This document shows, piece after piece, positions 1-64,000 of a DNA stretch of 64,000 bases. Where the stretch lies: NCBI RefSeq assembly GCF_009914755.1, contig NC_060928.1; one strand, given 5' to 3'. Position numbers and translations under genes: made by a program. The number at the start of each line of letters is the position of its first letter. Positions within the stretch are counted from its first letter, which is position 1. The DNA is from the human T2T-CHM13v2.0 reference genome, Homo sapiens. The notes under the pieces are model-generated. The model was given only the letters and a program-made list of their open reading frames with translations, did not search any database and had not been told where the DNA came from.

Positions 1-1621
1 GACCACTTTACAAGTTCTATTTCTTGATTTATCCTAAAATTTGTATTTTATTATTATTTTGCAAAATAAAATATGGAATCTTCCCTTTCCTTTGTAGCTA
101 GGAGGAGATGACATGGAGGTTGAGGACATGGGGTGGTGAGAGAGGTTGAGGAACCCCACGGAGGCAAGGGCCCAGAGGAGGAAGCTGTGTAGAGATGGAG
201 AGCTGTCATAACTCAATGATACAACCCATACTACAGCACTCAGCAATGCAGTCTTTGACCAAATGTAATCCCTCCATAAAATGTGAGATTTTATTGGGGT
301 TTTTGGAGGAGGCATCCAGAGAACAGCACCCTTCTTTTCCACCTGGATTCTTAAAAAGTAGTTGGGAAATAAATCAAAAGTAGCAAATGGGGGAAAAATA
401 TTTCTTTTTGTTTGTTTGTTTTCTACTAATAGAGGCCAGACTGAGCATGTGGTTTTAGGTTTGGTAGCCAAATAAATTCGGTAATTCTGAAGCCCAGGAT
501 GGATTTGATTTCTTGGCCCAGTGAAAGAAGGAAGGGACCATGGCAAACAAAGACCCAGAGGAGGGGTAGAAGTCATGGTGCTCAGGAGCAGCTCGCTTCC
601 CAGATCAAGAAGAAATGATGCTTGCCATGCATATTCTAGTTTATTCTCCCCAGATTTACCAATCACATCTCTACCTCTCACGGGACTATGTAAAGTGTGG
701 AGAGAGGCTAGGCCTATGCTGAAGAATAATCCTTCCTCATGTCCACTCCAAGTGGGGAAACATTATTCCCCTCTAAAATTGATTTACATAGGGAGGGAGG
801 AACCAGGTCATAATGAACTTTCTATAATGTAGCAGGATTTAGATTGTAAAGGAAAGGCAATGGGTACTTATTAAATAACTTTTTTAAGAATAGAGGCAAG
901 AGAAACAGATTTGACTTTCAGAAAAATTATTCTGGAATGGTACACTGTAGAGGATCAATGGGAATGGGGCTTGGGGAAAAGAACAAGAGGGTCATTTAGG
1001 AGATTCCCCCATCTTAGCTAGGATTATGAGAATCTCAGTTAAGATAATTGCTAAAGGATTAAGAAAAGTATTCTGATTTGGGCATGTACAGTGTAACTAT
1101 AGGATCATGGCAATCATCAAAAATCAACTCACACAATTCACTGATTTTTTGTAACCTGTACACTGAGTCTTTTGCTATAAATATAGATTGATATTAAAGT
1201 GTGACTATTACTAGGGTAGCTTCAGTTTCCTGAATAGAAATAGATAAAGATAAAATATTATTCAGTGTGCCTCAGAGTACTGTATAAATGAGTAACAAAA
1301 AGGGACATAATAAAACACACTGATGTTGGAAATATTTTAATCCTTGAGTTGACAGTTATAGAGGGTTGACACTTGAGTTGCCTGTGTTGTCACGTCTTCC
1401 ATCTGATGTGATTCTTAGGGTGGCCTTTTTGTGTATAGACCCCATAGTTTAATTAATGCTTGTGGTCATGACACCTGTCAGCAGACATTGATGAGACTCT
1501 CATAATGGACACACTAAATACATGCAAATTATTTCTTATTTGCAGAGAAAACATTTCAAAACTATTTCTATCATTAAAACAGGTAGTCAGAGATTAAGAC
1601 AGGATACCCCAGTCTGTTACT

Positions 1622-1672
1622 ATTTATTTCTTTTTTTTATTATTATACTTTAAGTTTTAGGGTACATGTGCA
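1622..1672 (-). mobile_element. Very short L1PA 3'-terminal stub (~50 bp)
   Basis: T-tract followed by TTATTATACTTTAAGTTTTAGGGTACATGTGCA, the reverse complement of the young L1PA 3' end; the match stops abruptly. Confidence 0.8.
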
Positions 1673-2329
1673 AAAAATACATAATTATAATTTTCATAAA
1701 AACAATCTATGTAAAAACTAAAAAATACAGAAAAGTATGAAAACATAGAGAAGAAAGTATAAAGAATAAAAAACAACATGATTCCATTTCACAACCAAGG
1801 AATAACCAACATTTGATAACATTTCAAACATCTTTCTATCCTTGTGTACAGATAGGTTTTAAAGTTATTTTTTGAAAAATAAAGGCATTAGAATATACAC
1901 TCAATTTATAAGCATTAAATTTAATTTTAATCCCATTTAACAGAAGTAAAATTCTCTGAAATTTAAAGTAATTGCTGAATTACCTGAAGCAAAAGACTTT
2001 GGATAAATGTTTCTCTAAAACAAGAGGAAGTGCTTACATTTTAATATATCTCCCTGAAGCTAAATAAATGCATGAAGCTTATAGCACTCTTTATTTCTTT
2101 GTTTGTTTACATTTAAATATGTGCTTCCACATTAGACCGTGCTATAAATGTGAATAAATTAATTGGCAGGTTCACAGTTTTGTCTACTTCCTTGCTTGGG
2201 ATTATATGTATCCTGCCTTTTCTGCCAATCCCTTATAACTTTTTAAATCCTTGTAGTTTTGCAACTTTCCTAAATATATCTTGGAATTGTTCATTTTTTG
2301 TCAAATTTTTATATCAAATATTCCAGAGA

Positions 2330-2790
2330 TATATTCTAACTTTGATAATTGTCTACATTTTTTTTTGGTGGTACATGGCGATCATCAATTTCAATCTTTC
2401 AGTTCCATTTTTGTTTCCTTATCTTTTCTTCTATATTTTTGAATTTTTTCCCCTGTTCCATTTGTTTTGCTGTCTGCACTATGAACATCAATTATATATC
2501 AGATCGCTTTATCTCTTTTGCATACCTATCATTTTCTCAGTAATTATTTTATTTTGTGTGACATTTTTATGCCTAGATTATTTTTTGTCCATGGTTTCTT
2601 CTATTTCTTTCTGAGCTCTTTCAGCTTGATATTTCATTTTAAAAGAGATATTGTGCTGTTTGAATTATTATTTATAATTACAGTGAATGATTTGTCTAAA
2701 CTCTTCATTTCTGTATGAGTTTTTCTTCTCTCTCTCTCATAGTCATTTTTGAAGTTTTATGCTTAAGCCCTAGAATGATTCCTTTCTGTT
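2330..2790 (-). mobile_element. Old L1M fragment (ORF1/5' region), approximate limits
   Basis: T-rich degenerate sequence resembling antisense ancient L1; it accounts for the spurious hydrophobic ORF 2150..2614. Confidence 0.35.
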
Positions 2791-2928
2791 TATTTCTCAT
2801 TTTTGATGAGACCAGTTATCTGCTGGAAAATAATGAAAAGAGGTATGGAAGAAGGGGGTACTGAAGAGACTCGTGCATTTAGACATGAGACTTTTGTGTT
2901 GTTCTTTTGACTGAAAAGAAAAATTTGG

Positions 2929-3504
2929 GAGCAGATTGCTACTGCAGGCTCCAGGAGGCAGCTGAAAAACTGTGAGTGCCTAAAGTGTGAAAGGGGGATC
3001 ATCTACTCCTGAATACACACCCTCAGTGGGGAACCTGAAGATTGAGATCACAGGAGATGGATTTGACCTTACGTGGACCTGAGATGAATTTAGAGAGCTG
3101 GGCAAAATATAGAGGTAGAGGAAGCAGCGAGAAGGACCTTGTGGGCACTCTAGACCTCCAGGGAAGCCATTTCTTACTTTATCTCACAGGAGTCCTTGGG
3201 GAGGGCTGCCACTGGAATTGGGGAAAGACTAAATGCAAAGTTTCCTGGACAGAACCTGGGGGAGAAGGTGAGCTGGGAGTGTAGACATGAGCATAAAAGC
3301 CATGGCAGGCAGGGAGTTGCAAAATCTGAAAGTACTGCTTGTCTTCTCAGTGGGGAGGCTTGTAGCCTGGGGCAAGTTCTCAGCCCTGCTCACCTCTGCC
3401 TGGAAATAAACTTGGTGCTGTTGGGGGGACACGCTGTGGTAAGACCAGCCTTTTGGGCTGCACGGGAGCTGGGTGAGGCCTGTAACTGCCAGCTTTCTCT
3501 CCAC
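2929..3504 (+). mobile_element. L1PB-type (L1PBa-like) 5'UTR fragment
   Basis: Matches the recalled L1PBa 5'UTR (GGGGAACCTGAAG..GATTTGACCTTAC..TTTAGAGAGC..GGTAGAGGAAGCAGCG..GGGGAGGGCTGCC..GGGTGAGGCCTGT); preceded by AAAAATTTGG at 2919-2928. Confidence 0.75.
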
Positions 3505-4884
3505 AAATTCTTAGTGGTTCTTGTTATATTGTACCACCTTTCCAGCAGCCCACTCTCACCCTTCCATTCCAGAAAGAAAAGGAAAATGTAGGATGGAGTA
3601 TCTACTAATAGTTTGATAAAAAGGAAAAGTGGGATTTAGTGAGTATCTAGTCTGGGGTGGCAGATGTTCTGGGACATTTGGAAGCCGCATGCAAAGATAT
3701 TTTTCAGAGACATTCAGGCACTGAATCCATTTTCTATGCCAGCTAGCATTGCTAATTCTGAGTTAGGTTCATGATGCAGGGGAATCTGATATACTTAAAC
3801 AATTCCTTAAACAGAAGCACATAGATTATTCATGTTAATAATGAGATGTAAGCTTAAGTAGAAAAGAGCAGGCAAGTAGCAAGAATTCACCATCTCTCCC
3901 AATCTTAGCAAGATCCTAACTGTACAGGAATGAAACAAGTATATAGAATCCAGAGCAAGAGAAAAACTTTATTAAAAATATTCTACCTGTTTCTGCTCTA
4001 GAAAGAGAGAGAGAGAAAAAAGTGTGTATGTGTGGTGGGAGTGTGTGCACGTGTGTTGGTCTCTCCTTGTCAGTTCATAACCCAACCTGCTACACTGCAC
4101 ATAACACCTATTTAGCTATAAACTGGCTGATGTTTTTGTGGGCAAGTCTCCATGTTTTGTGCCCATCCTGCAAAACTCGTAGGAAATACAATTTTACCAT
4201 TTATGGATGGGTATTCAAAATGCAGATAGATTCTTATTTCCAGAAGAAAACGTGATTATATTATCCAATTAATTATGATATGAATTCAATCAATTCATTA
4301 ATTCCACAGGTGCAGAATTCCTCACCTCCACTTTATCCTGAGGGCTAGGATGAAGTAAAGCAAACACTGGAATAGCTGAGCTCAGATTTCTCTGACCCGA
4401 CAGGGTTATGACAAGAGCCACATGACTAAATTACCCTGTGTCTAAATCCCCTATACACTGTGCAATTTAAACAGAAAATAGCCAACAGATCATAATAACC
4501 ATATTCACAGATGATAAGAAAATATAATGTCTGCAACACAAAGTCTCTAGCACATGTAGTCATTTTAACTATTATGAGAAATAGCATATTGTATTTTGGG
4601 TTTAAAATAGAGCTTGTGAAAAGGGTACATATTACATTTATTTAAATCTGTGGCAGTAGAGTTAAATACTGTTGGTTTTGTGGTTACTTTTATAAGCATT
4701 TGTATAAAATGACCCTTTCTGAATTTTTAACATAACAGGAATTGAAAGGGTGTGATACAAAGTAATAATGGAAAGGAAAAACTTTGTATGGAACAAAATC
4801 TGCTGTAAGGGGAAAAGGGGAACTTGCTGAATCAAAAGAGATGAAAAGCAATGATGAACAGAAAGGAAATGAGTTAGATTATGT

Positions 4885-5062
4885 TGTTAAGCTATGCACC
4901 AGATACTGAACTCAGTGCCTTCTAAGTTATTTCATTTAACCCTACAAAATGCTGTGATTTGGGTATTATTATCCACATTTGCACAGACGAGGAAATGGAT
5001 TCAAAGAGCTGAGGTCACTTGTCCAAGTTCACACAGTAAGTGGCAGACAAGTTTTGAACCCA
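4885..5062 (-). mobile_element. MIR SINE
   Basis: Antisense MIR core: TATTATTATCCACATTT..ACAGA.GAGGAAA..GGTCACTTGTCCAAG.TCACACAG. Confidence 0.75.
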
Positions 5063-7572
5063 TATTTTTACATGCCTTTTACAAAGCATACTTGACTTAG
5101 TCTAGCATATTGGGAATTTGAGGGCCATTCCTGCTGTAAGTGAATTTCCTCCTTCATCCTCTCCATTGCTTCAAATTGTTTCATGGTGCATCTCAAGAAC
5201 CACACCCTTGATGAACATTTATTTGATGTTCCCAGGCTCCAGTTCCCTCTTCCTTTTATGAATTCCTGCAGCAATCATTTACTCCATCAGTTACACATCC
5301 TACATCATATGGTACCTGATTGACTAGTCAACATTTATACATGATTTATCTTCTTGATAAAATTATGCACCTGAGAGCAGAAACCATATCTTAAAAATCT
5401 TTGGATTCCTCATTGTATAGGAGGGCAAAATCAATTTCTTCTTACCTACCAAGTTGATTGCTGCCCAGGTTGCTATTTTGACAAACTAGTAAAGCCTGTT
5501 TCTTGTCTGAGTGAGAAACAACCCTTTGAGTGGTTAGCCATGGTACTGTGAGTGCCAGCATGGGATGAGAATAACATAGGACAGAGGAGCAGCAGAAAAT
5601 AAGAGCACTCTCACATGCATTGATGGAGTTATGCGTGTACGTATTGCCATAGTATTTCAAACAGTACTTTGTATATTTTAGGTTTATATCTTTAATGAAA
5701 CTAATGCAGATAAAGATAAATAATTTGTCTAAAGTTTACAATAAAATCATAAGCCATTAATTGATTTCTTTTGATTCAGGTTAAACATGCAGAGGAAATT
5801 AAGCTTTTTCATTTGTCCCAACAAACTCCTGTCCTCAAATAATCTCTGTGTTTTCCACTCTAGTGAGTAATGGGAAAAATTAATTAACTGTCTAGTCCAG
5901 ATTAAAGCTTAGTCCAATCTATGTAGGGTTCATTTTCTCTTGATAAAAATGTTCAGTGTCTCTAATATTTTCCTGTTCCCTCTAACTTCTTTAAGGAGTC
6001 TGCATGAATAGAGAAGTGTAGAGTGTATGGCACAAATTTCCTTGTGGGCCTGGCTATCCTCATGCCATTGGTGGAAATAACTTCATGCTAATCCTCAGAT
6101 ATGTGCAACCTGTTGTCCACTATTCTACAAGACAATGGCTTTTGTGGACCTGCTCTCTGTGAGCTCTGCTGACCTCCTTTGCTGCAGTTTAGAGCCAGTA
6201 ATTCATGATTCAGGTTTGATTCTAGAGGCAATCATAGGGAGTATCAGCCCATAGGGAGTATCAGCCATCTCATCGCTACCAGTTCAGCCTGCTTTCAGCT
6301 CTTGCTGGCTGCAGACTCCTGAGTCTGAGTCCTCTTCCACCTGGCCCCTCATTGACATGTCTACTTCCGCATGTGCTGTTGGGATCCCCTTGCCCTTTGC
6401 AATGTCTCCTGACTTTTAGCTCAGAAAATGTAAATTTCAAGGTATTCATCTGAGAAATAGTCCACCACCAACATTAATGTGGGTAGTCTTCTCCCAAAGA
6501 CCCAAACAAATACTACATGCAGAGCCCTATCCTTAGTGACCCCCCTAAATTCATGCCCCCCAAGTTTAACCCTGACCAAAGCCCCAAAAAGAAATGGGGA
6601 CACAGGTATCTAAGTGTTCTGGTATTTTTTTTTCTCTCTCTACTCCTCTTCATGCAAATCCCAGGGCCAGCCTTTTGGGGGAGAGGGCCTGTCTTAGAAG
6701 GGGTCTCTTCTTTACACTGTTGGGGAAAACTATATAGAGAGTCCTTAAAAACTAGCTTTACTATTATGCTAAAGAAGGGAATAAGGGAATTTCAGCAGCC
6801 ATCTTTCAGGGCTATGGTAAGATCTGTAAGACTAATGTATGACACAATTTTCTTTTCATGTCAGAAGCTGAATATTACTGTGTCTTTCTCCTTGTATTCT
6901 ACACTATGAGCTCCTAATATAGTCCCAGGTAATGTTTACCTTTTGGGAACTAGTGCAGATGTCTTATACTCAAAAAGGCAAAATGGAAAAGCACAATAAT
7001 AATTTTCAAACTGTATACCTATTATACATCAATGCCAGGAATATATAAAATTATTTGTGGTTGGTATACTCTGTTGATTAGAGGCCAAAGTCAATAGTCT
7101 GACACCCTAAAGGGCCAGTTTGTTTCAGTAATTTATGTTTACAGGCTAAACTCTAACTTCAAGCAATTGTTCTATAATTGCTTATTATAGTTATAAAAGG
7201 AAATAGACAAAATTGTGTGGGTGAGTAACACAAATTTTCATCGTGATTCAAAATCATGATTCTGAAATACATGCACTCATGGTGTTCATCATCAGTGTTA
7301 TCTTTATAATATTTGATGGAACCAAATTAAATGTTGAAATTCTGAGCCAATAAAATAAAATAGCAATATTCATTTTTTATGGCATACTGGCCTTAGTTAT
7401 CCTCTCCATTGCTAACTTAAGCCTACTGCTAAAATTACATAAAATTTTGCTGCATATATTCAAATAAATTAGGAGTTTTTTTCTGGTTTTAATTCATGTA
7501 CTATTTTTGAGGATGGAAAAAACAGTGATTAAATAAGCCTAACTAGATTTTTTTTAATGAGGCAAAAGCACT

Positions 7573-7750
7573 TTCACCATTTTGTAAATAATATTTATAA
7601 ATTTTTATTATATTATTTATTATATCATAATATATTATAAATATAAATATTATAAATAATATTTTTTATATTATTTATAATTATAATAATATTTATAAAT
7701 AATATTAATAAAATTCACCATTTTGTAAATATTATTTGTAAATAATATTT
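7573..7750. repeat. AT-only low-complexity tract bracketed by an 18-bp direct repeat
   Basis: TTCACCATTTTGTAAATA at 7573 and 7714, with nearly pure A/T between them. Confidence 0.8.
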
Positions 7751-8039
7751 GGATTGTTAGAAAAACAAATAGCTCTTAAGGGATCCTAGTCATGTTCCTA
7801 AGTCTTGTCACTTGACCAACGTGGTTTCGGATTCAGTGACTATCCAGTTGATGAATGGATGTTTATTTATGGCTTCTTTCAAATAAGATGGCACATATTG
7901 CCCCTCAATTAGAAAAAACACCCAGTGCTTTATTCATTCATGCAGTGTTTTATTCACTCTATCCAAAGAGTGCAGGATCAGACACTGTGCCTAACTCAAT
8001 TGGTTTTAAACAACAACAAAATGTAGGGCACTGAAATTC

Positions 8040-9820
8040 TACCTCTGATTATAATAAAGAACTTACCCTCTCACAGTAAAAACAAAAGAAACAGAAAAAG
8101 GAACAAAATATATTTTAAAACTATGATCAGATATTAGACAACAGGTGACATAGGATGCTGATCCCTAAAGAAAGGGAAACAAATAAGGTGGTTCCTACAG
8201 TCTTCCCAACTTTCTACTGAAGGATCTATCCAGGCCATGGTGCAGGGAGGGGATCCAAAACACAGCATGAATGTCTTGCTGGGTTAAGAAGACAAAGATC
8301 TGAGTGCAGTGAAGCTAGGTGGCTGGGATTTGAAGGGCAAAGTTCTAGAAAAAAAAAAGCATTCAAGAGAAAAAGCTATAGAAATACACATAGGGGCCTT
8401 ATTCACTCTTTCGCTTAATGCAAATTCACAATACAAAGGGTAGAACTCCACAAGCCTGGGCAAATAAACTGGGAGCTGAAATCTGAACAAGAGTTCACAT
8501 GGGGCTAGGAGACATTTGAGTTTTGAGTAGCCAAAAAGCAGAGTCCTCATTGAACACCCGAGCATTCAGCTGAAACTCCAGAAGGGATGTGCCATAAGAG
8601 TAGATCTTAACTAGGCATACATTAAAGGCTACTCCTGCTTAACTAGGCATACGTTAAAGCCAGAATTAATACAGTAATAAAATCTTCACTATTTGGATAA
8701 TGGGTACACTAGAAGTCCAATCCCCACCAGTATGCAATATACCCAAGTAGCATGTACGTGTACCCCCGCATCCAAAATAAAATAAAAAGAATACAATAAC
8801 AAAACCAAAACCAGACAATATAAAAATGAAAACTTCAGATTATCTCTTATAAACATAGATAAAAATATCTTTTTAAAATATATGCATATAAAACTGTAAT
8901 AATAAAAACAATAAAATCATGACTAAGAGGTTAATTCCAGAAACGTAAGGTTGTGTTAGCACTGGTAAATCAATTGTTGTAATTCAGTATATTAGCATGA
9001 AAAAAATATACACTGTAAAACAGGCAAACGTGAGTGACCAACAAGCATCTGAAAATATGATCAATATAATTTACTGTCAGAGAAATGCAAATTAAAAGCC
9101 CAATAAACTATCACTATATATTAGAATGATAAGCATTAAAAATATTGATAACTGCAAATATCATAAAGACTATAGAACAACTGGAAGCCTCACCAATTGC
9201 TGGAAGTATAAAATGGTACAACTACTTTAGAAAACAATTCACAGCTTCTTAAAAAAAATTAAACACCAGCACCAGATGATTTAGCAATTTCACTTCTACG
9301 TTTTCACCCAAGAAAAATGAAACCATGTGTGTACAAAGAAGTATACATGCACATACACAGTATCTTTATTTAAAAGAGTAAATTTGAAATAACCCAATTA
9401 CCCAAAAGTAGGTAAACGGGTAAACAAATTCTGGTATATCCATAAAGTGAAATACTAGCTAACACTAAGTAGGGACAAACTATTGTCATATGACATAGAT
9501 GAATCTCAGAAACATTATGCTGAGTGAAAAAGCTACACAGGAAAAAGTATGCATTCTATGATTCCATTGAAAGGGGATTCTATAAAAATTTAATCCAATT
9601 TGTAGTGATTATTTCTTAGTGGTTGCCAAGAGCCGAAGGTAGGAGTGTGATTGAAAAGAAACATGAAAGGATGCTTTAGGGTGATATAAATGTTTATATC
9701 TAAATTGATTTTGGTGGTGGTTACACAAATATATACATTTTAAACTCGCCCAACTATGAACTTAAAATGAGTGCATTTTATTGTGCATGTAATTATGCCT
9801 TGAAAAACTTGATTAAAAAA
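8040..9820 (+). mobile_element. Composite old L1M (L1MC/MD/ME-like) fragments
   Basis: GAAATGCAAATTAAAA, AAAATGGTACAACTACTTT and CATTATGCTGAGTGAAAAA-type L1M ORF2-end/3'UTR motifs ending in an A-rich tail. Confidence 0.65.
8683..8790 (+). mobile_element. Short L1 3' end (L1PB/old L1PA-like) nested in the L1M
   Basis: ATGGGTACACTAGAAGTCCAATCCCCACCAGTATGCAATATACCC..TGTACCCC..AAAATAAAATAAAAA. Confidence 0.6.
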
Positions 9821-11174
9821 AGGAGGAAAAAAAGGAATTCACGAATTACCTTGCCTTTTGCATTTTTCTAAGTCATATTCTACATCCAAATCATGAGACA
9901 GTTACTCAACCTTCAATATGACACCCTGACAGTCTATAGTTAATGGATGTCTACACGTGGCACTATTATCCTAAAAAGGTAATTTCTTTAAATCTTTGCT
10001 CTATAAACTCTAGCTATTCACGTGACATCTTCCAAAAGGATCACCATCTTCTAGATTGCTTTGGAACTGCTTTAAAATGATGACATAGGGATCATCAAAT
10101 GGGAGAGGCAGATCAGAAAAGATCTAAGTCTTAGCTATGTGCTCTATTGCACAACAATGGAGAAAAAATTACTTAGGGTACAATCAAGGACAGTGATTTG
10201 CCATAAGTAAAATTCAGAAAAATGGAGACAGAATGAAAACATAACAAGTCTAATTCCCTACTCTTGAAATCAACCGAAACATAACTGCATCTTGGCAAAG
10301 AAGTCTGTGGGATTCTTCTTGACCATGGATTGCTAGAACTAAATGATACAAGCAGAAGTCTCAGGTTTTTAGTACAACAGTCAGTAAGAAGGAGATGAAT
10401 CATCGTGTTTCTTGGGTTACTGTTTTAAAAGATTTGACAAAGGTAGATAAATAGTACTTTCTCTTTCAAGGGGGGAATAAAACCCGAATGTTTTAAAGTT
10501 TAAAAAAGTAGATAATTTTCTTTGAATCTATCTGAGCTTTTTTATTCAACATTAGTCTTTAAGTCAGAAAACTAGCAAAATCATTTTTCTTAGTATTGAG
10601 AGGAGGAAAAAAATAAATATTTGAAAATGGGTAAAAATGAACTCAAGTGATCTTTTTAAAAGGCAGTCTATCATTCTTTCTGGCAATTTACATACGAAAA
10701 ATACTTTACAAACATGGGTACCTTTATGGCTGAGATACATTATAGGGAAAATACCAATTAATTCTCTACATCTAGAGTTTTTTTTTTCCTAAAACTTAAA
10801 TTCTTATGTGATAAAAAACAAACAAACAAAACTTCTGTGGCATTCCCACTGCCTAAAGACAAGTTCCAAATTCCTTGGTATAGCAAAACATGTCCATTTG
10901 TACTCTCACCCCATCCTACCTTACCAGACACAATTTCTATTACACCCCTAGACTCTCCTGCCCTAAAATCTAAACCAATCCTCATTTCACAAATAGCCAG
11001 TATTTTTTGTTCCCCCTATTGTTTGGACATGTCCTTCCCTCTGTTCCTGACAAATGTCATTCTGTCAGGCCCAGCCCAATTACATCTCCCCTGTAACACC
11101 TGGACTTGGTCATCTGTGCTTTCAGAAGACCTAGTATATAGAGCTCTTTTGCAGTATGTATCTCAACACACTAA

Positions 11175-11534
<360 letters not shown>

Positions 11535-12594
11535 TAATTCTTGTTAGCTTGTTTCTTAGTTATTACATTTCCCATTCCTTGTAGGATCATTGTGAATAGT
11601 AGAAACACAATAAATGCCTACTGAATTGAATTTTATTGGTCTTCAGTTTGTATTTGCTTTGTTTTGCGTGTGGTAAAATTCTTTTGGTTTTGTTTCTTTT
11701 TCTTTTTTCTTTCTGATATCACTTATTCTTCTTGAGTGCAGTGTTCTAATAAAATATGCTTGATTCCTGGTGGAGTTATTTAGAGCTTCTGAGGAGAAAA
11801 AAAATTCTTTGTTTGCAAAGTAGTAATAGAAAGCTTAGATCATTACTGCTGTTGGAAAACTCAAAGTACATGAACTTCTGAGAGACAGTCAATATAATTT
11901 AAAGCATATTACATAAAAAATGCTAAGTGCACAAGGTATCCAATAGCTTTTCATTATGCTTCAGACTTGCAGCACCATCTTCCCCCCAGATTCTATCTAT
12001 ATCTTTTTGAAAGATTATATTGATATTTTTATTGTTGATCAAAATAATTATAAATTCCAAAACCCTGAAATGGAAATCACTACTCTAGAAATTCAAGACA
12101 GGATTTTATTTCAGAACTTCTTAAATCTACTTTTCACATTGTTATTGGATTGATTAGGATTCATTTTCTGAGATTAGTTCTCTATATATAAATCAAATAA
12201 CCAAGTCAATTTAGTTACTTGATTTAGCCATATCATCAGTTGAAAAATAATCAAATTAGATATTGTCACTGTAAAATATCATTGTCCCCAAACATACTCA
12301 CTAGACATTAAATTATTCTTTAAGTTTCAACTACATAAGCTGATGCCTCTAGGCCAAACCGAAAGCATCAGCACAGCACATGGAATCCTTCTGTGTCTGT
12401 TTCTTCCGACATGTAATGATGAGACCTGGAGAGGAACTTTATCCCAGAGGACATAACTTGGTGATAAAGAGCAAAGTTGTAATACAAAGTCACACTTGGC
12501 AATTTATATACAAAGCTAGAGAAAAAGTCTTTCCAATAGCACATGGAAGCCCAGATCACCACACTCAAGGCTGAGATTCTCATGATTCTCTTTC

Positions 12595-12830
12595 ATTTTA
12601 ACAAATGCCTATATGGTAGTAACTACAGGAAATACTCCAAGTGATTTACAAGTATTAATTCATCTGCTTCTCATACCAAAACCTGAGAAAGAGAGATTAT
12701 TAGTTTTATTTTATTGATGGATGCAAGGCTAAGTTAGTTGCCCGAAGATTTGCAGGTAGTAAGTGACTGAACTAGGATTGGAATGAGAGCAGTCTGGCTC
12801 CATTGTCTTTGGTCCTAGCCTCTTTTCAAC
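12595..12830 (-). mobile_element. MIR SINE
   Basis: Degenerate antisense MIR (..AGTAAGTGACTGAACTAGGATTGGAA..AGCAGTCTGGCTCCA). Confidence 0.65.
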
Positions 12831-13820
12831 ACTGCCTCTCCCATGGTTCCCAGAATTCTGGGAGCAAGTTTAAGATATCTTGAGGGCTTTTTCCACACTT
12901 CCCATGAGTGAGGAGAATTAGGTACCACTAAGACTGTATACCCAAGATTTGGTGAGGAAGTCCCACCATTGATGCTGCGAGGTTGCTACATCATCATGCA
13001 AGTATCTCTATTTAAGTTAGAGTATATATTCAGCCCTACCAATTTCTGGTACATAAGAGTAACTTATAAGATTACAGTGATAATTACAATCCTATGAAAT
13101 TGACCCAAATACAATTGATTCTTTAAATTCCATTTCTAAGAATGTAGATGTGTCTTTTCTTAGTAATTTCTTAATCATTTTAAATTCACAGGTGTTTGAG
13201 CTATCACTGACCTCTACTTCTGACTTCAAATGACCTTTCTCCTTTTGAATATTAACACATACATTATTTAAAAACAATCTATGTGCCTTACATGTATTAT
13301 TTAATTTCAAAGAGTAGTTAGGAGATAAAATGTTCCTTAACTGCCACCTGTCCTAAAAATCAGCTTAGGTTGCAGCCTTAAGCAGTTCACACATGTCTGA
13401 AATATGTAAATAGGTTTAATACAATAGAAGTGGAGCTGTGAGTGGATGAGAGAAGACTTGAGCTCCATTTGATGGGGCTGGTCTTCACAAATGTAATCAG
13501 GAGTTTTTGTCTGAGTCTGGAAACTGAACTGTCCATATCTATAGGGAGATTTGTGAAGACGCATGCCTTGCAACTTGTCTCTAACCTGGGTATTCAGACA
13601 TTTCTAAAAATAGGTAAACTCAATTTAGGCGACAAATTGCTGTTGCTAGTCTTTAAATTCCAAAAAAGGACTTCAGTGAACCAATAAGTGTCTCAGATCT
13701 GGGGTGAGGGATTTAGGGTTTGGTTTCTGGGGGTCATCAGAAAGAGCAGGGCCTTTAGGAGAAAGCATATTCCTGACTCCTGTAACTTCACCTTGACTCA
13801 GAAATTGGTGGAAACACATG

Positions 13821-14083
13821 CATATTAGTCCATTTTCACACTGCTATAAAGAAATACCTGAGACTGGGTAATTTATCAAGAAAAGAAGTTTAACTGACTC
13901 TTAGCTCCACAGGCTGTACAGCACAGGTCCCCAACTGCTGTACTCACTCACTATCATGAGAACAGCACCAAAGGGGAAATCTGCCCTCATGATCCAATTG
14001 CCTTCCACCAGGACCCACTGTTAACATTAGGGATTACAATTTGACATGAGATTTGGGTGGGGACACAGATCCAAACCATATCA
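13821..14083 (-). mobile_element. MST (MaLR) solo LTR, internally deleted
   Basis: TATTAGTCCATTTTCACACTGCTATAAAGAAATACCTGAGACTGGGTAATTTAT...GAGATTTGGGTGGGGACACAGATCCAAACCATATCA; 5-bp TSD ACATG (13816-13820 / 14084-14088). Confidence 0.9.
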
Positions 14084-14195
14084 ACATGTAAATACATCTA
14101 TGTTCTCTCAATTATTAAGAAGGGCCAAAAAGGAAGATTTGACTGAGGCCTAAAAATTATTTCCAAGAATAATTATCTAAAATGGTGTTATTTGT

Positions 14196-14637
14196 TGCTA
14201 TGGCTCAGATATGGTTTATTTGGCCCCACCAAGTCTCAGGTTGAAATTTGATGCCTAGTGTTGGATGGGGCCTAATGGGAGGTTTTCATGGGGGTGGATC
14301 CATCATTAGTGGTTTGGTGCCGTCCTCACAGTAAGGAATGAGTTCCCCCTCTATTAGTTCACACAAGAGTTCCTCCAAGACCTGGTTGTTAAAGAGAGTG
14401 TGGCACTTTCCCTGATCTCTCTTACTTCCACTCTCACCGTGTGATCTTTGCACACATCAGTTTCCCTTCTTGCCTTCCACAATGAGTGGAAGCAGCCTGA
14501 GTCCTTCACCAGAAGCAGATGCTGATGCCATACTTCTCGTACAGCCTGCAGAACTGTAAGCCAAATAAACCACTTTTCTTTATAAATTACCCAGACTTAG
14601 GTATTCCTTTACAGAAACATAAAAATGAACAAAGACA
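14196..14637 (+). mobile_element. MSTB-like (MaLR) solo LTR
   Basis: TGCTATGG...CCAGAAGCAGATGCTG..CAGCCTGCAGAAC..AAATAAACC..TATAAATTACCCAG...AAGACA; TSD TTTGT/ATTGT. Confidence 0.9.
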
Positions 14638-15568
14638 ATTGTCTAATAGCATGAAGTACTAAAAATGCATATAAATACAAATATACATGACAAATTTTAT
14701 TGATGTGTGTGCATGGTATTAGAGTAAGCATTTTGAAAAAAATGTGAATGGAAAACCTTATATACTCTTAGGGAAAATGACAGTTATTCTCAAATAGAGG
14801 AAAGGCTAATATTGAGAGAATTAGACCTAACAGTGGAAATTAAAGAGAAACAAATCTCATCACTGTAAAGAACCTTCTAAAAATATTGAACATAATTCCC
14901 TTATCTATACTTTTTCTCTGAGAAGTTTTCATCATTTCTACAAGAGTTTTTCTTTTTATGATACCTCTAATTAAGCTTCTTGTTATTTCCTAATGCTTAA
15001 ACATCCTGGAAACTAACTTGGCAATAAAAAAGATGTTTCAGTTTCTATAGTTAATACAAATGTATTATAAATATGTTAAAACTGTCTCTGGTTAAAACAA
15101 ACATCTGATTAAAATTTTCTGGTGGTTTGTATAATGGGTGTTCACTGAATTATTTAATTATTCTTTTTTTGAGAAAGTATAAAACAGCATGCATCACAGG
15201 TGTTCAATAGGTTTTCATGATAAATAGCGATGCCCTTCATTTCTTGTCTGCTACCATCAATGTAAGATTTTTATAAATAAACAAGAACTATCCTTGCAAT
15301 TGGTCCCCTAAGAAAAGAATCAAGAACTTCCTATCTGTCAACAGCTAATTTTTCTCACCATTTTAGTATAATTGTGACACAATACACAAAATATACAAAA
15401 ATGCACTATTCCAGAAAACCAAACAGAAGGGAAAGTATTACCAAATTAGAGAAAACTTTTTAAAATAGCAAACAACATTCTTGATCTTCTCTCCTGCCCA
15501 CTTAGGGTACAGAAATCTCTTCTACGACATAGGAAAATGAGAAAACATCAGTGTGAAACACTGATTCA

Positions 15569-15848
15569 TGTTTTTCTTTTGTTTCTTAAGATGAAGTCTC
15601 GCTCTGTCACCCAGGCTGGAATGCAGTGGTGCAATCATGGCTCACTGCAGTCTCAACCTCCCAGGTCCCAGTGATCCTTCTGCCTCAGCCTCCCAAGTAC
15701 CTGGGACTACATGCATACACCACCAGGATCACACCAGGCAATTTTTTTTAAGAGACGAGATCTTGCTGTGTTGCCTGGCATGGTGTCCAACTCTTGGGCT
15801 TAAGTGATCTCCCATCTGGGCCTTCCAAAGTGTTGAGATTACAGGCGT
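15569..15848 (-). mobile_element. AluJ
   Basis: Diverged antisense Alu with J-type ATCATGGCTCACTGCAG and GGGCTTAAGTGATC. Confidence 0.9.
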
Positions 15849-16993
15849 AAACTTTTTTTTTCTTTAGGTGGAATTGTGTGGTTCTCTCCAAGTTAATATG
15901 TAAAAAGGACCATGAAGAAGACACACTGACAGTTCATGCATCTCAGTATGCACTCCCAGGCCCTTGAGTCTTGATCCAATCAATCTCAGTGGGCCACATT
16001 CCCCTCTGTGACCTGCAAGAGTTAGAACAGCCTTCAAGCATACCTGTCCTCACCTCACTTCTGTCCAGGCAAGATGCACCAGTAAGCGTCAAAACTTTTG
16101 TTTGCCATCAGACTTCCTATAGACTCTGAAAAGAATACCCCATTTGAAAGAGCAATATGTCAGGCTGCTATGCCATGGCACAATTACTTACAGGTACTGA
16201 ACTAGAAAACTTGATTATTTCAGTTGCATACTATTCACTGTTGCTCTTACCATGTTAGCCATGGGTAAGTAGTTAGGTGAAGCATATGTAACAGCATTTA
16301 GGCCAATATTCCCTACATTTATTGAACATAAGCCATTTTTGCCTCTCAGCACATGCTTTAACACCTCATACAACTACTGTTCCATGAACAACATTTTGAC
16401 AAACAGTTTGACTGGTTTAGTCATTAAAGAAACACACACATACATCCACATATGTTCACACTCACATGCACACACACATACACACACACCCCTTTCTAAA
16501 TAGTATAAATAAACTGCCTGATATATGGGAGTCTAATGACATTTTAGGGACACACAATCCTTCAAATAACAAATGCTAAATCATAAGGACAAGTGAGAAC
16601 GTTAAATAAATATATGTCAACTCTGAATAATAAATATTTGCCAGAATGGCTTAAAATATTTATACTCCTTGAAACAGTAAGTCAGAGATCTTTCTTAAGG
16701 AAAAAATATAAAATTCCAGCAAATATTTATGCCCCCCAACTTTTTATTGCAGTGTTTTTTATAATGGCACAAAAGTGAGGCGACATAAATATCCAACAAT
16801 AAAGAAATCAAATAAATTATGATATATCCATTATCTGAATACAGATTATTACTCAATGATTAAAAATTATGTTTTCTATGAATATACAATATGTAAAGAT
16901 GTTTATGATATAATGTTTAGCAAAGAAAAGCCAGCAGAATCAAGAATTGCACAGGCAGAATAATCTCTTATGCACATAGAAAAATGCTAAAAA

Positions 16994-17301
<308 letters not shown>

Positions 17302-17674
17302 GGATAAGAGAAAAGCTGAAAAGAAACATACCAAAATGTTAAAGTGTTTCTAAGAGTGAGATAATGGATGAATGTTTTTTCTTCCTTATATATTCTGGAA
17401 TTTACAACATTTTCCCTAACCCTAACCCTATATTGCTGGCAAGCGTATTGACACATATTGCTTTTATTAGGAGGAAACAAATACAAATTTCTCTTCCTTA
17501 CAAAGCTGTCAGTAACAGTTTCCTGGATAATTCACTCTAGGCTTTTTATCCCATAACATATTGCTTTTCTAATGATATTTTCCCAAAATTTAGTTGGTAA
17601 TTGTGGAAATGAAACAAAAGGAAGTTAAACAGAGGAATGTGACTTCCCAAAGCACCTTTCTTTTCAAAGGCATA

Positions 17675-18619
17675 TTTTTTTCTTTTTTTTAATTATTATT
17701 ATACTTTAAGTTTTAGGGTACATGTGCACAATGTGCAGGTTTGTTACATATGTATACATGTGCCATGTTGGTGTGCTGCACCCATTAACTCGTCATTTAG
17801 CATTAGGTATATCTCCTAATTCTATCCCTCCCCCCTCCCCCCACCCCACAACTGTCCCCGGTGTGTGATGTTCCCCTTCCTGTGTCCATGTGTTCTCATT
17901 GTTCAACTCCCATCTATGAGTGAGAACATGCGGTGTTTGATTTTTTGTCCTTGCGATAGTTTGCTAAGAATGATGGTTTCCGGCTTCATCCATGTCCCTA
18001 TGAAGGACATGAACTCATCTTTTTTTGGCTGCATAGTATTCCATGGTGTATATGTGCCACATTTTCTTAATCCAGTCTATCATTGTTGGACATTTGGGTT
18101 AGTTCCAAGTCTTTGCTGTTGTGAATAGTGCCGCAATAAACGTATATGTGCATGTGTCTTTATAGCAGCATGATTTATAATCCTTTGGGTATGTACCCAG
18201 TAATGGGATGGCCGGGTCAAATGGTATTTCTAGTTCTAGATCCCTGAGGAATCACCACACCGACTTCCACAATGGTTGAACTAGTTTACAGTCCCACCAA
18301 TAGTGTAAAAGTGTTCCTATTTCTCCACTTCCTCTCCAGCACCTGTTGTTTCTTGACTTTTTAATGATCGCCATTCTAACTGGTGTGAGATGGTATTTCA
18401 TTGTGGTTTTGATTTACATTTCTCTGATGGCCTGTGATGATGAGCATTTTTTCATGTGTTTTTTGGCTGCATAAATGTCTTCTTTTGAGAAGTGTCTGTT
18501 CGTATCCTTTGCCCACTTTTTGATGGGGTGGTTTGTTTTTTTCTTGTAAATTTGTTTGAGTTCATTGTAGATTCTGGATATTAGCCCTTTGTCAGATGAG
18601 TAGGTTGCAAAAATTTTCT
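17675..18619 (-). mobile_element. 5'-truncated young L1PA (about L1PA3-5), 3' ~0.94 kb
   Basis: High-identity antisense L1 3'UTR and ORF2 C-terminus; T-tract at 17675; no TSD visible. Confidence 0.95.
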
Positions 18620-19287
18620 GATTGTCATGACAACTCTAGGGCACTGGACCATTCAGGAGGAGGAACTTTCACTCCAGAACAGTGAAAGGCAAACAGGTCT
18701 TTGCCTCTTAGGATCTCTGGCTTCCTCTCACCCCCTTCAATATGTCAATTAAGTTCAGATAAACTTGATAAAACTGAAGCTAAGGCAGGCCATTATTAGT
18801 TTGTCTTGCCAGCCTGGGAAAGTTAGCGTCTCTGAGAATTAAGAGCAATGTGTTGGTAGGCACTGAAGGTATCAGATGTGTGACTTCATTAACTACAAGT
18901 TACACATAGCTAGAAATCAAACTCTGGAAAGCAGGAGGACTCATTCAAAGTTAAATCACTTTTCACTCTGACTCTACGCAACTATTTGGATAAATATGCA
19001 TGTATACATATTAGAGCAATTGGGAAATATTTTGAAGCATCCCGCAGCTTCCGTTATTTCTTCCATCCAACCTTGCCGTGAACTGTAATACTATTGTGTG
19101 ATCATGTGCATATGTTGAAATTAAGAGTTAAGAGCAACTCATGCTGGTTTACCAATTCCAAAAAAAAAGTTCATTTAAAAAACTATTTTAGGGTCTACTA
19201 TGTAGACAACACTGCATATAAGCAAGGAGACAGTAAAAAGACATATGAACCATGGTTCACATTCACATGGTGGGATAGATAACCAAA

Positions 19288-21995
19288 TTTTTTTATTATT
19301 ATTATTATTATTTATGCAATAGGTTTTTGGAGAACTAGTGGTGTTTGGTTACATGAATAAGTTCTTTAGTGATGATTTCTGAGAGTTTGGTGCTCCCATC
19401 ACTCAAGCAGGGTACACTGTACCAGATGTGTAGTCTTTTAATTCTCACTGCACCCCCCCACCCCCCACCACCATTTCTCCCCAGGCCCCAAAGTCCTTTG
19501 TGTCATTCTTGTGCCTTTGTGTCCACATAGTTTAGCTCCCACTTATGAGTGAGAACATACAATGTTGGTTTTCTATTCCTGAGTTACTTCAGTTAGAATA
19601 ATGATTTTCAAATTTATCCAGCATGCTGCGAATGCCATTATTTCCTTCCTTTTTATGGCTGAGTAGTATTCCATGATATACATATACCACAATATCTTTA
19701 TCCATTCATGGATTGATGGGCACTGGGGCTGGTTCCATATTTTTGCAATTGCAACTTGTGCTGCTATAAACATGCATGTGAAGGTATCTTTTTTGTATAA
19801 TTACTTCTTTTCCTTTGGGTAGATACCTAGCAGTGGAATTGCTGGATCAAATTGTAGATCATTTTTAGTTCTTTAAGGAATCTCCACACTGTTTTCCATA
19901 GTGGTTTTACTAGTTTACATTCCTACCAGCAGTGTCAAAGTGTTCCCTTTTCACCGCATCCATGCCAACATCTATTATTTTTTGATTCTTTGATTACGGC
20001 CATTCTTGGAGGAGGAAGGTGGTATCACATTGTGGTTTTCATTTGCATTTCCCTGATCATTAGTGATGTTGAGCATTTTTTCATGTTTGCTGGCCATTTG
20101 TATGTCTTCTTTTGAGAAATGTCTATTCATGTCCTTAGTTCACTTTTTTATGGCATGATTTGTTTTTTTTTTTTTTTTCTTGCTGATTTGTTTGAGTTCC
20201 TTGTAGATTCTGGATGTTAGTCCTTTGTCAGATGTACAGATTGCAAAGATTTTCTCCCACTCTGTGGGTTGTCTGTTTACTCTGCTGATTATTTCTTTTG
20301 CTGTGCAGAACTTTTTTCATTTAATTAAGTCCTATCTATTTATCTTTGTTTCTGTTGTATTTGCTTGTGAGTTCTTGGTCATGAAGTCTTTGCCTAAGCC
20401 AATCTCTAGAAGGTTTTTTCCAATGTTATCTTCTGAATTTTTATGGTTTCAGGCCTTGAATTTAAGTCCTTGATCCATCTTGAGTTGATTTTTGTATAAG
20501 GTGAGAGATGAGGATCCAGTTACCTTCTCCTACATGTGGCTTGCCAATGATCCCAGCACTATTTGTTGAATAGGGTCTCCTTTCCCCACTTTATGTTTTG
20601 GTTTGCTTTGTTGAAGATCAGTTGGCTGTAAGTATTTGGCTTTATTTCTGGGTGCTCTATTCTCTTCCATTGGTCTGTGTGCCAATTTTTATGCCAATAC
20701 CATGCTGTTTTGGTGACTGTGGCATTGTAGTATAACTTGAAGTTGGGTAATGTGATGCCTTCAGATTAATTCTTTTTGCTTAGTATTGCTTTGGCTATGT
20801 GGGCTGTTTTTTGGTTCCATATGAACTTTAGGATTTTTTTTTCTCATTCTGTGAAGAATGATGGTGGTATTTTTATGGGAATTTCAGTGAATTTGTAGAT
20901 TGCTTTTGGCAGTATGGTCATTTTCACAATACAGATCCTACTTATCCATGAGCATGGGATTTGTTTCCATTTGTTTGTGTCATCTATGATTTCTTTCAGC
21001 AGTGTTTTGTAGTTTTCCTTGTAGAGGTCTTTCACCTCCTTGGTTAGGTATATTTCTAAGTATTTTATTTTATTTTTGAAGCTATTGTAAAAGGGGTTGA
21101 GTTCTTGATTTGATTCTCAAGTTGGTCGCTGTTAATGTATAGCAGAGCAACTAATTTGTGTACATTAATTTTGTATCCTGAAACTTTGCTGAATTCATGT
21201 ACCAATTCTAGGAACTTTTTGATGAGTTTTAAGGGTTTTCTAGGTATACAATCATATCATCAGCAAACAGTGACAGTTTGACTTCCTTTATGTCAATTTG
21301 GATGCCATTTTTTCTCTTGTCTGATTGCTCTGGGTAGGACTTCCAGTTCTATGCTGAATAGATGTGGTGAGAGTGGACATCCTTGTCTTGTCCCATTTCT
21401 CAGTGAGAATGCTTTCAACTTTCACCATTCAGTATAATGTTGGCTGTGGGTTTGTCATAAATGATTCTAATTACCTTCAGATATGTCCCTTCTATGCCAA
21501 TTTTGCTGAGGGTTTTAGTCATAAAGTGTTGCTGGATTTTGTCAAATGCTTTTTCTGCATCTATTGAGATGATCATATGATTTTTGTTTTTAATTCTTTT
21601 TTATGTGGTGTGTCATATTTATTGACTTGCCTATGTGTTAAACCATCCCTACAACTCTGGTATGAAACCCACTTGATCATGGTGGATTATCTTTTTGATA
21701 TGTTGTTGGATTTGGTTAACTAGTATTTTGTTAAGAAATTTTGAATCTATGCTCATCAGGGATATTTGTCTGTAGTTTTCTTTTTTCATTATGTCCTTTC
21801 CTGGTTTTAATATTTGGTTGATATGGGCTTCATAGAATGATTTAGGGAGGGTTCTCTCTTTCTCTATCTTGTGGAATAGTGTCAATAGGATAGATACCAA
21901 TTCTTCTTTGAATGTCTGGTAGAATTCAGCTGTGAATCCATCTGGTCCTGGCTGAGCTTTTTTTGTTGTTGTTGTTTGTTGATTTGTTTTTGCCT
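19288..21995 (-). mobile_element. L1PB1-like LINE-1, 3' part (3'UTR and ORF2 RT/C-terminal region)
   Basis: L1PB-type 3' end (AATAGGTTTTTGG..GGTTACATGAATAAGTTCTTTAGTG); ORF2 peptides [16 protein letters not shown].., [18 protein letters not shown].. Confidence 0.9.
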
Positions 21996-22038
21996 GGCAA
22001 TGTTTTCTTTTTTTTCTTTTTTCTTTTTTTTTTTTTTT

Positions 22039-22366
22039 GTGCAGTTGCAAGATTTAGTAGAGTGAAAACAGAGCTCTCATTAAACGGGAGGGGACCCAAA
22101 GGGGGGTTGCCGTTGCTGACTTGAATGCCTGGGTTTATATCCCGATTATTGTCCCTCCCCCTGTGCTCTCAGTCGATAGATGATTGGCTATTTCTTTACC
22201 TCCTGTTTTTGCCTAATTAGTATTTTAGTGAGCTCTCTTTACTACTTGATTGGTCGGATGTGAGCTAAGTTGCAAGCCCCGTGTTTAAAGGTGGATGCGG
22301 TCACCTTCCCAGCTAGGCTTAGGGATTCTTAGTTGGCCTAGGAAACCCAGCTAGTCCTGTCTCTCA
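22039..22366 (-). promoter_or_regulatory. 3' LTR17 U3-R (CCAAT boxes, TATA), preceded by a polypurine tract at 22367-22380
   Basis: Minus strand begins TGAGAGACAGGACTAGCTGG; GATATAAACCC TATA at 22131-22141; ends CTTGCAACTGCAC-polyA. Confidence 0.9.
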
Positions 22367-22424
22367 GTCCCCCTCCTCAACAGGAAAACCCAAGTGCTGT
22401 TGGAGAGGTTGGCTGACAACTGCT

Positions 22425-22687
22425 CTAACTGCTTCCTGCTGAATTGGGGTGTAGTAGGGGTTGTGCAGTTGAGATTTCCTTGAGAGGGGTGCCTTCGATG
22501 TCATCAACATTGGAGCATAGGCTAGCAGGCTGGTCCAGGGGTCCGTGGTAGATCTTAGTCATGGACTGCATCTGGGGCTCCATTTGAAGAATGATTTGTA
22601 CTTTTACAGCTTTGATTCTGGAAGAGACAAACTTAACAAGGAGGTTAAAGATACAGGGATTGAAATGTATGGCCTATAGTGCAGGGG
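22425..22687 (-). pseudogene. env: HERV-W env remnant: 36-nt SU island plus TM cytoplasmic tail
   Basis: Translates PLHYRPYISIPV, then PCIFNLLVKFVSSRIKAVKVQIILQMEPQMQSMTKIY...PLLHPNSAGSS*, homologous to the syncytin-1/HERV-W Env C-terminus. Confidence 0.9.
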
Positions 22688-22924
22688 ATTATTTCTTTGG
22701 CACACTTCACAGACCCTAACTATCTGCTTGATAGTTTTGAAAAGGCTTGGTCCAGTAAATAATAATTTGGCCATCTGATGGGTGCTATCAATGCCTAACT
22801 GAAAGGTTTGGTGAAGGGTTTTAAGTAATTTCCATTGGTTAGCTGCAGGCAAAAGTATTTTTTCTTCTTCGGTGGCTAGCCATCCTGAGGGGAGGAAACT
22901 GTCCTCATGAGGTTCCTTATTCAA
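22688..22924 (-). pseudogene. pol: HERV-W pol: integrase N-terminal zinc-binding region (truncated)
   Basis: ORF 22604..22924: LLKTLHQTFQLG...CEVCQRNNPL (degenerate HHCC); no catalytic core. Confidence 0.85.
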
Positions 22925-23069
22925 TTTCTCCTGCTGAGTACTGGGGCTTGGTTTCCCAGAGGGGATTACCCCATACTAGGGGTCCTTCTATAAGCATTTC
23001 TAATGGACGGTCCTGCCTTGCCGTTCTTCTGGCTTCAATATCCACTTGGCAGTTCTCTTCTATTTCCCT

Positions 23070-23930
23070 TTACTTTCCTTTCTGATGACCCTGGCAGTGT
23101 AAGACTGCCACCTCTTTAGGTTTCTGTACAGCCAATAATAATCTCCTAATGGCTTCCTGATGTTTGATAGGTGTTCCCTCGGAAGTTAGGAATTCCCTTT
23201 CTCTCCATGTTGCTGCATGGGCATGGAGGACAAGGTAAGCATTCTTAGAGTCTGTATATATATTTACCCTTTTTCCTTCTCCTAATTCTAGTGCCTGAGT
23301 GAGGGCTATTAGTTCTGTCAGTGGAGCACTAGTTCCTGGAGTGAGGGGATAACTTTCAAGTATTCCATTATCACTGACCACTGCATACCCTGCTTTTCGA
23401 AGTCCTTTTTCTACAAAGGAACTGCCATCAGTATACAAGTTGAGGTTGGGATCAGTCAAGGGAACCTCTAGAAGGTCCCCTTGAGTGGAGTAGGTTTGAG
23501 CAATCACCTGTTGACAGTTATGTTCTATCTTTTCTTCATTGTCTGGAAGAAATGTGTCTGGGTTAAGAGTTGCACAAGTGCACAGACACAGCACTGGCCC
23601 TTCAAGTAATAGAGCCTGATATTTAAGCAAATGGTTTTCTGACAGCCACAAGTCTCCTTTAGCAGTGAGTATGTCGTTTACATCATGAGATGTCCACACA
23701 GTAAGATCTCTTCCCTGTATTATTTTAACTGCTTCAGATACTAAGACTGCTACTGCCGTCACTACCCATAAACAATGAGGCCAACCCTTTGCCACTACAT
23801 CAATTTCCTTACTCAGGTATGCCACGGGTTGCAAGCTGGTCCCTTTGACCTGTGTAAGTACTCCTAGAGCTATTCCTGTTTTTTCTGTGACATATAGAGA
23901 AAAGTCTTGCCCCATTGGCAGGCTTAACAC
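23070..23930 (-). pseudogene. pol: HERV-W pol: RT connection plus RNase H open stretch (286 aa)
   Basis: QPVAYLSKEID, LYTDGSSF, ELIALTQALE, NIYTDSKNAY and VAVLHCQGHQKG motifs of gammaretroviral RNase H; bounded by a frameshift and a premature stop. Confidence 0.9.
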
Positions 23931-23954
23931 TGGGACGTGGGTTAGGGCCTTCTT

Positions 23955-24497
23955 TTAGGCCTGGAAAGCCACTTCTGCTTCAGGTGTACATCTTACTAAA
24001 TGGGTATTGGCTTTCTGAGTTTCCTTAATTAGTATATATAGTGGCCTGGCTATTTTGCCATACCTGGGAATCCATATTCGGCAGAAGCCTATTATGCCAA
24101 GGAATGCTCTTAGTTGTTTTAGGGTTTCTAAGTTTTGCTCTGGGCCTAAGGCAGACTTTTGAAGGTTTTTTTCTAATGTCTGCAGCTGACTGATAAACTT
24201 ATCCTTTAAGATTAGTTGGCCTTCAATAGAGTCAGGTGACAGAGAGGTATGTTTCCTCAATGTCTCCCTTAGTCTCTCCAGAAAGGCAGTAGGATTTTCT
24301 TCCTTTCCTTTTGTTATAGTGGACATCATTGAATAATTTATAGGCTTCTTCCTAGTTTTCCTTAGTCCTTCTAGCATGCAAGTTAGTAAATGTCTGTGGC
24401 ACCAATCTCCATGTTCTGATTCTGTGTCCCAGTGAGGGTCTACACTGGGAACTGCCTGCTGGCCTGTGGGGAATTGTTCGCTTTCCTCTGTTGTCAT
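23955..24497 (-). pseudogene. gag: HERV-W Gag capsid C-terminal part fused in frame to the RT thumb
   Basis: KEENPTAFLERLRETLRKHT (major homology region) ...GPEQNLETL|KQLRAFLGIIGFCRIWIPRY (RT). Confidence 0.9.
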
Positions 24498-24501
24498 CCT
24501 G

Positions 24502-24806
24502 TCATTGACCTGACTGAGATACCAGAGATCGCCAAACTCTTGGGGCTGCAGTTATGGTGGCACTTCTCTCATTTGGGGTTAGTGTCTGATCTAGCAGTAA
24601 CATTCTATCTCTCCATGTCAGATCAAAGGATTGTCCTAACCCTTGTAAAACATCAATATAGCCATCAGGGTTATCTGAGTATTTACCTAGGTCTATTTTA
24701 ATTTGCTTCAAGTCTGACAGGAAAAAAAGTACATACACTCTGACTGGGCCAAATTCTCCAGAATACATCTTAGGGGCATTTTTGCCTTGGGGGGAATGTT
24801 TCCCAT
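24502..24806 (-). pseudogene. gag: HERV-W gag 5' remnant (ATG at 24806-24804, matrix largely deleted)
   Basis: MGNIPPKAKMPLRCILEN joined to GEFGPVRV..LSDLKQIKIDLGKYSDNPDGYIDVLQGLGQSFDLTWRD. Confidence 0.85.
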
Positions 24807-24816
24807 CGCTTTGGAG

Positions 24817-24834
24817 GTCCCTTTGTGGTTGTCA
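24817..24834 (-). other. Degenerate HERV-W primer-binding site
   Basis: TGACAACCACAAAGGGAC, 3 nt after the U5 end (..GGTAACA); tRNA identity cannot be resolved by eye. Confidence 0.7.
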
Positions 24835-24837
24835 AAA

Positions 24838-25304
24838 TGTTACCAGGAGGTCCTTGTTCTTAGAGCTCCCAAGAGGGTGGCGGGCTGCTTCCAAGATGTC
24901 AGCAAGCCTCTTGTTCTCTGACCTGAGGTTCTTGGCCTCATGGATTCCAAGAAATGGAATCTTGGGCTATGCAGTGAGTGTTATAGCTCTATTCAGCTTG
25001 ATTAGGATGAACCTCGGGCACTTAGCCCAAGCAGGAACAATGGCGAGCCTCTAGCCTGATTGGGAGCAGCAATGGGCACTGCCTCGCTGGATCAGAAGTG
25101 CAGCAGACACCCTGCCAGATCCGGAGGGGTGGAAGTCAGTGGCAGAACTGTGATGGTGGCAAACAGCAGTGGTAGACGACGAGCGAAAGCTCAGCTCGAG
25201 CCATAACAAACACGGACCAGAAGAGTGTGCAGTTGCAAGATTTAATAGAGTGAAAACAGAGCTCCCATAAAATGGAGGGGACCCAAAGGGGGTTGCCCTT
25301 ACCG
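24838..25304 (-). mobile_element. 5' LTR17 R-U5 (no U3)
   Basis: GGCAACCCCCTTTGGGTCCCCTCC..CTATTAAATCTTGCAACTGCAC..GGCTCGAGCTGAGC..CATCTTGGAAGC..GGTAACA; R repeated at 22039-22120. Confidence 0.9.
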
Positions 25305-28284
25305 GGCAATTTTTTCAATTACCATTTCAATATCATTGCATGTTATTGGTCTGTTAAGAGTTTCTATTTCTTCCTGATTTAATCCGGGAAGTTTGTGTAT
25401 TTCCAGGAATTTATCCTTCTCCTCTAGGCTTTCTAGTTTATGCATGTAAGGGTGTTCATAGTAGCCTTCAATAATCTTTTGTATTTCTGTGGCATCGGTT
25501 GTAAAATCTCCCATTTCCAGTTGAGCTTATTTGGATCTCTCTTCTTGTCTCACTAATGTTCTATCAATTTTATTTATCTTTTCAAACAACCAGGTTTTCG
25601 TTTCATTTATTGTTTGTGTTTTTTGTTGTTGTTTCAATTTCATTTAATTCTGCTTTGATCTTGGTTATTTCCTTTCTTTTGCTGGGTTAGGGTTTGGTTT
25701 GTTCTCGTTTCTCTAGTTCCTTGAGGTGTGACCTTAGATTGTCTATTTGTGCCCTTTCGTACTTTTTGACATCGGCATTTAAGGCTATAAATTTTCCTCT
25801 TAGCATCACCTTTGCTGTATCCCAGAGGTTTTGACAGGTTGTGTCACTATTATCATTCAGTTCAAATAATTTTTAAATTTCCATCTTGATGTCATTACTG
25901 ACCCAATGATTATTCAGGAGCAGCTTATTTAATTTCCATGTATTTGCATGGTTTTCAGGTTTCCTTTTGGAGTTAATTTCAGATATTATTCCACAGTGGT
26001 CTGAAAGAATACTTGATATTATTTTGATTTACTTAAATTTATTGAGACTTATTTTGTGACCTATTATATGGGCTATCTTGGAAAATGTTGCATGTGCTAA
26101 AGAATAGAATGCATATTCTACAGTAGAATTGGGTAGAATGTTCTATAAATATCTGTTAAGTCCATTTGTTCTAGGGTATAGTTTAAGTCTATTGTTTCTT
26201 TGTTGACTTTCTGTCTTGACCTATCTAGTGTTGTCAGTGGCATGTTAAAGTCCCCCACTATTACTGTGTTGCCATCTATCTCATTCCTTAGGTCTAGTAG
26301 TAATTGTTTCACAAATTTGGGACCTCCAGTGATAGGTAACTATATATTTAGAATTGTGATATTTTCCTGTTGGACTAGTCCTTTTATCATTATATAATAT
26401 CCCTCTTTGTCTTTTTTAACTGCTGTTGCTTTAAAGTTTGTTTGGTCTAAAATAAGAATAGCTACTTCTCCTTGCTTTTGGTGTCCATTTTCATGGAATA
26501 TCTTCTTTCATCCTTTTACCTTAGGTTTACCTGAGTTCTTATGTGTTAGGTGAGTCTCTTGAGGACAGAAGATGGTTGGTGAATTATTATCCATTCTGCC
26601 ATTCTGCATTTTTAAATTGAGTATTTAGGCCATTTAATACATTCAATATTAGTATTGAGTTGTGAGGTGCAGTTCTATTCGTTGTGCTGTTTGTTGCCTG
26701 AATACCTTGTTTTTGTTTTCATTGTGTTATTTTTATAGGTCCTGTGAGATTTACACTTTAAGAAGATTCTATTTTGGTGTATTTTGAAGATTTGTTTCCA
26801 TATTTAGAGCTCCTTTTAGTGGTCCCTGTAGTGCTGTCTTGGTAATGGCAAATTCTCTCAGCATTTGTTTGTCTGAAAAAGGCTGTATCTTTCCTTCACT
26901 TATGAGGCTTAGTTTCACTGAATACAAAATTCTTGGCTGATAATTATTTTGTTTAAGGAGGATAATGATAGGACCCCAATCCCTTCTAGCTTGTAGGGTT
27001 TCTGCTGATAAATCTGCTGTTAATCTGATAGGTTTCCCTCTTTATAGGTTACCTGATGCTTTCACCTCACAGCTCTTAAGAGTCTCTCCTTCATCTTGAC
27101 TTTTGATAACCTGATGACTATGTGCCTAGGCAATGATCTTTCCACAGTGATTTTTTCAGGTGTTCTTTGAGCTTCTTTTATTTGGATATCTAGATCTCTA
27201 GCAAGGCCATGGAAGTCTTCCTCGATGATTCCCTCAAATATGTTTTCCAAACTTTTAGATTTCTATTCTTCCCCAGGAACACAAATTGTTCTTAGGTTTG
27301 GTTGTTTAAAATAATCCCAAACTTCTTTGAGATCTTATTCATTTTTTAAAATTATTTTTTTCTTTGTCTTTGTTGGAGTGGGTTAATTTGGAAGCCTTGT
27401 CTTTGAGCTCTGAAGTTCTTTCTTCTACTTGTTTGATTCTATTCTGAGAATTTCCTGTGTATTTTGCATTTATCTAAGTGTGTCCTTCAACACAATTTCC
27501 AGAAGTTGTGTTTGTTTTTTTATTTATGCTATCTATTTCTCTGGAGATTTTTCCATCCATATCCCGTCACATTTTTAAATTTCTTTAAGTTGGTGTTCAC
27601 TTTTCTCTGGTGCCTCCTTGAGTAGCTTAATCATTCATCTTCTGAATTTTCTCACAATTCAGAGATTTCTTCTTGGTTTGGATCCATTGTTGGTGAGCTT
27701 GTGCGATCTTTGGGGGTTTTAAAGAATATTGTTTTGTCATATTACCAGAATTGTTTTTCTGATTCCTTCTCATTTGGGTAGACTGTGTCAGAGGGAAGAT
27801 CTGGGATTCAAGAGCTGCTGTTTAGATCCTTTGGTCCCATGGGGTGCTCCCTTATGTGGTGCCCTCCCCTTTACCCTCAGGGATGGGGTTTCCTGAGAGC
27901 CAGAGTGCTGTAATTGTTATTTCTCTTCTGGATCTAGCCACCCAGCAAATCTTCCGGGCTTCAGGCTGGTACTGTGGAGTGTCTGCAAAGAGTCCTGTGA
28001 TGTGATCCGTCTTCAAGTCTCTCAGCCATGGGTACCAGCACCTACTCTGGTGGAAGTAGCAGGGGAGTGAAATGGACTCTATGAGGGTCCTTGGTTGTAT
28101 GTTTGTTTAGTGTGCTAGTTTTGTGTTTGTTGGTCTCCAGCCAGGAGATGGCACTTTCAAGACGTCACCAGCTACAGTATTAGGGAGGATACAACCTAGC
28201 CATAGGGTCCCCTGGGTAAGTATTAGGGTTTCTTAAGAAGTAGACAGGGCCACAGAACTCGCAAGAGATTATGTCCTTTGTCTT
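25305..28284 (-). mobile_element. L1PB1-like LINE-1, 5' part (EN domain, ORF1, partial 5'UTR)
   Basis: Continues ORF2 colinearly across the HERV-W insertion (TTDATEIQKII..; VIVGDFNMPLTTLDRS; ORF1 MENIFEGIIEEDF..); ends abruptly inside the 5'UTR at 28284. Confidence 0.9.
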
Positions 28285-30434
28285 AACATTAATCGACAAA
28301 CCACAAGTACTTAGGGTTCTGGTGGTTTAAGGTAAAACTGGAAAATACTGGTCTCTCAAATTTATGTGTACACAATTTTAGGGGTTTATGAAATTCCAAA
28401 GTCAGGAAATTATTACCCTGTAGTATACTAGGACAAATGAATAAAAGATCCAACAACATTTTAACTCATGTATTACAGTAGCTTAAAGGCAACTGGGCAA
28501 ATCTAGAATCAGCAGTTTCTCTCTCTTCTTAGCACAGAGCAAGCAAGATATTCTTTAAGTATTAGGATTTTTAACACTGGCCAGCAACAGTCACTGTGAG
28601 CTAGAGAATATGATGGAATGCAAATTAGATAACAGGTTAGACTTTGTTTATGTAAAAATCAAGATTGGTCATGGCTAACTCTATTTTCAGAAATTGCTTA
28701 GGAAGTTTACCTAGGGGATGTGAATGCTGGAGAGAGTTTTACAACAGTAATTAAGTGGTAGATTCAGATGCTGTCTCTGAGATCATTGGCTCATCAATCA
28801 ACATGCATAGCATTTACTCAGAATTCTATCAGCTTTTATATTGCTTTTGATTTGCTTACTCCACTACACATCGTCTGGTATGTTACTCTTACTTGTTATT
28901 TCCCAAGTGTGACAGACCTGGACATGCCCACTGGACATGACTGCCAGAGAATCTATGATTTTCTATTTGGCACAGGCTGTTATTCTGAACTCCAGAGTCT
29001 CAAATGAAAGTTCTTTAACTTTTTTTTTTCTCAAAGGCTATCATACATGTCCAGACAACAACCACTTATTGCCTAGTTTCAAGGCCTTTACAAATAATGC
29101 AATTCAAGACTTGAGATACCATTTATCAAAATATTGCTTAGTTAAATCTCCTAAGCTGGAGACTTTAATAATGATGTCATAGACCCTAGTGACAACCCTA
29201 GAAAAAAATACCCATCAGACCTGTCTCATAAGCAATTATTTGGCTTGATATTTTCTGTTCTTTAATGACCGATATCAGGTGGAACTTTTAGAGAGCTGGA
29301 GGTTTATGAAGCACAGTGGCTAGATCTCAACGAATGTAGCAAAAAGAATGATAATTATGCTTTGTTTACTATGGACTATCGTATTTGCTAGTCACTAAGT
29401 GCATTATATATTTTATTTCATGTAAACCTTCTAAAGACTCTATGAAGTAGCTGCTATCGTTACTATTATGTCTGTTTTACTTAACCTCTTTTATGCCTCA
29501 GTTTCCACTGAAGCAGATTTGTGATTGGTGGCCATTACATTTCTCAGCTACAATAAAACAAAACATAAAAATGTTGTGTATTATTTGCATGTTGTTTCAA
29601 TTGTTTTGCCTCTACTTAACTTCATTCATTACCTATTAATAAACATTACACTAAATATAGACTTTATTCAGAGGTTTTGTGAAGGACCTAACCTAATAAG
29701 AGAAAAACAGTAAACTTGAAGAAACAAGACTTTTGTAATGTAGGAACAAGTTACTCAATAGGCATATGTGTAGTTCTTCCATTATATAATATTCATCATC
29801 ATTCCATGGTTTTGATGACCACATGGAGAATATTCTCCCCAGAATAAACATCTTGTTATTCATTAAAGACTTCTTCCATCCTCTTACATTTCAGTTCCGT
29901 CACATTTTCTTTTAAATGAAATTTTATTACTTGGTATTGGATAAAAAAGAGTATTACCTGTAAATTTTATACAATTTTTCTTAATTTAATTTCTAAAATT
30001 TATTTAAAATGTCATGAAACTTTATTGAAAATTTTTACTAACTTTCAGCAAAATCATTAAAACCTGGAAAAGAAAAATGCTTCTGCTGTTAAAGCTCCTG
30101 CTGCTTCTTTTATTTTAAAAATTCAGACACCATTTTCTCTCTATAGTATTTTGTTGAAGAGTGGCTTTTAGAGTCCAGCTACCTTCATTTTACCTTGATT
30201 CACTTCTATTGGCTTCTAGAACACAGTGCCTTATGACCCAGAATTCTTCTTCCCCTTGATTTTGGGCAAATGGCTTTCTTAATATATAATTATTAGATTT
30301 TTTTATTGACCACTAACGTTTGATGAATGCTATAGGCAAATTTAACCCAAACTGATTTAAAAAAAAGCAAGCTTAATTTTCTCGCTTCAAATAAGCTTTG
30401 TTTAACTGCAGTATTAGAAGATTTTTTTAAAGTA

Positions 30435-33401
30435 CAGGCATATCTTGAAGATATTCAGGCTCAGTTCTAGACCACTGCAATAAAGTGAATTACAATAAAA
30501 CCAGTCAAATAAATTTTTTGGTTTCTTGGTGCACATAAAAGCAATGTTTACATTATGCTGTAGTCTAGTAAGTGTGCAATAGCATTATGTCTAAATAATG
30601 TTCATACCTTAATTTAAAAATACTTTATTGATAAAAATGCTAATGATCATCTGAGCCTTCAGTGAGTCATAATCTTTTTACTGATGGAGGAGCTTCCTGC
30701 AATGTTGATGGCTGCTGACTGAGCAGGGTGGTGGTGGAAGGTTGGAGTGGCTGTGGCAATTTCTTACAATAAGATAACAATAATATTTGCAACACTGATT
30801 TGACTCTTACACAAAAGATTTCACTGAGGCATGAGTTGCTGCTTTATTCACACTGAAACTTCTTTCAAAATTAGTCAATCTTCTCAAACCCTTGTGGCTA
30901 CTTCATTTATCAACCATGCTTATGTAATATTCTAAATCCTTTGTTGTCATTTCACCAATGTTTGTAGCATCTTTACCAGCAGTAGATTCCATCTCAAGAA
31001 ACCACTCTTTGCTCATCCATAAGAAGCAACTTCTCATCCATTCAAGCTTTATGAGCTTGTAGAAATTTGCCACACCTTCAGGCTTTATTTCCAATTCTAG
31101 TTTTCTTGCCATTTTGACCATATCTGTGGTGACTTTCTACACTGAATCTTTAAACCCTCAAAGTTATCCATTAGAGTTGGAATTGATTCCTTCCAATTTC
31201 CTGTTAATGCTGATATTTTGACCTCCTCCCATGATTCATGAATGTTTAATGGCATCTCAAATGGTGAATATTTTTTAGAAGGTTTTCAATTTACTTTGGC
31301 TAGATTCATGAGAGGAATCACTATCTATGGCATCTATAACTTTAAAAATGTGTTTCTTAAATAATAAGACTTGAAAGTCAAAATTACTCCTTGATCCATG
31401 GGCTACAGATTGGATATTGTGTTAGCAGGCATGAAAATAGCATCAATATTCTTGTACCTTTCCATCACAGATTGTGGGATACAGGGTGCATTTTCCATGA
31501 GCAGTCATATTTTGAAAGGATTCTTTCTTCTGAGCAGTAGATCTCAACACTGGGCTTAAAATATTCAGAAAATCGTATTGTAAACAGACATGCTGTCATC
31601 CAGATTTATTGTTGCATTTCTAGAGCATCGGCAGAGTACATTTAGCATAATTCTTAAGGGTTCTAGAATTTTCAGAATGGTAAATGAGCATTGGCTTCAA
31701 CTTGAAGTCACCAGCTGCATTATCCAGTCCTTTGAAACCAGACACAGACTTCTCCTCTGTAGCTACGGTAGTCCCAGATGGCATCTTCCAATGGAAGGCT
31801 GTTTCACCTACATTGAAAATCTGTTGTGTAGTGTAGCTACCTTCATCAATGATTGCACTGTATCTTTTGGATAACTCAGACGCAGCTTATCCATGAGCAT
31901 TTGTTGCTTCATCTTGCACTTTTATGTTTGGAGATAGCTTGTTTCTTTAAACCTCATAAACCAACCTTTCTAGCTTTCAACTTTTCTTCTGCAGCTTCCT
32001 CACCTCTCTCAGCCATCACAGAATTGAACAGAATTAGGGCCTCATTGTGAATTAGGCTTTGATTTAAGAGAATATTGTGGCTAGTTTGATCTTCCATTCA
32101 GGCCATCTCTTGTCATTCCTGTGATAAGAAGGAATTTAATTTCCTTCAAGAACTTTTAATTTCCTTCAAGAACTTTTTCTTTGCATTCTCAGCTTGGCTA
32201 ACTGGCACAAGATGCCTAGTTTTCAGCCTGTCGTGGCTTTTGATGTGACTTCTTTACTAAGCTTAATCATTTTCCAGTTTTTGATTCAGAGTGAGAGATG
32301 TGAGATTTTTTTCTTTCATTTGAACAGTTAGAGGAGATTGTGAAGTAGCATTGTTCATCTGGGTTAATACAGAGGTTCATTGCCTCATCCCAAGGAAATC
32401 AAGGACATGGATACATGTGGAGTGAGGTTAAGAGTAGAGGTTTAATTGGTGAAAGAGAGAGAAAAGAGAATAGCTCTCTCCCCTGCAGAGAGAGAGAGGG
32501 GCTCCCGAGTGGGTCTTCTGGTTTTGTAGTGAAGTGCACCAGATTTTATAGACTGACTTGAGGAAGTGCTGTCTGATTTACATAGGGCCTAAAGATTGGT
32601 TGGGCCAGGTGTGATGTTTACACAGTGTGTGAAGAAGCTGGCTACTCCACCCTTATCTTATTATGCAAATGGATTTTCTTCTTGGCTAGTGCCATGTTGT
32701 GTGCTCCTTACTGCACAGGTGGTTGGCAAGAAAAACGGAAGATGGAGCCATGATGTTGAACATGCCTAGCCCCCAGGTAGCCTTTTCCTATTGGCACAGA
32801 TGCCAGCATTCACCTGTGCAAGCTTCCAGCTTGCTTATCTATGTCTGCAGCATGCTTTTACAGGCTGCTCTTTGTTAGAAAAGAAATAATTTGGGGGCTG
32901 CTTTTCATTAAAAGGAAAACCTTACCAAGGACTTCCTTATCCTCACTATATGCCTAAATAATTTCTTTTTAACTCATATATCAAGTGCAGAATTATTAAT
33001 AGGCCTACTATCATTATTCTTGTGTCTCAGGCAACAAGCAGGACTGAGGAGAAGGAGAGAGTCAGAGGAATACCAAGTTGGTTAAGCAGTCAGAAGACAA
33101 CATCATGGATTAAGTTCGCTGTCTTGTATGGGTATGGTTTCTGGCACCCAAAAGAATTACAATAGTAACATCAAAGATCTCTGATCACAGATCACCATAA
33201 GGGGTGTAATAATAATGAAAAAGTTGGAACTATTGTGAGATTTCCCAAAATGTGACAAAGACATGAAGTGAGCGCATGCTGTTGGAAAAACGGTGCCAAC
33301 AGGCTTACTTAATGCACAATTGCCAGAAACCTTCCATTTGTAAAAAACACATTATCTATGAATCACAATAAAGTGAGGCACAATAAAATGAGGTGTGACT
33401 G
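30435..33401 (-). mobile_element. Near full-length Tigger1 DNA transposon (decayed), interrupted by an LTR
   Basis: TA|CAGGCATATCTTG..AGACCACTGCAATAAAG at left, CAATAAAATGAGGTGTGACTG at right (TIRs); transposase remnant WFLEMESTAGKDA..EMTTKDLEYYISMVDK; ~2.3 kb without the LTR. Confidence 0.9.
32341..32983 (-). mobile_element. ERV1 MER4-group solo LTR (MER50-like) nested in Tigger1
   Basis: TG...CA termini, 4-bp TSD ATTG/AGTG; Tigger1 resumes colinearly on both sides; subfamily from memory. Confidence 0.75.
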
Positions 33402-36400
33402 CAGTTAGGTGCTCAGTAAGTTATAATACTCCATTTCCTGCAACTTTATTCTGCCTAAATAGCAAAACATTTTAATTATAGGCCTGTAATTACCACCCTC
33501 TCCCTAGGGTAAACATTCCTGCCCAGTTGCAAGAGAATAATCACTTTCAGCAGCTTAGTAGCCGTAATGAACCAAAAGTGCCAATTCTACTTCAAAAGAT
33601 GAACAATTTATTTCCCTTTCATTAACAGTAACAGAGTCAAGAAACAGAGACGTTTTATTGCACTAATTCAATAAGATAAGACTAGGGAATTGCTTAATAT
33701 TATGCCATTTGATTGGTATGATTTGTCCCAGAATATAGTTCTCATTTAAGTCTTCATTTGAATCTGTCATATCTCTTCTTTCATCTCTTCTGACAGTACT
33801 TTAAACCAGGTTAATTCTTTTAACTTGAACTATTGTACAGATAAAACTATTAACTCATTTAAGAGAAAACCATCCAGCAAAAAAAGTTCCCTTATCCTGT
33901 AGTTGTCTGAAAAAAATGTCCATCCAGGGGCTAAATATCCCAGCTCCTCTTGCATCTATGTGGGTTTTAAGAGATTGAGTCTCATCAATGGAACCTGAGG
34001 AAGAATGAAATCTGCCACTTTCCCATTTTGATGGCTTGATGCAGATAAGCACAGCCAATGTACCACTATCTTGAAAGCCAGGTGTTGAAGATAGCAGAGA
34101 GATGAGATTAAAAGAGTTTGAGTTCTGAACCAGTGCTTCACAGAGAAAAATTAATCAGGAAAATACATTTTGGATTTTACGTGAGGGGGAATGAAACTTC
34201 TATTGTTTTAACATTGTAACTTTTAAAGTGAATTTTTATCTTTAGTTAGCACCTACATTTGGATTGTGCTTCAGCTGAAATATCCAATTTAACCTCCTGT
34301 TATTCAGTTATCAAATAGTTACGGAGACCTCCCCAACCTTCTGACACACATACACATGGGAAATAATATTTACAGAGAAATGACTGTACCAGGTACTGAG
34401 GATACATGGAAAAGAAATACTTTTTGAACTCAATGACAATGTACTGCCTTGTTCTCCAAATATCTTCCTCATGGTAAATTTCTCTTTTCCTGGCTTTTCA
34501 TTCTCTTTTTTTCTGTCTGTCAGCAGCAAATGTCTTCCAAGGCTCTGCCTTCTTATTCTCTAGAATGAATCTTTTTACTAAACTATTAATTGCTGTGAAT
34601 AACTTCTAATCCATTTTTCTGGTCATGACCTCTTAGCTCTGTTCTAATTTTTCATTCCAATTATTTACAGGACATCTTCACTTGAATGCCCACCATCATT
34701 AGCTTAGAGGCAGTATAGAATTATGAGTAATCGCATAACAAATAGAAGTTGAAATTGTGATTAAAGTTAAATTTTCTACAGTGCAACAACTATTAATTGA
34801 ACAACCACTAAGCTAATTGTCTTGTCTTTAGACTATTTGTTTCCATCAATATTTTTTCCTGAAAGGAAAGGCAGTGAATCCTAGTTGAAATGAATTCGTG
34901 TGTTTGTTTCACATAAATAAGCTAACAGTGAACTCCTACATATCTTAAGAAGAGTTGTAGGTACAGCAGTTTGAAGGCTTATAACCTTCATCTTTTATTT
35001 TGACATGAAAACTTCAAACACATTTTTACCAAGGAGACCTTTATAAAGTGTTTGCTGACCTAAATCTCTTTCCAAGTTTTTAATAGAACAAGGGCACAAG
35101 AGGCCAATATCTAAGCTTGAAAACAAGCATGTCGTACTTGTTGGAGGAGCTGATGACCTAGTTATTAGGAGCTCTATTTGTATGTGGGTTCCAGAAGATT
35201 GAGAAGATTGTGTGAAAGAGGAGGACTGGACACACTGCAACCTGACAGCTGTTGCCTCCACTGACCCTCTGCTAAGTTTCCTAAGTGATCAGATAGTAGG
35301 AGCCACCCCTTAAGTTGTTTAGTGATGTCAGGACTACATTGATAGAAAACAGTCAAGTCACTCAAGCTTTTGGGTGTATTCTAATTAGGAATCAATGAAG
35401 AGAGATAATTCTAAAATTATCACAATGAAGTATCACTCAAATTAATCTCTTGCTGAGACCCAGGGAATCAGTACCCAGATTCACAGAGAGAGGCAGGGTG
35501 AGGCAAACTAAAAGAGTTAAATGAAAATGGTATATGACTACAGGCATATTAGAAAAAGAGAGCACAGCCTTCCAGGCTTTATGGTTTTGTATATTGCGTT
35601 CATATACACATTCTCCAGCAAGTTGTTCTCTGGAGCATAGCAGAGGAGAAACTGGGACTATAGCAATGTCAACGTGACTGGAAGGCATATATGGATAGGA
35701 GGTTTCGCAGCAAATTGAGAAGTAGGGGTTGGTGTTTAGGACAGGCTTAAAATGAGTTATTCCAGAATCTGTCTACTGAGAAATTTTCTAGCTGCCTTTA
35801 TAATGCCTGCCTGCCTTCCTTCCTTCCTCCCCTCCGTCCTCCTTTTCTTTTATTCCTCCTTTTCTTTTATTCCTCCATTCTTTTACAAGTTTTGTTAAGT
35901 ATGTATGTGCCAGGCACTGTAGTAGGCATTAGCATTTCCTTTCAGGGGCTTACAGTATATTATGGAATTCAGAAATGTAAATCATAAATTACAGAACAGC
36001 ATGGAAAGTGTTAGGACAAGCGTATTCATAGTCTGTGATGTAAATCCAGAGGCAAGGGATCTACCATGGATGGAGAAGTCTAGCTAAACTTCTTTGTAAG
36101 TAGGGGGACTACATTGACTCCTAAGGCCAAGAAGATTAGATGAAAATTGGGTGTTCAAGAGCAGTCCAGGCAAATATGCCAAATAAGTCTAATAATGACT
36201 AGAGTTAGAATGCCATGAGTTAATAAAATATCTGTTTTTCTGCCACTGGAAAAAGACAACTGCTGCGGAGTTTGATTCATATTTCACTTATCACAGAACT
36301 ATGGTCTTGCTGGTGCTTAAGAAAATGGATATGGAGTAGAGAAGTTAAATCCTTAGAATTGTCCAGAGCTGGGGTTTTTCAAAGGCAATAACAATGGAAA

Positions 36401-36670
36401 GAGAATAAGTATAGAGAGATAGAGGGATAATGATAAAATCAGAGGATTTAGGCTAAATAGAGGAGGGAACAAAGTCAGAATCCTGTGAATTTATGATTTC
36501 TTTTTACTACTTTCCTTCATCTAATAGAAAAAACAAGCCATTTTTTTCACTAAACATCAATTAAGTGATGATTATGTGTCAGAGTAAGAGCTAGGACATG
36601 AGGACACCAAAATGAATAAGAAATTGTTCCTTCCTCAAAAGGTTTACAATTTAGTGAAAGGAGACTTAAA

Positions 36671-36821
36671 ATTTTTTTTTATTATACTTTAAGTTCTGGG
36701 ATATATGTGCAGAATGTGCAGGTTTGTTACATAGGTATACAAGTGCCATGGTGGTTTGCTGCACCCATCATATTATTATATGCATCATATTATTATATGC
36801 ATCATCTATATTAGTTATTTC
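36671..36821 (-). mobile_element. Short L1PA7/8-like 3' stub containing a 17-bp tandem duplication
   Basis: TTATTATACTTTAAGTTCTGGG..GCACCCATCA; flanked by AAGGAGAC(T/A)TA (36658 / 36822); CATCATATTATTATATG x2.3 at 36766-36805. Confidence 0.85.
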
Positions 36822-37094
36822 AAGGAGACATATTTAAGCTGGAAGTCAGGAAGCTGGCACCCACCTCTCTTGGTTCTGATGAAGAGACAAATTTTGTGAC
36901 TGGGCTAGGGGAAGGGAAGACCACAGAGGTGGAGACTGACTAGGTAGACCTCCTGCCCTATGCTTTAACCTTTGAACTAGCTTCCCATTTGCCCACCTTC
37001 CCAATACTGTGATAGCTTTTGTTAACTGCATTTGACATATTAATCTGTTAACTTGCTTCTTTTAATTGAGAGTTCAATATAATTTGATACTTTT

Positions 37095-37410
37095 TTAAAA
37101 CATTTTTGTTTTTGAGAAACTTTAGACTTATGGAAAAGTTACAAAGATAGTAAAGAGAGGTTTCATAAACACTTCACCCAAATTTCCCAATGTCAACATT
37201 TGACATACCCATGGTACATTTGTCAAAGTGAAGACATTAATGTTGGTACAATATAGACTTTATTTGGATTCATCAGTTTTGCCACTAACATCATTTTCTG
37301 TCCCAAGATCGAAGCAGGATGCCACTTTACGTTAGTGGTCATGTCTCCTTAGTCTCCTCAAAGTGTGATAGTTTCTCAGTCTCATCTTATTTTTCTTGCC
37401 CTTGACAGCT
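37095..37410 (-). mobile_element. Old L1MB/MC 3'UTR fragment
   Basis: TTTAGACTTA..AAAAGTTACAAAGATAGTA..CATGGTACATTTGTCAAA..GTCATGTCTCCTTAGTCTCC. Confidence 0.65.
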
Positions 37411-37487
37411 TGGCAAGAGTTGTAGGTGTGTTTCCACCATAATTTATGATTATCCATGCCTTTTCTTCCCTGTTATTATCTTGGTAT

Positions 37488-38061
37488 TGTAGAGGAAAAG
37501 GGGGGAAAGCTTCGTTTTTATCCTTTGAATGTTTGCTGAAAATGACCTGACAAAAGGCAGATTAATAGAAGAAAAAGGCATACAAAATTTATTTAATGTG
37601 CAGAGGGTGAGGGTTCATAGCAGTGTGATTACCCAACAACTTAATGGGGTACAGATGCTTATTTACCCTTCACAGGGAACAGGGGAGATGGGGAACATTG
37701 GCAATTCTTTAGAGGGGTAATAAGTGGTTATTAAGAAGAATAAAGGGACCTGGAAGACAGAATTTAACTTGTAAATGATTCTCTTTGGAATCTGAATGAT
37801 CCTGAGAGTCAGGAATTATCTTGTAAGAAAGTCCATCGAGGTGTGGTTGCATTCTTCAGTGTTCTTTTCTGTGATAAACAATGAGATTTCAGGGAGGGAA
37901 CAGAATGCTATTGTGTTCTCTTTGGCTGGTCCACTCTTAAGGTAAATAAGGGGACTATCAGAGATAAGCCTCTTCCAGCATCTGCTGACCTTCACAGGCC
38001 ATTAATTTTAAATTATCAGCATACCATGGTATCTTGGGGTGAAATTCCCTGGGCTCCTTCA
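37488..38061 (-). mobile_element. ERV1 MER4-group solo LTR (MER31/MER67-like)
   Basis: TGT...CA termini; TGACAAAAGGCAGATTAATAGAAGAAAAAGGCATACAAAATTTATT motif; subfamily uncertain. Confidence 0.65.
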
Positions 38062-38062
38062 G

Positions 38063-38500
38063 TGTAAGTTATAAGTAGGTTCAGTTGTATATAACAGAAA
38101 CTCCCTAATAACAGTTAACGGATACATGCATAAAGGGTCAGCAGTTGTGAACTGATATGATTCTGTTTTCAGAAACCCAGGCTTTTACTCTGGGTCTGCC
38201 TTTTCACCTTTAACACTGGCTTCTAACCCTCAAGGTCGCTGATTGTCTAAATTGCTTTTGGAGCTGTAAGAAACGGGAAGGAGAAAGTAGCTATTTGTCC
38301 TGTCTTAAAAGGGCTTTCCTGGAACTCCCACCTAACATGATTATAGCTCATTGGCCAGGACCAGGTCACATGGTCACATTGACTACAAGGGATACTGGGA
38401 AATACTACCTTTCAGCTGAGTTTCTAGCCACCCCAAACAAAATTGGGATTGTCTTTCTAAGGCAGTAGGGAAGGAACATTGCATGGGCAATGAACAGAAT
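38063..38500 (-). mobile_element. Old MLT1 (J/K/L-like) LTR
   Basis: ATAACAGAAA.., CTCATTGGCCAGGACCAGGTCACATGG..ACTACAAGGGA..CTGGGAAAT. Confidence 0.6.
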
Positions 38501-40457
38501 ATGTGTCATGCAGATAAGAATAAGTAAGGAGATAACTAAATGATTTGGTCAATGTCTGCGTGAAGAAACAAACAAACAAAAAACAGCTATTTGGGAGCCC
38601 TGTTTAAGAAGGGGGATATTTACAGACTATTGTGATTCTGGGGCTGAGAAAGACACTATTCTTGTGTTTATACCCCTAGAGCCTTTGATTGAACTCGAAA
38701 GCTCCTGTCTGCTTTTTGTTTTCATTCAGAGTAGTAAATACCTTTGTTTCCCTTTACAAATAAGAAAATAGGGAGAGGGGCAAAAGAAATAGAAATGTTC
38801 TATCTATCTAAGTTTTTAGGATGTCAAGAATTTTCCTGACATTAGGAGAAACTTCCACCCTGTATGGCAAACACCTGTCAATGATGGCACTAGCAAGGAG
38901 GATCAGAGTGAATAAAATTCTAAGATTTGCAATGCTGGTTGTTAGAGTTACTTTCTGCAGCAGAACTACAGGGAATTAGAGAGAAGCTGAAGTTGCTTAA
39001 AAAAATGAGCTTCTTTGTCAGGTGGTTGCTAAGGCCTTGTCTCATTAAAGAAGAGGAAATAAGTGCCTTATGGGAGTTCCTATTTTCTTGTTGTTGACAA
39101 GAAGGAAACATACAGCGTTTCAATGACAGATAAAAAGCTTTGCCTATTTAGGTGATTTTGACTAATTGTCCTTGAGAATAAAAGTGAGAACAGAAAGACC
39201 AATTTCTTAGGAAGAAATAAATGCATCTGTGTTTAAGAATTAGTTTTTCAGTGTAACTGGTTGGTTTTGGCCACTGAGCTCACGAGATATAAACATGAGA
39301 TGGTTTATTTTCTCCAAAATGGTTAAGAACAGTGTTCTACCAAAACCTTTTCCTCTGGGTGGCAGGCTCCCCAATGGCATCTTAGTCTAACTACCATTTT
39401 CAGTTACATTTAACTATTAAAACAGTCTTATCCTAGCTTTGAAATATAATCCTGTTTATTTAAAATTGTTATTTTATATTTAATTTAAAATGCTTTCTGG
39501 CTTGACCACAGGTGGACTTATGGTTCTAGTATCTTGGAGTGGAGGGGCCCTCTTATCCCTTGTATATGCAATCTTTAGTTCGGGGGCAGGGAAGAGACAG
39601 AAGAAGATAATTTCTTATAAGACTGTGTATGTTCAGTTGACTGTCGGTGATGATAAGGTTTCTATCCCATTTTTCTCTGCTAACGATTTGTTAGTTCTTC
39701 CATTAGTTCTGGTTCGGGGGTTTCACCCCTAATAATTCTCTCTATGCTAAATCCTTTCATTTGGCTCCACTTTATTCCAGTCAGTTCATCACACAGCCTC
39801 TTGCTGCAGGACTCCCAGTGCCCAGCAGGTGACCCATATGTAGGGTGACTGTACCTGAAGTTGACTTTCCCAAGGAGACTACTGGGTCCATGGTGTCATC
39901 CATGCCAAATGGTGGTAGTGTTGACATTCCCCTGGAATCCTCATTTCTCACTTCCTCTCTTTCCTCGTCCTTTGACCATGTCCCAGTAGCACTGCTGGCC
40001 TAAATTATACCTTTAGGTATCGGGAAAGTCCTTGAGGGACATACCACTGTGCTAGGTCTCACACCTTGACTTTGGAGTGAGGGTTTTATTTCAGTCCTTT
40101 TTTGCAACCTCAGCTAGATGCTCCTGTTCATGACAGTCAGTCCTGAGTTTTGGTGCTCAGCCTGCTAGCCCAGTGGCTCAGCACTCTCAGATTCAAGATG
40201 ATTTCTCTCACAGACAAGGTACATTGGATGATGACTGGGTGTCAACAATCTTACAGTAAGTGATGTTGAATTTCTTGTGCCTGATGAGAGGAAAAGGCTG
40301 AAAGGAAGAATGGTGCTTCAAAAACTCTGTGTTATGCCTAAAGGCAATCTCCTCAGATCCTCATATACTGTAGGTGGTAAATGTCTCCAAGCCAGTCGGC
40401 TTCCTTGGCTACCGAGAGCAGGGGAGTCATGTAAATTCTTTGAAGTTGTTTCCAGTT

Positions 40458-40672
40458 CAGTGGTTCTGAACTGGGGGCAGTTTTGTCCCCCAGGGGACAT
40501 TTGGCAATGTGTGGAGACATTTATGGTTGTCACAGCTGAGGGAGGTGCTACTGCCATCTAGTGGGTACAGGACAGAGATGCTGCTAAACATCCTACAGTA
40601 CATAGGACAGCCCCCACAAAGCAAAGAATTATGCAGCCCAAAATGTCAACAGTGCTGAGTTGAGAAATTCTG
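40458..40672 (+). mobile_element. MER20 (hAT-Charlie MITE)
   Basis: CAGTGGTTCT..GGGGACATTTGGCAATG..GATGCTGCTAAACATCCTACA..CCCAAAATGTCAACAGTGCTGAG..TGAGAAA.TCTG. Confidence 0.9.
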
Positions 40673-41699
40673 CCCCAGGGTACTAACCACATTGGTCCTC
40701 ACATTGCTAGGAGTCACAAAATGACCTTATCCCAATCTCTCACATCAAGGGACCAAGAGAGTTAATATGGTTCTAGACGAATCTTTGCCTCAATTTCTCC
40801 TACCACATGTAGTGAAAGTAACTGTTGTGCTGACTTCATAGTATGGTGGTGAGAATAAAATATGATAATATATATGAATATGCTTTGAAAAAATTTCAAA
40901 AAGCCACGAAACTCATCATTTCTGCCATGTCGAGAGCTTTCTAGTAGACTAGAAAAGCATTCTGCCTGACTATGGCTGAATTACTTTCTGCTTTATCCCC
41001 TTGCTAAACTGTAACATCAAACAATCCATCAAACAATCCAAATATGTCACTTGTCTAAACACACCATAAGTTACCTAAATGCAAGGATTTCCTTGAAGTG
41101 ATTGTCTTTGGTATTTATTTTTTCAAACACTCTATTACTTCCCTTGTCATCACTTTTTTGGTCTCTGTTAACATATTATATACAACCCTGAAAAAAAGTT
41201 AATCTAAACTCGAGCTAGTTTATGAACTAGTAGCACCATTCAAAATGCCATCATTTAAGTATGATCCAGAGTCTGAATGGGATCTACATAATTTTGAACT
41301 TGATATAAATAAAATATACAAATTGACCTTGAGCATGCACAATAGTCATTGAATCCAAACACACGTTAAAGAGAATTAAACATTATAGAAAAATCTATGT
41401 GTATATATAAATGTTTTCATAGTTTTCTCCACCAAAGCAGTGCAGAATGTAATGTGAATGGGTCTCAGTGTAAACTTATTGTCACTAGTGGGCCACTTAC
41501 CAAAACTTTGTGTTACCTTTCTATAGTGATTTTTTAGAAATCCAATTGCAAAATTTTATCTTAAGAATTAAAAAGGATCAACTAGAAAATACTAGTAGAA
41601 CTATGCATCAAAAATAATGTATTTCAGATAGAGAAAAGTATAATGGATGAAAGGCTTTTATTTTGCTTCTTTTGAAGCACTGTTTAAAAGGGGCATACC

Positions 41700-42136
41700 A
41701 GAACTCTTCACAATAACAAAGACATGGAATCAACCTAGGTGCCCAACAACAGTGGATTGGAAAAAGAAAATGTGGTACATATACACCATGGAATACTACA
41801 CAGCCATAAAAAGAATAAAATCATGTCCCTTGCAGCAACATGGCTGTAGCTGGAAGCCATTATTCTAAATGAACTAATGCAGAAGCAGAAAACTAAATGA
41901 GGAGCTAAACATTGCGTACTTATGGACATAAAGATGGCAACAATAGACACTGGGGACTAATAGAGTGGGGAGGGAGGGTTGAAGGAGTAACTATTGAGTA
42001 CTATGCTTGGTACCTGGGTGATGGGATCAATTGTACTCTCAACCTCAGTATCACACAATATACCATATTAACAAGCCTGTACATGTGCCCCCTGAACCTA
42101 AAATGAAAGTTGAAATTCAAAAAATAAAATAAAAAA
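41700..42136 (+). mobile_element. L1 3' end (old L1PA/L1PB-like)
   Basis: LFTITKTWNQPRCPTTVDWKKKMWYIYTMEYYTAIK (ORF2 C-terminus), 3'UTR and A tail. Confidence 0.9.
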
Positions 42137-42360
42137 GGAAAAGTGATATACCTGTCTGGATTGTGTTAGGGTATCATATACAGCTATATTTTGGCTGAGA
42201 CATGCTAGTTCTGGAGAAAGATGTAACATGAATGAAGGAAGATTCCCCACCTCCCACTTGAGGACTTCATTATCACACAGAACATGATCACACAGAAATT
42301 ACACATCTGGAATTCTCTGTGTTTCTCTGGAATTCTAGAAGGGATTCTTAAGCATACACC

Positions 42361-42361
<1 letters not shown>

Positions 42362-42401
<40 letters not shown>
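42362..42401. repeat. (TC)n microsatellite
   Basis: Direct reading. Confidence 0.95.
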
Positions 42402-42405
<4 letters not shown>

Positions 42406-44292
42406 AAGGGTGCATATTAGCATCATTATGCTTAAATACATCATTTCCTTTATTCTTAGTGCTCTGTTATTTCATCTTTCTTGTGCTAAGCTCTCTACAT
42501 TGTGCTTTACCATTCACACACATTTGCTGAGTCTTGTTGCATAGAAACAAGGAGTACAAATGCCTGATACCACTATTCTTGACTTTTCTAGGGAAAGAAG
42601 AGCCAGCATTGCATGGCATGCCTGGGGTACAGATGAGTGTAAGGAATGAAAATTTAATAAGGGTAAATATCCTGTGACTTATTCACCCACATTTATGTAT
42701 CTGCTCTTCCGACAGCTCTTTTAATAAAAGAAATAACTTTTTTACACTCCTTCAAAATACTGCAGTTTGAATGGAGTGGGGTGCGATGGGGAAAAGGAGG
42801 CAATACACTGACTTGTAAATTTGCAAATTGTGACTTGAGCTTTTCTTCCTCCAGTGCACAGAATGCATGTTTCATGAATCAAAGTGAAGATATCCTTAAT
42901 GGGCCCATAATCAATCAAGCATTTTTGATCGCTAGGTTTGCTTTATGGCAGTAGTGTAGTGGTGAAATAGTGTAGCAGAGCGTTCCTAAACAGTCACCAG
43001 AATTTAAACTGCTATTGAATCCAGATTGACAGATAGCATTACTGATGAAATTTAAGGGCTCCTGCTCACCACAGCAGCTGACACAGCTTTGGCATGTGAC
43101 TGCATTGTTGTGGATGATGCCCTGCTCACTTCTGGCGGTCGCTGGGTGTTAAATAATACCAGTACTGTCAAGTGCTTCTCATTTTTTACCCAGGGACATT
43201 TATAATTCTCTGCTTCATGTACTTTCTAATTCTTCATGCTCAGTGGTGGGAATGAAAATTAATTACTCTGGGAATATGAATGTTACTTTGACAAATCATT
43301 CCTTTTCTGCTAAATAATGTTTTCATCAGTGAAACCAGGGCATCCCTGCCCTCTGTTCTATTGTCCTGTTCCCCTACTTCTCCTTCTTATGCCCTAAGAT
43401 CTTTTTTGAAATGCCAGAAATGAACAAGGTTCATTACCTTTTAATTGAAGTCTGGGATTTAGATGTGATTTACTTGAAACCCTTCCTAAATATGGCGTTT
43501 AAGTCTACTTGAAATCCCAGTTTTCTATCTCTGTAGCTCAGCCAAAGATGTTGCTTTGATTTCTGATCTGCACATTCCTGGGAGTATGAGGTCTCACTTG
43601 TCTGAAAAAGAGAGATGTACATTCATTTGAAGTTTCAGTTGACTTATAGTTCTTTTTTGACCTTTGCTGCTAATAGCTGGCAGAAAATAAAACCAGACAA
43701 GTCAATCACCGTCTAGATTTTATAAACTATTGGCTGCTTCTTGAAGGATTGTAATGCCTATTTTATTGGTCTGTTGTACCATAGGAAGGGATTTATAATG
43801 TCCAAAAAAGGAAACCATGGCTAGCTAGCATCATCTAGACCTGTTGGTAATAAAGTCATTACAATTAATTACTATCCATTAGCTAGAAATGAGCAGAAAT
43901 CACACCAAGGAGAGACTCAAAGCATTTCAATCATTAGAATTATTTTGGCATTATCATATTTAATGTTCTGTAAAGAGTTAATCAGTTTTTCTGATTTTTT
44001 TAATTAAGCTGAACTCTTCTTCTTAATGATTTTTTCAAATTTTAAAACTTCCAGAGGAAGACTCTGCAACTCACTGCTCCTGAAACACAAGATGAACCCC
44101 TTTATCTTTGACCCCGCCTTCATGTCCTGAAGACTGCTAGCTCTTCGCATACTACCATTCTCCCTAGTGCAATTCATGCCATAGGTATTGGTGACTTCCA
44201 CTCTGGCCTCTCCGTTTCTTGAATTTCTCTCCTCCAATACTCTTGTCCTACAGTCTTCCTTAGGCACTCATTCTATTGTCTGTACCCTAGAT

Positions 44293-44785
44293 CAGCAGTT
44301 CTCAAGAAGTAATCCAATGTATCCTAGGTCTCCAAGATACTTTCAGGGGGCTTATGGTGTAAAACCATTTTTATACTACTACCAAGATGTTACTTACCTT
44401 TTTTCTTTTTCTCATCTCACATGTGTACAGTGTTTTCCAGAGGTTACATGACATGTAATGCCACAACAGATTGACTACAGAAGCAGGTAGGATAATCCAG
44501 TTGCCTTCTATTCAGCCACACGTTAAAGAGATGTGCAAAAACATGAAAAAGTACCACTCCTCTCACTAATTTTTTTTTTGTTTGGGAAGACATTGTTATC
44601 TTTCTTAAAATTATTATGTTACTATTTAATGTATTTGTTATTTTAATAAATAAATATTTTAAACATTTTCAGTTTTAATTTCTAATGCAGTATCAACAGA
44701 TATAATCTACATTAAAAATATTTTTGGAATCAATAATTTTTAAGACTGTAAAAGGGTCCAGAAACCAAAAAGTTGATAACTGCTG
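44293..44785. mobile_element. hAT-Charlie non-autonomous element (Charlie4a-like)
   Basis: TIRs CAGCAGTTCTCAA / TTGATAACTGCTG, ~490 bp; ACAGATTGACTACAGAAGCAG..ATCCAG.TG.CTTCTATT internal motif. Confidence 0.75.
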
Positions 44786-45317
44786 CCATTTACCAAATTT
44801 CTCAAATTGTCTGGGAAGATGAAACCTTCTTTTTATATTGTTTTTGTTGCTTTGTAATTTTTAATTCATCATAGATTGATACTTTTGGAAAGTGAAATAA
44901 AAATAAGCTAGTAATAAAAATGTAGATCTAAAGAAATGCCAGCTCACTGATCAGATGGTTGGGTATCATGGCACTGTCAAATTGTTATAAAGTTTTGTAC
45001 TTGTTTAGTACCCATTTTTGCAGTTATCTCATCATGGACCCTTTTGAGCTTCACAGACTGGCTCTGTTTCATAATTGTACTTTGGGTAGCACTGCTCTAG
45101 ACCTTGTCATTGCCAGTGTTGGCCGCTGTCCCATCAAAGCAACATACCATGCTCTGACCAAAACCTCCTGTCTTTTCAGTTCACTCCCTCTGGTATCTCA
45201 ATTCCAAAAATCCTTCTGTTGTCACCAAGACCTTCAATCTGTTTCTCCAACATCTTTTGACTTTTCCTCAGTGCCCTCAGTTTCTTCTTTTTCTCTTAAA
45301 TTTCACAGTCACTTTTC

Positions 45318-45380
45318 AAATCTCAACTCTCAGATCTCAATTCTCAATTCTCAAATCTCAAATCTCAACTCTCAAATCTC
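45318..45380. repeat. 7-mer tandem repeat (TCTCAAA-like, ~9 units)
   Basis: AAATCTCAACTCTCAGATCTCAATTCTCAATTCTCAAATCTCAAATCTCAACTCTCAAATCTC. Confidence 0.85.
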
Positions 45381-45584
45381 TTGCCTATTTATCACTTTCT
45401 TATAACTCACAACCCTGTTTAAACCCAACTCTATACTCATACTACGTCTGCCTTCATGCAGATGAATGTGGTTGGGGAAAAAATATCCACAGTCATTCCA
45501 ACATGGCTTAGTCTATTCATGACAATAACTTCAAGTGGGCCCTTAGTTCCGCCTATAGTGGACAATGTTGTCTGGTGGTTGTAT

Positions 45585-45960
45585 TGTGATACCAAATAAC
45601 CCCCAAAGTCTCAGTAGCAAATGCAATAAAGATTTGTGTCTTATTCACTTTGTGCTCTATGGGTCAGCTTCAACTCTTTACTCTGGGACTTGGACTAATG
45701 GAGCAGCTTCTTCTGGGGGTTGTTGCTATTCTTATGGAAAGGAAATGAAAAGACAGCAGAACCAGAGATATTTCTTAAGCCTTGCCTTCCAGTGTAGTAT
45801 ATTCCTCTTCCACTTCTATTTCATTGACTAAAGAAGTCACTTTTTCAAGTCTAACACCAATAGAATGGGAAACTTAATCTTTTTACAGCAACAAGCATGG
45901 TAAAGAGAAACCTCTAGGATGGGGCAGTAAATATTTTCATGTTAGCACAACCTACCACCC
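45585..45960 (-). mobile_element. Old MLT1 (MaLR) LTR
   Basis: AAATAACCCCCAAAGTCTCAGT.., TTCATTGACTAAAGAAGTCAC.., CTACCAC terminus. Confidence 0.5.
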
Positions 45961-48064
45961 TGTCCAATACTACAATTTCTCACCCAATCGCTCTTCCATT
46001 CTTACAAGTGTGTAATGCTTTCTCCATTCCCCTAAACCTCATTCACCTCCTCTCTCATCCTTACCACTGTTGATGACCTTGCTTTAATTTCATGGAGAAC
46101 ATCAAAACAATGAAAAGAGAAAAGTCACATGCTCCCACCTACCCACTTACCTGCATTTGTGGCCACATATGCTACCTTCCCTTGGATTTGCTTTCCATAT
46201 TCCTGCTTAGGGCTTCATTTGTCTCCAAAGTTATATTGTGTCTCACCTCCTTGAAGTCATTGCCCCAGCACCTCTTTTCTCATTTCTACATTGTCAGTTT
46301 CTGTCCTGTACTAAATCATTCCCTTCAGTATGCCAATATGTTATGTTTCCAACCTTAAAAAAACAAAACCAACAAGCAAAAAACCTTTCCTGACGTCATT
46401 CCACCTCACACTTCTCTATTTATATTTCTCATTTTTGAAAAAGCTGTTGATGCATTCTATCACTAAGTTCTCTCTTCCCATTCTTTCCCAAAACCCCTCC
46501 CCTTATGAATGCTTCAGTGACCTCTATGTTGTTAAGGACAGTAGTCGATTCTCAGCCATCATATTCCTTGACCTCGTATTCCATATGACCATCATGGAAA
46601 TAATTTCTCTGCTTGCCATGCAGGACACTATTCAGGACCTGGTCTTTCTTCTACCTCTCTGACTATTTCTTCTCAATCTTTGTGTGGTTTCCTCCCCATT
46701 TCTCTAACTCCTTCATGTTGGAATACTTGAAGAAAGAGTAACGGGCTTCCTTTTCTCTGTCTGTATTCTCTTCCTTGGTAAGCTCAGCCAGTCTTGACTT
46801 CAAGCAAATCCTACTTTTTGCTGTCTCTCAAGTTTATAACTTAAGCTTAGGCCCCTCTTGTGAACTCCATACGTATAGATCCAATGCCTTTACACCATCA
46901 GTTGGATTTCTGTTTGGCATTTCTGATCCAATATGTTCTAAAATCATCTCAAACCTCTCTAAAACCTTCTCCTCTTATAGTCTTCCCCATCTCAGTAAGT
47001 TAGAATTCTATTTGTCCATGTTTCCAAATGAAAAACCTTATGACTAGTGTTGATTATCTTCTTTCTTCCCCTCTGAATATCTGATCATCAGCAAATTTAG
47101 ATAGCTATACCTTCAACACAAATAACATAGTTGACTGCTTCCCACGACATCCACTCTTACCACCAAAGTCCAAGTCACCATCCTCTCTCTTATGGATCAT
47201 TGCAGTAGTCTCCTATTTAGTCTTCCTGTGTCTGAACCTGCCCCCTTCCATCTATTTTCAGTAAAGTAACAAAAATGTCTTCCCGTTTTCATAGTGAAAG
47301 TAAAGTCATTGCAATGACTATAAGTGGAAGGACAATATACTTATTTTCCATATTTGAACACTTTTGGGGGTAAAAGGAGAACTGATAACAATTATCCTGA
47401 AACAATAGGCATAAAGCAGAATTTTCCTGGGAAAAGCAGGAATGTATAGTAACCCATCAATAGGTTTCTACAGTAACTGCCCCTCATTTTTTTCTCTACC
47501 TTATTTTCTTCTATATTTCCATTTTTTACTTGAGTATCTTATTTATTGTCTCTCATACTAGAAGATTCATGAAGATAACTTTTTTCTGTCTTTACATGTA
47601 GTGCCTAGAATGTGCTCAATAAATATTTGAATAAGTGATTTAGAGACATACTTCTAATAATTCAATTCAACAAATATTTACCGAGTATTTTTCAAGGCAC
47701 ATGTTTCATTAAGACCAAAAATAAGACATGTCTGTAAGTTCCTCAAGGAATATGTAGACTAGTCAGGGGATATTTTGCCATTTTTCAATACAAAACTATT
47801 ACCAAGACATTTAAAAATTAAAAGTGTAGGTCTATCCATTCGAAAGAACTTATTGCACAACAGGCATTGGAATGGTTATAAGATACAGGGGGTAACAATG
47901 CACACACGGTCTCAGCCCTGTGGAGTTTTAGACACTCATGGGAGAAGTAGACACATAAACACATCAATACTGTGCAGCATGCAACACCTCTGGAGTGGTC
48001 AAATGTTATAAGGCTGGGGTACTCAATGTGCCTCACTTGGAGTGGGAGATATCTCTGTATAGGT

Positions 48065-48310
48065 AGTTAGAGAATATTTACTGGGTCTTCACTGCACCAG
48101 CCTCTGGTCTGTGTGTTTTATCTATATTAGGTAATGAAATCCTTATATAATATCTATAAGGTAGGTACTATTATTATGTCCATTTTATAGAACTAAGGCA
48201 CAGAAGCATTAAAAAGTGGGCCAATTTATACAATTAGTAATGCATAGAGCTTGAATCTGAGCCATGGCAGGGCTGGCCTCAGATCCTTTGCATATGACTA
48301 TTAAGCTGTA
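48065..48310 (-). mobile_element. MIR SINE
   Basis: AGGTAGGTACTATTATTATGTCCATTTTATAGA..CTAAGGCACAGA. Confidence 0.75.
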
Positions 48311-49524
48311 TTGGTTCATGGGGAGGTTTGTCTGACACAATCCTAGTTTACATATGTCGTCCAAAAATATCTATTAATGTGACCCACTTTTACTCTGTCA
48401 AATGTCTCAGTTTGCATAAAAACTCATATGGCTCCCCTCCTTATAGGCCATGCAGAAGTAGATGGTTGAGGATGTGTAGAAGGAAACACTGGAGAGGCAC
48501 AAGCACAGGCACAGTCCGCACAACTTCTGACCACCATTCATGTTGTCTTCTAGAGAGGGTCCTTGTAGAGCAAATTCGCCTTCCCACCTGTAACTTGCCT
48601 TGTTTAGAATTAAACCATTTTTATTTTTATTAAATATTGAAAATCAAAACTGAATATACAATCTGTGTACACAAGATTTGTGTTTTGTGCATGTCTGTGT
48701 GTTTGTGTGTGCGTACGTGCACATGTGCCTTTGGAGGAGCTCAAAGTGAATAAGGAGCCAAGTAAGTATGAGAGATGAACATCATCCTCATGATGTAGAT
48801 GCTGCTGTAGCAACAAGAGATGCCATCAGTTAGCTGTCCATAAGATAGATCTGCGATTTCTAAATCTGGAGATTGCATACCCTGTCTGAAAAATGTTGAG
48901 CATGAGCCACCAATATTTTCGAGTAATAAACATGCATTTGAAAACATACACACAATTAGAAATGAAAGTGGATGTATTGAAAGTTAAATGTAATTATTAT
49001 AAACTACTTTTTATTTGTAGTTTATTAATGGAATGATTATAGAGAACCCTTTCCTCTCACTAGTGTAATAATTTAATGTAAGCAATGTGATGGAATAGCT
49101 CATTATTTTCAAACTCTTGGATTACAGTTTTTCATGTAGAGATTTGAGGATCACGTTCACTGTATTTGGATACTCGTTTGTACTTTCTGTCATAGGTTAA
49201 AGAGATACTTCAAAAAGATAACTGCATGCAAATGGAAGGGATGCAGTGTTAGTTGTACTTACCAAATTGTGACTTTCATTTTCATTTCAGGTGCTAATCA
49301 TGTAAATGTTTTAATTAAAGTTTGGCTAGTAAGTTCTCTGATATTTATTATTAAATTTTCTTTTTAAACGGTCATAAAAAGAAACTCTATTATTAAATTT
49401 TCAAATGACTTAGAAGATATTGCATTTTTACGTGTTTAATATATGAGTTCAAAACCTACTGCAACCCTTTGTATGAAAGATTTATAAACAAGTCGGAAAA
49501 TTCTTTTTACAAGTTTATTTTTTA

Positions 49525-49840
49525 AGTAAGTTTTTAATATTGGAATGGTTTTGGATTTACAGAAATGTTGTACAGATACTACAGAGAGTTCCCAATTAGC
49601 CCATATCATTTCTCCTATTGATCACATCTTACACTAATATGGACATTTCCCACCCAGCTAATGAACTGATATGTATTAACTATAGTCCATACTTCTTTCA
49701 GATTCTCCTAATTTTTTACCAACTGTCTCATTTTACGCTATCCTGTTCCCGAATAGGACATTAAATTTAATCCTCACATCTTTGTTGGCTCTATAGACTG
49801 TGACAGTTTCTCACACTTTCCTAAATTTTGATGCCTTTCA
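49525..49840 (-). mobile_element. Old L1MB/MC 3'UTR fragment
   Basis: TTTTGGATTTACAGAAATGTTG..ATACTACAGAGAGTTCCCA..CTGTGACAGTTTCTCA. Confidence 0.6.
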
Positions 49841-49939
49841 GGTGTCTTATAGACTCTTCTCAAGTTCTTAAAGTGTACAGGTATAAGAGCTTTTATAGAT
49901 GACAAAAACTAGATTGTATTGCTTTTTGTAACACATATA

Positions 49940-51810
<1,871 letters not shown>

Positions 51811-53299
51811 AGAAAGATTTCAAAGCAGTCATTTTTAACAATTATCTTCTTAACTCTTTAAAAAGGTAGCTTGTCTATTGTTCATTATTAAAACTTCACC
51901 TTTACATCACATGGACATATTTTGCATGGTTATTACTTTTTAAAATTATTTGTTAAGTGGCATATTACCAAATGCCACATGTTCCAGGGAACAAGTCAGC
52001 AAATTTAAAACAGATGTCTTCCTATAAAAGAAAAATGCACCACTCACCTTTAGTTCAACAACTGTTTCAAAACTTTGACGCAGGATAACGGATGCATCCC
52101 TGGTTGTGCAATAGATTTCTCTTGCTCACTTCCCACACCATTACTGAGCTATTGTAAGGGCTCGATTATATTTTTAAAATCTTCTTAAAATTGAATTACA
52201 TCAAAGACTTCCAGCGGTACTTTGTTACTCCTAGCTTTGATTTTGCTGCAATAGCTTGCCTGTGAACAATGAAGTGAATGGAGTGAAAGCATGTCCGTAA
52301 TTTTTTCTCAAAATATTTTCTGTATTCCTGTGAAAATAGTTGCTCCATTAATGTAGTAATGTAAATTTTGTGGGGAAAAGACATTAACAAATTACAGAAT
52401 GTCAACGACATATCTTGTATAATACATCTTTATTTCTGTGGTGCACAAAAAATAGTTTTGAAGTATTATATTTTTGAAATGGAATCTAGCAAGTACTATA
52501 TGGTAAGTCATATTAGAAATATCTACACTTTCATACAACTTTATAGAAAATATCTGACAATGTGTAGATTATTGTCCCAAGTTCTGGTTTCTTCAAATTT
52601 TTAGCTCTCTGTTTACTGTTTACTCACAGGGGAGGCATATTCTGTCTCTATATTGTACATGTTTCAGCTAATTTTTACCAAGGAGGAAAAAATAAAGGTT
52701 TCCTAGATAGTATGTGGCTTTTATAATTTTTCTCACAGTGAGGAACCTTCAAAAGGCAATTTTATGTCTGCCATGAAATTGAGCTAATTTTGTAAAATTA
52801 AAGTGACTTTTAAACATGGCTAAAAAATTTATGGAGCAGTACCTTCATGCTCTGAGTGCTTGGTTTTAACATGTCTTACTAATTGTGATGACTTCATACT
52901 ATCATTAAAAAAATCTCAAGGCACACTATATAAGATTTATTATTAATGGTAGTAAATGTAAGTCCATATTTCAAATGAACTTCTTGATCATTTTAAACAT
53001 TTTAGTCTACTTCTCATTAGGTATGATTATGTTATTATGGCAGTTTTCAATGGCTGACAAAGAGCTTATACAGAGGATGGGATAAAAGTCAGCCTTTCAA
53101 TTTCCCTATTCTCTTGGGCTTGTGCGATTGCTGTGTTCAATATGTGGGGTGTTTTGCCTAAAATTTTTTGATCCACTTGTGTATTTTGTGAAGATTAATT
53201 TGGTTAAAACTAAATAATATGATCTATAAATCCACCTAACTATATACATGCATACTGAAGCATGTTTTAGTATTCTGAAAACAAGGTAAGTTGTTTTCA

Positions 53300-53752
53300 G
53301 CAAGTTGAATAGCATTCTCCTTGCCCCCAAAGATACGTTCACCTAGAACTTCAGATTGTGACCTTATTTGGAAAAGCTGCTTTGTAGACATAATTAAGAT
53401 AAGGATCTTGAGATGAGATCATCATGGATTGGATGGGCCTTAAATCTAATGACAGATGTCTTATAAGAGACAGGAAAGAAGACAGAGACATAGGGAAGAT
53501 GGCCATGGGAAGACAGAAGCAGAGATTGGGGTGATGTGTCCACAAGCCAAGGAACACCAAGAATTGCCAGTAGCCACCAGAAGCTGAAAGAGACAAAGGA
53601 AGAGTCTTCCTTGGAGTCGTCAGGAGGAGTGTGGCCCTGCTGATATGTTGACTTCAGACTTCTAGCCTCCAGGACTGTGAAAGAATAAATTTCTGTGGTT
53701 GTAAGCCACTAAGTTTGGATAACTTTTAATGACAGCCCTGGGAAACTAACAC
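53300..53752 (+). mobile_element. MLT1C-like LTR
   Basis: GTGACCTTATTTGGAAA..GATCTTGAGATGAGATCATC..CCAGAAGCT..AGAATAAATTTCTGT..GGAAACTAACACA. Confidence 0.85.
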
Positions 53753-54351
53753 AGGCCCAATTCTCCCCTCTTTTGTCCTGTGACTCTTACTCTTCAACCT
53801 TCTCACTCTTCCCAGAGGGTACCTGAATACTGTAATACTGTACCAGACCGATGGCCACCTGATATGGGCTCTGAGCAAGGTAAGAATTCCAACCCATGTA
53901 GTAAATATCGGTATCTAAATATATATTAAGAGAAGTCTTCATATTGTCCTCACACCGTAAGTGAGTGATCTTGTACAACATCTGGTGTGCAATCACTCCA
54001 CTTTGAAAATCACTAGGGAGACACTGCTAAAATTTCAAGATGTATCTGTTTGAGCCTTTCCTCAAAAGTTCTATCAGATAACATCCTAAGGCCACACAGC
54101 AGCAAGTTGTTGTTCTTTAAAGAGCTGAGAAAAATAGGATGTGGGGAAAAACATGGGACCAAAACATGGTGTTTGCAGAATGTGGAGCAGGGGACATGGA
54201 CCCTTAAGTTAAAATCATGGCCCAGGATATGGCCTAGCCTGTGTATACAAATCACTAACATAGCTCTTCAGCAGTACACAATCTAATCTTAATAAATTTG
54301 AAAAAAATGTTTCTACCTCTTTTCAGATAGAATTATGTCATTACTGCATTT

Positions 54352-54515
54352 TATTTTATTTTAATTTTTTTTTAGAGACAGGGTCTCACTCTGTTTCCTG
54401 GGCCAGAGTGCCATGGTGTCATCATAGCTTAGTCTCAAACTCCTGGCCTCAAGCAGTCCTCCCACCTCAGCCTCACAAATAGTTGAGATTACAGGCATAA
54501 GTCACTGCACCCAGC
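54352..54515 (-). mobile_element. Alu monomer/deleted AluJ (FLAM-like)
   Basis: TTTTAGAGACAGGGTCTCACTCTG...CTCAAGCAGTCCTCCCACCTCAGCCTC..GATTACAGGCAT. Confidence 0.8.
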
Positions 54516-54756
54516 TCATTATTGTGTTTTAAATGATTGCAATAGTATCAAGTGCTTATTGTAAGATACAAATGATAATAAAAATGTAAGACCTATGATA
54601 TTATAACTTGGTATATTTTCCACCCCTTCCCAATGTGTTTATTTTTAAATGGAGATCACAGTGTTTGTGTGAGTGTGTGTGTATTTGTTTATATATATTT
54701 TCTGCTCTTGTTCACTTATTATTTTGTTGTGAGAATATTAACATGGTTGTAAGCTA

Positions 54757-55217
54757 TGTTATGTACTGATCCATGTCCCACTAAAATTCATATGTTGAAG
54801 TCCTAACCCTCATTACCTCAGAATGTGACCTTATTTTTCAATAATAGGGTCCCTACAGAGGTCATTAGTTAACATGAGATTATACTAGTGTAGGATGGGC
54901 CCCAATGCAATATGACTGGTGTTCTTATAAAAAGATAAAATATGGACACGGACATGCACACAGGGAGAATGCCACATAAAGATGAAGACAAGGTCAGGAG
55001 GATGCTTCTAAAAGCTAAGGAATTCAAAAGATAGCAGGAAACCACCAGAAACTAGGGGAAAGGCTTGGTACAGATGCCTTAGTCTCTTTTACAGCCTCAG
55101 GAGGAACCAACTCTGGCAACACTTCACTGTGATTTCAGGCCTCAGCATTCAGAGACAATAAATTTTTGTTTAAACTATCCAGTTTGTGGCACTCATATGG
55201 TAACTTTAGCAAACTAA
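54757..55217 (+). mobile_element. MLT1B/C-like LTR
   Basis: AAAATTCATATGTTGAAGTCCTAACCC..ACCTCAGAATGTGACCTTATTT..ACCACCAGAAACTAG..AGCAAACTAA. Confidence 0.85.
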
Positions 55218-55221
55218 GGCC

Positions 55222-55460
55222 TGTGATGTGGTGGTTGATGTGTGGATAATAGAGCCAGGAGGCCTGGGTTCAAATCTCAGCTCTACTCCAACAAGCTGTG
55301 TCATTTTGGGCATATTAACCTTTCTGTGTCTCAGTTTACTAACATATATAAAGGGAAATAACAATGGTTCAGACCTAGTAGGGTTGTTATAAGGATTGAG
55401 TCCATAGATGCAAAACACTGAAATAGTACCTGACAGCTAGTGACCATTAAGTTGTTCTTA
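55222..55460 (+). mobile_element. MIR SINE
   Basis: GCCTGGGTTCAAATCTCAGCTCTAC..GCTGTGTC..CTGTGTCTCAGTTT..AGGGTTGTTATAAGGATT. Confidence 0.85.
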
Positions 55461-56435
55461 TGTATTATTCCACAAAAACATAACTGAATATATTTTGTAC
55501 ATGAACCTTAACTTATTAATCATTCTCCATTTCTAAAAAATACTGTAAATATCACTGTAATGAACACAGTTGTAAGCAGACATTTTTTTCCATTAGGCCA
55601 GATTCCTAGATGTACAATCTTAGGTCAAAGAGTATTGGTATTTTTAAATCTCTTGATATATGTTGAAAAGTTCCTGCTTTGAACAGCTGTATTTTAAAGG
55701 GATCTCCTCATTGTACCTTGACATCATTAAATACTACAATTAATTAACAACTTTTGCTCATTTCACAGAATCATCCATTATATTTTTCTTTATTTTTATT
55801 ACTTACAATGGTAGTAAGATTGAACAAAATCTATTTTTTTAATGCTGACAGTTAAGTGACATGTATTCAAATGCTGAAAAAGAAATTTTGTTATCATGAG
55901 AAACACAACAGAGCTTGTCTTTAGAGAGGAGTTAACGATCTTTGAAATTATTTACTCCAACCTACTCCTTTCCCCTATGAGAAGCTGGATTTAATCACCT
56001 CTTTGCTAATAGAACTTAGTTTTCTTTTCAATTTTATCACTGGTAGCCTGCAGAGCTTCTTTCTACTCTAGATAAATTGCTAAGATGGATCTACAAATAT
56101 TTTGAAGTGACACATTTTCCATTCACTGAGCAACAAAGGCAGGTTATTAGTACAACCTTGCAGAGGCTGAAATACCATTGCAGTAGGTCTTTGGGATGTG
56201 TGATGTGCCAGGACTTCTCAGGTGAAAAGAGGCTAAGAAAAAAGGTGGGGAGAAATGGGCCGGTGTGTAGAGTCTGCAAGGGCAAAAGCCTATTAATCAG
56301 TGCGTCTATGAATAACAACCTGCTAATATAGTATCATGGCTTAAAATCAACCATCTCACAGGCAGTGTGTCTCAAAGCAATGCTTTGTCCTCAGTGCTAG
56401 CTTGCTGAGTAAAATTTGTCTTAAAAGGTACTGAC

Positions 56436-56767
<332 letters not shown>

Positions 56768-57153
56768 TCAGTAGTTAAACAATTAACTGAAATAAAGATT
56801 AAGGAAGAAGTATCTTGTGAAGATTCTTGCCGCCATGAGGGGCAAGAATTTTCCAGGAGATTCATCCCCTCAGAACACAGAGTTGCAATTCCTACCCCAT
56901 GAGGACGACATGAGCACTATCTCTTTCTTTGTCTTTCAGCTGACCACTTACTATACCCTTTCACACCCCCAAGATTCCCCGAAATCCACCCCTCTTCAGA
57001 ATTATTTTAGCCCTTTTGGATGGAGACCCTTCCAAGGTGTCTCCAGACAAGCTTCCTCTTGTCTGGTCCATGTGTGTATTCAGTTTCAGCCCCATCTTCA
57101 GTGAATATGCAGGTTACTCCCAGGACAGTACCCTCACCCTGGCTCACTAACAT

Positions 57154-57159
<6 letters not shown>

Positions 57160-57203
<44 letters not shown>
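57160..57203. repeat. Perfect (CA)~22 microsatellite
   Basis: Direct reading. Confidence 0.97.
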
Positions 57204-57205
<2 letters not shown>

Positions 57206-57884
57206 CTCCTTCCCTCCTCTACCTTGGGCTGGTCTAATTTTAGCATCTCATACTAGTTCTTAAGCTCCACAAACCCTAGGGTCACCTGTCAAGCTATCTG
57301 ATGCGTTTCCTTAAAGTACCTCTCAATTGGCTCGGGTACAGGGAAACACCTCCCCTTGGATGGAGGTGGCTCCACAGCACTCTTCAAACTCCAAATGAAT
57401 TTCAGCCTTTCTGTAACTGGACATGAGTGATCTCTAATTCTTAATGAATAGGTTTTTACCATCTCTTAGCTCATTCTTTTAAGTTATTTAGCAGCTTTCT
57501 GTGGGATCTAGCTATGGGTTTACTTTTGCAGTGTTTCTCAGCCTTTGGAGCTAAAAGGAAATAAAGATAATCACATTTATTATTCTGTTAAACCAACAAT
57601 TAAATTAAGGCAGAGTAATATTTAATACATTGATAAAAATTCTAAACATATTTATATAAACATATCTGTATGTATTGAGGGTACATTCTCAAAAACAAGA
57701 CTTTATCCAAAAATTTTAGCAACACACTGGTCTATAAAACCCTATGGATATGTGTAAGATCAGCTGTGGGAAGACTATTATATTGAGTGGGCAGGATGTG
57801 TTGATGACCTACACAAGGGACCAAAAATGCCTGTGAAGAGAAAAGGATGACAAAATGTCCAGGACTTGGAGATCGATTAGATGC

Positions 57885-58290
57885 TGTTATGACTGAGTTG
57901 TATCCCCCGGCTCCAATACATGCAAGCCCTAACCTTTAGTACCTCAGAATGCTACCGTATTGAGAACGAGTCTTTAAAGAGGTAATGAAGTTAAAATGAG
58001 GCTGTTAGGGTGTGCACTGATCCAATGGGAGTAGGTTTTTCTAAGAAGAGGAGATTAGACCCCACAAGAGCCACTAAGGACGCATGTTACATAGAGGAAA
58101 GGCCATGTGAGGACACAGTGAAAGGCGGCCACTTCCAAGCCAAGGAGAGTCAGTCCTCAGGAGAAATCAAACCTGCTGACACCTTGATCTTGGACTTCAA
58201 GTCTCTAGAACTATGAGAAAATAAATTTCTGTTGGCTCAACCTCCTAATATGTGATTTTGGTTATGAGGCCCTGGAAAACGAATATAGAT
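57885..58290 (+). mobile_element. MLT1A/B-like LTR
   Basis: ACCTCAGAATG..GTCTTTAAAGAGGTAAT.AAGTTAAAATGAGG..CCATGTGAGGACACAG..ACCTTGATCTTGGACTTC..GAAAATAAATTTCTGTT. Confidence 0.85.
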
Positions 58291-58846
58291 GCCCAGTGTC
58301 AGAGAATGGAGAAGGTGCTTGGACATTGATTGACTAAGATAAGAATTGTATAGTGGCATCATATATATGTATGACAGTCTTGGTAGGGAGATTCTTGCCT
58401 TTCCCTTTCTCTGCTTATTTGTCTTAAGTATCATTTACTTATCAGTCAAAGTTCAAATAAACTAATCCACAGTTCTATGCTGATGGAAGATAAGGTCAGA
58501 ATGCATTAAACACAGTATTTCAGAGCAAGTGTCTTTGAATCAGAAAAACCTGTTTAGATCCCAGCTACGCCATTTTAGGCAAGTTATGTAACCAGTCTTG
58601 CAGACTGACCAAAACCAACCTGCAATTCTTTGGTTAATGCTAATATCCTCCATTATATTAATTAACACAAAATCCTGGTTTTGTTCAGAGATAAAGATAA
58701 TTGAAGAATTTAGAGTATCAGCTTCTGAACTGTGGATTTCGATTAGTCTTTCAAAATGCTGACTAAATTTGGCATTTGTTTTCCCAATTAAATACTTCAG
58801 ATGTTACTAATTAAGGGATAAAATAAAAGTAAATATCAGATATTTG

Positions 58847-59663
58847 CAGCAGGTCCTCGAGTAGCATTGTTTATTTCAACAGTATAATGTTGATGAGAAA
58901 AAAAAAATAGATCTCCAGCCAGGGCCACTCTCTGTGTGGAGTTTCCACGTCCTCCCCATGTCTGCACGGGTTTTCTCTGAGTACTCTAGTTTCCCTCCCA
59001 CCATACCCTCAGAGGTAGACATATTTGGTTAATTACCATGTCTAAATGGTCTGGTCTGAGCAACTGTGTGTGTGTGTGTGATGGGATGGTGTGCTATCCA
59101 GGGTCAGTTCTCACCTTGTACCCTGAGCTGCCAGGATAGGCTCTGGCCACCTGCAACCCTGCACTGGAATAAGCGGGTTGGAAATAAATGAATGAAGAGA
59201 CATTAGTGCCTAGTAAAAATTCGTAAAGTAGAGGGTAATCTTACAGGCACAACAATAAACAACGCAGTGTGAAAGCACTCAGGGACCTTCCATATTTGTT
59301 ACTGTTTCCTTTTGAACTGCATGGTGGGAGGAGGGACTCCTGACCATTTTCATTTTGCAAACACTTACTCCTTGATTAAACCCGCCATCACTGATTCACC
59401 AAAAAATGAGTAAATAATTATCTTGTTTGTTTTCATTAATCTTTTATATGTAGATATAGTTCACATTTATTTCAATGTATAATGTTGGAAGTATGTTTAG
59501 TCTTTATTTAGAAGTTCGCTGATGGTTTTGTGACCAGAAATATGCTGTACAAATTTAATTCCTCTTTATATCAATTAGCCTATGGTAAAATTGTTTTCAT
59601 TATACATCATTTCACTTAAAGTCAGTTTCCAAGAACCTATTGCCATTAAGTGAGAACTTACTG
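58847..59663 (+). mobile_element. MER6 (TcMar-Tigger non-autonomous), near full length
   Basis: Termini CAGCAGGTCCTCGA / TTAAGTGAGAACTTACTG|TA; internal TGTGTGGAGTTT..CTCCCCATGTCTGC..GGGTTTTCTC. Confidence 0.85.
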
Positions 59664-62128
59664 TATATCACAGTGTCTGTGCTGAAGAATTTTAAGATAA
59701 ATGACATAATATAAAACTCTCTGAGTTCACCAGCCCATTTTTAAAATGAAGTAATTTTACCAAAGCCACATGCATAATGCAAAGATTAAGGTAAATCAGG
59801 TGTGGAAAGCATTGAGCTCCATTTCTGGCCAACACTAGGAACTTAAAAGTAATTATTTTCACTGCAACGTGACATGAATAAGATGGCTCAACAAAGAAAA
59901 TAGCCTACAAAGAAAATAGCCTCCACTTTGCTGCCAAACCAATAACTAGTAAGTCTGATGTGGAAATTTGCTGGTCGGTTGCAAACATTTTGGTGACCTA
60001 CAGATTATATCAATTAGGTTGCCATATAGAACTGTCATCTTGCTCTGGTTTTGCCAGGGGTAGGGGCTTACCACATAGATTCTTTATTGTTGAATCTTAA
60101 AATATTTTATTAATCAATTATTTGTATAGCTTTTGTTGTAATTCATCCTTTTTAATTCAGGGAAGCAATTTTCAAGTTTCACCTATTTCTGCTAAGAAGT
60201 ATATATCTATCAAAAAATATCAGACTAATACTTTTGTAGATTTGATTTTGAATTGTGGACAATGTACATATGAGTTTTTTGTCACTTTTGTGCAACAAAG
60301 CTGAGGGTTAAGAGAGAATTTGAGATTTGACACAGTCCTGTGTCCACTGGACCAAGAGAGACTGATTCAGGGTGTTAAATTCCATTTTACCCCTGAGGGC
60401 ATATAAAGTATAATTTAGGATATTGTTTGAACTCTGAACATACATTTTCAATTTGTTAAATTGCTTCTTTTCTCCTTCATCATTAACATTTGTCAATGTC
60501 TTGCCATGTAAAACTGAAAAATTGGAAGAAAATACAGTGTAGAGTAGTAACTTCCAGAAGACCTGTGCCTACTATAAGATGTCAACTATTTAAATGTAAA
60601 CTGAGAAAGTCATTCAAAATGTGAACATTTGGACAGTGTGATAATCCTCTCAATACCTGGAAACATTCTAAGTGGACTAAGTTGAAAGAAGGGAACTGAT
60701 ATGATTACAACTTGATTTATAAACAACGATTGATGTTTCTCTTTTCCAAAACTGTAATTTAAGCAGGAAAACATGTTGCCTTAGCCACTGCCATATCCTT
60801 CAGAAATAAGAACAGCTGTTTTGCCAACAGTGTGGATTTCTTTTTCTATAGTGTTAGTAGCATAAATTTTTTTTTTTCTTATTTTGAAAAGACCAGCTGT
60901 TCTGTTGTTTTGGGAATATTCCCATATGTTCTGAATGGGAAAAAATAAATGAAGCCAAACCAAATGACTTCATAAAAGAAACAAAGCTTTTCAAGACTTT
61001 CTCAACCAGAAAGTTTATAATTAGAGTGTTAATTTCCTGGGGGGAGTTTTTGCTTCTTTGTGTAACTTAAAGGACAACATTTTTTACCCATTCTTTCATA
61101 AGACTTTGTTTTGTACTTGGAATTAATAGTCCAACAAGCCAAAAATAGTTCCCAATGGTTGGCTGAAAAGCTAATTTGAGAGCCACTATAAATGTATTAA
61201 AACATGAATTACATGAATTAGTACTCAAAATCAGAATCTTACAGCCCATCAGAGAAATATGTAAATCTGCTTTACAAATGACTAATTTCATATTTGTATT
61301 TAAGCTCACAGGCACTGCTTTGGAGACGTCTGTCTTATGAATACTAATATCTAGTCTATCTAAAGGAGAACAAACAGAAACTTATTTCCTAAGAAAGCCC
61401 TCCTGAGACACTGCATGGCCTACAACTTGTGAATCAGCTGGAAGAGTCTGGCACATAAATCAACCACCATTTCTCACGCCTATAGTGACATCTTCCATTA
61501 ACCTGTAGAGTCTCTCAAGGTTATTTGTGGCAAGAGAGAAGTTGCAACCCCTTTTTTTCAGGCCTGGACCACTTACAAAGTAGGCTGACAAATGGATCCA
61601 TATGGGTGAACATGTGTCAGAACTTTCCAGGAGTGCTGGGACTGGAGGTGACCTCCCCACTTGGGAATTGTACATGGTTTGGATCTAATGTGTATGTTTT
61701 AAAAAATTGGATGAATGCTTAACCTATACTTAAGGAGGAAACTTAGCACAGAAAAAATAGGTGATTTAGACGTTTTTATCAAGACAGTAGAAATGAAGGA
61801 CTTCTGGTTTCTAGTTCTGACTCATAGTGTCCTCTGAGCTGTCATTTTTAACCCACAATGTTTCTGCATCCCCTCTGTCTTTTGCAGACTTTCAACCTTC
61901 AAGAGTCACACTTTAATTTATATTGTTTGTGTTGTAAAAATAATAAGTATATTAAACACATGTAAAATACATACACATTCCTCTCCTTCTCGCCAATATT
62001 TATATATGCACAGAGGAATTTTCTTCACCATGGCTTTGCTCTGACTGTATGAGAATCAACATCCAAGTGTAAGAGATCTGTTTATATAGTCAGACATATC
62101 ACTTAAATCTGATTTAATTTGGGAAAAC

Positions 62129-62218
62129 ATATCTATTTATAGATAGATATCTATTTATATCTATTTATAGATATCTATTTATATCTATTTATAGATAGAT
62201 TTCTATTTATAGATATCT
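62129..62218. repeat. ATCTATTTAT(AG) minisatellite-like tandem repeat
   Basis: About 6 copies of (A)TCTATTTATA with variable GATA spacers. Confidence 0.9.
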
Positions 62219-62345
62219 GTTTTCTCTGGGTATGCTAGTTTCCTCCTACACCTTCAGAAATGGGCATGTTTGGTTAATTGCTGTGTCTAAATGGTCCAGT
62301 CTGAGCAACTGTGAGTGTGTGTGTGAGTACACCCTGTGATGGGAT
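62219..62345 (+). mobile_element. Isolated internal MER6 fragment
   Basis: Aligns by eye to 58970-59087 (GTTTTCTCTG..CTAGTTTCC..TTTGGTTAATT..TGTCTAAATGGTC..GTCTGAGCAACTGTG..GTGATGGGAT). Confidence 0.8.
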
Positions 62346-62389
62346 TAAATAATGTAGTTTAATGGTTAATGATAATAATACTAATTAAT

Positions 62390-62635
62390 AATAATAATGA
62401 CATTGGCTGACACAGAATGCTATGTTACAGGTGCTAATGAATTGTAACATTTTATGTTGTCAATAATCTTTCATAACAGGTTTTTGTTTTGAGTTTTGCA
62501 TAGATCAGGTAACTAGAGCCCAAACAGGTTATCTTTCTTAAGGTCACACAGCTAATGAGAGAGAAGCTAGTATTAGAAGCCTGCTTTGCTTAACTTCAAA
62601 TCCAAAGTCTTTATTATTTTCATTGCATTATGCTG
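62390..62635 (-). mobile_element. MIR SINE
   Basis: AAGGTCACACAGCTAATGAG..TAACTTCAAATCCAAAGTCTT. Confidence 0.6.
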
Positions 62636-63468
62636 CCTTCTTGGCTAGGGCCTACCTAGGCACAATGGGGAGGAATATAGCATTTTTATTTCAAAGATAA
62701 AGGTTAAGTTTTCAGTACAATAATTTTTTTCTTCATTTGTACATTCATATCTTTTAAATCTCCCTCCCTTCTACCACAGGTATCTAGTTCCTTCATGCTA
62801 CCACAGGCCCTGCCACGTATAAAGTTATTAATTGGTTATTTTAAAGATGGAAACATTTATGACAATTTTATAAGAATATAGGGAATGGGCAAGGCTTATG
62901 CAAATCAGTGAAGTGTAAGTTACAGAATTTTCATTATCGCTTTAGGTTTTAGGGGAACTGGATATTTGCATGAAACTGAAACACTCTAAATATTATCTCT
63001 TGACTAATTCCCTTCATGCAAGGATGACTGTGAGGGCGTGGGCTCACCTGGAAAGCTGAAGCTAAACTATCATTCCTCACCACACCCACACACCCACTAC
63101 CCCAATATCAGGCTGAAGATTTGCTGAATCTGATTTCAGTTCAAATCCCAGAAAGTCCTATGCTTGTAAGCATTTCTATAGAGTACAAAGCATTGGTTTT
63201 TATTGCAAGTGCTTCTAAAAAGGTGATGTGAGTCAGAAGAATAAAAGGATGGTTGCACTGTAAGAATTAAGTGTTCTGGATGCAGTGAGACCATTCTTTG
63301 CATAAATATGACATTTACAGCTTGTGTTTCCTATTAGGCCTTCGCATAGCTAGGCTTTCTCACAGCTTTGCTTTTTTTAAAAAGCAAAGTTGAGGCTACT
63401 TTGCTTTTTAAACATACTTTGTATTCTTAGATAACTGGTTCCAGAACATAATCTAGTCTTATGGACTA

Positions 63469-63546
63469 TGTGTGTGCGTGTGCATATGTGTTTGTGTGAT
63501 ACATGTGTTTGTATGTGTATATGCGTGTGTATATATACGTATATGT
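63469..63546. repeat. Imperfect (TG/TA)n alternating purine-pyrimidine tract
   Basis: Direct reading. Confidence 0.85.
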
Positions 63547-63919
63547 CTCAGGGATAGGGCTTTTCCTCAGCCTGCCAGATATGTTACAATGTGTAAAGCT
63601 GACATGCTATTATTCAATGATGAAACAGTATGAATATTTTGTATGGGCTTTTACACCATTTAAGTAAAATATTTTGTGTCTTTCAAAAAATTTTGAATTT
63701 ATTTCAGAGTGAGAACTGGTAAAAAGTTGGAAATGGCCAACCATGTCTTTTACACTAGACAGTGCCTCTCATTAGCATGGCTCCCAAATAAGTCATTATC
63801 CAAGAAGTCCGTATTATTAAACAAAGTAGAAGTGTATGTCAACAATTGTCAAGAGTTTGAGATTTTATTCTACTGGCAACCTGACAAGTTATCATGCCAC
63901 AGTTTTATTGATGCCCTAA

Positions 63920-64000
63920 GTTGTCTCGGGTTGCTATAACAAAATATCATAAACCAGGTGGCTTAAACAACAGAAATTTATCACAGTTCTAAAGGCCGGG
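63920..64000 (-). mobile_element. MLT1 LTR end, running off the window
   Basis: GGTTGCTATAACAAAATATCATAAACCAGGTGGCTTAAACAACAGAAATTTAT. Confidence 0.8.

What the first reader, a model, noticed from the sequence alone, without database searches (positions are those of the whole stretch)
2919..28284. One L1PB split into two oppositely oriented pieces sharing a TSD: footprint of a ~24.8-kb inversion (breakpoints ~3504 and ~28284)
Seen: a lone L1PB-type 5'UTR piece on + (2929-3504) is preceded by AAAAATTTGG (2919-2928). The large L1PB on - (19288-28284) ends abruptly inside its 5'UTR, and beside its tail lies CCAAATTTTT (19283-19292), the exact reverse complement of that 10-mer (11/12 if extended). 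Established: L1 insertions are bounded by A-rich-starting TSDs and truncate from the 5' end, so a free 5'UTR piece without a body is abnormal. From my recalled L1PBa consensus, the + piece ends roughly 0.2 kb upstream of where the - body begins, so the pieces are colinear and non-overlapping. Inference: flipping 3505-28284 restores TSD-5'UTR-ORF1-ORF2-polyA-TSD. This would be a non-homologous inversion, with a small deletion, that postdates the L1PB insertion and could be lineage-specific or polymorphic. The TSD is short and A/T-rich, so chance is not excluded.
Basis: partly seen in the sequence, partly recalled or inferred. Interest (0 to 1): 0.8.

Follow-up and report, generated by a model that had tools for sequence, protein, structure and literature searches.

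The report
Old L1 split by 25-kb inversion
One ancient L1 retrotransposon in a gene desert on human chromosome 4 now lies in two oppositely oriented pieces that still carry matching insertion scars, which marks an old, apparently fixed inversion of about 25 kb: a real but ordinary kind of rearrangement.

Summary
Window 2927/2929-3504 (+) is a 5'UTR piece of an old primate L1 family. Window 28284-19288 (-) is the rest of an L1, interrupted by a 3.3-kb retroviral retrocopy at 21969-25304. Of 49 other genomic copies examined, 44 carry both parts, always on one strand and in the same order. In the 17 copies that match both parts end to end, the gap between them is 189 bp (median). So the two window pieces are colinear, do not overlap and lack about 189 bp. 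Both are equally diverged relative to other copies. The 10-mer AAAAATTTGG (2919-2928) and its reverse complement (19283-19292) each occur once in the window, at the expected junctions (chance about 1e-4 to 3e-3). Neither piece has a target-site duplication of its own. Flipping 3505-28284 restores one insertion. The timing is open. A later two-break non-homologous inversion is my leading reading (about 0.55). An inversion made during L1 integration is a serious rival (about 0.35), because the distal break lies at an L1-endonuclease-like TTT|AA site in the required orientation (p about 0.015). No outgroup genome could be examined. One 41-genome inversion table lists nothing here. The name L1PB was not tested. 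Interest is modest.

The parts
2919..2928 (+). 5' copy of the target-site duplication AAAAATTTGG. The last GG (2927-2928) may also be read as L1 sequence (microhomology).
   Evidence: BLAST homology to other copies starts at 2927 in 5 of 9 loci.
2929..3504 (+). L1 5'UTR piece, roughly positions 156-781 of a 6.5-kb full-length copy (L015).
3504..3505 (.). Inversion junction 1: L1 position about 781 joined to the reverse complement of the distal end of the host segment. No microhomology or filler is evident.
3505..19282 (.). 15,778 bp of host DNA, inverted relative to the state at or before the L1 insertion. Its first 796 bp are unique in the genome.
   Evidence: Geometry. Uniqueness.
19283..19292 (-). 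3' copy of the target-site duplication (CCAAATTTTT on the + strand). It overlaps the poly-A tail by 5 nt.
19288..21968 (-). L1 3' part: poly-A (T7 at 19288-19294), 3'UTR and the distal part of ORF2 (RVT_1 at 21649-22053). About positions 3926-6505 of copy L015.
21969..25304 (-). Foreign insert inside L1 ORF2: a gammaretrovirus-like retrocopy with Gag_p30, RNase H and integrase zinc-domain matches. It carries a 67-nt terminal direct repeat and a poly-A tract. It is a passenger of the inversion, not part of its mechanism.
25305..28284 (-). L1 5' part of the body: the remainder of the 5'UTR, ORF1 (dsRBD at 26769-27041) and the proximal part of ORF2. About positions 969-3926 of copy L015.
28284..28285 (.). 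Inversion junction 2: L1 position about 969 (antisense) joined to unique host DNA.

Best explanation
One slightly 5'-truncated L1, about 6.35 kb long, inserted by target-primed reverse transcription at the site AAAAATTTGG. Its poly-A end faced what is now 19282 and downward. Later two double-strand breaks occurred, one inside the L1 5'UTR and one about 15.8 kb beyond the L1's 3' end in unique DNA. The 24.8-kb segment between them (now 3505-28284) was rejoined in reverse by non-homologous end joining, and about 189 bp of the 5'UTR were lost.

Shown: the two pieces come from one family variant, are colinear and non-overlapping, are equally diverged, and have inverted matching TSDs. There is no homology at the breakpoints.

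Inferred: the order of events (insertion first, inversion later) and the repair pathway.

The broader claim is that both pieces come from one retrotransposition event and that the DNA between them is inverted. I hold that at about 0.9.
For: - Colinearity: 49 copies were examined and 44 carry both parts, all on one strand with A upstream of B. In the 17 copies matching both parts end to end the gap has median 189 bp, IQR 188-190 and range 173-217. Searches show the same for 9 and 7 loci.
- Element coordinates: 156-774/781 for the + piece and 969-6505 for the - piece.
- Divergence: the + piece is 78.8% identical to 17 copies, against 80.4% copy-to-copy. The - piece is 82.0%, against 83.2%. Ranks are 14 of 17 and 15 of 17.
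- TSD: unique in the window, with chance about 3e-5 to 3.5e-3.
- No own TSDs.
- Breakpoint flanks are unique in the genome, and no L1 lies on the outer sides.
- No other 5'UTR fragment and no copy of the missing 189 bp is in the window.
Against: - No outgroup or pre-inversion allele was seen, so neither the inversion nor its timing is observed directly.
- The distal junction cannot be cross-checked, because no repeat bridges it.
- The distal break reads ATTT|AA, matching 5 of 6 positions of the L1 endonuclease consensus as I recall it, in the orientation a TPRT primer would need. The per-site chance is 0.015. This is unexpected for a random later break and favours the integration-coupled rival.
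- Similarity to individual copies is not correlated between the two pieces (Spearman -0.22, p 0.40, n 17). That test adds no support for a shared sub-lineage. It is also uninformative for a star-like family.
Confidence: 0.55

Rival explanations
1. The inversion was made by the L1 insertion itself, in one step. L1 endonuclease cut the bottom strand at the AAAAATTTGG site and the top strand 15.8 kb away at a TTT|AA site. Both 3'-OH ends therefore belonged to the intervening host segment, and both primed reverse transcription on one L1 RNA. The proximal end primed at the poly-A and copied to about position 969. The distal end primed internally at about position 781 and copied to about 156, as in twin priming. 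The segment, carrying a cDNA tail at each end, was then religated in reverse. On this reading only 15.8 kb of host DNA (3505-19282) was inverted. The 189-nt gap is RNA that neither cDNA copied.
For: - The end of the host segment that abuts the antisense L1 piece ends in ATTT-3' and is followed in the reconstructed site by AA. This matches 5 of 6 positions of the recalled consensus TTTT/AA in the required orientation. The chance is 0.015 per site, and 0.0032 for exact TTTAA.
- A poly-A is present only at the primary junction.
- GG microhomology lies at the 5' junction.
- The two pieces are complementary with a small gap, as in twin-primed insertions.
- Passages of bioRxiv 10.1101/2024.12.14.628481 report L1-induced genomic inversions in cell models and cancers. 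They also report a case with two cDNA pieces of one mRNA, 12 nt apart, at two separate breakpoints, read there as twin priming.
Against: - There is no complementarity between the T-rich primer end and the L1 sequence just 3' of position 781 in other copies.
- There is no duplication at the distal site, whereas staggered endonuclease cuts usually leave one.
- The endonuclease-like motif was noticed after looking at several junction features, so its p-value is optimistic.
- I know of no fixed germline example, so the prior is low and poorly known.
Confidence: 0.35
2. Two unrelated L1 fragments lie near each other and the 10-mer match is chance. The - element would be an ordinary 5'-truncated insertion, and the + piece the remnant of another copy that lost its body by deletion.
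For: The TSD is short and A/T-rich, and five of its ten bases are hidden in the poly-A tail.
Against: - The 5'UTR segment has about one first-look candidate per 1.8 Mb (1705 in 3.117 Gb).
- A second copy would have to lie within 25 kb, be inverted, end 189 bp before the other begins, and carry the matching anchored TSD.
- The - body would also have to lack its own TSD.
- My rough product of these chances is below 1e-6.
Confidence: 0.03
3. A more complex history produced the present order by coincidence. Examples are several nested rearrangements, or an inverted transposition or duplication of the 5'UTR piece with its flank.
For: Nothing specific. Old loci often carry several events, and only one genome was examined.
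Against: - A single inversion explains all four junctions.
- No duplicated host DNA was found at the breakpoints.
- The 20-nt imperfect direct repeat at 3505-3524 and 28305-28323 is weak (p about 0.011).
Confidence: 0.05

Closest known systems
Simple two-break, non-homologous (NHEJ-type) chromosomal inversion revealed by a transposable element split into inverted halves
   Same: A formerly contiguous element lies in two opposite orientations at the two breakpoints. There are no inverted repeats at the breakpoints, there is a small loss at a junction, and the TSDs are now in inverted orientation.
   Different: The ancestral arrangement was not seen here. The distal break has an L1-endonuclease-like sequence, which a random break would show only about 1.5% of the time.
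Twin priming (5' inversion within L1 insertions; Ostertag and Kazazian 2001, recalled, paper not held)
   Same: A 5' L1 segment is inverted relative to the 3' segment. The two are colinear with a small gap, and there is one pair of TSDs.
   Different: In twin priming the two segments abut inside one TSD pair. Here 15.8 kb of host DNA lies between them, the 5' piece lies beyond the poly-A side, and the TSD copies are inverted.
L1 retrotransposition-mediated rearrangements in cell models and cancers (bioRxiv 10.1101/2024.12.14.628481, passages read; 10.1101/2025.09.17.676864, passages read)
   Same: L1 cDNA lies at both junctions of an inverted host segment, a poly-A lies at one junction only, and there is TSD-like overlap and an endonuclease-like motif.
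   Different: Those events are somatic or experimental. This one would be an old, fixed germline event, and simultaneity cannot be shown from one genome.
Inversions by recombination between inverted L1 or Alu copies (Lee et al. 2008, recalled, not read here)
   Same: A retrotransposon sits at an inversion breakpoint.
   Different: That mechanism needs homologous inverted copies at both breakpoints and leaves chimeric full elements. Here the outer sides of both breakpoints are unique DNA.

Membership tests
LINE-1 insertion made by target-primed reverse transcription | L1 ORF1 and ORF2 domains in order on one strand | tested here: met
   Tnp_22_dsRBD at 26769-27041(-) with E 1.6e-26, and RVT_1 at 21649-22053(-) with E 8.7e-8. 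About 81-83% identical to 7 long genomic copies over 5.6 kb.
LINE-1 insertion made by target-primed reverse transcription | Poly-A tail at the 3' end followed by a target-site duplication that recurs at the 5' end | tested here: met
   A7 tail (T7 at 19288-19294) followed by TTTGG. The 10-nt match to 2919-2928 is in inverted orientation, and its chance is 3e-5 to 3.5e-3.
LINE-1 insertion made by target-primed reverse transcription | Endonuclease-type target (TTTT/AA on the nicked strand; consensus recalled) | tested here: inconclusive
   The primary site reads TTTT|CT, matching 4 of 6. The TSD start is ambiguous within the A run.
L1PB / L1PBa subfamily | Best match to that subfamily's consensus and diagnostic positions (RepeatMasker/Dfam) | not testable with these tools
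   No repeat library is available here. Shown only: an old family with about 17-20% copy-to-copy divergence and at least three 5'UTR structural variants.
Simple non-homologous two-break inversion | Two parts of one formerly contiguous sequence lie at the two breakpoints in opposite orientation, colinear and non-overlapping | tested here: met
   189-bp gap, and same strand in all 44 copies that carry both parts.
Simple non-homologous two-break inversion | No inverted homologous repeats at the breakpoints | tested here: met
   3505-4300 and 28285-29080 each match only themselves in the genome, apart from one 60-nt hit at E 2.8e-5.
Simple non-homologous two-break inversion | Uninverted arrangement present in an outgroup or another haplotype | not testable with these tools
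   No primate genome is held (one search states there are no relatives). Supplements of the ape, macaque and multi-primate papers were unreadable.
Twin-primed L1 (5' inversion) | Inverted 5' segment directly abuts the 3' segment inside one direct TSD pair | tested here: not met
   15,778 bp of host DNA separates them, and the TSD copies are inverted.
NAHR inversion between inverted L1 copies | Homologous L1 sequence on both sides of both breakpoints | tested here: not met
L1 integration-coupled inversion | Second break at an endonuclease-like site, oriented so that its 3'-OH abuts antisense L1 cDNA | tested here: met
   ATTT|AA matches 5 of 6 in the required orientation, with null 0.0147 per site. 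This assumes no loss at the distal site.
L1 integration-coupled inversion | Insertion and inversion have the same age (no species with the L1 uninverted) | not testable with these tools
   No outgroup genomes are available.

The most novel reading that the evidence does not exclude
This locus is a fixed germline example, tens of millions of years old, of an inversion made by L1 retrotransposition itself. Two endonuclease cuts 15.8 kb apart would have let both ends of the intervening host DNA prime on one L1 RNA ('distal twin priming'), and the segment was then religated in reverse. So far this mechanism is documented in cell models and tumours.
Probability: 0.35. Interest if true: 0.55.

Novelty: new member of a known kind. 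Interest (0 to 1): 0.3.

Why it matters
This is a clean example of an old inversion read from one genome alone. The split L1 gives both breakpoints to the base, the size of the loss, and an upper age limit of roughly 40-50 Myr. That figure is my crude estimate and a recalled neutral rate. The locus is a gene desert about 116 kb upstream of ARHGAP24 with no annotated element, so a functional effect is unlikely. It has two uses. It could serve as a phylogenetic marker if lineage-specific. It could also be a test case for whether L1 integration has produced fixed germline inversions, which a primate alignment would settle.

Tried and rejected
- Repeat-bridge test of the distal junction. The flanks 3505-4300 and 28285-29080 are unique, so no element spans the reconstructed junction and the test gave nothing.
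- Overlap of the top-hit lists of the two pieces. 3 of 39 non-self hits are shared, against about 0.8 expected by my estimate. This is weakly supportive only.
- Correlation of similarity across copies. No signal (Spearman -0.22, p 0.40, n 17), and uninformative for a star-like family.
- First TSD simulation. It had a logic error and is discarded. One search replaces it.
- Hairpin at the reconstructed distal site. The minimum free energy is -6.7 kcal/mol against a null of -4.1 +/- 2.3 (P 0.13), and the fold does not span the break. Rejected.
- A 20-nt imperfect direct repeat at 3505-3524 and 28305-28323 (p about 0.011). Left unexplained and probably chance.
- Literature.
  - The T2T inversion-polymorphism tables have 31 chr4 rows, none starting 8865-8870 (T2T coordinates) or 8532-8536 (my estimate of GRCh38 coordinates).
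  - The gibbon inversion supplements have no such number in the 3 files searched, and one file was not searched.
  - The supplements of the ape, multi-primate and macaque papers could not be read and may bear on the age.
- The twin-priming paper is not held, so its junction statistics are recalled only.
Full report
**What is in the sequence**

The 10-mer AAAAATTTGG lies at 2919-2928, directly before a stretch that begins GAGCAGATTGC. Its reverse complement lies at 19283-19292. There it overlaps a T7 run (19288-19294), which is followed by the (ATT)n-rich end of an L1 read on the minus strand. Each 10-mer occurs once in the 64-kb window. Extended to 12 nt they match 11/12 (read).

**The plus-strand piece**

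Window 2929-3504 is repetitive in the window's own genome. There were 1705 first-look candidates, and 39 non-self matches were scored at 70-77% identity. Nearly all span query positions 2-15 to 541-576.

In 8 of 9 fetched copies the homology continues about 150 bp further upstream. The window copy is therefore slightly 5'-truncated. One other copy (L005) starts at almost the same place. BLAST homology begins at 2927 in 5 of 9 copies. The last GG of the 10-mer can therefore also be read as L1 sequence, that is, as junction microhomology. Homology ends at 3504.

**The minus-strand piece**

The same copies match the reverse complement of the window from exactly 28284 downward. Against seven long copies, the body runs 28284-25305 and resumes at 21968-19300 at the same element coordinate. 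The 3336 bp between those two stretches is a foreign insert.

Pfam places the L1 ORF1 dsRBD domain at 26769-27041(-) and RVT_1 at 21649-22053(-). In the coordinates of one 6505-bp copy (L015) the plus piece is 156-774/781 and the minus piece is 969-6505.

**Colinearity, the key test**

I examined 49 other copies: 9 loci, 20 more from the hit list of the plus piece, and 20 from the hit list of the minus piece.

- 44 carry both parts, 4 carry only the first part and 1 carries only the second.
- In all 44 the two parts are on one strand, with the first upstream of the second.
- In the 17 copies that match both parts end to end, the gap has median 189 bp, IQR 188-190 and range 173-217.

The missing stretch is nowhere else in the window, and no other 5'UTR fragment of this family is present.

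**Same variant and same age**

The family has structural variants.

- 11-12 copies differ from the window in the first about 95 nt of the second part.
- 13 copies share only the last about 170 nt of the first part.
- The 17 full matches combine both window types, so one element of that variant explains both pieces.

Among these 17 copies, copy-to-copy identity is 80.4% in the first region and 83.2% in the second. The window pieces score 78.8% and 82.0%, and rank 14 of 17 and 15 of 17. So their relative divergence is equal.

Two weaker tests gave little. Similarity to individual copies is not correlated between the pieces (Spearman -0.22, p 0.40). The top-hit lists share 3 of 39 non-self hits.

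From about 17-18% pairwise divergence and a recalled neutral rate of about 2.2e-9 per site per year, I estimate an age of roughly 40-50 Myr. This is crude. The name L1PB could not be tested.

**The TSD against chance**

I used every position of both strands of the window as a mock 5' junction. An anchored match of at least 10 nt to the poly-A/flank string occurs at 27 of 127,800 positions with no slack and 47 of 127,800 with +/-2 nt slack. About 22 and 26 of these are the 3' site matching itself, and 1 and 5 are the real site. That leaves about 3e-5 to 1.3e-4. If the GG belongs to the L1, the 8-nt match has chance about 1e-3 to 3.5e-3.

The minus body has no TSD of its own (best 2-3 nt). The plus piece has none downstream (best common string 6 nt).

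**Geometry**

Flipping 3505-28284 gives TSD, L1 156-781, a 189-bp gap, L1 969-6505 with poly-A, TSD, and then 15,778 bp of host DNA continuing into 28285 onward. Both outer sides of the breakpoints are unique DNA. This excludes recombination between inverted repeats. It also leaves no repeat with which to cross-check the distal junction.

Ordinary twin priming does not fit. The two L1 segments do not abut, and the TSD copies are inverted.

**When did it happen?**

Two readings give the same footprint.

(a) Insertion first, then a two-break inversion with end joining and a 189-bp loss.

(b) The inversion was made during integration. The host end that now abuts the antisense 5'UTR piece ends in ATTT-3'. 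In the reconstructed site it is followed by AA. This matches 5 of 6 positions of the recalled L1 endonuclease consensus, in the orientation that would leave a 3'-OH able to prime cDNA. The per-site background is 0.0147, and 0.0032 for exact TTTAA.

Passages of bioRxiv 10.1101/2024.12.14.628481 describe L1-induced inversions of genomic DNA. They also describe two cDNA pieces of one mRNA at separate breakpoints, interpreted there as twin priming.

Against (b):
- The primer end has no complementarity to the L1 sequence after position 781.
- There is no duplication at the distal site.
- The motif was noticed post hoc.
- The germline prior is unknown.

I put (a) at 0.55, (b) at 0.35, chance at 0.03 and more complex histories at 0.05.

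**Known or not?**

- The table of inversions genotyped against T2T-CHM13 in 41 genomes has 31 chr4 rows. None starts 8865-8870 (T2T coordinates) or 8532-8536 (my estimate of GRCh38 coordinates). There is therefore no sign of polymorphism in that call set.
- The gibbon inversion supplements show no such number in the 3 files searched, and one file was not searched.
- The supplements of the ape, multi-primate and macaque studies could not be read and may bear on the age.
- I found no description of this inversion in searches, but these do not cover supplementary catalogues.

**Verdict**

The kind of event is known, and the locus has no annotated function. Its interest lies in being a base-resolved old inversion and in the open possibility that L1 integration itself made it.

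Noticed in passing
window 21969-25304 (-): A 3.3-kb gammaretrovirus-like insert lies inside the L1 ORF2, with Gag_p30, RNase H, RT_RNaseH and Integrase_H2C2 matches. It has a 67-nt direct repeat at its two ends (22038-22104 and 25226-25292, 85% identical), an A-rich poly-A tract about 40 nt long on its own strand (about 22000-22037), and similar short L1-derived strings at both borders. Together these look like an L1-mobilised processed retrocopy of an endogenous retrovirus transcript (R...R-polyA) rather than a provirus with LTRs. The family was not named.
   Followed up: partly
window 3505-3524 and 28305-28323: A 20-nt imperfect direct repeat (16 of 20 with one gap) begins exactly at the left breakpoint and 20 nt outside the right one. 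P is about 0.011 against random 40-mers. In the reconstructed state it would be an inverted repeat around the distal break, but the predicted fold does not use it.
   Followed up: yes
loci L002-L060: The L1 family has at least three 5'UTR structural variants. One has a different first about 400 nt. One differs by about 140 nt around the region deleted in the window. Several copies (for example L005) start at the same internal position as the window copy, which suggests a preferred 5' end.
   Followed up: partly
window 17895-18619 (-), 41695-41897 (+), 49942-51593 (+): Older L1 3' fragments, 69-75% identical to the reference copies, unrelated to the split element. Alu-sized repeats of about 290 nt lie at 11176-11445, 15573-15846, 16984-17300 and 56436-56724. 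They were seen only through an insert in reference copy L018.
   Followed up: no
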